A DNA stretch of 64,000 nucleotides from assembly GCA_035084275.1 (NCBI GenBank), contig CM068769.1, positions 6,696,001 through 6,760,000 of the forward strand, read 5' to 3'. A program made the position numbers and the translations under genes. Origin of the DNA: Hydrolagus colliei (lineage: Eukaryota). The notes beneath the pieces are model-generated. The model was not told the origin of the DNA, did no database searches, and worked only from the letters and a program-made list of their open reading frames with translations. This document shows, piece after piece, positions 1 through 64,000 of this stretch. Position 1 is the first letter of the stretch; each line of letters starts with the position of its first letter.

Positions 1-329
1 AAACTACGCTGTGAACTGAACTGTTTGATAAAATACAGTGGTCATGAATATGCAATCTTGAATCCCATTTTTGTTAAAGATAACGTCAATTTCAATCAAT
101 TAACGAGCGAAAACAGAAAGAGTTTTCTGTGCATAGAAGCTCATTAATGCAGGACTGGTTAATTTGGGACTGTTCATAGGACGCAGCTGTGTACAATTGG
201 CAGCCACATTTTGCCCTAACAAGTATAGTGAAGAAACTATACAGTGGAGTCTGTGAATTGTTTGGTGTATCTCACAGTGAGGGAGGACGTCTGGTTCGGC
301 TACCACAAGAGTCTCCATACCTTGAGCGG

Positions 330-2330
330 TGACACATCTCCCTCTTCCATTGACAATGATACAGAGCCAATACAGAAGCCCAGTGACATGCTTGATCTCA
401 GATGTCCTTCACATACTGCATTCTTTTCATGGCCCACTCGACATTTAATCAAATCTGCAACACTCCTTATCTCAGCCGCTGTCTAAAAGCCAGGCTGTAA
501 TTCTTCTCATACAGCAAAACCAATAGCAAAATACAACGATTGTTATTGTGCAGGTTCGACCACTAGAAGGACTTTCCCAATATTTCCTCCATAAATTGCA
601 CATCATCCAATAACCTGCAGCCGATATTTGCTCCTGCACCAAACTACACAGCCGTATCAATACCCTATTCTCACCCGATTTCTTAAGTCGTTGAACAGTC
701 AGGGGATGGGGATCCGAGCAGGTGTTGTGGGTAGTTTGGGCAGGGTTCCGTTGGATTTGAGCACAGAGTTAGAATGCTAACCGAAGGCAAGGACTAAGAA
801 GAGTTCCTTGAGACATGCCTTGAAGGAGACAAGCGTGGCAGCAACGTGAAGGGATTGTGTTTTGGTGTAAAGAGACTGAAGTTGCAGAGAGACTGAAAGC
901 CAGGATACCGAAATACGATGTGTTGGGCAGGAGACAAGGAGCAGGTCGGAGCCTGCTAAATGGAGAGAGTTTGTATGTTATTAAGGGGTGAGTAGGTCAG
1001 AGACAAATGAGAGGGCAATCCTTGGTTGGCCATGGAAGTGAGGACAAGTATCTTAATTTCGATTCTCAGTCAGTCGAGTGTTGAGGTATTGGGGACATGG
1101 AGGCTGGAGCGGGAGAAGACATGAGTTGCAGAGTTTGGGGATGATCTACAGCTTGTAAAGCGTAGAGTTGGGAAGACTGACAAAGATGGACTTGGCGTAT
1201 TTGAGCCTAGAGGTGATACGTGTATTTGTATTCATTTCAGCAAACTGATAGGTGAGGCAGTAATGGAGAAGGCTGATATTCTGGAGGTAGTGGAAGATGT
1301 TGCTGTTCATACCATGGATATCGGGCAGAAAGGACATGTCACATTTAAATAAGTCAACAACAACAACAAATATATAATTACACTTGTATAGCGCCTTTGA
1401 ACTCAGGAGGACATACCAGACAGTCATTGCTTCTGACACTAGGTGCAGACCAAAGTAGAAGGGAAGTGGGTTTTAGAAGTTGCCAATAGGTCCTTCGAAG
1501 AGGAGAGTGAGATGCGAGGCTTGACGGAGGCCAGGGAGCGAGCGGGCGGAGGGAATGTGGCATGGAGTTCCAGAGGTTGAGGGCAGAATGTCGGAAGTCT
1601 CGCCCGTCACATATGGGGCGGGTTACTTCGGGGACATGGAGCATGCCAGGTTCCTGACAAGTTCGTTTGGCAGAAGTGTGCATCCGTGGATGCTGATGCT
1701 GCTGGTGACTGTGGTGCAGAGGCACTAGCACGTACCAATTAGGAGGCCTGAGTTTTGCCTCGCAATGAGCCGTGGAAAGTTTTCCATCTTCCAGGAATCT
1801 ATATCCTCGATGCTAAGGAATAGGGCCTGGGATGGAATTAAACCAATGACAGAGGCAACGTAGAGCCGGTATCAGTTAAAGGACATGAACCATTCTCGGA
1901 CAGAATCTTTCAGATTGAGTTGAGAAGAGACGCAGTGGAGGAGGATTGAATGCGCCACTGCGTCAATGGCAGAGAATACATTACAAGAACCAGGTCATCA
2001 CTTTGAATGCCCACCAACAACAACAACAAAATCATTATATTTTTGCAGCGCTATTCACGTCGGGAAGACAAACCAAGGTGCTCAATGCACTTCCTCCCAT
2101 CTACTTATATGATCCCATTACAACCTGCCAATGTGTCCATTCATTTCACTCAGTAGGGTGCTTCCTGCTTCAAGTACAATACCTTGACTGCCACACCATT
2201 AGCATTCAGGCCTTTAGCTTCTCTGCCCTCAAACCCTGGAAGTCCATCCAACAGGATATTCAGCTCGACTGCTCCCTTATCTCCTTCAAGTCACATCTGT
2301 TTTTACAGGTAAATGTCAGATAGGCTTACA
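330..2330. mobile_element. Cluster of decayed L2-clade LINE fragments in both orientations
   Basis: Degenerate L2 ORF2 C-terminal peptides (e.g. ALNLWNSMPHSLRPL in ORF 1378..1731) and the reverse-complemented L2 3' tail (CAA)n-TTATATAGCGCCTTT at ~1360-1400. Boundaries approximate. Confidence 0.7.
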
Positions 2331-2779
2331 CCCTCCTTATTGGGAATGTCCAGCCTTTCACATCACATGCAGATCAGCTTCAGAATCTAGAAATGCACCT
2401 TCATTCTCATCATGTCATTCAGGTACCTGGGAATCATGTTCAACCGTCACCTGTGCTTGAACCCAATATTAATGACATGACACACAATGCCACCCCCCAA
2501 CACCATAATATTGCTAACTGCACCGCGCAATGCACAAACCCTTCCATATGTATATGTCAACGTCAAAAATTGATTGCAGATCCGTCTATGTTGACACTTC
2601 CAAATCTTCCCTACATAAGTTGAAGATGATATAGATCTGAAGCTGGTGACCTCTGGTTCATTAGAATGAATATCTCATTTTGCTTCCTCCAATATTCATC
2701 TCAGAGCTTACTAATTTTCCAAGCCTCATACTATAATAATAGCAAACTTTGCATTGGATATAGCATTTTTCAGCTTTTC

Positions 2780-3480
2780 TAGACTTCTCAAAGTGATTCA
2801 CATGATACACTGTACGTGAATTGATTATACTTATGGGCTAAACGTGGCAGCCAATTGCGCCCAGCAGTGTCCCACAAACAGTCGTGGATTGAAATGACAA
2901 GTTTTACTGTGCTGTATTTTTCCGAGCGATTATCATCTACAAATTTGTGCAAGATTATGCACCCAATAACCTTGTTCAATTCGTTGCTAATTAAAAATGA
3001 TCATGTATAAAGTATAGTTATAAAGAAATAAGAAGCATCTGAGGGGAATTATCAGAAATGTTGAAGCAATAAAATGACCAATAAGTTAATGCATTTGATA
3101 GTTTCTCTCTTATTTTTAAAACAATATTTCGTGTTTAAATAATAAAGAATATATTAATCAATCTTAAAATTGATCTAACACTTTTCACATCTTCGAGACA
3201 TCTCAAGTAGTTTCGCAGTTCATATTGTTAACTAGAAATTTTGCGCTCAAATCGTGGTAGCCAGCAGTTTCTCACAAACTTTCATGAATTAATCTATATA
3301 GTTTATTGCTGGTTTTTTTTACTTCAGGAATTACTAACAGGTGTGTACAGTAAGACAACTTGCCAAGGATTTTCCGTGCTGGAAATTGAATGAACTTCTC
3401 GATTATTAGTATAAATACTGAGCTACAGCACTTCAACCACTGGGCAACAGGACTCCCAACAACGGAGGATTCCAACCAAT
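2780..3480 (-). mobile_element. Two decayed tRNA-derived SINE copies (~2780-2990 and ~3230-3480)
   Basis: Reverse complement of the SINE body (GTGGGACACTGCTG...AATTGGCTGCC) and tRNA-like head (GTTGCCCAGTGGTTGAAGTGC), matching the copy at 16760-17115. Confidence 0.75.
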
Positions 3481-3859
3481 GAGTTGTAGCTAATTCTATA
3501 GAAAATTTCGGTATAGAAAATACCTTGACAAATAATATGCAACAAATAAATTTCAGAATAATAGCCAGAGTTTGAGCACTTTCAAATTAGAAAATTTAAT
3601 TAGTCAACAAAAATGAATTCTAAATTGATATGGTGTTCACGGTGAGTTTCTGAAGTCTCTGTGTTGCATGTAACAAACGATTGAATATATATATATTGGG
3701 GAGTCGAAGAATTACGGAATACAGTTGTAGACAAACTGCATTTTACTGATTTATTGATTGAGGGGCTCCCCTAAATCCTCTTTGAAAACTACCATCCGAA
3801 CAGTCATAATACTATTCATTCAATGGTATTCCTCGATAGAAATAAAAGATGCAGAGAGC

Positions 3860-4200
3860 AAGAAAGTTTAAAAACCTAGCAATATACGCCAGCTAGTCTA
3901 ACGTCAGTGGTATGGAAATTTGTAGAGACTTTTTTCTGGAGCAAGACAAATTTTCATTTGGATAATTATGCGTTAAAACAGCACATCCAACAGCCATGTG
4001 TTTGCTAATGTCAAATGATATCTAGCAAACAATATAGAGTGTTTTGAACGATGTAGCAGAGAGTTTGAATGAATGTAGAGCAGTTGTTCTTGTTTCGATG
4101 GCTTTCCCAAAATACACTTGATAAAGTGCCTCTTCTACACAAAAACTGGAAACAGACAATATTAAATGAAAATAAAAGAAAATAGATAATTTGTTGGGGT
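3860..4200 (+). mobile_element. CR1 LINE reverse transcriptase remnant
   Basis: Degenerate YRPVSLTSV...LDKVP-like stretch resembling the CR1 ORF2 at 25-26 kb. Confidence 0.55.
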
Positions 4201-4839
4201 TAGTGTATGTACATTAGGTGTTATTGTTTATGTCTCATATTATTCATCCCAACTCGACCACCCACCTTCCCTGAAAAAGTATCTCCAATTTGCCTGCGAG
4301 TCGTCTGACTACCTCGCAATCTGGGATTGATCCGCAATGATACAAACTGCTCCATCGCTCTCTCACACAACTCTCTCCTCTCCACTCGCAATGCCTTTGT
4401 TCAACACACTATCCAAACTGCTTGACCTCACAAAAATTAACCTGCTCAATCAGCTACTTCCTCTCATTCAACAAATAAGGACGTGCCACCTGTCTCAAAT
4501 ATAAACTAATGGTAGATCTGGCTGGACCTCACAAACATTACCCACTCCGTTAAACCTTGTTTCAAGCCAACATAGTCTGTGATATAAGGGCAATACCATG
4601 CTCCGTTTTTACATTACCATCCAGCTTCCCTGCCTACTCGTTGACGCCTCACCCATTCTCTCTTATAAAAACAACCACAAAGTTAATCTGATTTCCTGGA
4701 AACACAAACCATGGAATAGCTTAGCTGCCTTTCTATTTCAAAATACTGTACTCAACCCCATCTTGACCGTACATATAGGTTCTTATGCATTCCACCCCAT
4801 TGAGCTCCTGAAGCTCATTGACTTATACATTTGAAAATT

Positions 4840-5110
4840 GTATTCGAATCCAGGTAGTTCAGGGCGAAACCTTTGACAAGTTTCCTAATTCCACAAACGT
4901 AATAATGATCTCTTCAATAAACCACAATAATAAAATTGGTCATTTCAAGTCACGACTGTTTGTGGGACGCTGTTGTGCGTAATTGGCTACCGTGTTTCAC
5001 CCGCAAATATAGTCAATTTAATTTGCAGAATGTTCTGTGAAACGCTTGATGACCCCACTCCAAAGAAGACGTGAAAATCATTGCATCAAACTGAACGATG
5101 ATTATATTAT
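4840..5110 (+). mobile_element. tRNA-derived SINE (5'-truncated)
   Basis: Body and tail match the copy at 16760-17115 (AATAATAAAATTGGTCATTTC...TTCTGTGAAACGCTT). Confidence 0.75.
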
Positions 5111-5754
5111 ATTACCTTCAAAATTGAGAACATATATCCCCCCTCCTGTCTCACCAATATTACAACACACATCAAAGAACCAGCTGCTCAGTCAACCCCT
5201 TCTTATCTCACTTTAGCTACCAGCTTCACCACCTTACCCGTCTACCCACATACACCATCAACATCACCCTGACCATTGGCAATATTCGGACCCAATTAGG
5301 ATTTAGTTTGTCAAATCCTTTCTTATTGATCATTATATATATTTTCTCCACAAGACGCAGATTATACAGTATGTTGTAGCTTTTGTGTTTGGTCTCCTGA
5401 AGGCGTGTGACCCAATCAGCCCCTCACTCGGCCGGCATCACTGTCTTTGATCTCCCATTGGATCATATTCCCAGGATATGGAACCTGCTTTAATTCACAG
5501 TTTAACTACAGTAACATTCGGATGCTTGTTCTTATGTGTGCATGAGTACATGAAACCTCAGGTTGCTCAGACGTCTTAAGATTTATTCAACTTCAAAGAT
5601 CTGCATTCAGTGAAAGATAATCAACTCTACAAAATCTATTATCGAACAATATAAGACATTTTCAATCAGCTTTTTATTGAATGTAAAAGTTATTATTACA
5701 AGGAGACGCAGGATCATTTCTAAGATAGCGGAGATCTGTGTCTGAGTATAATCT

Positions 5755-6100
5755 TGGGAAGACCAAAGAGAGCAACATGGCTAAACATGGTTATATGTGT
5801 GTCCCATCAATCGAGTGATGGGGTATATGAATATGGATTTCTGGCGCTGCCTGAATTAGGACTGGGTCACACCATAGATGGCAGTGTTGGAACAGAAGCT
5901 AAAGAATTGCAGCATGTAACCCACATGCTCAACAATGGTAAAAGGGCTGCTGTAGTCAGACTGCGTCACTGTGGCCTCTCTAACCAGCTGAACCAACGAA
6001 TATTGCAGAAATTGTGAAACGTAGAGTGAGTCTTCACATGAATGCAGCACATGAAGGACATCTGAGATAAAGCAAGTCGCTGAATTTCTGTATTGGCACC
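5755..6100 (-). pseudogene. Pseudogene fragment (TM6-TM7, C-terminus and start of 3'UTR) of a GPR139/142-like GPCR
   Basis: TQSDYSSPFTIVEHVGYMLQFFSFCSNTAIYGVTQS*FRQRQKSIF aligns to the intact paralog TQSNYSSPFTIAEQVSYMLQYLSSCTNTVIYGVTQTQFRQRLKSIF. It has a CAA>TAA nonsense change and indels upstream. The 3'UTR motif TGTTGCTCTCTTTGGTCTTC is shared. The 5' part is replaced by L2/SINE sequence. Confidence 0.88.
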
Positions 6101-6479
6101 AAATTATTATCCATGGCGAAGGGAGATATTGCAACCTCACAAGATATTGAGGCGCTTGTGGGAGAGAAACCAGCGGGCCTACATCATGGTGACATTCACC
6201 AAAACACTTCACATACTTCAGAGTAATGTCACTTGACTGTATATATGTTAGGGCAAACTGTGGCTGCCATTGTACACAGCACCATCCTATTAACATTTCT
6301 GAATTAGTAGACCAGTCCTACTTTAAGGGGTTGTTAAACAAAATTAACTCTTTCTGTTTTCTCTCTTCAATTGATTGAAATTGAATATTTTAAAAAAGAA
6401 ATAGGATTCAAGAGTGCACAGCCATTACCGATATACTTTACTACGCTTTTATTTGTTATTTGTTTTGTTATTTTACTAT

Positions 6480-7480
6480 TTTCACAAAATCCTGTTATTT
6501 GAAACCAATGTCGAGGATCGGACATCCCACATCTCGACACATCCGCATTTCCAACCTACCATTACACTCCAAGGCACTGGAAACAGTTGCTGTTTCCCAG
6601 CTTTGCTACTTCCTTAGTTTACGATCCCTCTTTGAAACTTTTCAATCTTGGCCAAGAATGGAGACATCCATATATAAATTCGCAAATGACATTTCAAACA
6701 GCTGCGCTAAGGCCTTGCTATGCCTTATTCCCCACCTAGACAACTCCATCCTCCTACACCACCGCATCTCCCATTTCAATCTTCGCCGACCTGCCGTTGC
6801 CTGGTTCGACACTTACATATCCCATTGCCTCCACTTTGTTACCAATAATGTTTTGTCCAACATTGTCAACTGTGGCTCTGCATTTCGTCCTCTGCATTTC
6901 GACATCGACTTGCTCCCCCTAGATGGCATAATCTGCAGATGGGTTCAAATGCAGTATGTATACGTATGACTCCCATATCTATGTTTTTACCCCAATCCTC
7001 GATTCCAAGACCACTGATCTACTGACAAACTGTCTAAGAGAAATCAAGTCCTGGATGTGAGCTCGCTTCATGCTGCTGAATGTTTCAAGACAGAAGCCAC
7101 CTTGATTGCCTTCCACCAGTGCCTATTCAGTTCAGGCACTGGCATCAATCTCGATGTTTGCACACTCAACCTCGCTAAGCCAAACAGCAACCTATGTCTT
7201 GATTGAAACTCAACTGTCTTTCCATCCCCCACATCAATACAATTGACCTCTTTGCTGTCCCTCACCTCGGTAACATTGCCCGACTCTGAAACTGCCTCAA
7301 CCCTCTGTCTGCTGAAACTCGATTTCGTGGCATGATTAACTCCAGACTCAAATATTCCAATGCTGTGCTAGTCAGCCATCCAAATCGTCCCTCCACAGGC
7401 TGCAGATTATCCGGAACAAGTCATCCGTTACCTTGGCCATCAAGATTACCTTCGAGTAATCAGAGTTTGCTGGAGGCCAC
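6480..7480 (+). mobile_element. Decayed L2 LINE reverse transcriptase region
   Basis: ORF 6460..6969 resembles L2 RT (ET...K..NDI...LLCL...LDNSILLH...AVAWF..YIS), followed by a degenerate YADD-region. Confidence 0.7.
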
Positions 7481-7899
7481 AGCAATACGGTAATCCTTAC
7501 TGTTGTTAATCCAGATCTTCCAAAGAACAGTTAACTTTAATTTCGTCCTGGTACTTTCAGTCGTATGCAGTTAATCATGTGACTGAATCACTCTATCGCC
7601 ATTCCCGCTAATCACTTTAGCTTTTAGTACTGTTGATCTCAGTCTTGCATCTGTCAATCCACAGCACCTGCAGTGGAGAATTGCATAAATTCACTACCGT
7701 CCTGGTGCAGAAATATTTCTAAAACTCAGTTTTATAAGTCAGACCTCTGGAATTCCATCCTGCAATCCTCCGACACGCCCCACACCCAAGCCTACCTCAA
7801 GTCCTGCCACACGACCTTCTTCATTGATGGTTCAATTGGTCACAATCCCATCCTTTCCCTTTAAAATCCCTGACCGTGATTGCCAACATACAACTTGCA

Positions 7900-8210
7900 T
7901 GTTGATCAAGCGCTCTTCGCACCTTATTAACGTCTCAAATTGCTTCACAGAATATACTATAAAATGGATTGACTGTATGTTTGTGGGATAATAGTGGCAG
8001 CCAACAGCGCCGAGCAGTGTCCCACAAATAGTCGTGGAATGAAATCATCAATATATATTATTATGTTATGTTAATATGTGAACGGATTATGTTTAGGCAA
8101 GTGTAGGAAGGAAACTTGCCCAGGATTTCACGCTCGACTGCCTGGATTCGAACACAGTCTCACGCTTGTAGGGGCGAGGACTATAACCACTGAGCTACAG
8201 GAGTTCCACA
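7900..8210 (-). mobile_element. tRNA-derived SINE
   Basis: Reverse complement of the SINE head (CTCCTGTAGCTCAGTGGTTATAG...GTTCGAATCCAGGCAG), body and tail. Confidence 0.8.
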
Positions 8211-8993
8211 TGATGCAAAAAGTGCCATATAATATAATGTTGTTGTAGTTCTTCTTGTTTTCTGCGTACTCCTCCAAATTAAATTGCTTCCTTAGATAAA
8301 TGTTACATTTTCAGTGTAAGTGTTGAGGCTGTGGCCACGGTAAATCCGCTTGGAGCAGTATACATTCTGTGAGTTGCTTAGCTGCGTTCGCTATACGACA
8401 GAATAAAATAACAATCTAACTTTCTCCCCACTTGTCTGCCCCTTGCTAACGTGCTACTGTACACATAGTGATGGTTGGCCTATGATACCTAAACATTCGA
8501 TATTACATATCGCAATAATTATGGTAATATATATAAGAATTAGAAATATTTTGATGTTACTGCGCTGGATATCTCTTCAAAAGAGTTTTAATCACTCACA
8601 CACACTCAAACATACACACACGAACACACTCTCATGAACAGGAATCTGATTCAGGAGCTTGCTTGCAATTCCATAACAAGGGCAATTACAAGGATTGCAA
8701 AAAGTACTCCATTCAATGGCGAAACACAATACATTTGCTATTGCAATAGGTGGGAGAGAATGCATTTTTACTACTATGTTTCGTGCGATCGATTACAAAA
8801 TCTTCATTCATCACAGAAAACCGTGAAATCGTTTACCACAGTTGTTTGTTCAGATGAACTGTTACTTGTGCAATCACTGTCCCACAGGAGCTGACTCCCA
8901 GTTATAAAGATATGAGGATCTGAAAGGTTAGTAGGAGGTTCTCATTCATGAGCAGCAGGACACAGTTTCAGCAGAAGCCAGTACAGAGTGAAA

Positions 8994-9057
8994 ATGATGG
9001 GAATCATAGAAGCATCGAAGGTGTTTTATCCTACACTAGGAATCATTGGCTTTCCTG
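8994..9057 (+). CDS. Exon 1 of GPR139/GPR142-like class A GPCR
   Basis: ATG at 8994 with in-frame TGA upstream at 8949. Encodes MMGIIEASKVFYPTLGIIGFP, then a phase-1 GT donor at 9058 that joins in frame to exon 2 in the middle of TM1. Confidence 0.8.
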
Positions 9058-11786
9058 GTACGTTGTTGCAAGTGGGTTCACTGATGTATAGCCATGTCTC
9101 GTTGCTCCACACCTGTATCTGCGCACCTGCAAACAGAATTTGTTGGTCTTAAACCTGCTCCACAATACCAAGAGGATGATCTGCAACTGAATTTAGAGAG
9201 AGACACAGTGGGTGACAGCCCAGCAGGAATATCACCAGATGCTGTCACAAAAATAAAACACACTTTACTATTCGAATGCACAAATCACTGGAGAATAACC
9301 AATATATTCTGCTACAAGAATTCATAATTGAAAAGATCACACATTGACTATCCCACAAGGAGAAGTGTATTGAAATCACCAATTTATTATTCTTTTTGAT
9401 GGATTATTATTAGGCGTGTGGAGTAAAGAAACTTGCCTAAAGTTTCGCCCTGACATGCCTGGAATGTAACCCACGTTATGCATGTGCTCCGTCTACTAAG
9501 CTATCAATTTACTAGGTGTAAAATCTCGAGGGCAAGACGGAAAGTTGGGCAAGTTTCCTTGCTCCAAACCCCCTACTTGATTAGCAGTAAGTAGGACATT
9601 GATTGTTAGTCAAATTGTGGATCAATTTTCTAGTTGCAATAATCTCTTCAAATATAGTAGTTAAAATAATTATTTTGTCACTCATTCCACCACTGTATAT
9701 CCATCACTGATGCGCTCTGTTTGTTGTCTAGTATCGCCTGCAATATTATACAAGCGACTTACATCTGTCAAGTGCTTTGTGGCATCTCAAAGTTATGGTA
9801 TTGAATACAAGCGTTACTAATATTATTGGGGAACAAACACCATATTATCTGTATCAGTTAAACAATGAACATGATTCTAATCGTTTAGATAACTGCTAAT
9901 AACTTAAGAAAAAGAGGAAACCTATTGTATTATATTGATGTGTGTAACGGGATAGATATAGGGAGGACTGGCCAGGTGGAGCACAGTTGTAATTTCTCGT
10001 CTTTTTCATGCGACGAAATGAGAGTTATTCACCAGAACTTCTGGTTGGAAAACACATTTTGAGAATTTTGACTCATGAACCATGATGATAATGGAAGATG
10101 TTGCAGATTTGGTGAGTGTTGCACTGCCCAAGTTTCCGTCCTTTAATTGCGATGTTTAACCAACATCTAGTTGGGGTTATCACGTGCAGATTAAATATCC
10201 CAAGACAACCCTCGTAATTATTAGCAATGAATAAGGTGCATTGTAGAATCGATCGTTGTTATCCGATGATCTGCCAGGAACTACTCAACGAGTTGGACTC
10301 TATGAACACTTAACTATTACTTGATATGGACTGAAAAGTGTACCTTTAAAACATATACAGTATGTACTTTAGCTTTGCAAACTATGTTATCTGGGCTTCA
10401 GAAACGAAACAAGGATCAATACTTTAGGAAACCACAAGATGCAAGATCACGTCATGAAGTCAAGTTGAAGACCTGAATATTGTTGAAAACAGAATTGGGG
10501 ATTGGATTGCCACACAAAACAAGGTGGTAACTGCTAAGTTGGGATATGTTTAAGAAGCAGTTTACTGCTACAATGGGTGGCCTGTGGGTTGTAGTATCTG
10601 GAAACGTGGGGATCCGACTCAGAACGTAGATATGAAATGCTATTCAGATTCCAGCTTCTGAATGTGATTTTGTTGTGTGGGGGTATCTGATACAAGTGAA
10701 TACGTCTCAAGTGTTTCAGAAATTTTAAACCAAAATAGATGTCCAAATATGTAATCTATTCCCTATACGTGGGTATTTCTCAGGATCTGGAACGAAGTGC
10801 AAATATCTCCCTTACCACAGTTGGCCCGGATATTTATTATTACATACCATTATTGCGAATGTGTCAAAAATTGCTGAATCCCAGAGTTTGCGTTTGATGT
10901 TTTTTCATTGTGTAACTCAATCGATTGAGCACAATAAGTTCCCGTGAAGATCTCTGCCTGTCAAACTTCTCAACCAACGACTTTCAGCCTGGAAACAAGA
11001 CCAGTTAGAATTTATTTCTCCCCAAATCAATTTCTTAAGACAGGTAACTTTTGCTTTTATCAGAAGTGACTTAGAGTACTGCTGACTGGCCTGTGTTTGG
11101 AATCTAACGACCAGATCAGTCTCACTAAATTGAATTGATTCCATCAGTTTGAGTGGACAAATCCTGGAATGCATTTGTAGTACTCGCTTGAGAGTGAGCT
11201 GACCTGGTTTGATTCCCGGATAAGGCAACACCTTAGCTGTGCTTCAATAGTCCACATTATTCAGTTTGTCTCGCAATAAATTGGAGCCTGGATATTTGTG
11301 GATCACTTCTCCATGAGAAATGTTCAGCCAAAACAATCTAATTTGTTCAAACAATGCATGTCTGTCTAGAGCTCACTATTTGCCCAATTAGCTGGCACTC
11401 ACAAAAGTAAGTTTACTTTTTATGTTTGCAATATCCGGCACTGGCACAATAATCCAAATGGCCTCCCTCTGTGTTATAATATTCTATGAAATTTAACATG
11501 AGCAATTAGTGAAGCTCGTCAATTTGAGAATTCTGATCGACTTGCTCAGCCCCATATCAATTGCCAACAATTACCACAACACTTTGCTATAAGTTGGGTA
11601 TTATTATCATTATTTTATGATTAATCTATGCAGTTGATCATTTTGTGCCATCTAAGTGACATCACAAAATTATCAAACTTTTATTGTACATGATTGTTGA
11701 TGTCACGCATGACTACACTTGCGCCGGTACCATCCCCATCCCCAGGGTTAGAAAAACATGTGATTTTGATTGTGGATTTCCTGCAG

Positions 11787-12691
11787 CTATCGCACTGACC
11801 ATTGTGGTCCTGGCCCAGGGATTGTGTGGACTCTCGAAATGTGTTACCCGCTACCTCGTCGCAATGGCTGTTGCTGATCTGCTGGTTATGTTTATTGTTG
11901 TGATCCTGAGGAAGACATTTCTGCTCCACCTGCCGCACTTGCCCTTGTTCCAGACCCCCGTGTGCCGAGTCCACCTTGTGCTGCGTTTCATTATCATTGA
12001 AACCTCTGTCTGGCTGACCATGGCCTTCACCTTCGACCGTTTTATTGCCATCTGCTGCCCGAAGCTCAAACCCAAATACTGCACCGAGAGGACAGCGGGC
12101 CTGGTGATCTGGACAATCTGTGCATTTTTATGCTTGGAGAACATCCCCTTCTATTTTACATTACAAATGAGGATGATGATCAATGGGCAGCCCTGGTTCT
12201 GCTCTTTCAAGCCCAGCTGTTATACTGATCTCGGCTGGAGGGTCTTTGCCTTTTTGGACATGATTGTAAATCCAATGCTTCCCTTCATCCTCATTGTCCT
12301 CTTGAACACGCTGACCATTAGACAAGTGCTGGTGGCCAGCAGGGTGCGGCAGCGTCTAAGAGGGGCTGCGAAGGGGAGGGACGAGGAGATGGAGAGTCGG
12401 CGGAAATCCATAATCCTGCTCTTTACCATCTCAGGGACCTTCGTGTTGCTGTGGCTCACCTATATGGTAATCTACATATTTGTTATGGTGACAGATGAGC
12501 AGATGACACAGTCAAACTACAGTAGCCCTTTCACCATCGCTGAGCAGGTGAGTTACATGCTGCAATACCTCAGCTCCTGCACCAACACCGTCATCTATGG
12601 TGTGACCCAGACTCAATTCAGGCAGCGCCTGAAATCTATCTTCACTTACCCCATCATTCTCTTACTGGGCCTTTCACGTAATAATGTTTAG
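11787..12691 (+). CDS. Exon 2 of GPR139/GPR142-like class A GPCR (322 aa with exon 1)
   Basis: Acceptor CCTGCAG ends at 11786. Seven-TM pattern with CGLSKCVTRYLVAMAVADLLV, FTFDRFIAICCP (DRY variant), ECL2 Cys WFC, and NTVIYG (NPxxY variant). Uninterrupted to TAG at 12689-12691; AATAAA at 12892. Confidence 0.93.
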
Positions 12692-13448
12692 CTGTGTTGC
12701 TCTCTTTGGTCTTCACAACATTGTAGATTCAAACAGACTGTTTTAGATATATCCTGATATTTGATTGTAACAATAATTAGCAGATTGGATAAAGAGCTCT
12801 TCAATTGGAAGATGGATATTATTGTTTCATATTATATTCTTTACAGTTAGATGTTATTCTCTCAATCCAGATTGATGACGTTTTTTATAACAATAAAAAA
12901 ATGTTGCACATTGAGGTGTTGTATACTCCACAAATGATACAAAAATTCCTTGATGCTGAACGCTGCCTTTTCGCCTTTCCATTTATTCCATCAGCAATTA
13001 GCTCGTTTGCACGTTAACAAAACACTACCTGTCAATCCAAGGAGGACCCTAGGAACTAGAAATGGCATACATACGTTTGGAATAAAAATATCAATATATT
13101 AGTTAGCTCATTGAGTCGGTGGGTACTCCCACTTCTCAGTTAGGGATGCAAAACAGGAGACTGGAATTCAACGAATTAAGCTAGCGCAGAATCAGCAAGA
13201 AATCAGACGGTGGAGAGATTGTGGCTTGTTCCAGAAATGGTAACAGGAGAATGAACACGTATCATCTTCCACGTATTATAGATACTTTATTGCCTGGTAA
13301 ACAGGCCATAAAAATGAACGAGAAACAGTATTGATGATGCTGTATGGAGGCACATAGTGTCAGAAAGCTATCAGAAGTAAATGAGCTTCAGAAAGACTAT
13401 AAGATGATGTCCTTCAACCCACCATCTTGTGGTGTGTTTACAAATATC

Positions 13449-13634
13449 TCAAATCAGTGTTTTGAGCATTCTATGTACACATTTCACAAACTTCATGATC
13501 GAAAGCTCAAACACTGATTTGACAGTTAGATGAAGAACATTAAGACAGGACGACTAACAGAATACACAAAACATGATGTACTCATAGTTTATTATAAGTG
13601 TGTTTTGTGTATTCTACTAGTCCTACTGTCTTAA
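13449..13634. repeat. Two adjacent inverted repeats (hairpins); the second is flanked by TTAA (MITE-like)
   Basis: Arms 13449-13467 and 13505-13522 (TCAAATCAGTGTTT(T)GAGC). Second element 13544-13630 has ~30-bp arms with 4 mismatches and TTAA on both sides. Confidence 0.7.
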
Positions 13635-13749
13635 TTTTTTTTCTAACTGGTAAATAAAAACGTTGGTTTAACTGCGAAATAACCACGTCTTGGAGAGACT
13701 GGAAGTGAAACCACAAAATTCACTCATTGTCAGTCCACTCGCAAATTAT

Positions 13750-13885
13750 GTGTGAGTGTGATGGGAGTGTGAGTGTGAGGGGGTGTGAGTGTGTGTGTGA
13801 GCAGGTGTGAGTGTGAGGGTGTGTGAGTGTGAGCAGTTGTGAGTGTGAGCAGCTGTGAGTGTGAATAGGTGTGAATGTGAGTGAG
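13750..13885. repeat. (GTGTGA)n microsatellite
   Basis: Directly visible hexamer repeat at the left edge of the GC-rich block. Confidence 0.9.
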
Positions 13886-14007
13886 GGGAGGGATGATGGG
13901 GATGGACTGACTGATGGGTTACTGGCCGGGGAGGCTGGTTGGTTGGTGTGAGTTAATGAGGTGGCTGGTGATGGAGACTGACTGACTGACCCTCACGTTG
14001 CCCTCTG

Positions 14008-14350
14008 GTGTGGAGCCTGTAGCTCAGGGGTGACAGCCCTCGCCTGGCGAGCCGCAGACGCGGGTTCCATTCCCGGCCACACCTCGAACCGAGTCTCCTC
14101 CTCCACCCGCCTGACACACACAACAACAACAACATCAGCAATAATAAAATGGCCACCGCCGCCCCCCCCCCCCCCCCCCCCCCCCCGGCTGTTTGTTGGG
14201 GAGGCTGTCGTGCGCCATCGGCTGCCGCGTTTCACCCACAAAACACACAGTCACTTCACCGGACATTGATTCCCGTGAGGAGATTCCAGGTGAGGAGAGG
14301 ACGGGACAAAATGCCCAGAAAATGGCGGATTATTATCCCTGTTATTGTGG
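14008..14350 (+). mobile_element. GC-shifted tRNA-derived SINE copy with internal poly-C run
   Basis: Head GGAGCCTGTAGCTCAGGGGTGACAGCC...GGTTCCATTCC, body GCTGTCGTGCGCCATCGGCTGCCGCGTTTCACCCACAAA and tail are colinear with the SINE at 16760-17115, with many A/T>G/C changes. Confidence 0.75.
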
Positions 14351-14400
14351 CTCTCACTACGTCTCTCTCTCTCTCTCTGTGTTTCTCTCAGTCGCTCTCC

Positions 14401-14925
14401 CGCAAAACACACAGTCACTACACTGTGACACTCCAACATAGTCACTACACTGTGACCCTCAAACACAGTCACTACACTGTGACCCCCTAAACACACAGTC
14501 ACTACACTGTGACCCTCACACACAGTCACTACACTGTGACCCTCCATCACAGTCACTACACTGTGACCCCCCCTAAACACACAGTCACTAAACTATGACC
14601 CCACTAAACACACAGTCACTACACTGTGACCCTCACACACAGTCACTACACTGTGACCCCCCCTAAACACACAGTCACTACAATGTGACCCCACTAAACA
14701 CACAGTCACTACACAGTGATCCTCACACACAGTCACTACACTGTGACCCTCCAACACAGTCACTACACTGTGACCCCCCTAAACACAGTCACTACACTGT
14801 GACATCCCCTAAACACACCATCACTACACTGTGACCCCTAAACACACAGTCACTACACTGTGACCCCTAAACACACAGTCACTACACTGTGACCCCCCTA
14901 AACACACAGTCACTACACTTGACAG
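14401..14925. repeat. Minisatellite, ~18 units of ~26-32 bp (core ACACAGTCACTACACTGTGACC)
   Basis: Visible tandem array. 14 exact CACTGTG and one CACAGTG counted by hand. Flanked by SINE body and tail sequence. Confidence 0.92.
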
Positions 14926-15049
14926 TGAGCGAGCGTTTCCGGTGCGTGTCACGTGACTGGCTTTGAGGCGCCAGACGCCAGCGTCACTAATGTCGTTGTT
15001 ATTATATTATTATTCAATGTGAAGCCTCTGTGACCTCAGAGACTTTCGG

Positions 15050-15323
15050 CTGCAAAATTAAAGAGCCGTTGGCTGCGCGCGCAGCTCCAACCGGCGCCTC
15101 CCCAGAGCGCTGGCAATTTGGCGCTTTTCACTGGTTACCTGGGAGACGGGGGGTGTGTTTTTCTCTGCCACTCTCTATCTCTTCTGTCAATCACGCGTTA
15201 CCTAGGCGACGGGGGTGTCGCTCTTTGCGTCTCTCTCTTGTCAATCGCTGGTTACCTGGGAGACAGTGACGCGAAGGCTAATGCGTCATCAAACTGCGTC
15301 ATGTCACGTTCTGAATGTCCACA
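15050..15323 (+). promoter_or_regulatory. CpG-rich promoter-like region with three RFX X-box-like motifs and CRE half-sites
   Basis: GTTACCTGGGAGAC 15134-15147, GTTACCTAGGCGAC 15197-15210, GTTACCTGGGAGAC 15251-15264. TGCGTCA at 15282 and 15295. Directly upstream of ACAATGGCGGCGGCG. Confidence 0.6.
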
Positions 15324-15388
15324 ATGGCGGCGGCGGAGACAGAGAAGGTGTCTGTGTACAGACGGTCAGGGGGAGAGAGAGAGAGAAG
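15324..15388 (+). other. Candidate first exon (MAAAETEKVSVY...) of the RPUSD4-like fragment
   Basis: ATGGCGGCGGCG start typical of housekeeping genes and a strong donor AAG|GTGAGT at 15389. It ends in phase 2, which does not match the phase-1 RPUSD4 exon unless the internal (GA)n changes length. Confidence 0.4.
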
Positions 15389-15399
15389 GTGAGTCTGTC

Positions 15400-15900
15400 T
15401 GTGTATCCCTGACCCCCCTCTTGTCTCCCCCCAAATGAGATCCTGGTGTGTGTGTCTGTCTCCCTGACCTCCCCTTGTCTTCCCTGTCAGCAGGTCCTGG
15501 TGTGAGGATGAATGTCTGTGTGTGTGTCTCCCTGACTCCCCCCCCCCTTGTCTCCCTATAGGAGGTCCTGGTGTGATGGTCAGTGTGTCTCTGTGTGTGG
15601 CTGTATGTACATGTGTGTTTGTGTCTGTGTGAGAGTCTGTGTGCGGCTGTGTGTAAAAGTGTCTGTATGTATGTGGCTGTCTGTGTGTGTGTCCCTGACT
15701 CCCCTCTCCTCTCCATATAGGGGTTCCTGGTGTGAGTGTGTGTGTGGCTGGGTGTGTGTGTGTGTGTGGCTGTGTGTGTGTGTGTGTGGCTGTGTGTGTG
15801 TGGCTGTGTGTGTGTGTGTGGCTGGGTGTGTGTGTGTGAGACTGTCTGTTGTGTGTGTCAGTGTCTCCCTGACCCCCATCTTGTCTCCCTTGCCCACCAG
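15400..15900 (+). repeat. About five tandem copies of a splice-acceptor unit interleaved with (GT)n
   Basis: Unit CCCTGAC(T/C)CCC..TTGTCTCCC..AG-G(G/A)..CCTGGTGTG recurs near 15405, 15460, 15530, 15690 and 15865. The last copy is the acceptor of the RPUSD4-like exon. Confidence 0.75.
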
Positions 15901-16102
15901 GGGCTGCTGGTGTGAGGGTGAGTGTGGCTGCTGTGCTCCCTGTCCTGGCCAGGATGATGGAGGGGGTGAACGCGGGGACATTTTACCCGTGTCATCGACA
16001 GGACAAGGAGACGACGGGAGCCATGGTGGTGAGGAGGTCCCAGGGGGCAGCGAAGGGGCGACAGGAACTGTTCCCAGCTCGACTGGTCACTAAACACTAC
16101 TG
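15901..16102 (+). pseudogene. RPUSD4: Orphan exon of RluA-family pseudouridine synthase RPUSD4
   Basis: 202-nt exon, CAG| phase 1 to |GTGAGA phase 2, open. (G)AAGVRVSVAAVLPVLARMMEGVNAGTFYPCHRQDKETTGAMVVRRSQGAAKGRQELFPARLVTKHYW aligns without gaps to RPUSD4 as recalled (VLPILAKM...CHRLDKETTGVMVL...QELF.TR.V.KKYW). Flanking RPUSD4 exons were not found in the window. Confidence 0.85.
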
Positions 16103-16759
16103 GTGAGAGACACAGAGAGATCCAATTTGTGTTGCCTGAGACCCACATGAGCCTCCAACGTCTAGGGGGCGACATCGCGACTGAAGCCAACCTAACCCAA
16201 AACCTTATCTCCATCTCTTTTTTGGACTCAGCGCAACTAGTATTTACGCTCTATCATACATATTGATCGGCGTTGTCGCCTCGGGCGCTTTTTATTTGTG
16301 AGCATTGAAAAGCAATTTGGACGTGTATAAAAAAAATTCTGATGACTCTTCGCGACCGAAATGGGGACACTCGCAACCCTGATGTGGATGAGGAGCCGAG
16401 GTTGGGAATCACTACTCTAAATACAATGCATCGACACTGTATTTTACAGACATAGTAAAGCTCTCTCAATACTGCCTGTCCACACTACCCGGTTCGGGTT
16501 AGAGACACATCAAAGTTCTCGTTTCGTTCTGGTCAGATTTGGAAGGTGAGTGAAACTTTCACTGCACTGCTCATTCAGCACCCTGGGATACAGACAAAGT
16601 AACATTTCTTCTAGATTTTCTGTCCATATTTCCAGTCAGAATATGGAATATTCCATATTGCATCTTGTTATTATTCCATATTATTTGATGTCCCGGGTGA
16701 TGAACGTGATCGTTGTCCTTCATGTACTGCCATTGTTATGCGCTCTGAGACACTACTCT

Positions 16760-17115
16760 GAGTGGAGCTCCTGTGGCTCAGTGGTTAGAGCACTTGTCTT
16801 GTAAGCTGGTGGAGACCAAGCTGGGGAGACCTGTGTTCGAATCAAGGCAGGTCAGGGCCAAACCTTGGGCAAGTTTCCTTACTCCACACACACGCCTAAT
16901 AATAATCCCTCCAAAAAAATCACAATAATAAAATTGGTCATTTCAATCCACGACTGCATGTGGGACACTGCTGTGCGCAATTGGCTGCCGCAATTCGCCC
17001 ACAAATATATACAGTCAAATCACTTTAAAGTATATTCTGTGAAGCGCTTTGGGACGTCGACAAGATGTGGAAAACGCTATATCAAATGCAAGGATTATTA
17101 TTATTATTATTATTA
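16760..17115 (+). mobile_element. Best-preserved full-length tRNA-derived SINE (DeuSINE-like central/3' region)
   Basis: A-box TGGCTCAGTGG, B-box GTTCGAATC, conserved body GTGGGACACTGCTGTGCGCAATTGGCTGCCGC, L2-like 3' end and (TTA)n tail. Confidence 0.88.
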
Positions 17116-17219
17116 TATAATTGCAAATTATTGGCGTTGTACACTTTCCAACCATGTTCGCAGGTCAAGAGTAGAGACAACTGCTACGACAAAAATGACA
17201 AAATAGCAATTATATAGTG

Positions 17220-17830
17220 TCTTTTACATCGAGAGGACATCCCAAAGCGCTGAAGTGTCTAGCTGGGACCCGAACGGTGCGTTTTGGGCGGGGTGGGGGG
17301 GCTTAGGGGTGGAAGGTCGGCGTAGGGGGAAGGGGAAGGAGAGTGGGAGAGGGGGAAGCGTTAGTGGGCAGCCGAAGTCAGGATCGAAGACGAAGTTCTT
17401 GAGACAGGCCTTGAACGAGGAATGGGATGAGGCGAGAGGGAGGGGCTGCGGGATGGAGATCCACAGTGTGTTGAGCAGAGAGGCTAAGAGCCCGGCCACC
17501 GATGGATGGGTGGTTAGGGCAATGGACACGGAGCAGGCCTGAGTCCGCTGAATGGAGGGGGCGAGCACAGGCTGGTAGGGAGACAGTAGGTCAGAGAGAT
17601 AGGCGGGAGCAAGGCCGTGAATGGCGTTGAAAGTGAGGACAAGAATCTTGAATTGGATCCTCTGAGAGATGGGGAGCCAGTGGAGACGGGCGAGGGTGGG
17701 AGTGGTGTGCTCGTGAAGCCTGGCACAGGAGAGTTACACGAGCTGCAGTGTTCAGAGTGACCTGCAGCCTGTGAAGGGAAGAGCTGGGGAGGCCGACGAG
17801 GAGAGAGTTTCTGTAGTCGAGCCAAGAGTA
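17220..17830 (-). mobile_element. L2 LINE 3' fragment
   Basis: Encodes HHSHPRPSPLAPHLSEDPIQDSC-type L2 ORF2 end in shifting frames (..FKACLKNFVFD) plus the pyrimidine-rich UTR and tail. Confidence 0.8.
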
Positions 17831-17854
17831 ACACTGCTATACACTGTCATAGAT

Positions 17855-18215
17855 TAGATTCATAGAATTTTACGGCACAAAAGGAGGCCATTCGGCCCAT
17901 CTAGTCTGTGCCCGCTCTTTGAAAAGAGCGATTCAATCCCACTGCCCTGCCCGCTCCCCATAGCCTAATAGACCTGTTCTCCCTAAATAAAGATCTAATT
18001 CCCTTTTAAAAGTTGTTATCGAATCAGCCTCCACCACCTTTTCTGGCAATGCATTCCAGATTCGAACAACTCGCTGAGTGAAAACATTTCTCCTCAGCTC
18101 CCCTCTACTTCGCCTTGAAACTATTTTAAATCTGTGACCACTAGTCACAGATTCGCCCACTAGTGGAAACAGTTTTTCTCTATTTGCCCTGTCGGTCGAA
18201 ACCCCTCATGATCTT
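17855..18215 (-). mobile_element. CR1 LINE 3' fragment
   Basis: ORF 17933..18160 ELRRNVFTQRVVRIWNALPEKVVEADSITTFKRELDLYL is the CR1 ORF2 C-terminus. The 3' end is GATGGGCCGAATGGCCTCCT...(ATCT)n-like. Confidence 0.88.
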
Positions 18216-19174
18216 ATAGTTTGCTTTCCCAGATCATCGACAGTAAACATCAGCTTGAGACAGCTTGAAAGCGTACCATCTAAAACACATTCTAAAAGTG
18301 TTTCTTTGAACTTCCACATCAGGATGAGAGACAGAGGATTGCTGACAACCTAATATCCCTCCTCGATCACAGATTACAATTGGAAATTGCCTGGAACTGC
18401 CCTTCAAAACTCCCAGGACAGCAATAAAATTAAAGACACACTGTATATTTACACTCACAGTTCACGGTTAGAAAGAGAGAGGAATGCGCCCGCTACACTG
18501 TCTGTTGATAATCACTTGTCAGAGTTAGAGACAGATTATGTCTGCTTGTACACAGTCGTTTGACATTACTGAGTGAGGGTGGGGAAACAACGAAGCTAAC
18601 TCCACCTTGTTTGTCCTCGCTGCCGGTTCAGGGTTAGAGCTTAAGTCACACTCCCTTCACTAGCCCAACCTATACTCCCAGGCAAATTTTGGGGACAGCT
18701 TAAAGCGTCCTCTGCAATGTCCAGTCCACATGCCCATGTGAGGTACAACGACAGAGTAAATTTCACTAAATTGACCATTCGCACACTTAGGTGAAGGTCA
18801 AGGTTACGGTAAAGATCCTTTTGCACTATCCATCCACCTTTTCAGATCAATGTTAGAGGCCAGGTAAAACTGTCCTTCCATTCCTAACTCGGAGTGATTT
18901 TTCACGTCTAAATTCTCCGCCACGTCAGGCTGCTCAGAACATGAGATCAGTATAATGCCTCAATGCTTTACCTTTCTGTGTTGCTGAGAGCACAGCAGTG
19001 ACGGGCACTTCCTAACCCAAATCTAGTTCGAGCTTCCTCCTATTATCAGAAGTGATATGCAAGACTTCCTTCCCTTTCACTCGGAGACAGCTTGAGACTG
19101 TACATTGTCAGAGAGTGGAAGGATTTTTTCTCTGACGATGATTTGGCCAGTGTTCCACATACAGTCGTGGAAGT

Positions 19175-19670
19175 GGGTTAGGGGAGAAATGGGGAAAAGA
19201 GGGTAGGGTGCCGAGGAGGGAAAAGTGGAGTGGGTTAAAGTCAGAAATGTACAGAAGGGGAAAAGGGGGGTAAGGGGACGCAGGAGGGAAAGTCTGGGTT
19301 GGTTAAAATCAGCGTGAAATGGGAGGGAGAACGTGGGGTTAGTGGGAAGAGGGACGGAATGGGGGAAAGGGGGAGAGGGGCAAAAATGGGGGAAAAGGGA
19401 ACGGAGCGAAGCAAGGGAGAGAAGAGGGCGAGGGAAGACGTGATGGAAGAAAGGGGGAAAGAGTTGGATGGGAAAGGAAGGGAAGTGGATAAGACAGGGA
19501 AGAATGGTAAGAACGAGAGGAAGGAAAGCGGGCGAAAGTAGGGGTGAAGACAGAGGAGGAAAGAGATGGAAAGACATGGGGAAGCAAAAAGTGGGCGGTA
19601 GAAAGACAAATAAGGGAAGCAAAGGGTGAGAGAATGGGGGGAAGGGGATAGAGGGAAGAAAAATGGGGTA
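19175..19670. repeat. Strand-biased purine-rich (G/A) low-complexity tract
   Basis: About 500 bp of mostly G/A on the + strand; it produces the low-complexity ORFs 19077..19815. Confidence 0.85.
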
Positions 19671-20118
19671 TATTATGTACCAAACGGGAGCAATCAACTG
19701 TACCGTCAGTATTTCGATCAGTAACTATATTGTTCGGTACCTGTACATTGTTGTGTAAATCTTGTATAGATAATTTCCATCCATCTGTGTGCATTTGCTT
19801 GTTCTCACGTCGCAAATCACTTAAACACTCACAAATGTCCGAGTCAAGAAAATATATTCAATGCAGAATCGATCCAAATGCTGCAACAACCAATAAACTC
19901 ATGAGCACCAGTTGTACGCCAGGCTCGTTTGTCCGCTCCCGCATCACTCAATCCAAGAGGGGAAGGACTTGCTGAGGAAGTGATGGTGCTAGGGTGGAGG
20001 GGTAGGGGCTGTGTGAGGAGCTAGATGAGGAGGGGGCGGTGCTAGGTGAGTAGCTGGGTGAAGAGGGGAGAGCGGCTGTGACTAGCAGGGAGCGTTGTTG
20101 CTGTGAATTATTGGCTCC

Positions 20119-20610
20119 CAGTGCAACACCACCATCGGGTGGCTGAACGCGTTATCACAGCCGCAGGGAAACACTTGTTCCTCTTCCCCTCAGATGGGCT
20201 GTGTTATAATTGAGGATTGGATTGATTTTTCACCTGTTTGTCAACAGACTGAAGCAGCTCGTGGGAGAGGAGGTGGAGGAATAGCCCTCGGCCATGTGCT
20301 CTCTAATATTTAGCACACACACAGACTTTGATAGGAATTACATAGGTTGCACTAAGGGCCAGAGATGAAAAAATCTACAGATTAAATCCTGCGGGAAACC
20401 ACTTATTGCCAATTCCCTGGTTCCCCAACAGCTGACAATAATCACACACTGAATGAGGGGAAATCAAAATGTCCCCAAGTCCAGGCTGATAGGAATGCAG
20501 TAAGGCCTGCAGTACAAGCACATGTCCATCAGGTGGCGGAGCTGCACTGTAATTCCTTCCTGGTCTCACAGTACAACACCACCTCCCAGTGGCTGACCGC
20601 GGTACTACAG
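20119..20610. promoter_or_regulatory. Cluster of three CTCF-like motifs
   Basis: + strand CTGCAGTAC-n7-TGTCCATCAGGTGGCGG (20507-20539). - strand GCCACCCGATGGTGG (in 20119-20160) and GCCACTGGGAGGTGG (in 20569-20610), each with a CTG(T/C)AG-like upstream module. Confidence 0.45.
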
Positions 20611-20719
20611 TGCCAACAACATTCACTTCACAAACCCTTACTTTTTCATCAACAACAAGAACAGGCTGCCTTTATTTAGTCTCCTTCATGGAGTGTCACG
20701 ACTTGGAGCTTTTCCTCAG

Positions 20720-22090
20720 TGTTTTGTGTTATAAGTGACAAATGGGTTTGTATTCCTGTTCCTGTGCTATCCTCCATCAATCCAATAATGAAGCCCAGCA
20801 TCTGCTTCCGCCTCCCATCTCCCATCTCCACGCATGGCCCTTCTTTTAACCGACATCATCAACTTTTGTTTATGAACTTGCAATATTCCTGCTGCTCTAA
20901 ACACAGCTGGCATCACCACCAACCTGAACAAAAACTCCTTCCCTGGACCCATGGCTTATCTGCAGCTAGCTCCCCCATCTCTAACTGCCCATTCCTTTCC
21001 AAGGAACAGGTCATTATGTCTGAACTTCTTTATTTTCTCTCCCGCCATTTACTCTTTCAACTTCTCTAATGTGTACTACCCACGGCACAGAAACAGCCCT
21101 GGTCAAAGTCACTAATGATATTCTGAAAATGTGTGATCTAGGCACTCTCGGCCTGCTCATCCTCCTTTACCTAACTGCTGCCTTAGACACTGTTGACCAC
21201 TCAATCCCCATACATTACCTCTCCTTTCACCTCCACATTCATAATACTAATTACTATTATATTATTATTAACCTTCATGTTTCAGAACTTGCTTCTCACA
21301 CCATCTCCTCTTTATATTTGCTAATGTTTTCTCTTCTAGCGCCTGCACCATCTCGTGTGATTTTCCTCGGGACTCTGGCCTTTGTACCTTCCTACTCAAT
21401 AGTTACATGCTCCATCTTGATGGCATCATTCCAATTTCACAGAAGACCCTAGTCCTCACATTAAAATCCCTCTACGTTTGTGGGGTCAACTCCTACTTGT
21501 CTATTATAACCCCATCTCTATGACTCTACCACCCTACTTCACTGCAGGATGACTGCTGTCGTGAAACGCGAGCTAACTTTCTGCTGCTAAATGTCAAACA
21601 GGAAGGACCTACTGATTGGACCTACTGAGCACTTCCACTACTCTGGTAGTGACAATATCACAGATGCACACGGGATCTTACTGAGCCAGTCTGTAACCTT
21701 GAAGCTATATTTGACTGTTAACTGTATTTTCCAGCCCACATCCTTGTGTTGATCTGCTCTACCATCCACGATCTCTGCCACAGTCTCACAGCAACGGCAG
21801 TCTCTGTGACCTCCATGCTCGTCACAACAGTGCCTATTTCCCAAATCCACTGCTCCACCGTCGGCGACCGTGCCTTCAGACACTAAGCCCTGAGGCTCTG
21901 GAACACCCTTCGACACTCCCTTCGTCTCGCCCCCGCTCTTCCAAGCTTCAGGTCTCGCCTGAAGACTTTTCATTTCGACCACATTTTCTGTCACCTTCAT
22001 CCCTCTCCCCCGCCTCTGCCCCGGGATTCATTTATGGGGAAGCATTCTACGACACCGTCTGGCGTGTATTGAGGGCTTTATATCAATTGA
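20720..22090 (+). mobile_element. Decayed L2 LINE (RT to 3' end)
   Basis: HGTETALVKVTNDILKMCDLGTLGLLILLYLTAALDTVDHSI is the L2 RT motif. The 3' end lies near 22050-22105. Confidence 0.85.
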
Positions 22091-22779
22091 AGTTGTTGTT
22101 GATGATATAAACAAGTACAGTGCTCTACTGTATACCCAATTATTCTATCATTATTGTTCCATAGGTTGTAGTGGTTGGTCGTTTGGGCAATCTTAACGTG
22201 TGATGAGTTTTCACATGTATGCGGCTGAAGAAATGTAGTAAAGATCCAATTCTGAACAGGCATTTTATTCAACCAATTTATCTTTTGCAATAATTTACAT
22301 ATATACAATTATGTCAACTAAATCATGGATAGAAAGGAAAAAACAACATCTTGATATAGAGTTATAATATACACCAAACCTGCGCCTTTGTGGCTGGGGA
22401 CTCCTCTCTGTGCTTCCCTGAAATTGAGGGATCAAGGCTTTCCCATCTCAGGTCTCTCAGCCTTTGCTGGGCTTGTTTATACAGTGGTTCCTGCTTTATT
22501 TGGACACACACATAAACACACAAGTTTACAAAATACAAAACATGCCAGATCAGCAAGACGCTGTTTTGTTATAATGACCATTTGTGCACTACACAAATGT
22601 ACATGTTAAATTTCATCGTGTATTCCATATTCAGGATCTATTGATGGCCAGGTCTGGTGCCTCACACACACGTGTTTAAATATAATTTCACGCGACTATA
22701 TCACTATAAAAAAACACAATATAATACAAAAACCCAGAGGTGGGAGCAGCTGCATCTGCAGTGATGTGGGTAATTACAA

Positions 22780-23110
22780 GAACCATTTTATTTTAATCCT
22801 TGCATTTCATATGGAGCTTTTCACATTTTATCGACGACTCAAATCGCTTCCAAGAATATACTACGAAGTGAATTAATTGCATATTTGTGGGCAAAATATG
22901 GTAGCAAATAGCGCACATAGGCTTCCCCACAAACAGTCGTGGATCGCAAACGACCAATATTTATTGTTGTGATTTTTTGGGGATGGATTTGTAATAGGCA
23001 TGTGTGTGGAGTAAGGAAGTTTGCCCAATGTTTAGTCCTGAACTGCCTGGATTCGAGCACAGGCCTCTCGCTTGTAAGGCGAGTGCTCTAACCAACTGAG
23101 CTACAGGAGC
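22780..23110 (-). mobile_element. tRNA-derived SINE
   Basis: Full reverse-complement match to head, body and tail of the 16760 copy. Confidence 0.85.
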
Positions 23111-23658
23111 TACGTACGTGTTCCCATCTGGAGATTTTGCTCCCTGATCGGCAGGAGCGGGTGGAGTAGGAGTTTGTGGGGATGTGTGGCAGGGTGGAGG
23201 TGTGTGGGTTGTGGAGGTGTTTGGAGGTGGGGGGGTTTGGAGGTGGGGGCTGTTACATGGGTGGTTTAGCCAAGACTTTCCCTTTTAACACAAGTAGTTC
23301 AACAACATAATTGTAGAATAGGATACACAGACTCTTTTATAGGTTTCATTATGAGGGAAACATGATGCGTGACTTAATTAAAATGGGTACATATCCCATC
23401 ATGCAGTTTAATTTCTCCCAGTGTTGACACTGCAGTGCCTTGGGAATGGTGAGGCAGCCAGAGTTCCTGGTGTTACTGCTGAGCTCCTAAAGGTTGCCGT
23501 GAGCACAGAACAGAGACTGCTGAGGATTTGATACGTCTAGTATCTCTCTTAAAGCTTACTATTGAGGACGGATCAAAGGGACCCATTCTACTAGTAATCT
23601 AGAGCATAGCTGTGGCATCAAGCTACAAACAGCAACAATAAAATTACATGTGTACAGT

Positions 23659-23764
23659 CTACACCATTAGTCTGTGCTCAAACTCCATTCTGAATCCAGA
23701 TGCGAATTTCTCAAGTTTCTTCAACTCTTCCTTTCCCTCTGAACTGATTGGATTCCCAGTCAAA
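23659..23764 (-). CDS. NLR terminal exon (last LRR and stop)
   Basis: Acceptor CTCTGTTTCAG, phase 2. Encodes (C)LTGNPISSEGKEELKKLEKFASGFRMEFEHRLMV*, an LxLxxNxI LRR cap in frame with exon 29570..29761. Confidence 0.8.
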
Positions 23765-24059
23765 CTGAAACAGAGATTTGGAGAATTATAGGGTTAAAAT
23801 ATTGGACAATTTTGAAAGTAGTTGACAAACAATAACAACAGCAACAATGTTACATTATTAGAGTGCTTTTCATGTCGGGCGGACGTCCCAAGGGACAATA
23901 TATTTCAGACACATTCTGTACAATTAATACAGTTCGTTAATATCCACGTGGACAATATGGAGTTAAATGTTACGCAAATAATTCCAAGATATTTAGGGTC
24001 ACGTTTCTGAGATACCACCCTATCCACACAGAGTTCCACGGGTTCTCTGTCTCTGGTTT

Positions 24060-27000
24060 CAGACAATAAGACCAAAAGAATTAGGAGCAGGAGTAGGCCA
24101 TTTGGCCCTTCGAGCCCGCCCCGCCATTCAATAAGATCATGGCTGATATTCTGCCCAACTCTAAATACCCGCCCCATCCCCATATCCCCGAATTCCTCTA
24201 TTTTTATAAAATCTAACCTTCTCAGCCTTGAAAACGTCCACGGACTGGGCAGCCACACCCTTCTCTGGTAGTGAATTCCATAAATGCACTACCCTCTGAG
24301 TGAAGAAATGTTTCCTCAACTCCATTCTAAATAGATGACCCTCAATTGTAAGACTGGGACACCTGGTTATAGATTCTCTTACCAGGTGAAACAATCCCTC
24401 AGCGTCTACTTTAGCCATCCCTTTAAGAATCTTATATGTTTCAATCAGATGCCCCCTAATTATTCTCTACTCTAGAGCGTACAGCCCTAGTTTATTCCAA
24501 CTATCCTCATATATCAGCCCCCTCAACCCAGGAACTAACCTAGTGAATCTTCGCTGCACCCCCTCTAAGGCAAGTATATCCTTTATAAAATAAGCAGACC
24601 AAATCTGCACACAATACTCTAGGTGCGGTCCCTCCAACACCCTTTACAGACTTCCCTAGTCTTGTACTCTAAACCTTTTGAAATGAACGCTGGAATGTCA
24701 TTCGACTTCCTATTTGCTTGCTGCACCTGCAAACTAAAATTTTGAGACTGGTGTACAAGGACACCCAAATCCCTATGAATACTAACAGTATCTAACTTCT
24801 CCCCCTCTAGAAAAAAATCATTTTTTTTGGTACCTGAATAATTTCACACTTCCCCACATTAAATTCCATCTGCCACCTACCTGCCCACTCCACTAGCCTA
24901 TCTATATCTTGTTGCAATCTTTTTGCGTCCTCCTCAGAGCTCACTCTCCTACCTAGCTTAGTGTCATCCGTGAATTTAGACTCGTTACATTCAATGTCCT
25001 CATCTAGATCATTGATGTAAATTGTAAATAGTTGAGGCCCAAGCACTCATCAAATGCCTTCTTAAAATCTAAATATATCGCATGTACTGGTTCCCCTATC
25101 TCCAACCTGCTGGATATATCTTCAAAAAACTCTAAAATATTAGTCAAGCATGACTTCCCTTTTGTAAAGCCATGGTGACTCTGCCTAATCTTTGTGTGGT
25201 TTACTCGGTATCCGATAACGACGACTTTAGTTAAGGAATCAAGATTTTTTCCTTCCATTGATGTCAGACTAACTGGTTTATAGTTCCCCATATTTTCTCT
25301 TCTTAAAGAGTGGAGTTACGTTTGCAATCTTCAAAATAATGGGTACTTTTCCAGGATACAGATAATTTTGGAAGATCATTGACAAGCCATCCACCATCTC
25401 AGTAGCCACCTCCTGTAAAACTCTAGGATGCATGCCATCCGGTCCAGGCGATTTATCAGTTTTAAGACCCGACAATTTACCTAAAACCATTTCTTTACTA
25501 GTATTTATCTTCCCAAGTTGCTCGATAACATTGTCTGCTTGGTTCCCCTCTATTTTTCGTATGTGTCAAGTGTCTTCTACAGTGAAGACAGTAGAAATAT
25601 ACTTGTTCAATGACTCTACCTTGTCTTTGTTCCCTATTACAATTCCCCCTGCCTCTGCCTGCAATGGACCCACATTCAACCTTGATAGCATTTTCCGTTT
25701 GATATACCTACAAACACTCTTGCTCTCTGTTTTTATGTTCTTCGATAGTTTGCCCTCATATATTATTTTCTCCTTTTTGATCATTTTTTTGTTTCTCTTT
25801 TGTTGTTGCCTAAAGTTCTCCCAATCATCGTGTTTACTACTCATCCTAGCTCTTTTATAGGCTTCTTCTTTTGACTTTCTATTTTCCGTAACTGCTGCAG
25901 TTAGCCACGGCTGGACCACCATTCCCATGGCATTCCTATTCCTCAAATGAATACGTGCTTGCTGAGAATTTTGCACTATCCCCTTGAATGTCTGCCATTA
26001 TTGGTCTATTGTCAAATCGTTAAGTTCAATTTCCCAGTTTATTCTGGCTAAATCCTTTCTCATACCAACAACGTTAGCTCTATTTAGATTGTAGACTTTT
26101 GCTTCGGATTAAACTTCTCCCCTCTCTAACTTAATGCTAACTTCCATCATATTATGATCACTTTGCCCAAGAGGAGCCTTAGGTTCCAGTTTGCTAATCA
26201 GCCCTGTTTCATTACTCAAAACAAGGTCTAATATGGCTTGTTCCCTGGTCGGCTCCTCGGCATACTGTGCCAGAAAATTATCTCTAATACATTCGGTAAA
26301 CTCCTCTTCTATGTTCACTTTCCCAATTTCGTTGTCCCAGTCTATATGCAGATTAATATCACCCACAATTAGTGTTTGTCCTTTGCTACCTGCTCCGATA
26401 ATCTCCTGATGTATACCTTGAGCGATACCTTGACTGCTGTTTAGGGGTTTATAACCTACTCCCACTATAGTTTTCTGCCTATTGAAGTTACCCATACTGA
26501 ATCTATACCTTGCTTTTCTGATTTAAAATCTTTCATCTCTACTGTTTTCATCACATCCTTTATTCGCAGGGCCACCCCTCCTCCTCGTTTACAACATTGC
26601 CTATCTTTCCTATATACCACGCAGCCGGGAATATATATTTCCCACCCTTGATCACCCAGTAACCATGTCTCGGTGATGGCTACTAGATAATAATGAGTGG
26701 TCCCTATTTGTCCATTTAATTCCCATTTCTACCTCACCATTTATTCGAGTAGCCGGATCGTTTGTCCCAGCCTTATTTAGGCGAAGCCCATTCCTATGGA
26801 TTAGCTCCCGTCTCCCCCAATACTGGTGCCCTTCGCCCATAATTTGCAACCCTTGCCTTCCGCACCATTTTTTTAGCCAGACATTCAGATCCATGTTTGT
26901 TTTTTTTTACCAATTAGGCCTCGGCTCAGGTAACGGTCCTGATAGTAACACCTTTGAGGTTCTATTTTTTTAGTTTAACTCCCAATTCCTGGAAGCTGCT

Positions 27001-27900
27001 TTTTAACTCGTGCCTACCAGTCCTACATATACTATTTGTTCCTACATGGATCAACACAATTGGATCCTCTCCCTCCTGCCCCAAATTTTTCTCCAGCCCG
27101 TCAGCAACATCTTTCACCCTGGCCTCAGGAAGGCACCAAATTATTCTTGTCTCTCTGCTATGCCTACAGAACAGTGCATAAGTTCTCCTGACTGTCTCAT
27201 CCCCAAATAGAACTACATTTATTTTCACCATTCCTTTCTGTTTGGCCTCCTGAACAGAGTTGTTTGGGTCAGTTTTCCCATCCTCCTCAAAGATTGCCTT
27301 GTTCGCACAGGTTGCAAGTAGTACATACCTGTTAGATAAGGCGAAAGCCAGAGATTCGTATGCCCCTCTCTTTCGGGAACCTTTACCCACATGTCTGACT
27401 GTCACCCATTCCTGTCCATGGCCGCTGTATGTTTCTTCCTTGGGACTTAGGGGAGTGTCTGGCTCCAGGATGAAACAGTAAAGGAAGCTCTCCCCAACCC
27501 TAATGCTGCGCAGCATCTCCAACTGAGACACCAGCTCAGCTATTCTAAGTTGGAGCATTCTCCGAAGCAGACATTTCCTGCAGTTGAAATCACCCAGGCT
27601 CAGATTGCCCTACATCAACTCCCACATGCCACATTCCTCACACATCACCTGCCAGATCGTTCTCTCCTCTCACTATCCTTCTCCCTATATTATTATCGTT
27701 AGCAAGTATACAACCTTGCACCTACTTCCCACTCTGCACGTAAATGCCACTCTCACCCAATTCCTTCTCACTCTGCCTAGCTCACTCTTTTTGCGGCTAT
27801 CTGATCGAGTAAGGCTCCCGCAGCTATCCGCTACATATACCCTCCGGATTCAACAAATCTCTGATTGGTCAGCAGTATTTTACTATTAACACCTAATCAT
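24060..27900 (-). mobile_element. Near full-length decayed CR1 LINE (ORF1 with esterase-like domain; ORF2 endonuclease-RT) in the last NLR intron
   Basis: ORF1 EGEDPIVLIHVGTNSI (26962..27558). EN LIVGDINL...DLVLSNE...SDHN (26109..26495). RT NYKPVSLTS...HHGFTKGKSCLTNILEFF...KAFD and LGPQLFTIYINDLD...FTDDTKL. C-terminus and 3' end at ~24060-24420. Many frameshifts and an internal deletion after KAFD. Confidence 0.93.
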
Positions 27901-29569
27901 GTGATTAACTAGCTACAGCTGCACCGTACAGAGTTATGCAACAAGAACAATCCACCAATCTATCAAAGGTAAACAGTCAACCAATCTACTAATCTAACAC
28001 AATTTTAAATTATAGTGGCACTACCAAACCCAATACTTGAATACTCACGCGTAGCAGTCCCCACAGCGATTCCCATTCTCACCAAATTCCATCTAACTCG
28101 TGCCGAGCTCACTCTGGCCGTGCCTCTCTGCTCGAGTCAGGAACTCTTTCGCACATACAATTCCCTTCATGCTCCATCGCTTCCATTGCTCTCTGGCCTC
28201 GCGTATACCGGTCCTCTCCCCATCCCCTTTTCTCATTTGACACAGATCTGCTGTGTGTCCACCGACCCATCCATGCCACCATCCATGCTCGAGCCTACCG
28301 ACACTATGACCCTAACTTCTGCAGGTCCCTGTCTAATCCATTTGTTTTACGTCTATTTGTTCAACTAATTTAAATCGTATTTTATGGTTTTCTCGATTAA
28401 CACAACAATGGCCACCCTCCCCTGTGTAGTAAACTTGTGCATCAAAATGCCCGCCGGGCTCCAGCAGACTATTTTGCCTGAAGGAGACTATTTAATGGCA
28501 AAGTATTCTTATTTAGACAGACACATAATGTGAATGGGCAGAATAGATATCAGCTTGGCTCGGTCTACAGTACTCTGAACTGAGTTAGTTGAGTTGCTTA
28601 CGAGAGTGGGGATGGGATGTAGCATGCAATTTGGCATGGAAAGCTCTGATAGATATAAGATACTTAGAGTAATAAATCATAATCTTTTCATCTTTCGCTT
28701 GAAGAGCATATATGTAAGTCATTCCGAGTGTTACTTTAAAGTAGAGCTATTGGGTATTTTGAAGCGGGTGTGGCAGTGAATTTCTAACGTATAATTTCCT
28801 GCAAATATTCAGAATCAACAATCAATTTACATGGGCAGAAATTACATTTTATTTGTGGAAAATTGTCATGGGTCCATTGACTTCCACATGAACAGCCACA
28901 TAACTAATTATGAAGAGAAAGGTGTTGGAAGATTTATGAAGGAAAATGAACATATATTCAGTCTAGTGTCCTGTGGACAATTCAGTTGAATTGTGAAGAC
29001 CCGTTGCTCAGCGGTTGTTGTATCACCTCACAAGCGAGTACCGAGGATGGGTACAAATTCTAATTGTGCTCATGTGATTTTTCGAACTGAAATGAATCAA
29101 TTGCTGGATAGTCCATGAGCTGCAGAGTTCTAGTTAATGTGCAACTTGTTAATGAAAGTGTTGGGAATTATGGAAACTAGAGATGTGGTGCAGCCAGTAA
29201 TAATAATATTAATAATCCTTTCATTTGAAATTGCGCTTTTCACAACTTCGGGGCGTCTCATAGCTGTTCACAGAATATCCTTTAAAATGAATTCACTGTA
29301 TATTTGTGTGCAAATATATAGCCAAGCCGTGATTTGATAAATATATGGATTTGTGGAATTTAACCCCATATCAGTAGATGATATTGCTGAGCTAGGTATC
29401 AAAGAAGGGATCGAATGAAGTGTACTGAGGAATGCTGCACATTACACTGTTTGGGATATTTTCCAAAAAACACAGAAGATAATATTCTGCTTGTGAACAT
29501 TGCAAATATTAATTAAATTCTAATTGTGCTCTTGTGATTTTTCAAGCTAAAGTTAGAAAAATAATTTAC

Positions 29570-29761
29570 CAGATGGCTTTTAGATTTTTACATTTCTCTA
29601 CGAGTTTCCGAAAAGCTGGAACCGATCTCTCTGTGAAGGAATTCCCACTGTATGTATATGGATAATCAGAGCTCAGATTGATGTTCTCCAGTGATGGCAA
29701 GTGGCAGAGTGTTGAGCAGAGATTCTCAGCGCAGGCATCAGAGAGCTGGTTTTTTCCCAGA
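29570..29761 (-). CDS. NLR LRR exon
   Basis: 192 nt, phase 2-2, canonical AG/GT. Encodes (S)LGKNQLSDACAENLCSTLCHLPSLENINLSSDYPYTYSGNSFTERSVPAFRKLVEKCKNLKAI, i.e. ribonuclease-inhibitor-type LRRs. Confidence 0.9.
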
Positions 29762-30679
29762 CTGTGTGGGTAAGAAATAAGATACAATAAGTATCGGGTA
29801 ACATGGGTTTCATATCAACAACAAAACTGAAGATTTTATAGAAATTCAACACATAATTTGTAATACGAACATCAATTCATAAAGACAACAGCAAGCATTT
29901 ATTACATGCACATTTCTTCAAAACTTTAAAGTCAAATCTATTGCAGCACGATATATGAACGTGTCAAAAAATACTGTTGTGAAACGCTATCGTACAATGA
30001 ACCTTATCATGGTTGATCTGTACCAAATATCATGAGGTTCTGCTCAGCAAACACCAGTTTGTAAGGCTCTCTTTCGACTGCCAAAGCAACATTGCTTTGT
30101 TGTCGCAGAATTTCATTCTCACAACATTATCAACATTCAGGAGCCACAAATAGACATGAAAACATTGAAATGTGGAAAGGGAACTGGACTTGAATGTATC
30201 CATTTTTTTACAATTCGAGAGAACAGAAATGGATGCAGGACTGTTTCAACTCTGGCATGTAGAAAACACATGTAACTAATTATTGTCAAGGCAGGGCACG
30301 GTGGTTGCACTTTAAAAGCAACTCCGTAACGACTCAAGAGCTAATTAAGACTTAAGAGCATACACTTCGCTCAGACTTGAAGCAAAACGAACACAGAGGC
30401 AGAGCCTGAGACCAAGCCACTGGATGGGGGAAAGTGAAGCTCAGCAAAGTCAAAAAGAAAGTTTTTCAGCAGTGTCCTCAAGATGGGAATGGTTGGCTGC
30501 TTACGCCACTGTGAAGCATCCTGCATTTCTGCTGGTAGTAATTTGAGAGTGAGCAAAACTGTCAAAGCTATCTCCTCGTTGATTTGTCGATGCAGTAAGT
30601 TTGGTAACAATAGAACTGATTTCCTCAAGGCTCAATGCTGTTGCCGCTGCTGTTTAACGCCAACACTGACAAGCAAAAT

Positions 30680-32000
30680 TATACTTGTATAACGCCATTC
30701 ACAAGGGGGGCACCGCAAGGCGCTGGACAATCCCTGTTTCAGAACCGACCTGACGATAGGGGGTTTAGGAAAGGTGAGATTAGGAGTTTCCGATTCGACT
30801 ATCAAAGAGCGAAGTCTTGAGGCAAGACTTGAAGCACACAAGGTAGGGGTGAGGTGAAATGACTGTGGGATTGAGTTCCAGAGATTCGAGGCAGATTGTG
30901 TAATTGGTCGCCAGCCAATGGTCGGGCATTTGGGTCGGGGGACATGGAGCATGCCAGAGCCTGCTGAGTGGAGGTGGTGGGCAGGTTGGTAGGGGGTTAG
31001 AAAATCACGGATCTTCTAGCAGACCACGTTGGGGGCGAGCATTTGGAGGACTTTACATGTGAGGAACAGTGTCTTGAATTGAAGCCTCTGGACGATGGGC
31101 CGCCAATCGAGTCAGGCGAGGATGGGGAAGATGGGATCATGGAGGTTGAAACGGAACAGTAAACCGACTGCAGCGTTCTGGATCATCTGAAACCTATGTA
31201 GGAGGAATTGGGTAGGCCGACGAGCAAGGCATTTGCAAAATTGAGCTGGGATGTAATGAAGACATGAATGAGGTTTTCAGCGGTTTTCGGCTTGAGGTAT
31301 TGGCGGAGTAGGTCAATGTTTCGGAGATTAGAAAAGGCAGAGCGAGGCATTGCCTGCATGTTGAGGAGGAAGACAGTTGAGGATCCAACATGACAACGAG
31401 GTTCGTTACTGGCTTGTTGCGATTGAGTGAGCAACCGTGGAAGATGATCAGGATGGAGCCTGATATGTGAAGGCACGAAGCAATCAATAGACCAACATAA
31501 ATGACGATTGTCGGACTTGTGTAGATTCACTTTCTGCACTTTACAATATATTTTGTAAGAACAACATCCTGCATTTTCTAGCGCCCTCCAAGCCGGGTGG
31601 CATCTCAGAGTGATCCACAACGGTGGAGCCAGAGGACTAGGCAGGAGGAAAGGAAAGGTAAGCGTGATCAACGAGCCAAGTCTTCAGGCACGACCTGATA
31701 ATGGTAGGGAGTCGAAGGGGTTGAGGTTCGGATTTCCACAGTTTCGCGAAATAGTGGCTGAAGGTGTGGCCAGTGATGGTGGATTCGTCGACAAGGAAGA
31801 GGTATGACTCAGTAGAACAGAGGCATCGGGAACTCTTTCTTGTCCCGAAACCTGGTTGTGCCGGGTTCGGACAGTTTTAAAGACAGGTCGGGAATATTGA
31901 GGATGTAGGAACTGTGAGGCAAAAGATGTTGAAGAAGTGAAGTGTATTGGGACGTACTCCCGATATGAAAGGCGCACATAATTGTAGTTTTGTTGTAGTG
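30680..32000. mobile_element. Nested L2 LINE fragments in NLR intron
   Basis: L2 peptides such as YLKPKTAENLIHVFITSQLNFANALLVGLP and ASNLWNSIPQSFHL... Confidence 0.8.
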
Positions 32001-32521
32001 GATAATGTGCTTTATCAAACTGATTATTATGTTGAATCTTCACACGTTATCTCTGCGTTAACATCCAATCAGAAAGATTCAGTAAGATTCTTGTAACTCA
32101 GTGATTCGAGTACTTGCCTTGCAAGTGAGAGACCTGCGTCCGTTTCCCAATCGGGCAAATCCTGAATCATTTATTCACTCAACCCACAATCTTTTTTGGG
32201 ACATGGCTGTGCACCGTTTGCTGCTATGCCTAACCCGCAAAATTCACTTTACAGTCGATTCTGTGAAGCGCTTTTGAGATATTTAGTGTATTGAAAATGG
32301 CTCAAAGTATCAAACACACTAAAGGCTCGTTTAGCTGGCACCCAACCATCCGGAATGCTCAACCCAACCGGTATATGCCAAAACAATTCACCATTCCAGC
32401 AAAATTGAGCCATCTGGGACACTCGCAAATATGCTCACTTTGTGCATGCATGCAATGCGTGTGCATCTTCACTCATTAAACCTATCAAATGTCGGAATTT
32501 TTATTTTACTGATCATTTTAC

Positions 32522-32568
32522 CCACTGTGTCCAGTCTGTATCCATCCGATAATCTGTTATTATTTAGT
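32522..32568 (-). CDS. Candidate 47-nt LRR micro-exon of the NLR
   Basis: ATAG| a CTA AAT AAT AAC AGA TTA TCG GAT GGA... = (R)LNNNRLSDGYRLDTV, then |GTAAAA. Phase 2 to 1, so it needs a phase 1-2 partner exon that was not confidently found. Confidence 0.5.
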
Positions 32569-32799
32569 CTATTATAAATATGGTATGTTTTAAAATAAGT
32601 ACATTTTTGTATAGGATTTTCGGCAACTTGCCGCTCGAATATCCGGCTTATTTATTTAACTGGGGCAAATCCAGAGAGCGCTGGATAAATTAAATTGTTC
32701 TGTACAGGGATTATTATTTATTTGTTAACATAACTAACAACTGAGAGTGTAAATGGAGAAAACTATGTCAAGTGGTATCTGAAAGCCAACCCTAGCAAT

Positions 32800-34080
32800 A
32801 CACTTATGCATATTCCACCTGAAGCATCATCATGAGAAACAAAACGTATGTTATTCCAGTTTATGTTAGGGCATGAGGTTCAGTTATAAAACACTAGTTA
32901 TTCCTCAGCTGGAGACTGCGTTAAGTTTTGGTTACCACAATTTAGAAGGATGTCAAGTCATTGGAGAGGAGGACATTTACCAGGAATGAGGGACTTCAGA
33001 TATGACGAGAGGCCAGAGAGAAGGTAGGATTATGCTCCTTGCAGAAGACAAGGTTAAAAGGAAACTCAATAGAAGTTTCAAAATTATGAGGGGATTTGAT
33101 AGGGAGGAAAAGGAAAAACTATTTCCACTGGTGAGTGGGTCAATAACACGAGTACACTGATTCCAACTAACCTTGCAAGGGATTACTGTCCACAATAATT
33201 GAACATGCCTTGAAAGTAGTTAAATTGGAAAGGAAGACAAGAAATGCCAATTTCCGTTACAGTGTTTCGAAGCATCTAGAAATTAAGTGTAGATTTCTAA
33301 TGGAAGGAGCATACAAGATGGAGTTACCCCACATAATTGATAGAATCGTGTGGCACAAAAGGAGGCCAATCGACCCATCTAGTCTGTGCCGGCACTTTGA
33401 AAAGAGCAACTCAATGCCACTCCCCAACTCTCTCCCCATAACTGTGCAAATCCGTCCTCTAAAATAAACGTCGAACTCTCTTTTACAAAGTATTATCGAA
33501 TCGGAATCAACCACCTTTTCGGGCAATCATTCTAGATTTGAATAACTCACTGCATGAAAACATTGTTCTCATCTCCATTCTGCTTATTGTAGAAACTATT
33601 TTAAATCTGTGACCTCAGTGGAAACAGATTTTCCCTGAAAACCCTATCGAATCCCTCATGATCTTGAAAACCTCTATTAAGTATCCACGTAACCTTCTCT
33701 GCACCAATGAGAACAAACCTAACATTTCTAGCCTTTCCTCATAACTGAAGTCCCTCATTCCTGGTGCCATTCTGGTACATCTCCTCTGCAACCTTTCCGT
33801 TGCCTTAATATCCTTCTTAAAGTGTTGTGATCAGAATGGAACACGGTACTCTAGCTGAGGTCTAACCAAAGTGGTATCGAGGTTAGTCAGAGGTTGCTGT
33901 ACTCTCTGTCTGTATTTATAAAGCCTAGTATCCCATATCCTGTTTTTTTTCTAACAGCCATATCTACCTGTCCTGCCACCTTCACATATTCACTTACACA
34001 AACCCCAGTTCTCTGTGTTCCTTCACACCCCATAAAATTGTGCTATCAAGCCTACATTACCTCCCCTCATGTCTCCTCTC
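32800..34080. mobile_element. Two CR1 3' fragments in opposite orientation
   Basis: + strand fragment ~32860-33200 and - strand fragment ~33330-34080 (MPEKVVDSDSIILCKREFDVYF; 3' end GATGGGTCGATTGGCCTCCT). Confidence 0.8.
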
Positions 34081-34389
34081 AAATGTATCCACATTCAATT
34101 TCATACTTACTCCAGTGTCTGTATTGTACAATTGTTCATATTGTTACCCAATATCGCACAAAGTTGGTTCACTCCTGCATCTCGCAGCGTGTTGTTCTTC
34201 AGCCTAATTGAAAATAATGAGTGCAATGAGTGTAGATAATTCTAAAGATAAATAACATTAATGAACGAAAATAAATTTCATTGCCTGTGAACTTAAAAAG
34301 TGTTGTCCTTGCTAAATTTCAATGCAAAATAAGTAAGTATCTGATCTGATATCTGGTATCTGCGATCAGATGAAATTATCAAATGTAGA

Positions 34390-34740
34390 AAGCCATAATA
34401 ATAATCGTTGTATTTGATATCGTGCTTTTCGTATCATCTAGAGGTCTCAAAGCTCTTCACAGAATATACTTTAACGTAACTTGTCTGTACGTTTGTCGGT
34501 AAATCACAGCAGCGACAACAGTGCGAAATTCTGCAAACGAGGATTAACTAGATGAATGTGTTATAAACATTTTTCTACGGGAACACGATCTGCTAAATGA
34601 CTGACAACCAGGTTCCCATACACTGCTAGGTAATCAGAGGTGTGTGGAATAAGGAAACTTGCCAAACACTTTGCCCTGCTGGGAATTTGACTCGGGTATC
34701 TTGATCGTGAGGTAAGGACTCTTACCACCGAGCTGTAGGA
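34390..34740 (-). mobile_element. tRNA-derived SINE
   Basis: Reverse-complement head, body and tail. Confidence 0.75.
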
Positions 34741-35368
34741 ATTATTTTCTTTTTGTACTCAATAATGGGCATTACATGTGTTTTAAAAATCAAATCTTGT
34801 TAAATATCAATATCATACCAACTATCTGGAAATCGAAAAATTCTGAAACCGTTTTCTGGTTTGCGTGAGTTGCCCTCGGGCATCCTCATAATATACTTTA
34901 TAAGGAGCACAGTTTACCCTCCTTTTGCTGCTGGTTAATCTCCATGGGAAACCCATTTCACACACCCGGGCTGCCCGTTATTCCCTCTGAAACTGATTAA
35001 TTGTTAAGGGTGCTTCAAAATACACAGAGTGCATTACATACAAACAGGGAGAAATTTTCACATTTAGGTCGAATACATGCAATATTCCTTTGGGGGTAGA
35101 ACTCTGAGCTTGTCTTCAATATTTTGGTTCATTATATGTTTTGGGCATCAGTCGGCTATAGATACACACACACCCCAAATACAAATACACAGCTGCTGTA
35201 TTTTATCCACAAACAAACAGTCAAGTCACTTTGCAGCATATTTTGTGAAGTGCTTTGATACGTCTCGTAGATGAGAAAAGTGGTCTATTAACCACAAGGA
35301 TTATTATTATATTGTTTTCTTCAAAAGATGAAATAAATTCTGTTTGTGAAATGGTGCATGAACAGTAC

Positions 35369-37079
35369 CTTAACTGTTGGCATTTGTGTAGTATGGGTGC
35401 CAGTCGCTGGATCCCTTCCTCTTGTACAGAGCAGTTATTCAGGTTGAGTTCCTCCACATGCTCACATGGTCCCAGCACAGTCGCCAGCATAGTGCAGTCC
35501 ACAGGACTGAGCGGCAAACTCACAAAATCCACTTTCTTCATTGATTTGAACACATCCCTCATCAATTCTGTCTTACTGGATTCAAACAGAAGGTACAGAG
35601 CGTTCAACAATCTTGTTTTGTTTCCTGGAGTTTTTATACTTGCTTTAACTTCTTCCTTCAGCCAATCCATAACTGTCCTGATCGCATCTTGAGGAAGTTC
35701 ACCAATAACCTCTGTCAAATATTGAGTTGAATATTCAGAGGAAAGGCCAATTAAAAATCGGAAAAATATATCAAATCGACCATCCCTGTATTCTTGTGCT
35801 TCCCTCAGTATCCCTGTCAGGTTTTTTGCATCTGAACTTTTGAGGATCGCAAATGCGGCCAAAAACTCCTGAACCGTGATGTGAATGAACGTGTGAACAT
35901 TGTGTTCAGTCGCTTCATCTTTCACCAGGATTTGCATCATAAAAACGGAGGTGAAGTGAGATGGTTTCAGTTTCACACGCGTAAAATCGTCATCATAAAA
36001 TACAACTCTCTTTCTGCGGATTCCCACATGAGCCATCCCACCCAACTTCACTAAAAGATCACGATTCTCTACAATGTCACCGCCAGATCTTTGTAGAAGC
36101 CCTGATATGTAGTTTGAGTACAGCTGTGTGATGGTGCCTGGCAGCTTTCTCTCTGTATTATTTTGGTTGATGAGAGGAGCCAGTGTTGAGCAGAGGATGG
36201 AACAGTAGAATGGGTTGTAGCACATGGTGAACAGGACATCGTTGGTTTTCACATATTCATAAGCTTCTTCAGCGGTTTCACTCTTTCCAAAATATTTATT
36301 GAAATAATCCTTTATTTCTTCGGAAAAGAAACCTAAGATTTCTGCCCAGAGATTGGTCTGCTCCATACTGAGTGACCTCAGATCAGTTGGTCGGCTGGTG
36401 AGCAACACTGAACAGCCTTTGAGCAGCTTCCCCTGCACTAGACATCGTACAATGTCAGACACCGCACCTCGACTCTCAGGTTGTAAGCATTCGGTGCGTG
36501 TAGTGCTCACCTCATCACTGAAGTTAATATTCCCGGTAAATTCATCTAACCCATCAAGTGTAAACAAGATGGTCTCTGGCTGTTTCCACAGATTGGCAAG
36601 ATGGCCATTAAAATATGAATATTTATGCAGCAACATCTCATTCAGGCTGGTATGTGTTTCAGTGTTTTGAATGTCTCGAAATTTAAAATGAAAAACAAAG
36701 TGGAACTGTGGATACAGCTTTCCTTGTGCCCAGTCATAAACTACCTTCTGCACCAGAGTAGTTTTCCCGACACCAGGAATCCCAATAACAACCGCAGTTC
36801 CTGATGTACTGCGTCGTCCAAAACTGCTTCCGAATAATTGATCGTATCGAATTCTTTCCAGTTCTGAATTCATGTTTTTCTTTTGTAAGTTTTCGTGTTC
36901 TCTGCCCCGTTTCAGTAATTCATGCTGCACATGTTTTTGCTCCCGAGCAGATGAGATTACCAACTCTGTGTATTGGACATCGATTGAACCATCTCCTTTG
37001 TTCTCTCCTTGTTTATACTTGTCTATGTGAAGCTTCTTATGTTTCTTGCAAAGGTCATCTTTGTGGCGCTTTTGAATGT
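35369..37079 (-). CDS. NLR large exon: FISNA-like linker, NACHT NTPase, winged-helix/HD2 and first LRRs
   Basis: 1711-nt open exon, CTGCAG| phase 1 to phase 2 |GTACTG. Starts (D)IQKRHKDDL...YTELVISSAREQKHVQHELLKRGREH. Walker A GIPGVGKT, Walker B ILFTLDGLDE, SVLLTSRP, FIHITVQEFLAA; ends LEELNLNNCSVQEEGIQRLAPILHKCQQL. Confidence 0.96.
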
Positions 37080-40021
37080 CTGCAGATCAACAATAATAAA
37101 AATAATTTTTACAATGACCAAAACTCGAGCACAATCAAAGATATCAAACAATTATTGTTAAGCATTTTTCGTGTATACACTATATAGCGTTTATCAAGTT
37201 AGGCAGGTTTCCAAATACTACAAGTAAAAAAAAACCTGAGGTGAAATTATGCACAACAATTTGTCTGACAAACTACGGTGCGAATGAACAATTTCCTCTG
37301 GGTGGAATGGGGAAGTGATTGTTGGCTAGAGAATTGTGAGAAACTACCTTCTACATCCCAAATATGTCAATTAAATAAATTGTATTATGTTTGTGTATTA
37401 TGATCACTCTGTGGAGCTAGTTTTTAAATGGTTTTCAGTGATTGATGAGCCAGACCACGTACATAATCATAAAAGGTAATACCTTTTAGTATTACCAATA
37501 GCATTCGTATATTTGCCTAGTTCCAATCCAAACTTTCCCACCATTTGCAAAGCTTGTCACATGTTATGCATTATCAAATGCGACGTTCCTCAATACTCTG
37601 TCCCCGGTCCCATTCAATCGATACATTCTCTTTCTCCGTGATGTCACCCGCAGACTGACACAGCACCACAGCTCTGCATGTGACACAAACTCTCTCTGGC
37701 CGCCTCCACCCTCGACTGCAGGAACTTTCATGTCCTGGCAAATTGTTTCCCTTACTTCATGTCCTGGATATGAATCAACTTCCTCCAAGTGAATGTTGGT
37801 GAGATAAAGGCCATCCTGCTAGGATCCCGGAAGTGCTTCCTCACCATAGCCACTGACACTATCACTACTCGTGACTGTGCTCTTCATCTCACTGAGCCTA
37901 TCCAAAACATTAGTGCCCTTATCGACCCTCAGTTATCCTTCAAACCACACATTCAAACCGTAACCTGTTCCACTTTTCCCAATCTCTGCAACATTTCCCT
38001 CTTCATCACTGATCAACATCTATCCTCCCAATCACAGACACACCCATGCCCGCAACTCCTCCTGACCACAACCCCAACTTCCAACTTTGGTAAACATCCA
38101 TGACTGTCCAGTGCCCTGGGTCATCATTCTGATGTAAAACGCACTAATTATGTATAATTGGTGGTCATTGCTTTCCTTACTATAATTGACCTTCCCAAAA
38201 TAACTACTTTCTGCACGAGAAGAAGAGAATACGTTGTGCAATGAGCCTTTCTCAATTGTCTTATAACAGTCACGAATGCTGCGACGAGTATAGGAACAAT
38301 GCTTGTATTGAACTATCCTGTACCTCTGCACCCCATGCAGGGCTCCCAACACTGCGTTGGAATGCGAGCCTGGATCATAAGTTTCAGAGGTTATTGTGAA
38401 GCTTGAACTGACAAACTTCTGACTCAGAGACGCGAATACTGCAAACTGAGCCAGGCTCTCCCTTGTTAGATTAAGAACAGAATAAGATAGAAATAGGAGT
38501 AAATTATTAGATTATTGAGTTACGTGAGCCAATAACACTATCATATTAAATGTTTCGCACATTCTCTGCCCTTTTCATCTGTCTTGGTTCGTCACTTCCC
38601 TTAGAAATTTCAGTTAGTTCAGCAACTAAAATCATTCTACAATTCCACATCGGTTAGCGAAAACAACATTACCTGATTTCACTCCAAAGTGCCTTCATAA
38701 TAATAAGAAATAATACACAGGTATGCATTTATTCTGTTATAATCTTATGTAACAACATTGATATTGCTTCATTCTATTGCTCGGAAAAGGATTTTGAGAT
38801 CAAGAACATTTTATTATAAGCATATTGTAGAATAATATAAGTAGGATAAAAGCAACAAAAGGTTAAAGGTATGAGTCGAAATAGTTAACTGCAGGCACAA
38901 ACAAAAGGAGTTGTTTTTGTAAAAGTTGCAAATGAACATGCCTGGTCAGAAGCCTTGCGGAATAAGGGAGAAAGATAGCGCTATGCAGACACTAACGAAA
39001 CCATTGCTCCGTGCGTATACAACGTTGGGCACCAGTCTACCAGCCTATACGGCGCTACAAGAAGTGCAACAACATCGCTGCATTCAACATTTGTAAACAT
39101 TGGACAGGAAAAGGGGGGAATAGGCTCATCCATAGAGACCAAGCTGCTGCTAGGCCAATTATTTCAGGACAAGAGATGAGCAGCCGAGGTTAGAAAAGAA
39201 CAAAACCATAGAAGGGAAAAGAGAATCTAAATTGAAGTATCAAACTAAGAAACGTTGAGCTATAAGTCAGGTGCATCTGCGAAGCAATGAACAGCGTGCT
39301 AGAGGCTGGTAGTATTGCTTCACATTGTTCGTGTAACACGCCGTAGTATTTGTATTATTTTGTATTATTCATCTGACATGCGTTGTATTTTAACTATCAG
39401 TTGAATAAACCATTTTTACCTTTGGCTAATTGGTATGTCGAGTGTGATCCTTTTATTGAACTCAGGTACTGGCTAGTTGCAAATCGTAATTTTGTTACGA
39501 TTTGCTTCTGTTTCAATTAATCTTAACACATCAATAAATGTCACCATCTAAAGTGCAATTGCTGCTAACAAGGCTCTCTCCTGATGAAGCTAGTGGAACA
39601 CTGGAGCTGAGCGCCGCACATACTACATGTAGTACAATATGTAGTAACTGCAGCCACAGTAAAATTAAACTTGCATCGGCCTTTTCATTTTGGGAGGATG
39701 TCGAAAATCTTATCTATATCCATAGGGATTTTGTGTGGATAACAAGTAGGAAATTGAAGCAAGAATCACGAAGGAACTGTTGTTGGATTATTTCAGGAAA
39801 ACTGCGTTGACGAAATAGGAATCAACGCATCTATCAATGTTATTTAAAGTTGTTCTAAGTGACAATACTTTGTATAAAGTGGCGAAGTGATGAATGATTG
39901 TGATTGGTTATTGTGTTATAAATGTAAATTATTCAAAATTCTTAATATTTGTCAGTTTCAAAATAATAAGGAAGTATGCTAAAAATAAAGGTGAAAACAA
40001 TAATATTGATAGGTTACATAC

Positions 40022-40087
40022 CTGCCAGATTGTCCGGTATTTGGGAACTCATTCCTTTTCCAGTTGCATCATTTAACAAACCAGAAC
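40022..40087 (-). CDS. NLR exon C2 (66-nt linker of second N-terminal module)
   Basis: TCTCAACAG| phase 1-1 |GTATGT. Encodes (G)SGLLNDATGKGMSSQIPDNLA and joins the NACHT exon in frame. Confidence 0.85.
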
Positions 40088-40195
40088 CTGTTGAGATACG
40101 TTCTTGTTATTTGGATCAAAACAGAATTTACCGCAGTTTAATTTTTCTACAAATATCCATAGAAAATATTTTCAACAATATGAGATGAAGTGTAC

Positions 40196-40367
40196 CTTTA
40201 TCCACAATTTCTCTCAGTATTTTGCTCAGTTTTGGCTTGGATTCCTGTATCTCCGAAAATATTTCCCACATGGTTCTTAATGACCCATCTCCTCCAATGA
40301 ACATCAGATTGAAAAGATATTTAGAGGCGTCAGATTGCTGACCCTTTATAGCTAAATCTCTCACTTT
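40196..40367 (-). CDS. NLR exon B2 (C-terminal half of second CARD-like domain)
   Basis: TTTTCAG| phase 0-1 |GTACAC. Encodes KVRDLAIKGQQSDASKYLFNLMFIGGDGSLRTMWEIFSEIQESKPKLSKILREIVDK. Confidence 0.9.
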
Positions 40368-40944
40368 CTGAAAACATTAATAAAAAGAGAATAGAGGTAA
40401 AACAGTTTCGGTGTTATTGATCAAGTGAGCAAATCCTAAACAACACGGAAAAAACTGCAGATGGCGGTCAGGTAGCATCTTAGTTTAGTTAATTTTCCAC
40501 TCTCCATATCTGCTGCTTGGTAATTTCCAACAACTTCTGTTTTTTATGAGTGAGTAAATCATGGTTGATACTAATGAGCCGATATTTCATGTGAGTCCAT
40601 ATATGCTCATGTAACATTTCAGGACTTCTAAAATATAAGACTCCTTGAATTCAGTGTCAATTTGGAACAGTTTTATGTAACATAAGGCCATGTGGGGCAT
40701 GAAGATGAGGTCCACGATCTTGAGTTTTATTCTCTGGGTGATGGGGAGCCAATGTAGTCGAATGAGAATGGTGGAGATGGGATCAAGAAGCATAGTGGTT
40801 GAGATTGGATTGCAGATCTGCTATCTGTGGAAGAAGGAGTTGGGAAGGCCGAACAGCATGACGTAGTACACAATGAGATGAAAGAATGAGAATATCTTTT
40901 CAGTAGAGATGCAACAGTGAGTGGTATAGAGCAGGTACATGGAG

Positions 40945-41250
40945 TCCTGTAGCGCAGTGGTTTGAGCACTCGCCTTACAAGCGTGAGATCTGGTTTCGAA
41001 TCCAAGCAGATCAGGGAAAAAGCTTGGGCACGTTTCGCTACTCCACGTGTTTAATAATAATCTCTCCATAAATACAAACAACAATAAAATTGTTCATTTC
41101 AATCCAGGGATGTTTGTGGGACACTGCTTTGCGCAATAGGCTGCCGCATTTTGCCCGGAGTATACACTTTTTAGCATATTCTGTGAAGCACTTTGAGACA
41201 TCTAGAAGATGTGAAAAGCGATAGATGAAACGCAAGGATTATTATTATTA
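40945..41250 (+). mobile_element. tRNA-derived SINE
   Basis: GGAGTCCTGTAGCGCAGTGG...GGTTTCGAATCC head, body and (TTA)n tail. Confidence 0.85.
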
Positions 41251-42773
41251 CATGTGTCTATAGGTAATTAAAATTAATTAAATTTGCAATGCAAATAGCT
41301 GTCACTTTTTGAGATAAGTAGAACGTGCTTAAAGTTTAGAATGTATGTGTTTAATAACAGTAGAAGGTGGTTGCATTGGAAAAGTATCCAATAAACATAA
41401 TGATTAGATATGGACATGTCTTTCAGTTTAGGTAAGATTATACAAAGCTGTATATCATAACATGTCCTTTGTGGGGTAATTGCAGAATGAGAAAACAGGA
41501 AGTTTAGTTATGTGCTAGAGATTCTGTTGGAAAAGCCAGAACAAAAAACCTATCTGAAAGACAGAACGGAAGAGTAACCTTGCAGGAGAAGGCAAGAACG
41601 CCAGGAGCTGGAGGCGGCAATGAAGCCGGGAGCTTGACATCTTTACCACAGCATCTACTCAGATTCAGAATTTCAAGTAATATCGTTTTGATTCTGTTCT
41701 ATGCTAAATGCTTTGGTTTGTATAAATAAAAAATATGACACGATATTGGATTGTCTGATTATTAAATCCAACCTAGGGATCAGAAATCGCAACACACTGA
41801 GACAAATCTGCTGGAAATATGTATTACAAGATGTCTGGAATAACAGCGGCTTCTCTTCTCATAAACCTGTCAAATGCTGCCGCAGAGAATCGTTCAAGTG
41901 GTGGTTTGTTTAATGTATGTTAAATAGGTATGGTTGAAAGCCAATTAAAGAGGGATCCGATAAACTGGATGGAAGTTTATCCGAGACAACGAGAAAATCG
42001 GATGAAACGCCCATTCCGAATCATTTTTATACTTACCTATTTTAAATACACCGGATGAGTTGGACAAACTATGATTAATCCAGAGAGAGTAGTTCACTGC
42101 TTGGCACTTACATGCTGACACTATCTTGAGTGCCTCCAGTGGCTCCAGGGAGGAGTTAAATTGTGGTTGGTTGAGAGTAATTCCCAAACGGTTTCGGGCT
42201 GTTTATCAGTGAGTGGGGCAGGGAATTGGGGACGAAACAAGGGAGGGAATGGGAGTCAGATAGGCTTGTCATTAGCACGTGGCATGTGGGGCGTGGGAAT
42301 AGGATTGACTAGTTGGAAGCTCATTCAAAAGACCTATAATCCACAATTTGGAATAAGCCATCTGATGCGCTGTAGGATTATACTGTGTGAATGGCTGATG
42401 GACTGCTCTAATTCAAAAGGGTCTACTCTGATACGCATTCAACTCAATTATTTCCACATCAACAAAAATCCCATTCAACATCCTTGTTCTCTCCTTCAAA
42501 TCTCCGTGACATCTCTAATCATACAGTCCCAGCCATTCCTTTCAGAATTAATTTAGTTCATGTGCCTTATCCAACATCAATGGTCTGACTTTCATATTTT
42601 TTGCCAATACTCTCTGGATCACCATCCAGACTCTGCTTCTCATACACTCTTTCACCTCATTCAAGATCATTGTTGACAGTTTGGGTAACATCTATAATTA
42701 TTTTTGCATTCGTTGAAAACAGCCTATGTTTAAATTGTTATTGAGCTCACAACATTTAGCACATTGAACCAAC

Positions 42774-42931
42774 CTGAAGTTCATCTATACCCATTTCCTG
42801 TTTTCTGTATAAATACAAGGCCACATCTGGAACAAATTCCTGAATCGCTTCTTCCAGTCTCTGCCGGTGGAACTCGGTGATTCTGAGCAACTCATGTTCA
42901 TTGTAACCGTCCAACATGTTTTTAATTCCAT
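42774..42931 (-). CDS. NLR exon A2 (N-terminal half of second CARD-like domain)
   Basis: GTTTTAG| phase 1-0 |GTTGGT. Encodes (D)GIKNMLDGYNEHELLRITEFHRQRLEEAIQEFVPDVALYLYRKQEMGIDELQ. Confidence 0.88.
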
Positions 42932-43009
42932 CTAAAACATGTCAATCGAGATTTAGATTATTATATTAGAATAATACAATAAAAGTAACAACACAATTAT
43001 TGGAGAGAA

Positions 43010-43660
43010 CATGGAGCAGCGAGGCGAATGGAGGTTTGCCTTTTGGAAGCAGTTGATGAGGAGAGAGACAGAGTGATGGGGCAGTTAGGGTGACGGTTCT
43101 GGGTCCACAAACATTGGGAGGAGGGCCGAGCTGGTGCAGGGGAAGCTAATGGGGGGTGGGGTCCAGGAATGGGAGGGACTAAGAAGGGCAGTGGGAGAGA
43201 AGGAGAGTGTTGAAACAGTAGAAGGTTGTAGGTGGGAGCAAGAACCTATTCGGATGGAACGTCTCAGGTTGAGGCAGCAGCCACATTCAGGCCTCAGAGC
43301 CCTGGAATATGTCATCAGCGCGACAGTATCAGCCCTGGGGCACCTGGAGACAGCACAGCTCTCCAGGAGCCCCAGGGCTGCTCGTGCTAAATTTCTGAGT
43401 GAAAATCTATTTTATTCCAGATTGTTGACTATCGCAGTCAGTGTTTCGGATGCGAGCTGTGTTCGGGATCAGGGAGGGTATAGGTAAGGCGCTGAAGTGG
43501 TGTAAACCGATGGCGCAGTCGAAGAGGAGGGACGTGAGACCAGAAGCAGGGTAGGGAGAGGGCGAAGCATAGGGATTACAGGATGGAATTCTAAATGTTG
43601 GGGCAGAGTGGCTGAACGCTCACCCGCTGATGGTGGGCCGGATGATTCTGGAATAAAAAA
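43010..43660 (-). mobile_element. Decayed L2 LINE (endonuclease/linker region)
   Basis: Purine-rich L2-like sequence with YTTSAPYLYPP-type EN remnant on the - strand. Confidence 0.55.
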
Positions 43661-44389
43661 CAAAGCCTCATTTATGCGTTGTGTTATGCACCAGTTTCCT
43701 TTCTCATCTCGGGAGGTTTGATGCCCTACCTTTCCCCTTTATGGAAATGTATGTAATCCAAACCATCTCCTCTTTCAAGGCTTCCCATTAGTCAGGAGAT
43801 GTTTTATCTTCCAATCTTTCTATCCAGTGCATCCTATCTAGTTTTCTTTTCAAAACCACTGAACTCAGCCTCTTCCAGTTGAATATCTTCACCTTTGATT
43901 GTGATTGATTGTTCACTGGCCCTTTCCACAGTGAACAGTGAACAACGGTAAACAGATGATTTCGTGATTACCGTTGTCTAGATGCTCTGCAGCTGAAACC
44001 TACTCCACTTACCATCAGAGTTAGATCCTGCACTGCTTGCTTCCTCATTGTTTGAGAAATATACTGGTTATTCTGCATACATTTCAGGAATTGATTACGC
44101 TCCATGGAATTTACACTGTATTTTGCAAGGGTATATCAGGAAAATTGATTTCTCCATTCAGATTATAAAATAAGTTTTAAAGTTTTTCTGGCATCTGCTT
44201 GCAGATTTGTTCCTCTATCTCCTTTCCCACAATATGGTGGTCTATGGAATGCAATGATTTTCTGCTGCATATACATTATTATTATTATTTCTTTCGCTGA
44301 AATTCAGATCCTGAATAATCAAAATATTATACAGAGTTCTTAGCAACATAAATCTATAAAACAATATGTAATATTTATAGGTCACTTAC

Positions 44390-44455
44390 CTTCTCTATTT
44401 TTCGGTGTCTTTCCACTCGCATTATTTCTGACTGCATCTTTCGATATATCAGAAC
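44390..44455 (-). CDS. NLR exon C1 (66-nt linker of first module)
   Basis: TCTCAACAG| phase 1-1 |GTAAGT. Encodes (G)SDISKDAVRNNASGKTPKNRE. Same length and acceptor context as C2. Confidence 0.85.
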
Positions 44456-45242
44456 CTGTTGAGATATGTTCTTTTGATTTGGATTCAAGCAGAGGATCGG
44501 CGAAGATGTTTCTATTTGGAAACTACAATGTTGATGTTAACTCTGTGACCACCTCCTTCTGTATTATTTACTTTGATGTGCCACATCTCCAATTTTATAC
44601 AATTCACCATTACCACAATGCTTTGTGAGAACATATTTTTGTTTCAGTCTTTAAACGCTTGATGGTTAATCATAAAAAGTACAATGATATATATCATCAG
44701 TGATTTTCTTATTTTTAAAAGTTTATATTGTTTTATTATATTGATAGTAATATATTAATATTTTGAGAAGTATTGACGAATATTAATTTATTCAATAAAC
44801 AGTGCGTCAAAGAGGAAGATTAGCATATGGAGCATGACCCCGTCAGATAACTGCAGTTGTAGTCTTTCAGCAAAACGGTGATAACAAAATAGGAATAATT
44901 TCCCATGTTAATAATACTAGTTTATAACGGACAAAATTATGGTTAAAGATTGTACACAGATAATTGTTTGTGCACTTTACTTCGTATATGTTAGCAATCA
45001 AAAATCGTATAAAGCGTCTTAAAAAGTGTATGAAAAACGCATAAAAAGTTGTTTATGTCACATACTATCTTGATTTTCTGGTAGTTTCATGTTGATAGCT
45101 TCATCAGAATCATCATTTAATGAATCTGAATCTGCACATATATGTTTCTTTGAAGTTGCAATTAAACAGAAGGAAACATAAAATTGTTTTAAAAAGTACA
45201 TTATAAAATCAGGATTAATGACACTAAACTAAGGATACATAC

Positions 45243-45411
45243 CTTCATCCAAAATTTCTCTCATTATGTTGCTGAGTTTCAGCCTGATATCCTTTGTCTC
45301 AGCAAATATGTCCCACAATGTTCTCACTTTACCTGGCCCAGCATGCAACACCAGAGTGAATATTAGGTGGGCGGCATCAAACTGTTGAGAGTTCGAAAAC
45401 GCTTTCACTTT
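45243..45411 (-). CDS. NLR exon B1 (C-terminal half of first CARD-like domain)
   Basis: TTTTCAG| phase 0-1 |GTATGT. Encodes KVKAFSNSQQFDAAHLIFTLVLHAGPGKVRTLWDIFAETKDIRLKLSNIMREILDE; paralogous to B2. Confidence 0.88.
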
Positions 45412-45839
45412 CTGAAAATAATAAAATAATAATTACAAATTATCCAACTAAAATGGCTACATAATTGTCGATAAAGTCAGCTCATCTTATTTGATTTTCA
45501 TCAATATAATTTCTTCCTTGGTCCAGATTTACTTTCAATACCATTTCTAAGCGTCGAAGATGCGAGAAATTCTACAGCGCTAGTGTGAGGACTGTTTTCT
45601 AATAGTTCTGTTAAGAATTACAGTACACATATTTCAATAATTAGGATTAATTTCAAACAAGTTATCAAATACAGTTCATGAGTAACAATATGCATCGGAA
45701 GACGAGATGAATCGATATTATCTTTCAATTTTTACATTGGAATACAAGGATAACAAACCAACACTTCAGAGCATGCTAGTTGTTAGAGAATACTTTGCTA
45801 GTATGGTAATACTGAGGGATGCAGAGCACTGGTACGGGG

Positions 45840-46700
45840 CTCCAACAACAACAACAACACAACTACACTTGTATAGCGCACTTCACGACATGAAGACATC
45901 TTAAAGTGTTGGACAGTCACTGCTTCAGACCCGTGGTGCCAAAATTGCGGGAAGGAAGTGGGGAATAGGAGTTGCCGATGGGTCCATCAAAGCGGAGAGT
46001 CTTGAGGCGAGACTTGAGGGTGGAATGGGAGGGGGCAAGATGGAGGGACTCCGAGTTCTAGTGGTTGAAGACAGAGTGGCTAAAGGCTCTCCCGCCAGTA
46101 GTGGGGCGGATGGGACGGGGGACGTGGAGCAGGCCAGAGAGTCTGATAAGCGGAGAAGGTGGGCAGGTTGTTAAGGAGATAGGAAGTCATGGATGTAGCG
46201 TAGAGTGAGGTGGTAGAGGGCTTTAAATAGGAGGACCATGAAGTTGAATTCGATCCTCTGGATGATGGAGAGCTGATGAGATTGGAGCGCTTGAGGAATT
46301 GGGACGACGAGTTCTACAATGTCTGCAGCCTGTGGAGGGTGGAATTGGGAAGGCCGACAAGCAGGGCATTTGCATAGTCGAGCCGGGGTTCACATGAAGG
46401 TGTGGATGAGGATTTCAGCGGCTATGGGGTTGAAGTAGTGGCAGAATCGGTACTTTTGCGGAGATGGGGAAAGGTAGAGCGAGTCATTGCTTGGATGTGG
46501 AGGAGGAAAGACAGTTGAGGTTCAAACAAGTCACCTAGGTTCGAAGAGAGTTCTTTGTCAAAAAAGACACTCAAGTTCCACAAAGTGTCCTGAAGATTGA
46601 GTGAGATCAATGCAGGTGCTGCAGTTTGACCTGAGGTGAGCAGTTCCAAATGGAAGCCAAGCAAAAGAGTCTCTGAATGCAGACAATTAACACAATTCAA
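45840..46700 (-). mobile_element. L2 LINE 3' fragment
   Basis: (CAA)n-CTTGTATAGCGCACTTCAC tail at 45845 and L2 ORF2 remnants. Confidence 0.8.
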
Positions 46701-48347
46701 CCATCATCCAGGTTCTGCTGTGCGACATGCAATTAATCAGAAAAACAGTGATGACACTGTCAGATGTAGAAATAGAATGTTCGAGTGAGGAAGTACCTAC
46801 ATTCAGGTGAATGTTAACCCCATTTAGATGGATGATGGCACCAATTTGAGCGGTAAATTGTGCGTAAAGATCGAGTCCTGAGGAGCGCAGCAGATTGAAA
46901 GTAAATTGTGCGCTGGCAGTAAGCGAAGCCATTGGAAGAGACAAAGTGAATACATTGGGATAAGTAAGAGTTAAACAAACATGGAATACAAACGTGCAGC
47001 AGGGAGTAGAAATCTTAGAGAAGATACAGTCGATTCTGTTCAGAAGTCAACATGTGTTTGCGAGGTTACATCACAGTCTTACCAAATATCATTTTACAGA
47101 CTATAGATCACAGGTAAACGGGGATTACTGACTGTGATCTCGATTTATATTTTGGGATTCAATGTGTACCAAATCAAAGAGTATTAGCTAACTCAAGTCA
47201 TTTGGGCGATTTAAATGTAATAATGTGTCACAGTAATAAATTGCAGAAATATTTTCCAAAACTTGCGGGAAATTCCACAATTTTTTTCTGGCAAGCTGCG
47301 TTTTGTCACTTGATTGTTGACGGCTAAATATGAAAACAACAACATGCATTAGAATATTACAAAAAAACAGTTAACACAAACTGGGTGGCCAATGCTGGTG
47401 GGTGGGCGAGGGGGCCGAAAATACATGCAAACGTTCGAATTGTTATTTTCAATTTTCACTGCGACCAGTATTCTGAATATAATGCTCGAGACGTTCACCA
47501 CCTACTGCCTCTTGGGCCACATCACTGCCCCGTACTAACTTTGAAATATACAACGCATTCCACGCCGGACAGCGTCGCAGAGCGCTTCACTGCTCACAGA
47601 TACACAGAGATAGAAACGCACACACACAGAGATAAAGCACATACACTGAAAGCGAAAAAACAGACAAAGACACGCAAAGTCACACAGAAACATAAACAAA
47701 CACATTAAGACAGGGAGAGACATACACACAGACACAAACCCCTGGAGACACAATCACAAACACACACATAGATAGTTAATAAGTGATTGTACTTTCATGC
47801 TGAAAATATGAAAAAATAATCCATGTTAAAATTCATTAACGTTCTTCCCAGCCCCACAAAGGATTAAGTGTCTGTGAAGCCTTGAAACTGTAGTTTGCTG
47901 GCCAAAAGTTTCACTCAGTGTGGATTGGCCAAATTTATGAGTCAATAGACCTCCCCACATTGTCCAGAACTCAGTTTTGCTCTACTTATTTAAGATCGAT
48001 CTCAAATTCTACGCTTTTGATAGCGTTGTTTTGTCACTTTTCTCCAAATGCACTCGCTGGGTGCTCATTCTCTAATCAGTAATAATAGCTAGTACAGCAA
48101 GTTCATCGCAACGTCCTCCATCATGGACGATGACATATAAATGTTAATTGTTATTGTATTGTAATTCCCGAGTTGCAAGCAGATCTCCGTTTCTGGGGTA
48201 GTTTGGAACACCTCGGTATTTTGTTGCCACGCTTCAAAATAAATTATGCATCAATAATTATATATTAGTCAATCAACTATATAACACATCAACAAACCAA
48301 TATTTAAGCTGGCACAAACGTCATGAAATTAATTACATTGAACCCAC

Positions 48348-48514
48348 CTCAAAATCGTATAAGTTAATTTCGCGTCTTCTGAGTAACTCTTTGACCACGT
48401 CCTGAACACACCTCACAATAGCTTCTTCCAATGGCTGCCGGTGCTTCTCGGTGACATTGTGCAGCTCTTGGTCATTGTAACCTTGCAGCTTCCTTATAAT
48501 CGCATCACTCACAT
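48348..48514 (-). CDS. NLR exon A1 (N-terminal half of first CARD-like domain)
   Basis: CATTTGTAG| phase 1-0 |GTGGGT. Encodes (D)VSDAIIRKLQGYNDQELHNVTEKHRQPLEEAIVRCVQDVVKELLRRREINLYDFE; paralogous to A2. Confidence 0.88.
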
Positions 48515-49439
48515 CTACAAATGACAATCAAAATGTAGGTTATCTCTTGGAATATCAAAGTATTAAAACAACAGTTTGTACTGCAGCAGATTATTTTGAT
48601 TAGCTGAGGGTCTGATTCAAGGAGAAACCTGTCACCAATCAGCTGGGATAGTGCTCAATTAGATCCCAGTTACTTCCATTCCCAATGATGTCCGTAGTTG
48701 GTCGATTTACATCCAATAAGTGTAGGTTTGAACCCTCGCTGAATGTTTCCAGGAACTCATTGCGCATTACTGATTGTAGCACTGTTCTTTATGAAATCTA
48801 CGAATTAATTGTCACCATTTTCAAACCTGGACACACACCTCCAACTATTTAGCGATGCTTCCACCAGTTCGAGGTGTGAAGCTTCTGAAGCTGCATTGCT
48901 ATTTTGAGAAAGATTTAATGATCAGTGATAAAGCAGTATATGATGCAATCATACCGTAAGTTGCAAAATTGTCAATATGGGATGCAAGTCAGGGATAAGT
49001 TTATTGCTGTTGTTAAGGTTAGTGAAACTACATTTTCACTCAAAAATCTCCCAAGTTTCCGGCAGTGATGTATGCCAAGTGGATATGAAACCTTTCAGAT
49101 ACAGGAGAGAGCAGAGCTGGTTTATCACAATCACCCACGTTTCAGAGGTTTAATCAAAAAGAGGAACCATATTTCGACTTTAAAGGAGAAATATTTTATT
49201 TGTTGCTTGCAAGCTTTCCAACCAAAGCTCGCAAGCAACAGTAACTTCAACACATGGAACCAGTTCTCTCAAACTACATGACTTGGAATGCTCTGTCTAA
49301 CCAAGATAATTCTGACTGCCCCCGAGCCCTTTTTTATTGTCTCAACAATTTATATTTATATAGCACCACTCAAGGAGGCTAGTTATCTTCACATCGAGTC
49401 ATGTACTCCTAATTGAAATTTAGCATTGTCCATTGCATT

Positions 49440-49519
49440 AAAATGAATAGATATAAACATGTGTTTATATCTATTCATATATATAAACATGCGTTTATAT
49501 CTATTCATATATATATATC

Positions 49520-49572
<53 letters not shown>
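49440..49572. repeat. (TA)n microsatellite with degenerate AT-rich flank
   Basis: Visible dinucleotide run. Confidence 0.9.
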
Positions 49573-49574
<2 letters not shown>

Positions 49575-50044
49575 ATAAATATACGTCACGAAATGCAAGA
49601 TGCTGCCTATCTTCGACAAATGGTTTTAGATGCGCTATTCTCCGGTTTTCCCCTTAATAGATTGTCTAATGCAGGACAGTTCGTTTCACTGCTGGCCGAC
49701 ACCCTGCCTAATAATGAATGGATTATTGTTGGCACTTTCTATATTCCCCAAATCTTCAGATGTAGGATGATTCAGGTGGTGTACCCTCGTTAAATCTGTA
49801 TAATTTATCTAGCAACTCATTTTTCTCTAAATTTAAAGTTTGACCCTGTCACAGTTGTGGATGACAAATTGTCTCTATCAGTTTCCTTTCTGAAAAGGCA
49901 AATTGTATGTTCAGCTTCTTAGTTAAATTATTCCCACCATTATCTTTGTATCAATGGCAAGATTATCCTATTAATTTTCCATCCTTCCAATCCATATTAT
50001 GACCATTCTTTAACTGATAACATGCTTGTAGAACACTTGACTAT

Positions 50045-50670
50045 AACAACAACAACATTGTATTTATAGAGCATCCTTCACATCGGAAGGACAACCCATG
50101 GCGCCGAACATTTGTGACGGGACACGAGCAAGGAGGAATGGTGGGTGGGGCGGGAGGGAATCTGACTAGGGGAAGGGAAAGGAGATTAGGAGACGGGGAA
50201 GAGTTAGGAGGGTAGCAAAAGGCACTGTCAAAGAGGAAGTTCTCAAGATCGGCCTTGAAAGCGGAAAGGAAGGAAGTGAGGCAAAGGGATGGAGTTCCAC
50301 AGTGGGAGCGGAGTGGCTGAAAGGCCGGTCACCGATGGTTGGACGGTTAGGGCGGTGTAAGCGGAGCAGGCGTGAGTCTGCTGAAAGGAGGGTGCGGGCA
50401 GGCTGATTTCCCTTTAAAAGGGAAATGGGTGGGTGCAAGACCGTGATTGGCCTTGAAGGTGAGGACCAGGATCTTGAAATGGATCCTCTGGGTAACGGGG
50501 AGCCACTGGAGACAGGCGAGGGTGGGGGTGATGTGGTCCCGAAGCCTGCTATGGGAGAGTACACGAGCTGCAGATTTATGAATGATCTGCAGCCAATGAA
50601 GGGAGGAGCTGGGATGGCCGACGAGGAGAGAGTTCCCATAGTCGAGCTTAAATGCATTGATTGCGTGGAT
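50045..50670 (-). mobile_element. L2 LINE 3' fragment
   Basis: ORF 50347..50673 IHAINAFKLDYGNSLLVGHPSSSLHWLQIIHKSAARVLSHSRLRDHITPTLACLQWLPVTQRIHFKILVLTFKA is L2 ORF2. (CAA)n tail at 50045. Confidence 0.88.
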
Positions 50671-53133
50671 CATTACATATTTGCCTTTCAGTTATCTATT
50701 TTGTAAACTTCAGATGTTTTTTTTGTCTCAGTTTCGTCTTCACCTCATTATTTATTCTTGGCATATTTTCAGTTAAGTTCCATTATTTCTTCATGGAACA
50801 ATTATCCGGCATCTTTCCCTGAACATGCTTAAACTTGTTCCATAGATACACAAGATCTTGTTTGTCATTTCTGCTGTGACATCTACCTCGGCTAGTATAA
50901 TCGTCACGACATTAAAGTTATCTTATTTTTTGAAAGAGTGACCCTCCTTCACGTCTTATTGATCTACTGTATCACTATTATCATTTTTAAATTAATAATA
51001 TTATATTTAGAAGTTTTAAACCAGACGTAGAATTGTGTGATTTGTATTTGAATCAACTTGTGGCAAGTTTCCAGCTGATCGTCAAGCTAGAACCATCTAG
51101 TTGGATTTTGGCTTGTAGCACAGACAAGAGCTGGTCTGTAAATTCTACTATTTTTCGAGATAAACTGTGTTTGAAGTAGTGAAAATTTAAGAGATAACTG
51201 AAGAGAATTTGTGAGAGAGAAAGAGTTGTTTCAGTGAGAAATAACAAAATATATATTGAGAATTAGTAGATTTTTGATTCCATGATGGAATGTGAGGAGA
51301 ATGCAGTTTGGGGCTTTGTGTATGAAAGTGGTGATACTATCGATTATTCTGGAGACAATTTATTGTTGATAATCATAATAATCAATGCATTTCGTATAGT
51401 GCTTGTTCACGCACTCGAGATGCCTCCAAGTGCTTCACAGATTGCGCGGTAGTACGGAGTGACTTTGTGTTTTGTGGGTGAAACATTACGCAATTACGCA
51501 CTGCAGCATCTGAATCACAGCAGTGTATTGAATGATCAAATTTTTATATAATGTACATTTATTGTATTTTTTAAGCAAATTAATATTTTATTGATTTCCA
51601 TTGACGTATCTATTTATTTTTTGTCAACTTCTTACTTAATTATTCAGAATTGTTGTTGTGATTGTGGTTCACCTAATCTTATTATTTATTATTTCATGTA
51701 TTTTTTGATGTATGTCTTTAATTATATTTTTGTTTATTAGATAATGACTTTGTTCAAGTGATTATTGGCTGATCCGTTTGTTCGCTTGTTTACTTTTCCA
51801 AGGATAATTTCCAGTGGAACATGACTCGCCAATCGACTAACAACAGGGTTCCTGCTTACTGTTTAGTAAAGAGAGTCATGTGTCCTAAAAAAACTTTCTC
51901 CAGGTTTCGTCCAGCCTGGGACTCAAACGCAGGACCTCTCGCTTGTGAGATGGGAACTCTCACCATAAAATTGGAGGATTCCACATTATTTGTTAGATGG
52001 CGGCATCGAGTGGTGGTTCAGGAGAATGGCAGCGTATGGTGTGAGTTGATTTAGTAAACTTGCAATTTAGTTTTCAGTTAGACGTGTAACCATTGAATGC
52101 GGGATACGTCGTATAACATTAATATTAATATTCCGCTCACATCATCACTCTCCTCCACAGCCACGCCTTCTATACTGACTGATTCGCCGGAGCTACTCTC
52201 CGACTCCCACGCCCTCCCATCCCGTGTCTCTCTCCCATGAATCTCCCCTATGCCCCTTCCCCCACCCCCTCGTAGCTCTCCTCTCCCCATAGCTCTCGTC
52301 TACCCGCATAGCTACCACACTTCCAGTACCACACCCCCACCTTGCCACCCTCCATATGCAGCTCAATCTCGCAAAGAATTTCAAACAATGACTCTGTTGC
52401 ACCATTGAAGACTCAAATTTGCTCTCCGGCCGAAAGGACGGAAAATAAACTCAAATTGTTGTATTTGTTCTTGTTGTCAAAGGCGCAATATATCACGAAA
52501 TATTCTGCTGTGAAGTAACTTAACTGTGTATACCTTGGGGAACGTGACAGCAAGATAACACTGTTCAAGTGCGGATTGGATCAAGATACAGTTGTGAATG
52601 GAAGCAACCACAAGAACACACTTTACGTCTTGCAGCTCCCTTCACTATGGAAAGTAGTCCAGGGGCGCTGGAACATCAGGGAGTTGAGAGCTGAGATACA
52701 AGTTGGCTGTTCAGGTGGGGTGGAGGGCTGGGGTGGAGCGGATGGAATTGTGACTAACTCCAAGATCAAGGGGGCGAATTACAATAAGAAAATTACATTT
52801 CGCTGGCGAATTGCACACTGGGCAGGGGTCCCAGTTACTGCAAAGTTAGTATTTCGCACCAGAGTTTAGGCATAGGGAAGTTTGAATGGCAGTGGGAGTT
52901 GGAGGTTGATTAGAAGCACAGTCGATATAGAGAGTCTGGAGATGGGTCTTGACGGAAGTGGAAGAGAGAGGGGGCAAGACAAACGAACACCAATATAGAA
53001 CTCCAGGGTGTGGGGGCGGAGAATCAGCCAACCGTCAATTAGTTACTTAGTTTAATGGATAATTAGTCGAATCTCCGCGAGGCCTCAAGGCCTAGATTCC
53101 GCACACTTTCCAACGGGTGTACAAAATGAAATC

Positions 53134-53488
53134 AGTTTCTGTTGGAGCCCGGCAGTGTAGTCAACCACTGTGGTGAGACTGAAGGCACAGTGATACACTG
53201 CGCTGTCAGATACCAGCAGCTCAGAGATGGATAAACTGGTGATAGAACTAGATTCCTGCAGCTCAGCAGCGAAACGGTTTCCAAATCCTGTTCGTTTCAC
53301 TAGATGTCCATCACCAGAATATATCTCCAAACTATAAACTCTGGGTGTTTGTCTGGGTAACGTCTGTACCACAAGAGATAGTAAATGTTGGCAGTAGTGG
53401 TGTAGGTACATATAACATTGGCAGCTTTTCCTGCTTTCTTATCCATCGTCGGCAGCTTTCTGACTGACAGAATCGGCGTCACAGAGTT
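53134..53488 (-). pseudogene. TCR alpha/delta-type V pseudogene V1 with intact 23-RSS
   Basis: V exon 53173..53488: ELCDADSVSQ...NVICTYTTT..YYLLWYRRYPDKHPEFIVWR...TGFGNRFAAELQESSSITSLSISELLVSDSAVYHCAFS. A +1 and a +2 frameshift flank an in-frame TAA. RSS CACAGTG (53166-53172), 23 bp, ACAGAAACT (53134-53142). Leader not found. Confidence 0.92.
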
Positions 53489-54680
53489 CTGGAAGAAACC
53501 AGGAAAAGCACCGTGAAATATTATACAACAAATTCACAGTTGATTTGTCAGCAGTGGAACAAAAGTTTGCAGTACGTTTTACACAGCGTGTTATAGCATC
53601 GTTGAGACGCCTTAATGCGCTGTCCAGAATATGCAATCAAGTGATAAACTGTAGATTTTAACGCCAGAACATGTCAGCTAGTTTTGCACAGCGGTGCCTC
53701 ACAAAGTCTTGTGGGTTGAGTTACTTAAACTATTATTGAAACATACATAAGGCATTATTACCATCGGAAAAGATATCTGCCTGTCTGGAAAACAAAGGTT
53801 AAAATCGAGAAATAAATATTATTTTTTTATTATTAATGTGCAGGTTCAACCACGTGATAAAACCCCTAAATTCCTATATTCAAGTTCCTGGTCCTCAGAT
53901 ATAAAGCCCTCCACAACCTAGCCCCACCATATGTGACTCCTAACCCTTTACTAACCTGACCTCCCCCTCACTCTGCCCAGCAGTCTCTGGTCTGCTCCAT
54001 GTACGCCTATCCTTCCGCATTACCATTGACGGGCGATCCTTAACCACTCTGCCCCCAACATTTGGATCTCCATCCCGCAGTCCTTCTACCTCGCCGCGTT
54101 CACCGGCCTCTTTCATGTCTCGTCTCCAGATTCTCCTCTTTAATTGACCCATCGGTAACTCCTAATCCATTCTCCGCACCCACTGTCCTCAGCTTGGATC
54201 TGAAGCAGTAACCCCTGACGTGAAAGGCACTATACAAATGTAATTTTGTTGTTGCTATTGTGTATTGGACAGTTTCTTTACTGCGGATTAGTTAGGAGTT
54301 TCGTTTTGGAACAAAGTTGAAATAACTTTGCGAGCTGGAGGTGAAGATTTGCACATGCCTCGCAAACAGTACCAAAATTATTGTCCTTTACACGATTAGT
54401 CTACAGATAACATAATTTAAATATACATTGTATTTGCAAACTGACTTAAATGAAGTGGACATCTGGACCTGTAGCGCCTAACTCGTTCACTAAGTGCTGT
54501 CTGCATTTATTGTAAAGGATAATGATGTGAGAGTTTAGCTGACAAGCTGATGGGAGGGGAATGTGGTTTCCTGCGAGTCTGGCTGCTGAAGTATCTGCTC
54601 CCCGCAGGGCCTCAAGGCCTGACCAAGATTCCGCACAAGTTTCAAACAGACAGATCGTCCCCTATGATTAATATGAGGAC

Positions 54681-55507
54681 AGTTTTTGTACGAGCCCTGC
54701 AGTGTAGTCAACCACATTGGTGCGACTAAAGGCACAGTAATACACTGCGCTGTCAGAAACCAGCAGCTCAGAGATGGATAATCTTGTGGAAGACTAGATT
54801 TCTGTAGCTGAGCAGAGAAACGGTTTCCAAATCCTGTGCCTTTGACTTGATAATTATTCTGATAAGATCTCCAGACTACAAACTCTGGGTGTTTGTCTGG
54901 GTAATATCTATACCAGAAGAGTAAGTAATAGCTATTAGTCGTGAGGTATTTGCAAACCAAATCGACAGTATCTCCTTCTTTCTTAAACACCGGGGCAGCA
55001 TTCTGACTGACAGAATCGGCGTCACAGAGCTCTGTAATAAACGATGGAAAGCATAGCTAAACATTCATGGAAACATAGAATCTTAAGGCACAAAAGGAAG
55101 CCATTCTGCCCATCGCGTCTGTGTCGGCTCTTTGAGCAGAGCAATTCAATCTCACTCCTCAGCTCTCTCTCCCCATAACTGTGCAAAAATGTCGTCCACA
55201 ATTAAACATCTACCTCTCTTTTAAAATATACTTTTGCATCGGCTTCCCCCACCGTTTCAGGCAATGCATACCAGATGCCAACAACACGATGAATGAAAAA
55301 ACGTTTCTTCAACTCCCCTCTACTTATTTTAGAAAATAGTAGTTCATCTCAATTGCGAACTGATTGCTCTGTCCATTCAGCTACAGGCTCCCTCCAACAA
55401 TTGTTGTTGAAATGGAGCTGACAAGCAGCAGCGACACTGAATTAGCTCAACACGACCTCACCTGCCGTAAAGGTTCCCAGCACTAGACAGACAGCAAACA
55501 GCCTCAT
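54681..55507 (-). pseudogene. TCR alpha/delta-type V pseudogene V2 (paralog of V1)
   Basis: Leader 55462..55507 MRLFAVCLVLGTFTA|GTGAGG. V exon 54720..55031 with a 1-nt deletion in FR3. Heptamer mutated to CAATGTG (54713-54719), 23-bp spacer, nonamer ACAAAAACT. CR1 fragment in the leader intron (~55072-55330). Confidence 0.92.
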
Positions 55508-55538
55508 TGCTGCTCCTCAGCCTTCGCTGTTGTGTCTG

Positions 55539-55577
55539 TGACATCAGTTTTGTGGAAACCAACAGCAATAGGCGTCA
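55539..55577 (-). promoter_or_regulatory. CRE-like motifs in the V2 promoter
   Basis: TGATGTCA (55539-55546) and TGACGCC (55571-55577) lie 32-70 bp upstream of the leader ATG. CRE-like elements are established in TCR V promoters. Similar TGACGCA at 57033 (V3) and TGACGTC at 62779 (V5). Confidence 0.55.
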
Positions 55578-56391
55578 TTGGCAGATCCCAGAGTCCTCGG
55601 ACACCTCATTGACATCTCACACTTGCTTCAACAACAGCAACGGATTGATTTTACCTCATTGACATCTCAGTTGCTTTTACATTGTGCAATACAAAATTAC
55701 TGTCTGTGTTATTGCGGCGGGGGTGGGTGGGGTCGTGGGCCGGTGCGAGGTGGGGAGCAGGGAATCCTCCCACGCAGCTCTCGGTAACCTTACAATCAAA
55801 CCTGACAAATATACATTCCATTAACTTAACCGTATATATTCCGTGAAGCGCTTTGGAACGTCGATATACTGTGAAAAGCGCTATCTTGCATTTATAATCA
55901 AATGCAATTATTATTCATATTATTCTAATCCAATCAATGATGGGCATGAACATGGGATTAGTTTACACACACACATAAGGATAAAGCGTTTTTAGTTTCA
56001 CTCCATGTAATGTTTTGTATTAATTCAAACACTTCATCCATTTTATAGCTCAACGGCGGTTAGCACTTTTATTTAGATTTCTAAAAGTTGTAAACTTACA
56101 TTGTTAATCCGTTCGAATTTCTTCATTGATCCCCAGTGTTGATTTGCGCATTATTTATTTTCATAAACAGCAGCTTTAGAATAACAGTTATTTAGTTTGT
56201 TATAGTGAGGTTAAATAATTCCCTACATTAAGCCATGCGACTTGCTTTATTGTTTTATTGCCCTTGTTTTATTGCATGTGGTTGGGAATTAATCACGTGG
56301 ATCTTCTGAGAGACACAGCAGCAAAGTAAAATAGGTCAACTGACAGGAATGACATCTGTGCCGTGATTAAACCCATTAACTCCTCTTTGAA

Positions 56392-56430
56392 GGTTTATGT
56401 ACGGTTGTGTAGCCTGAAGGTAACACTGTG
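56392..56430 (-). other. 23-RSS of V3
   Basis: CACAGTG (56424-56430), 23-bp spacer, ACATAAACC (56392-56400). Confidence 0.92.
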
Positions 56431-56879
56431 CGAGTGATCCCACAATAGTATGTGGCTGAATCAGATAGAGCCGCAGCCAGCACAGTTACAGTGGATGTCT
56501 TGCTGTTCGTGTCCAAACTAGTGGTGAAAAGACCTTCAGCAAATTTAGCTCTGAAAGTGTCACCATCATAATCATGTCTCAGTGTGTACAGAGGAGCCTG
56601 GCCTGGATACTGACGGTACCAGTACATCACAACACCGGTGAAACCAACAGAGTAGGTCCATCTCAGTATCACAGTCTGGCCTTCAGTGACAGACACTTCC
56701 CTCTGTGATGGTTCAACATTATCTCCATTCGCTGTCGCTGTAGACAGAAAGAACAAGTTATTCACTGTAACGCACATACCAGAGCTAAATCTCCAAACGG
56801 CCTTCAGAGCGAGAGTAAATTACTTACATAAAAGGACCAATAAGATTAAAATGATCAAAGCAATGTGTTTACTCTTCAT
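56431..56879 (-). CDS. TCR alpha/delta-type V segment V3: open frame but first-Cys replaced by Trp
   Basis: Leader 56828..56879 MKSKHIALIILILLVLL|GTAAGT, 90-nt intron. V exon 56431..56737 STANGDNVEPSQREVSVTEGQTVILRWTYSVGFTGVVMYWYRQYPGQAPLY...DSATYYCGIT, with no stops. Confidence 0.9.
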
Positions 56880-57329
56880 GTTTCCATGCGAGCAAGTCAT
56901 TCGATGGGAGCTTTTTGAGATGAGAGATTGTGGCCTGAATTGTGACTCAAAGCAGAGTGAGGAGCAACACATACGCCTCTGTGTCAGATGACTATAGTTT
57001 CGAACCGGATTTGTGAAACATAACTAGTCAGATGACGCACCAACGCCTAGTGACTTAGAAATAACAATGGAAATTTCTTCTTGTTGTTCTGCCAGTTTAC
57101 TGTTATAATCGAAGTATAATTTTTCTGCGCTCCTTCATCCTTTCCCGACCCCTCCCGCCGTATTCTTGTCTCTACTCAACTGTACATCCCATTGGGACTG
57201 TCCTCTCGACGTGAATGTCGCTGTATAAATGATGTACTAAATTGTGAAGTCCTATAGATCAGTGGTTAAAATAATCATATCACAGGCGATACACAAGGTA
57301 GTGTAATTAATTTGTTTGATGGAAACATT

Positions 57330-58210
57330 GTGGTAATAAGAAATATAATCATTGCGTTTCGCATAGCGCTTTTCACAATTTGTCGATAGCACAAAAAGCG
57401 CTTCACACAATATACTATTAAGTGAATTAACTCTATACTTGTGAGCGAAAGCGGAAGCCGGTTGCGGAAAACAGCGTCCCACACAAAGAATCGATGATTG
57501 AAATGTAAAATGTTATTGTTGCTTTGTCGTTGGTGCGATTACGATTAGCCGTCTGGAGTAAAGAAACTTGCCAAAGGTTTCGCCCTCACCTACCTGGATA
57601 CAATCAATCAATGAATCAATCAAAACTTACATTTCCACAGCGCCTTTCACGTCGAGAGGACGTCGCAAGGCGCTGTACACTTAGGTAGGGACAAAAGTAG
57701 GGAGAGTGGACTCGGCGCAGGATGAAGAAGAGTAGGAAATTTGACTGTCTATTTGTGGGCGAAACGCATCAACCGAATTGCGCAAAGCAGTGTCCCGTAA
57801 ACAGTAATAGAATTGGGACAAAGGTAAAGGCGCTGAAATATGGCAAGAGGAGGTGTCGGGGTAAGTGGGTAGTGGGAACGAGAGTAGGAACGCCGACTGT
57901 ATACTTGTGGGCGAAACGTGGCAGCAAATTGCGCTCAACCGTGTCCCAGAAACAGTTGGAGAAATGGGGCCGGAGGAAAGGGGGAAAAGAGGGCAAGGGT
58001 GGAGAGGGAGGGAAAGGTGAGGTGGGGAAACGTCAGTTAGGAAGAGGGTGGAGAGAAAAGGTGTAACGGAGAGAGGGAGGGAAAGGCGTGTGGAGGGCAA
58101 GATCAGGGAGAAAGGGATGTCTGAGGGAAGAGAGGGGGAAGGGCAAAAGAAGGGAGAACACAACTCTCACACTTGTAAGGCGAGTGCTACAAACATTGAG
58201 TTCGATAATG
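57330..58210. mobile_element. Nested SINE/L2 fragments with purine-rich tract (57950-58150)
   Basis: Several SINE bodies, heads and tails on the - strand plus an L2 tail at ~57620-57680. Confidence 0.7.
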
Positions 58211-59914
58211 GTGTTTGTGAGTGAAAGGCAATGAAATACATCAATTGACATAGAAATTCAATTTTGATCAACAAAAGCCTTTTGATACTTGATGAGGATT
58301 TGTGCAACTCGGACCAAGAAGCAACAGTGCATTTGAGGGAAACAATATCAACTGTAAAAGGAAACACCCATCAGAGCTGTCAATGTCATTAGTTACAGAA
58401 AAGCAAGTGGCAAGTTACAGCAATGGAAACTCATGTTACACGGGTGCTTAGTTCGCCACCTATTGGTGGCTTGCAGCTACAGCAGGTGTGTAATGGAGAT
58501 ATTTATAGCAAATTGTTTTATGGCTGTCTTGAATTCGTTTGTCGTTTCTACTCCCGTGGAAGCATATACATTCGTCTCGTTCCCTGCTTGTTTCTCATGT
58601 TTTCCCAGCTTTACTAGAAAATAGGAAGCGAATTTATTCCGCAATCACTTGGCGTATTCGTGCTTATATTTGAGCCCCCCACCAATCATTAACGCTCACC
58701 ATACCCAACAATTTAATTTAGTTATTTGATTACTTCCTCTGCCTGTTTAGATTATTTGACTGAAAATTCACAATAGTCAGGTTACAGTAAAGTAAATGTA
58801 CATTTATAGAGTGTCATTCGCATTGGGAGTTCCAAATGCACGATCTTCACCAGGCAAAATATATATTGTAATAATAAAATAAGTAAAGTATTTTCATTGT
58901 ATATTTCTATATCAATAATACAGCTCGTGTTCTCCCTTTGCATCGCCAATAGCTATCAACGTGTGTTTAGTGTGTACTTTAATTCCAGGCGTTAATTGAA
59001 CTAATTATAGCTGGGCAACTTGAATTCGATTAATAAGCAATGCATGCCTCGTTCGCAGAATATTCTCAATATCATGTTTTGGACAGATTATACATCAGTG
59101 AACCTCAATGTGCTTCTGAATCACATTCATGTTACAGCATTAATTACAGTCAGTCTTGAAGCATTCCATGTATTTTGTCACTGGGAATAAAACTCGGCCC
59201 TAAGCTTTGCAAATTTTCGATTAAATCCATCTCCATCTCCATCTCCCCCTTCTCCCATTACCTCTCTTCACAATCGCCCTAAATGTCTTTCTATAGGATA
59301 GTTCCTCTATGATGAGGAAGCGTTATATAAATATAAACTTGTTGTTGTTGTTCCGTGTTCCCTCCACTCCCCGGTGGAAAGTTTCTCTGACACTTTAGGA
59401 CTTAATTTATATTTAAACAACACAAAATTAGCTTGGTGATTTTTAAGTTTTCCTACTTATTCATTTACCACAGAAAAGCACGTACAAGTGTCAGCACTCT
59501 CCGTACACGAAAAGGTTTGCAGGTATTTCCGCGACAATAACATGATTGAATATATTAATAATTATTGTGGTAATTCTTCCAATTGATTAAATTTGCAAGA
59601 CTGCATGGAATATATTGCAAATCAATTCACTATGTATTGAGTGAACAAAACGGCTGCCAATTCATCTCACCAGTTATCCATTGGTTTGAATGTTCAGTTT
59701 GTTGTTGGTTGTACAGTAGTCTTATTCTCAAACCGTTATTATTATTCGATTAAGGGATGATGATCCCTAACACCTAATAACCCAGTTGACATCCAAGCGG
59801 GTTCCTAGTTACCGCGAGGCAAACAGAGGCGTGTGGGTAAAATAAAGAAGGTTTGTGTACAGTACAGAATATTTTGCTCTGCAATGAATGGAACCCAGGT
59901 GTTCTCGCTTGCAA

Positions 59915-60764
59915 CGATTTTGTACGGCTGGAACACTGATTTGTGCGTCTGTGGGGCTCAGCGCACAGTAATACACAGCAGAGTCTGTCACTGTCACTAA
60001 GGATATATTCATTGGCACGGTTCGCCGCGCTTTATCCAAATTCGTTGAGAATCTTTTTTGTGCAAATTCTGCAGGATATTCCTTGTTGTTCCTGGTGTAT
60101 ACGTAAAGGATGTATTCTGGAACTGTGTTGGGATAGTGACGGTACCAGTATATATGCATCGCTGCTGCTTGTAACTGTGTAATTACACAGCAGATAGGCA
60201 TTTTCCCCTTCATTCACTGTCACAGCAGGTTGGAGCTGTGTCACAGAGTCTCCTCCACAAAGCCCTGGAAACGCAAAAAAATACATCATCATTTAATACA
60301 CGAGCAACAATTCCAATCGTCCGCTTGTGTTTCACACGGCGCTATGTCGAGTCGTTGATACGTCTCCAAATAATTCACAGAATAAAATGAGCACAAAACG
60401 ATTTAGTGTGTAATATTTCGCCCTGTTCTGCCAGGGAATCGAACCGTAGTCATCTCGACTGTGAAGCCAGTGCTATCAACAATGAAATAATGAACACTCC
60501 AAATCCTGAAGCTCTTTTTGTATTATTATATAACGTATGCGATAAAACATAGGCATTGGATAATACTTTCGGTAACAAATACAGATAGAATGCTAACCTA
60601 ACAAGGCAACGATGACTACTGCAACATGGATATGCATTGTCATATATATTTAACGACACCATTTGCAGAAAGAACGTTGTAGTGTATGTGAAGAATGTCG
60701 TCTGGGAGGCAGTTAAGATACCGTGAGGAAGGCTGAACAGTAAATGGCATACAGCAGTTGCCAT
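59915..60764 (-). pseudogene. TCR alpha/delta-type V pseudogene V4
   Basis: Probable leader 60722..60764 (MATAVCHLLFSLPH, phase 1). V exon 59954..60264 GLCGGDSVTQLQPAVTVNEGENAYLLCNYTVTSSSDAYI/YWYRHYPNTVPEYIL...DSAVYYCALS, with one frameshift in a (TA) run before Trp41. RSS CACAGAC, 23 bp, ACAAAATCG. Confidence 0.9.
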
Positions 60765-62145
60765 ACAATGTGCGGGAGCAGGTCTGAGGTTTATGTATAA
60801 CCATGTTTGTTTATGTCATTCAGTGTCATTTGCTCTTCTCTGGCATCTCGCTCCTCCATTGGTTCTCCTCCAACACTGACATGTCTTTGATGATCCAGGT
60901 GTCTGACACATGCACCAACTTACACCAATAATTCTGTAACAATTCATTCAAACACTTAAATAATATTCACGTAACTGTACTATCTGCGCTTTCCTTTTTC
61001 TTAGTGGTATCAACACTCACTCCACAAGCAACGTGCCTGTGTTAGATTCTTGTAGGGCGAAATCTTAGATAAGTTTCCTTACTCTAACAACCTGATTTTG
61101 TTTGCCCAGCTATCAGTAGCAGTTCGACTATTTTTTGATTGATCTGATTGTGTTCCAGTGATAATAATCATTCATAAATTAAGCTATTGAATACAACACT
61201 GTTGGTGTGCCATTGCTGTGCACAATTGGCTGCCTGGTCACTATATTTTACAGTGTAGACTATGAAGCGATTATTGGCAAAATCTGGATCGAGGTATTCA
61301 GTGGAAGACACTGGGTATGTACACAGGGCTAGACAATTGCCTGATGTGTGTTGGCTTCACATTCCCTGGGGCAGCTGGCAATTGGGTAACTAGGAGAAAC
61401 CAGCTATTGAGAGGGTTTCAAAGCAAAAGCGGAGGAGTCACGTGGCGTCATGAGTTTCTCAGATGTCTCTGCCACAGTTGGTTGAACGTTTCCTTCCTGG
61501 CTTCTGGGCTACAGCATTTTGGACGCTCAACACCCATTTTCCCAGCATAATTCATGCCTGCAAAGTACACGTGGTGCATTTTATTTCGCTGTGCTCAGCT
61601 TCACATATTAACATTCGTATTTTTAAACGGTGTGTCTGAAACATTGGGAAATCCATCTAAATAATTGTGTTTGGAGTATCTGCATCAAACCGTGTATTGC
61701 AATTTTCCTTAGTTTTGATATACTATCGTACCGTGTCTTTGAGCCGTCGCTAAGCGTTTCACACGATATACTGCAAAGTTTAGCATTGTTGTATTTCGTG
61801 GCAGAGAACTAAACACAGCATCGTCTGACAAAAAATGATGGATCGAGGCACAATTTTTGTTTCATGGATTATTAAACGCTGGAAAGCTCTCCACTAAATG
61901 ACTGCCACTATGGAGCCAACTTACTGCTCGGCAGAGAAATATTAATAATAATAATAATACTTGTATTTGATATAACACCTTATGAATTCTATGTGACATT
62001 ACAATGTGCTTTACATGTTGTACAGTGTAGTGAGGTAACTGTACATGTTACCGGCTGTATGTGACAGCCAGCTGCACACAGCAGTGTTCCACAAACGCTC
62101 ACGGAACGAAAAGGCGAGTGGTATATCCAGTGAGCCACAGTAGCA

Positions 62146-62465
62146 TGTTTGTGTACAGGCTCCTCTTAGACACGCAGCACTGTGCTCTCTGCTGCACAGA
62201 TGTAAGTGGCGGTGTCTGTCACTCGCACGTCTCTGACTGTCAGTGTGCTGTTCTTCTCTTTTGTATCAGCCAAAGTACTTATCCTCTCCTCCGCCTTTAC
62301 CTCCCTTTTTCCCAACACCAATAATCATATGGAGCCATTTCCATACTGTGTGTACCAATGAAAAGATGGGTTGAGCAAAGTGGTGTTGCCATCTATATAT
62401 ATTTCCATTTTCATTCCCTGTCAGTAACAAAGGTCTCTGTGACACTTCGCTTTCAGCCAAGACAC
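62146..62465 (-). pseudogene. TCR alpha-type V pseudogene V5 with canonical 23-RSS
   Basis: Acceptor TTTTCCAG at 62466. GVLAESEVSQRP...; frameshift and loss of first Cys; FHWYTQYGNGSI*LLV...STLTVRDVRVTDTATYICAAE. RSS CACAGTG (62178-62184), 23 bp, ACACAAACA. Confidence 0.88.
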
Positions 62466-63479
62466 CTGGAAAATAGAAATTAACAGTCATCGAAAGAAAT
62501 TCGGAAAATATCTCCAACAAACTTAGAATTATTTAACAGGAAACAAGGATGTCTTTGCGTAAACTCACACTCTACCTACAGAAGAGCGACAGCATGAAAT
62601 TAAAAATACTACACGTTTCTTGGTAACAAGGCTTCATTCTCAATCCTCGTCGATTCATGTCAGAACCTCCAGGTGAAATGCAGGTAGACACCAGCTAACT
62701 GCTGATAAACGATAATTAAGGTTTGTCGAGTACCGCTAACTGTGTAGGTTATAACTAAACTCTCGGTTGCGCCTCCACTGACGTCTTTTTACCCGTATGT
62801 GTGCTGGTATGACATTCATTCCCCAATCTGCTGCCAAAAGAGTTCAGTTAGCCTATACGATAGGACGTTACTGCACTTTTAAGTAGATTATTTTAAGCAA
62901 TTTGATTCACGTGAAAGAAATAATCTGGACTATATCGAATTCAAGGAATATAGCTGTTAGTGTTATTAATGTTGTTATTATAAGTTTCTAGTGGAATGCA
63001 CTATCGGAAGAAATATGCCTTCAAGGATTTATTTATGTTTAACATTCTTTTGCATACATCCTTATCAAATCAGTTCATGGAAGATTCCGATAGGTCCTCA
63101 CAGGCTTTTCTCTCGATGACAGAGACTGTGTGGTTGGCAACCTCATCAGCTAATTCATTTAAAACAATGTTCCCTCAATCATCTGTGAAGTGAACGAACA
63201 ATTGTGCTGATGGAATGTCTGCTAGTCAAAATGAGAAACCCTGTTATTGCTCCGGCAGGTACATGGGATCATTAACGACGCTTGTTACAAACCGACTGGA
63301 CGTCTGCTTGGTCGTTCAACACTACTACAGCTTCTCTGAGATTTCTAGACACACCCAGACCTGCACTGGAATGCCATCCCAATACATCAGTCACGAATCT
63401 AATATATCATCCACAGCATTTAAGGCACCTTTGAGTGTATTAAGTGGAAACGAAAATATAAAGTGTAAAGGAAGTTTGA

Positions 63480-64000
63480 TTATTATTATATGGTACTACA
63501 AAAATATTTTTAAAAATATCTTTGGATTTGATAAAGCGACATTTTGCGCACGTCTCAAAGTGTTTCACAGAATATACTATAATGTGTCTAGACAGTTTGT
63601 GTGGGCAAAGCAGTGTCGCACAAACATACGTGGGTAGAGTGATTGGATTTATATTATTGTGTTTATTTAACGGATTATAACAACAAAAACAACAATTTAC
63701 ATTTATATAGCGCCTTTCACGTCGGGAGGACGTCCCAAGGCGCTAAACAAGAGGCGTGTGACCCGAGCTGGGAGGGGAGTGTTTGGGAAGGGGTGAAACA
63801 CGAAGGGTTGGTAAAAGAGTTCGGGGTGGAACAAAAGGCACGATCGAAGAGGAAAGTCTTCAAATCGGCCATGAAATAGGAAAGGGAAGAGGCGAAACGG
63901 AGGGATTGAGGGATGGCATTCCATAAGGTGGGAGCGGAGAAACTGAAGGCCCGGCCTCCGATGGTGGGGTGGTTCGGGTGGGGGGCTTGGAGCATGCCAA
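63480..64000 (-). mobile_element. SINE tail (63480-63640) and L2 3' end (63680-64000)
   Basis: TIGGRAFSFSAPTLWNAIPQSLRFASSLSYFMADLKTFLFDRAF is the L2 ORF2 end, with a (CAA)-TTTATATAGCGCCTTTCACGTC tail. Confidence 0.85.

What the first reader, a model, noticed from the sequence alone, without database searches (positions are those of the whole stretch)
23659..62465. Intact NLR gene sits directly 3' of a TCR V array on the same strand
Seen: the five V segments point toward lower coordinates, with RSS on their low-coordinate side. The NLR begins less than 5 kb past V1's RSS, and no D, J or C lies in the remaining 53 kb. Established: V-(D)J joining in same-orientation loci deletes the intervening DNA, and non-TCR genes can be embedded in TCR loci (trypsinogens in mammalian TRB). 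Inference: if J/C lie beyond the left edge, this innate sensor, the RPUSD4 fragment and the GPCR would be excised in T cells on any allele rearranged through an upstream V, giving lineage-specific loss of an NLR. Otherwise these V segments are an orphon or edge cluster inside an NLR/GPCR multigene region.
Basis: partly seen in the sequence, partly recalled or inferred. Interest (0 to 1): 0.7.

Follow-up and report, generated by a model that had tools for sequence, protein, structure and literature searches.

The report
Decayed TCR V cluster beside NLR gene
Five T-cell-receptor V gene segments sit just upstream of an apparently intact innate-immune NLR gene in a cartilaginous-fish genome, but all five V segments are damaged and no J or C segment is in view, so loss of the NLR in T cells remains untested and looks less likely than a relic V cluster.

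Summary
The anatomy is largely real. Five V-set segments lie on the minus strand (V-exons 53173-62465), each followed on its low-coordinate side by an RSS with a 23-bp spacer. Their closest named relatives are TCR alpha/delta V regions.

An NLR gene lies on the same strand. Eight exons (48514-29566) have AG/GT splice sites and splice into one open 909-codon frame: two CARD-like modules, NACHT-WH-HD2 and a short LRR. No J, D or C element was found in the other 53 kb. The RPUSD4-like fragment and the GPCR also exist.

Three corrections:
- No V is canonical. V1, V2, V4 and V5 carry frameshifts or stops, V3 has Cys23 replaced by Trp, and the heptamers of V2 and V4 are degraded.
- The NLR coding sequence ends at 29566. 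The stretch 23.9-27.6 kb is a LINE.
- The NLR starts within 5 kb of V1 only if the upstream CARD-like module belongs to the gene, and no ATG exon was found.

Whether the NLR is excised in T cells depends on flanks outside the window. Uniform V decay favours an orphon or decayed edge cluster. Non-TCR genes inside V arrays are already known, so interest is modest.

The parts
62146..62465 (-). V5: V-exon 62465-62185 plus 23-RSS (CACAGTG / 23 / ACACAAACA). Pseudogene: frameshift between FR1 and CDR1, in-frame TGA, no Cys23.
59915..60264 (-). V4: V-exon 60264-59954 plus 23-RSS with a weak heptamer (CACAGAC / 23 / ACAAAATCG). One-base frameshift in CDR1 within CATATATAC. No ATG leader within about 250 bp upstream.
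   Evidence: Pfam V-set 9e-17
56392..56879 (-). V3: leader exon 56879-56828 (MKSKHIALIILILLVLL, donor GTAAGT), V-exon 56737-56431, canonical 23-RSS (CACAGTG / 23 / ACATAAACC). The frame is open but Cys23 is replaced by Trp (TGG), so it rates as 'ORF', not functional.
   Evidence: Pfam V-set 1.5e-10; 65% identical to Callorhinchus V proteins that keep the Cys
54681..55031 (-). V2: V-exon 55031-54720. One-base deletion in FR3 relative to V1 puts Cys104 out of frame. The heptamer has lost CAC (CAATGTG / 23 / ACAAAAACT).
53134..53488 (-). V1: V-exon 53488-53173, canonical 23-RSS (CACAGTG / 23 / ACAGAAACT). Pseudogene: +1 and +2 indels relative to V2, and a stop at about codon 13. It is an 86% nucleotide-identical duplicate of V2.
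48348..48514 (-). NLR exon A1: first half of the upstream CARD-like module. Entered in phase 1, left in phase 0. AG acceptor, GTGGGT donor.
   Evidence: weak Pfam CARD hit on A1+B1 (E 5e-4)
45243..45411 (-). NLR exon B1: second half of the upstream CARD-like module. Entered in phase 0, left in phase 1, so it is in frame with A2.
42774..42931 (-). NLR exon A2: first half of the second CARD-like module, 68% identical to P0001.
40196..40367 (-). NLR exon B2: second half of the second CARD-like module.
   Evidence: AlphaFold2 pLDDT 93.3; best Foldseek matches are CARD domains
40022..40087 (-). NLR short linker exon (GSGLLNDATGKGMSSQIPDNLA).
35369..37079 (-). NLR main exon: NACHT with Walker A GIPGVGKTT and Walker B LFTLDGLDE, plus winged helix and HD2.
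34111..34203 (-). NLR LRR exon 1.
29566..29761 (-). NLR terminal LRR exon, ending ...KNLKAIW followed by TAA. Homologues P0002 (ending KNLKLIR), P0003 and P0007 end at or within about 13 residues of this point.
23900..27609 (-). Degenerate LINE, not part of the NLR: ORF1-like 26965-27609, endonuclease 26112-26522, RT 25007-25315, 3' tail 24164-24466.
15900..16103 (+). RPUSD4-like fragment of 68 aa. The RluA motif reads HRQD instead of HRLD. No other exons were detected.
11690..12688 (+). Intact single-exon class A GPCR. The nearest solved relatives are NTSR1 and GPR139. It is not olfactory-receptor-like.

Best explanation
The window holds two unrelated immune gene families lying side by side.

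The first is a small, decayed cluster of five rearranging TRA/TRD-type V segments: four pseudogenes and one open frame lacking the first cysteine.

The second lies 4.6 kb downstream on the same strand. It is an apparently functional NLR of the NLRP-related family that is expanded in cartilaginous fishes. It reads two CARD-like modules, then NACHT-WH-HD2, then a short LRR.

The V cluster is most likely a relic, either an orphon copy or the eroded edge of a V array. It no longer contributes productive TCR chains.

The adjacency is most likely a by-product of birth-and-death duplication in a transposon-rich region, not a functional coupling.

Shown here: the anatomy, the V defects, the RSSs and the open spliced NLR frame. 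Inferred: relic status, absence of functional coupling, and that the upstream CARD-like module is part of the NLR transcript.
For: - V-set domains with 23-RSS sit exactly 3' of the second-cysteine region in five of five segments.
- The hits that carry a TCR or Ig chain name are mostly TCR alpha or alpha/delta V (10, against 3 Ig heavy or lambda names and 3 other V-set receptor names). No TRB or TRG names appear among the 120 listed hits.
- Every V has at least one disabling defect, and V2 and V4 also have degraded heptamers.
- There is no J, D or C in the window.
- The eight NLR exons all have AG/GT sites, compatible phases, and one 909-codon frame with a single terminal stop.
- NACHT, WH and HD2 are detected by Pfam, and the best homologue matches at 1.8e-247.
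- The N-terminal module folds as a CARD-like helical bundle.
- Tandem copies of this module precede NACHT in shark and ray predicted proteins, for example from Mustelus and Pristis.
- A published whale shark analysis reports an expanded NLRP-related NLR family (PMC8455134).
- Three shark NLR paralogue loci and two shark TRA-V loci show no V-NLR adjacency within 10 kb.
Against: - Three RSSs (V1, V3, V5) are still canonical, and V3 keeps its leader, splice sites and open frame. The decay is therefore not old, or the segments may still be recombination substrates.
- Pseudogene runs also occur inside genuine loci.
- In mammals non-TCR genes do sit between the 5'-most TRAV genes (PMC4574546). A 53-kb stretch free of V segments does not prove the locus has ended.
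- The flanks are unseen.
- The V4 frameshift lies in a short TA repeat and could be an assembly error.
Confidence: 0.55

Rival explanations
1. The NLR, the RPUSD4 fragment and the GPCR lie inside an active TRA/TRD locus, between these V segments (plus further V segments to the right) and D/J/C to the left. Deletional V-(D)J joining through any V to the right then excises the NLR on that allele. This would give T-lineage-specific somatic loss of an innate sensor.
For: - All five V segments and their RSSs point left, and three RSSs are canonical.
- The arrangement is translocon-like, as in TCR loci: five tandem V segments 1.5-3.5 kb apart with no interspersed J or C.
- There is precedent for embedded non-TCR genes (PMC4574546, PMC12698447).
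Against: - No J, D or C, and no second V block, lies anywhere in the 53 kb to the left.
- All five V segments are defective.
- None of the usual TRA/TRD flank genes named in PMC12698447 (METTL3, SALL2, DAD1, ABHD4) was noticed. They were not searched for by sequence.
- No V-NLR adjacency was seen in the sampled shark loci.
Confidence: 0.27
2. The cluster belongs to a TCR locus, but the partner J/C segments are in the opposite orientation or to the right. Joining would then be by inversion or would not span the NLR, and the NLR would be retained in T cells.
For: Inverted V clusters that rearrange by inversion are reported in non-mammalian TCR loci (PMC12698447). Nothing in the window fixes the position of J/C.
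Against: No direct evidence. The same objection applies that all five V segments are defective.
Confidence: 0.1
3. The frameshifts are assembly errors and the V segments are functional members of the repertoire.
For: The V4 shift lies in CATATATAC and the V5 shift lies near an (AT)n run.
Against: - V1 has two separate indels plus a stop, and V5 also has a TGA and lacks Cys23.
- The V2 indel is not in a homopolymer, and its heptamer has lost CAC.
- The V3 defect is a substitution (TGG), not an indel.
- Five independent defects of different kinds are unlikely to all be artefacts.
Confidence: 0.05

Closest known systems
Olfactory receptor genes interspersed among the 5'-most TRAV genes of human, mouse and sheep TRA/TRD loci (PMC4574546)
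   Same: Non-TCR genes lie next to same-orientation V segments of the alpha/delta type. They would be deleted only on alleles that use a V lying upstream of them.
   Different: In mammals, V segments are documented on both sides and J/C downstream. Here there is no TCR element on the far side within 53 kb. The neighbour here is an NLR, and the nearby GPCR is not OR-like.
Trypsinogen genes embedded in the TRB locus (mentioned in PMC12698447)
   Same: A non-TCR multigene family sits inside a rearranging locus.
   Different: It is a different locus type, and embedding is proven there. Embedding is not shown here.
V-gene orphon clusters outside the main locus, such as the human TRBV, IGHV and IGKV orphons (own knowledge)
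   Same: Short runs of V segments with recognisable RSSs, without J/C nearby, essentially all pseudogenes or ORFs.
   Different: Orphon status needs the chromosomal position relative to the main locus. That cannot be seen from this window.
The NLRP-related NLR family expanded in whale shark (PMC8455134), and shark and ray 'NLRP3-like' predicted proteins with tandem CARD-like modules (Mustelus asterias XP_078087540.1, Pristis pectinata XP_051865185.1)
   Same: The NACHT-WH-HD2 core is 44-52% identical. They share the same about 110-aa CARD-like N-terminal module, sometimes in tandem, and the short-LRR variants end at or near the same point.
   Different: This copy is a new paralogue. Its best relative is 69% identical and has a single module. 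No PYD is present despite the automatic 'NLRP3-like' names.
NOD2 (tandem CARD - NACHT - LRR)
   Same: The inferred architecture is two death-fold modules ahead of NACHT and LRR.
   Different: The NACHT is closer to proteins that the databases' automatic names call NLRP3- or NLRP12-like. The tandem arrangement in the transcript is inferred from exon phases, not observed.

Membership tests
Rearranging TCR alpha/delta V gene segment | Ig V-set domain | tested here: met
   Pfam V-set E 1.5e-10 to 9e-17 on V2, V3 and V4. Four ORFs match V-set in the whole-window scan.
Rearranging TCR alpha/delta V gene segment | RSS (heptamer, 23-bp spacer, nonamer) directly 3' of the second-cysteine region | tested here: met
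   All five have a 23-bp spacer. V1, V3 and V5 have CACAGTG. V4 has CACAGAC and V2 has CAATGTG, both degraded.
Rearranging TCR alpha/delta V gene segment | Open V-exon with Cys23, Trp41 and Cys104 in one frame (functional by IMGT criteria) | tested here: not met
   V1, V2, V4 and V5 are frameshifted or carry stops. V3 has Trp in place of Cys23.
Rearranging TCR alpha/delta V gene segment | Closest relatives are TRA/TRD V rather than Ig, TRB or TRG V | tested here: inconclusive
   Ten listed hits are named TCR alpha or alpha/delta; three carry Ig heavy or lambda names and three other V-set receptor names; none is named TRB or TRG. These names are automatic. PDB searches did not separate V-alpha/delta from VH. 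No tree was built.
Rearranging TCR alpha/delta V gene segment | Linkage to TRAJ/TRAC or TRDD/TRDJ/TRDC, and use in rearranged transcripts | not testable with these tools
   No J, D or C in the window. Flanks and repertoire data are not available.
NLR (NACHT-LRR) protein | NACHT NTPase with Walker A and B, followed by winged helix and HD2 | tested here: met
   Pfam NACHT 5.4e-34, NOD2_WH 4e-10, NLRC4_HD2 2.8e-16. GIPGVGKTT and LFTLDGLDE are present.
NLR (NACHT-LRR) protein | C-terminal leucine-rich repeats | tested here: inconclusive
   Pfam LRR_6 reaches only E 0.011, below threshold. The two exons do align to the LRR ends of homologues, at E down to 1e-11.
NLR (NACHT-LRR) protein | Complete coding sequence from ATG to stop | tested here: inconclusive
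   Eight exons give an open 909-codon frame ending in TAA. The initiator exon was not found. Only two weak candidates exist, at 48767-48674 and 43766-43730.
NLRP subfamily (as in the automatic names of the homologues) | N-terminal pyrin domain | tested here: not met
   No PYD hit in Pfam. The module is CARD-like instead: Pfam CARD E 5e-4 (below threshold) on the upstream copy, and the best Foldseek matches are CARDs (ARC, CARD8, NLRP1-like, NLRC4; target-normalised TM 0.7-0.8, E-values weak at 0.4 or more).
Non-TCR gene embedded in a TCR locus | TCR gene segments on both sides of the gene | tested here: not met
   V segments lie only on the high-coordinate side. None is found in the 53 kb below V1. 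Beyond the window this is not testable.
V orphon cluster | Location outside the main locus | not testable with these tools
   This needs the chromosome context. The secondary expectation, that all members are non-functional, is met.
RPUSD4 / RluA pseudouridine synthase gene | Full catalytic domain across several exons | tested here: not met
   Only one 68-aa piece matches, covering positions 34-79 of the 152-position Pfam profile, and HRLD reads HRQD. No other exons were found.

The most novel reading that the evidence does not exclude
An intact CARD-type NLR lies inside a working chondrichthyan TRA/TRD locus, between V segments and D/J/C. It is physically deleted from the genome of T cells that rearrange through upstream V segments. 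That would be a somatic, lineage-restricted knockout of an innate immune sensor.
Probability: 0.22. Interest if true: 0.55.

Novelty: new member of a known kind. Interest (0 to 1): 0.3.

Why it matters
If the NLR proved to lie between functional V segments and J/C, it would be the first innate sensor known to be removed somatically by V(D)J recombination. It would also be a natural test of whether T cells need that sensor.

As the evidence stands, the value is mainly for annotation:
- a relic cluster of TRA/TRD-type V segments;
- a new paralogue of the NLRP-related NLR expansion in cartilaginous fishes;
- support from exon phases for a tandem CARD-like architecture.

Deletion of embedded bystander genes is already known for olfactory receptor genes in TRA and trypsinogen genes in TRB, so the principle itself is not new.

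Tried and rejected
- **Initiator exon of the NLR.** A local alignment with the first 20 residues of P0001 found nothing. A scan for ATG exons ending in a phase-1 donor gave no strong candidate and two weak ones.
- **Further LRR or C-terminal exons between 23659 and 29565.** None was found. That interval is a LINE.
- **Typing the V segments through the PDB.** The hits were dominated by multi-domain scFv constructs. V-alpha/delta and VH were not separated.
- **Synteny.**
  - The plus or minus 10 kb around three shark NLR paralogues (Heptranchias, Cetorhinus, Mustelus) contains no V and no GPCR.
  - Two shark TRA-V loci (Cetorhinus, Heterodontus) contain no NACHT.
  - These genes are paralogues and the spans are short, so the negative result is weak.
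This is a rough proxy only.
- **RluA motif regex for RPUSD4.** It missed the fragment because HRLD reads HRQD. The fragment was then found with a sequence recalled from memory and confirmed independently by Pfam.
- **tRNA scan for a SINE upstream of V4.** Nothing was found.
- **Literature.** Searches for NLR genes in TCR loci of cartilaginous fishes returned no report.
- **The GPCR as an olfactory receptor in conserved synteny with the mammalian TRA 5' end.** Rejected. The nearest solved relatives are NTSR1 and GPR139.

Full report
**Source and scope.** The window has no N runs. Every close protein relative found comes from cartilaginous fishes. The V segments are closest to Callorhinchus milii proteins (65% identity). 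The species is not identified.

**The V segments.**
- Six-frame translation, Pfam and tblastn find exactly five V-set segments, all on the minus strand.
- V-exon and RSS coordinates:

| Segment | V-exon | Heptamer | Nonamer |
|---|---|---|---|
| V5 | 62465-62185 | CACAGTG | ACACAAACA |
| V4 | 60264-59954 | CACAGAC | ACAAAATCG |
| V3 | 56737-56431 | CACAGTG | ACATAAACC |
| V2 | 55031-54720 | CAATGTG | ACAAAAACT |
| V1 | 53488-53173 | CACAGTG | ACAGAAACT |

- Every spacer is 23 bp. Each RSS starts a few codons after the second-cysteine motif, which chance would not produce five times.
- I searched a profile of the five segments against 5.8 billion proteins. The hits with TCR or Ig chain names are mostly 'T cell receptor alpha chain' or 'alpha/delta variable', including three sharks and rays. 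A few carry automatic Ig or other V-set receptor names, and none is named TRB or TRG.
- Five tandem V segments 1.5-3.5 kb apart with no J or C between them is a translocon layout. From my own knowledge, chondrichthyan Ig genes are instead organised as V-D-J-C clusters.
- I therefore call them TRA/TRD-type V segments, with the reservation that PDB searches could not separate them from VH.

**State of the V segments.** None is canonical.
- V1 differs from its 86%-identical duplicate V2 by a +1 and a +2 indel. It meets a stop at about codon 13.
- V2 lacks one base in FR3, so Cys104 is out of frame. Its heptamer has lost the essential CAC.
- V4 changes frame inside CDR1. It has a weakened heptamer and no ATG leader within about 250 bp.
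- V5 has a frameshift, an in-frame TGA and no Cys23.
- V3 is the best preserved. It has a leader exon (56879-56828), a GTAAGT donor, an acceptor, an open frame and a canonical RSS. However, Cys23 is TGG (Trp), whereas its Callorhinchus relatives keep the Cys. In IMGT terms that makes four pseudogenes and one ORF.
- The defects are of different kinds, and most are not in homopolymers. Assembly error is therefore an unlikely general explanation.

**The NLR.**
- A 621-codon open exon (37079-35369) carries NACHT, a winged helix and HD2. It matches shark 'NLRP3-like' proteins at up to E 1.8e-247.
- Using the 69%-identical homologue P0001 as a guide, tblastn places further exons. Inspection of the junctions gives eight exons with AG acceptors, GT donors and matching phases.
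- The exons are A1 48514-48348, B1 45411-45243, A2 42931-42774, B2 40367-40196, a 66-nt linker 40087-40022, the NACHT exon, LRR exon 34203-34111, and a terminal exon 29761-29566.
- Joined, they read as 909 codons with one stop at the very end. The end, KNLKAIW followed by TAA, falls at or within about 13 residues of where homologues P0002, P0003 and P0007 end.
- A1-B1 and A2-B2 are two copies, 44% identical, of a two-exon module of about 110 aa.
- With an alignment of homologues, A2-B2 folds with pLDDT 93.3 into a helical bundle. Its best structural matches are CARD domains (ARC, CARD8, an NLRP1-like CARD, caspase-1, NLRC4), with target-normalised TM scores of 0.7-0.8 but weak E-values.
- A1-B1 gives a sub-threshold Pfam CARD hit.
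- The module starts and ends in phase 1, so A1-B1 splices in frame to A2. Predicted proteins from Mustelus, Pristis and Hemitrygon have two or three such modules ahead of NACHT. These two points make a tandem-CARD transcript plausible, but it is inferred.
- The ATG exon was not found.
- The gene fits the expanded NLRP-related family described in the whale shark (PMC8455134).

**The rest of the window.**
- The interval 23.9-27.6 kb, which the finding's coordinates include, is a broken minus-strand LINE with endonuclease and RT hits. It contains nothing homologous to an NLR.
- A 68-aa RPUSD4-like piece lies at 15900-16103 on the plus strand. It matches Pfam PseudoU_synth_2 and has no companion exons.
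- An intact class A GPCR lies at 11690-12688 on the plus strand. It is nearest to NTSR1 and GPR139, not to olfactory receptors.
- No J, no D-like element and no constant-domain family was found. The only clusters of heptamer-like sequence are a 27-bp minisatellite at 14409-14923.

**Interpretation.**
Deletional joining removes whatever lies between the V used and J. Bystander genes inside V arrays are documented: olfactory receptor genes among the 5' TRAV genes (PMC4574546) and trypsinogen genes in TRB (PMC12698447).
- The window cannot show where J/C are.
- What it does show is uniform decay of all five V segments and 53 kb of non-TCR DNA beyond them. That shifts the balance toward a relic cluster, either an orphon or an eroded edge.
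- Three canonical RSSs keep the excision scenario alive.
- Limited sampling of shark loci showed no V-NLR adjacency. Those NLR genes are paralogues and the spans are short.
- My estimates are about 0.55 for a relic cluster with no functional coupling, about 0.27 for true embedding with deletion, and about 0.1 for a locus arrangement that spares the NLR.

**Verdict.** The components are new members of known kinds. Interest is 0.3.

Noticed in passing
48514-48348 and 45411-45243 (minus): An upstream duplicate of the NLR's two-exon CARD-like module, 44% identical to the copy next to NACHT. Its splice phases keep it in frame. Shark and ray predicted NLRs carry two or three such modules in tandem.
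   Followed up: yes
14409-14923: A 27-bp minisatellite of about 18 copies (ACACAGTCACTACACTGTGACCCTCAA). Each unit contains RSS-heptamer-like CACTGTG and CACAGTC but no credible nonamer. It lies in a GC-rich low-complexity block at 13.7-16.1 kb.
   Followed up: partly
15900-16103 (plus): The RPUSD4-like fragment keeps the catalytic Asp, but the motif reads HRQD instead of HRLD. It sits beside (GT)n repeats. It looks like a lone pseudo-exon.
   Followed up: partly
17227-17846, 30635-31015, 50044-50691, 63706-63999 (all minus): One interspersed repeat family whose translation carries ...PTIGGRAFS..APTLWN.IP..LR.... There are four copies in the same orientation, one of them between V1 and the NLR and one in an NLR intron. 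The family was not named.
   Followed up: no
17936-18205, 24164-24466, 33260-33526, about 55100-55300 (minus): LINE 3'-tail fragments with the motif FFTQRVV..WN.LPE.VV. One lies between V2 and V3 and one in an NLR intron.
   Followed up: no
60440-60520 (minus): A tRNA box-B-like motif (GGTTCGATTCC) just upstream of V4, where the leader exon would be expected. It may be a SINE insertion, but ARAGORN calls no tRNA.
   Followed up: partly
L001:880-1038 and L001:9240-9449: In the Heptranchias perlo locus, the CARD-like module exons lie upstream of the annotated start of NLR protein P0002. That gene model appears to be truncated at its 5' end.
   Followed up: no
53173-53488 and 54720-55031 (minus): V1 and V2 are 86% nucleotide-identical tandem duplicates. 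They were disabled by different indels, so they decayed independently after the duplication.
   Followed up: yes

Follow-up and report, generated by a model that had tools for sequence, protein, structure and literature searches.

The window analysed here, a stretch of 64,000 nucleotides from Hydrolagus colliei (contig CM068769.1, positions 6,696,001 to 6,760,000), carries on its minus strand a gene that can be read as nine exons with one continuous, stop-free frame of 932 residues. The exons are ordered as two successive three-exon cassettes, a large NACHT exon and two LRR exons, with no stop between them, and runs of N are absent across the window. Each cassette consists of an A, a B and a C exon with phases 1-0, 0-1 and 1-1, respectively, identical in both copies. 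Cassette 1 comprises exon A1 (48348..48514, 167 nt), encoding an N-terminal helix and the first half of CARD 1, exon B1 (45243..45411, 169 nt), encoding its second half, and exon C1 (44390..44455, 66 nt), encoding a linker that is predicted with low confidence (pLDDT <50). Cassette 2 is made up of A2 (42774..42931, 158 nt) and B2 (40196..40367, 172 nt), for the first and second half of CARD 2, and C2 (40022..40087, 66 nt), a linker into a FISNA-like region. All six exons were found on the minus strand at the positions and in the phases given by the initial annotation, each open in its frame and bordered by canonical AG acceptor and GT donor sites. A1 (donor GTGGGT) and B1 also gave tblastn matches, for A1 from five proteins of the family described below, and A2 shares 68% identity with the one module that homologue P0001 has. 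The two modules (402 nt for module 1, 396 nt for module 2, both multiples of three) chain into an open frame of 265 residues, which enters the NACHT exon (35369..37079, 1711 nt) in phase 1. The open nine-exon chain proposed earlier was thus recovered, but not its length of 2807 nt (at least 935 residues), as 2798 nt were counted including the stop codon, i.e. 932 residues plus a split first codon, a difference of 9 nt.

Donor scoring identified the donors of the A exons (A1 and A2) as weak and that of C1 (AAG/GTAAGT) as the strongest of the gene. Since C1 lacks a stop and has the best donor, it is read as an internal exon. The next phase-compatible acceptor is that of A2, at a distance of 1.46 kb, and both strand and phase suit continuation from C1 into A2.

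The large exon encodes the FISNA-like region, the NACHT domain, the winged helix (WH), HD2 and the first LRR. Pfam models for NACHT (5e-34), NOD2_WH and NLRC4_HD2 match this exon, and both the Walker A (GIPGVGKTT) and Walker B (LFTLDGLDEF) motifs are intact. The Pfam FISNA model gave no match on the locus protein; the FISNA-like region aligns to NLRP3 from about residue 135 onward. The intact LRR part is limited to about 95 residues from two exons, supported by splice sites and by tblastn matches, for the first of them from several homologues: one of 93 nt with phase 2-2 (34111..34203) and the last exon (29566..29761), which ends in a TAA stop. A search of the window for further LRR exons gave two probable decayed remnants only, both inside the intron between these exons. 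The first, of B type (32484..32567), is open but has lost consensus residues, as judged from weak tblastn matches and sequence inspection; the second, of A type (32091..32219), has an in-frame stop and is matched at the same spot by six homologues with E-values of 1.7-4.9.

The initial annotation had called the modules CARD-like, and HMM searches and structure prediction place a death-fold CARD in both copies. AlphaFold2 models reached a pLDDT of 79 for module 1 and of 88.7 (pTM 0.78) for module 2. In Foldseek searches with either module the top matches were almost all CARDs (ARC, NLRC4, Apaf-1, NOD1, CARD8) with target-normalised TM-scores of 0.7-0.85; the E-values of 0.3-1 are individually non-significant, and the CARD call is based on the consistency of the match lists together with Pfam. 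The Pfam CARD model itself matched module 1 below the gathering cutoff (E=7.7e-4, 19.9 bits vs 23.9), did not match module 2, and matched 10 of 37 family modules with a best E-value of 5.6e-9. When a profile of these 37 family sequences was compared to PDB sequences, the CARDs of ICEBERG, caspase-1, NLRC4 and RAIDD ranked highest, with ICEBERG and caspase-1 first (E 0.014-0.024). CARDs surfaced in this search only with the 37-sequence profile; a three-sequence profile had a cytochrome repeat as its sole match below E 0.1, which was discarded as spurious. By their predicted fold, modules 1 and 2 are divergent CARDs.

The two cassettes originate from a real and old tandem duplication, as had been proposed. 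Modules 1 and 2 share 41.5% protein identity over 130 aligned codons (previously estimated at about 45%) and about 65% at the DNA level, and the DNA similarity is limited to the exons and about 13-38 nt of flanking sequence, while the introns no longer align. No third copy of the cassette was found in the window. The open frames are not a product of chance, as the probability for a random stretch of 133 codons of matching composition to be open is about 3e-4. Selection on the copies, also part of the earlier proposal, found moderate support. Under simulated neutral drift from the sister copy, such a stretch stayed stop-free in just 0.9-5.7% of cases, a figure in which the in-frame indels and the six intact splice sites are not yet counted; on the other hand, a comparison of the two copies gave a dN/dS of about 0.74 and identities at the three codon positions are nearly flat. 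Overall, the copies are probably under constraint.

A profile search with the module identified a family of 96 representative proteins, ranging from lamprey to amphibians and mostly from sharks and rays. Two to four module copies are present in nine of these 96, in three cases ahead of a NACHT domain. A stingray locus (Hemitrygon akajei, L001) has the three-exon cassette doubled with the same phases as found here, and its NCBI gene model joins the first cassette from C to A with the second; other database models have two or three modules preceding NACHT. The spacing between module and Walker A motif, about 110-125 residues, is as in other family members. The locus is most similar to sequences of Callorhinchus milii (69-76%), followed by those of sharks and rays (about 50%); its NACHT domain shares 45-51% identity with shark and ray members and 69% with P0001, the closest homologue. 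Those close homologues that have been given a name are all 'NLRP3-like' proteins of chondrichthyans. NLRP3-like proteins with an N-terminal CARD are known in sharks and lamprey (PMC11258412), and, as in these, a CARD would replace the pyrin domain here, followed by a FISNA-like region, NACHT, WH, HD2 and LRR. Judged from NACHT type, module type and cassette phases, the locus belongs to this family of CARD-bearing NLRP3-like NLRs, and differs from most of its models, which have one cassette, by having two (42% identical) and by a very short LRR. A CARD at the N-terminus of shark NLRP3-like proteins is already known from the literature and the tandem layout recurs in the family, i.e. it is not unique to this locus; no publication describing tandem copies of the cassette was found in a literature search. 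NCBI models of the family are named 'NACHT, LRR and PYD domains-containing protein 3-like'.

Two N-terminal CARDs, here predicted ones, preceding a NACHT-LRR core are also the hallmark of NOD2 in layout. The NACHT comparison with solved structures, however, gave 177 bits (E 6e-51) for NLRP3, which is the best-matching solved structure across FISNA, NACHT, WH and HD2, and 93 bits for NOD2 (5irm). Mammalian NOD2 adjoins CYLD and SNX20. Neither gene was seen in the window, in which the locus has GPR139-like GPCR genes and V gene segments with RSS as its neighbours. On NACHT similarity and gene neighbourhood, orthology to NOD2 was rejected. As the NACHT domain is NLRP3-like and not NOD2-like, the tandem CARD arose independently of NOD2, and the shared CARD-CARD layout is, on sequence grounds, convergent architecture. 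The independent origin of a two-CARD sensor suggested in the initial annotation thus stands, but not as a peculiarity of this locus, since the layout recurs in sharks and rays. Apart from its NACHT domain of the NLRP3 clade and its FISNA-like region, the locus further differs from NOD2 in its CARDs, which are nearest in profile to those of caspase-1, ICEBERG and NLRC4. With NLRP3 it shares FISNA-like region, NACHT, WH and HD2, but it has CARDs instead of a pyrin domain and a much shorter LRR. The predicted CARD fold matches CARD structures of NLRC4, CARD8 and caspase-1, although the NACHT domains of NLRC4 and NLRP1 belong to another clade and the CARD of NLRP1 is placed elsewhere in the protein. 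Finally, RIG-I and MDA5 also have two successive CARDs from an independent internal duplication that act as a signalling seed, but on a helicase core instead of NACHT, and their structural match to the CARDs described here is weak.

In module 1, an in-frame ATG is absent from the first three quarters. A start exon was sought by scanning 48515-54500 and the C1-A2 intron for an ATG with a run of open codons and one additional base up to a GT donor. No convincing candidate was found upstream of A1 in 48515-54500, where the best donor score was 1.5, and tblastn with the first exon of P0001 gave no match in the window. The only phase-compatible ATG exon within the C1-A2 intron (43730-43766), a better candidate than those upstream, lies inside a LINE-like fragment, is probably a chance occurrence and was rejected. 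A comparison of this intron with the region upstream of A1, aimed at a shared first exon, gave short repeat-like DNA matches only.

We favour, with moderate confidence, the interpretation that the locus encodes an NLRP3-like NLR with tandem CARD cassettes and a predicted product of the type CARD-CARD-FISNA-like-NACHT-short LRR. Both cassettes would then be present in one mRNA, for which the C-to-A junction modelled in H. akajei provides a precedent. A somewhat unlikely alternative is that the protein has a single CARD (cassette 2, NACHT, LRR) and that cassette 1 is an upstream leftover of the duplication, which is skipped, restricted to minor isoforms or already slowly decaying. P0001 has exactly such an organization, with one module directly after a first exon of 19 residues, and this module is 67-69% identical to module 2 and just 38-45% to module 1. 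Of the 41 family proteins in which a NACHT Walker A motif is present, 35 likewise have a single full module. The branch of module 1 is long (1.04 vs 0.23), no ATG-bearing exon was found upstream of A1, and the dN/dS value between the copies would also fit this reading, as would the 1-1 phase of the cassette, which keeps the frame when A1-C1 are skipped, as the initial annotation had correctly noted. However, neutral decay is unlikely to have left a frame without stops, indels that stay in frame and all six splice sites intact. Module 1 keeps most consensus residues and, against a family HMM from which it had been left out, reaches 94.7 bits (130 bits for module 2 in the same leave-out comparison), its CARD fold is predicted with confidence, and it outscores module 2 against the Pfam CARD model. 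Moreover, the sole phase-compatible ATG exon in the intron behind cassette 1 is the LINE-like candidate described above.

Two other readings concern the extent and the integrity of the gene. That A1-B1-C1 form a separate upstream CARD-only gene, resembling a decoy or regulator and not part of the NLR, is very improbable. The NACHT Walker A motif is absent in 52 of the 96 family representatives and several short multi-module proteins are known, e.g. P0005 (310 residues) and P0009 (342 residues), but many such short database proteins are possibly fragments of gene models. For such a gene, too, no start exon was found, and its last exon would be C1, without a stop and with the strongest donor of the locus, followed by 1.46 kb in which no terminal exon can be recognized and by A2, which fits in strand and phase. 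Decay of the whole locus into an NLR pseudogene, with the long open frame as a recent survivor, is also quite improbable. The LRR array looks eroded, with two decayed exons and about 95 residues left, so that the whole gene may be losing function; in addition, the start exon was not found and an identical protein is absent from the public collection searched. Against this, the frame of 932 residues is stop-free across nine exons, the Walker A and Walker B motifs, winged helix and HD2 are intact, and as the LRR exons have phase 2-2 their loss keeps the frame.

For the tandem-CARD NLR we propose the following mode of evolution and action. In this family a symmetrical three-exon cassette of overall phase 1-1 encodes the CARD and its linker; here it was doubled in tandem long ago, and neither copy has lost its open frame, its splice sites or the CARD fold. 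By analogy with NLRC4, NLRP1 and NOD2, ligand-triggered oligomerisation of the NACHT domain may cluster the N-terminal CARDs, and these could in turn nucleate a partner protein with a CARD of its own; a directly recruited caspase-1-type protease would be the most plausible one. Two CARDs per protomer might offer an extra nucleation surface, or allow partner binding to be split from regulation. The CARDs of NLRC4 and NLRP1/CARD8 recruit caspase-1 directly, and the likeness of the present CARDs to those of NLRC4, CARD8 and caspase-1 suggests that a mode of action without ASC is likely.

If both CARDs are co-expressed, the locus would represent a second way, independent of the first, in which a tandem-CARD NLR was built: on an NLRP3-type core, through the doubling of a frame-neutral exon cassette. 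This leaves the general view of NLR function unchanged. More broadly, many 'NLRP3-like' proteins of cartilaginous fish turn out to have as their N-terminal domain a CARD that is often missed by standard domain scans. Holocephalans have been reported to be without ASC and without CARD-containing NLRs (bioRxiv 10.64898/2026.07.03.736391), and the missed CARDs bear on recent claims that the elephant shark lacks CARD-containing NLRs and a canonical inflammasome. It is conceivable, albeit speculative and unlikely, that this gene and its relatives are cryptic CARD-NLRs that seed caspase-1 directly, and that the 1-1 cassette gives rise to CARD1-CARD2, CARD1-only and CARD2-only isoforms; these would then differ in signalling strength or partners, amounting to a modular, exon-level tuning of an inflammasome sensor. 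The practical use of these observations lies mainly in the annotation of shark and chimaera immune genes, and in providing candidates for caspase-1 recruitment assays.

All six exons of the two cassettes are open on the minus strand, each having a GT donor and an AG acceptor preceded by a pyrimidine-rich tract. Module 1 (402 nt) consists of exons A1 (48348-48514, 167 nt, phase 1-0), B1 (45243-45411, 169 nt, phase 0-1) and C1 (44390-44455, 66 nt, phase 1-1), and module 2 (396 nt) of A2 (42774-42931, 158 nt), B2 (40196-40367, 172 nt) and C2 (40022-40087, 66 nt) with the same succession of phases; both are frame-neutral. The splice-site and frame check confirmed the initial annotation, in which these exons formed one continuous open frame. 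Their 265-residue product reads directly into the large NACHT exon (35369-37079, minus strand), which continues the frame and is followed on the same strand by an LRR exon (34111-34203) and a last LRR exon ending in TAA (29566-29761). The nine-exon model comprises 2798 nt, i.e. 932 residues plus a split first codon, without internal stops; the total given originally, 2807 nt, is 9 nt longer and was not reproduced on recount.

The large exon contains NACHT (5e-34), NOD2_WH and NLRC4_HD2 domains according to Pfam, with intact Walker A and Walker B motifs in the NACHT. Among solved structures this exon is closest to NLRP3 chains (E 6e-51, 177 bits), in an alignment that begins at about residue 135 and so takes in the FISNA region, whereas NOD2 (5irm) reaches only 93 bits. 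All named close homologues, from sharks, rays and elephant shark (42-51% identity), are designated 'NLRP3-like' or 'NLRP12-like'. Orthology to NOD2 can therefore be ruled out, as the initial annotation had assumed; the gene neighbourhood of NOD2 is also absent here, the neighbours being a GPR139-like GPCR and germline V gene segments. The proposed NOD2-like convergence holds at the level of architecture, but NLRP3-like receptors with CARDs are a known and widely expanded family, to which this locus belongs. The closest homologue is the UniParc protein P0001 (69% identity), and the identity pattern alone suggests that it comes from a holocephalan.

The Pfam CARD match of module 1 (E 7.7e-4) falls below threshold, at 19.9 bits where 23.9 are required; the Pfam scan of module 2 gave no match. 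In AlphaFold2 models of module 1 (pLDDT 79, three-sequence alignment) and module 2 (pLDDT 88.7, pTM 0.78, 37-sequence alignment) a helical bundle is followed by a disordered tail, which is the exon C part. Foldseek searches of the PDB with module 1 returned CARDs as all of the top 18 matches, including those of ARC, NLRC4, Apaf-1, RIP2, NOD1 (22-24% identity) and caspase-1; for module 2, the leading matches are the CARDs of zebrafish GBP-NLRP1-like, ARC, CARD8 (25% identity), NLRC4 and ICEBERG. Target-normalised TM-scores are 0.7-0.85 for both modules and E-values 0.3-1, and the CARD assignment therefore depends on the consistency of the match lists. Pfam CARD was also found in 10 of the 37 family modules (best E 5.6e-9), and the family profile ranked the CARDs of ICEBERG, caspase-1, NLRC4 and RAIDD first among solved sequences. 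We conclude that both modules, as modelled, are divergent CARDs with a short additional N-terminal helix, in agreement with their original description as CARD-like.

A module profile search of 1.84 billion representative proteins identified 96 proteins at E <1e-3; the 20 members looked up (two being UniParc entries without a name) are from sharks, rays, sawfish, lamprey, bichir, lungfish, caecilian and newt. A NACHT Walker A motif is present in 41 of the 96, usually about 110-125 residues past the module, and among these P0002 (Mustelus) has three near-identical modules, and P0006 (Hemitrygon) and P0097 (Pristis) have two each. Six members without NACHT carry two to four modules. The short database proteins P0005, P0009, P0003 and P0004 consist of CARD modules alone, two to four each, and may be CARD-only regulators or gene-model fragments; one such short relative may be myristoylated at its MGQGSS start, and another has hydrophobic ends.

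In the module tree, both window modules and the P0001 module form one clade (SH-aLRT 98), and the remaining tandem sets originate at other positions; the cassette has therefore been duplicated repeatedly. At the Hemitrygon akajei locus encoding P0006 it is present twice, and the NCBI model splices C1 to A2, so that the three-exon cassette is common at least to a ray lineage. There (GCA_048418815.1, JBLLJJ010000136.1, 17381-39680) introns of about 9-12 kb stretch the two cassettes over more than 20 kb, but the exon phases are identical to those of the window gene. Cassette doubling is a recurrent habit of the family; judged from sequence it has occurred several times, the two-CARD protein of the window being a predicted product. 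An NLRP-related family is reported to be expanded in sharks (whale shark genome paper, PMC8455134), and according to a 2026 preprint (10.64898/2026.07.03.736391) the elephant shark lacks ASC and none of its 98 NLRs has a CARD. A divergent CARD of the present type is the kind of domain that such CARD scans can miss. A literature search for tandem CARDs in this NLRP3-like clade found no paper.

The two copies share 41.5% protein identity and about 65% DNA identity. Their DNA similarity ends about 13-38 nt past each exon and the introns are no longer alignable, which indicates that the duplication is old, as had been proposed. The accompanying claim, that the copies were kept under selection, stands in part. 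The probability that a random stretch of module length lacks stops is about 3e-4, and neutral-drift simulations from the sister copy gave a stop-free outcome in only 0.9-5.7% of the runs; both indels between the copies are in frame and the splice-site dinucleotide pairs of all six module exons are intact, which should push the neutral probability lower still. Against this stands a dN/dS of about 0.74 between the copies (codon-position identities 0.66, 0.69 and 0.60), i.e. weak purifying selection at most, averaged across their whole history.

We lean towards a two-CARD product. Module 1 has a confidently predicted CARD fold, reaches 94.7 bits with a family HMM from which it was left out, keeps most consensus residues, and has retained its frame and splice sites against neutral expectation. 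Exon C1 lacks a stop and has the strongest donor of the gene, and must therefore splice onward, the next phase-compatible acceptor being that of A2; this makes a separate CARD-only gene improbable. Counted against two CARDs is the LRR array, now reduced to only about 95 residues: two probable decayed LRR exons on the minus strand, one still open (32484-32567) and one with an in-frame stop (32091-32219), sit in the intron separating the two intact LRR exons, and together the four follow the A-B-A-B order that an originally longer array would have. Decay of the whole locus is likewise improbable.

It is doubtful, though less so, that the main product has a single CARD, with cassette 1 skipped or decaying. 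The one module of P0001 is of the module-2 type and directly follows the first exon, module 1 has a long branch in the module tree, and the dN/dS value and nearly even codon-position identities point the same way. Moreover, the first in-frame ATG of module 1 comes only close to its end, and a scan of 48.5-54.5 kb gave no convincing start exon. The stop-free frame, intact splice sites, HMM score and predicted fold of module 1 argue against this reading. The sole good ATG-plus-donor candidate (43730-43766, minus strand; MVWITYISIKGK plus one base, donor AAG/GTAGGG, good Kozak context) is located inside the C1-A2 intron and would join A2 in frame to give a single-CARD protein; it is probably a chance occurrence, since it is within a LINE-like fragment. 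Because the cassette is of phase 1-1, one-CARD and two-CARD isoforms are all in frame, as had been pointed out for skipping of one module.

By analogy with NLRC4, NLRP1/CARD8 and NOD2, NACHT oligomerisation would draw the CARDs together to nucleate a partner protein with a CARD. Direct recruitment of caspase-1 may be weakly favoured, since the CARD sequences closest to the family profile are of the caspase-1, ICEBERG and NLRC4 type. The additional CARD could make for a larger seed, as for the tandem CARDs of RIG-I, or have a regulatory role.

Three immunoglobulin V-set gene segments (54535-54990, 56376-56777 and 59809-60213, all minus strand) lie just upstream of the NLR gene. The segment at 56.4 kb ends in YYC followed by a recombination signal (heptamer CACAGTG, 23-bp spacer, nonamer ACATAAACC), and the group resembles a germline V cluster of T-cell-receptor or antibody genes beside an innate receptor gene. 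An intact rhodopsin-type GPCR frame of 335 residues (11684-12691, plus strand) best matches Callorhinchus milii 'GPR139-like' and similar proteins (73-76%; sharks and rays about 50%), which points to a holocephalan origin of the DNA, and a truncated paralogue is found at 5856-6296 (minus strand). LINE retrotransposon fragments (about 24000-27600, minus strand) separate the NLR and GPCR genes, and a SINE-like repeat occurs in at least three minus-strand copies (50166-50657, 30635-31015 and 17227-17733), one of them just upstream of A1. Long TG/CA-rich low-complexity tracts at about 13700-16100 account for long but spurious open frames on both strands.
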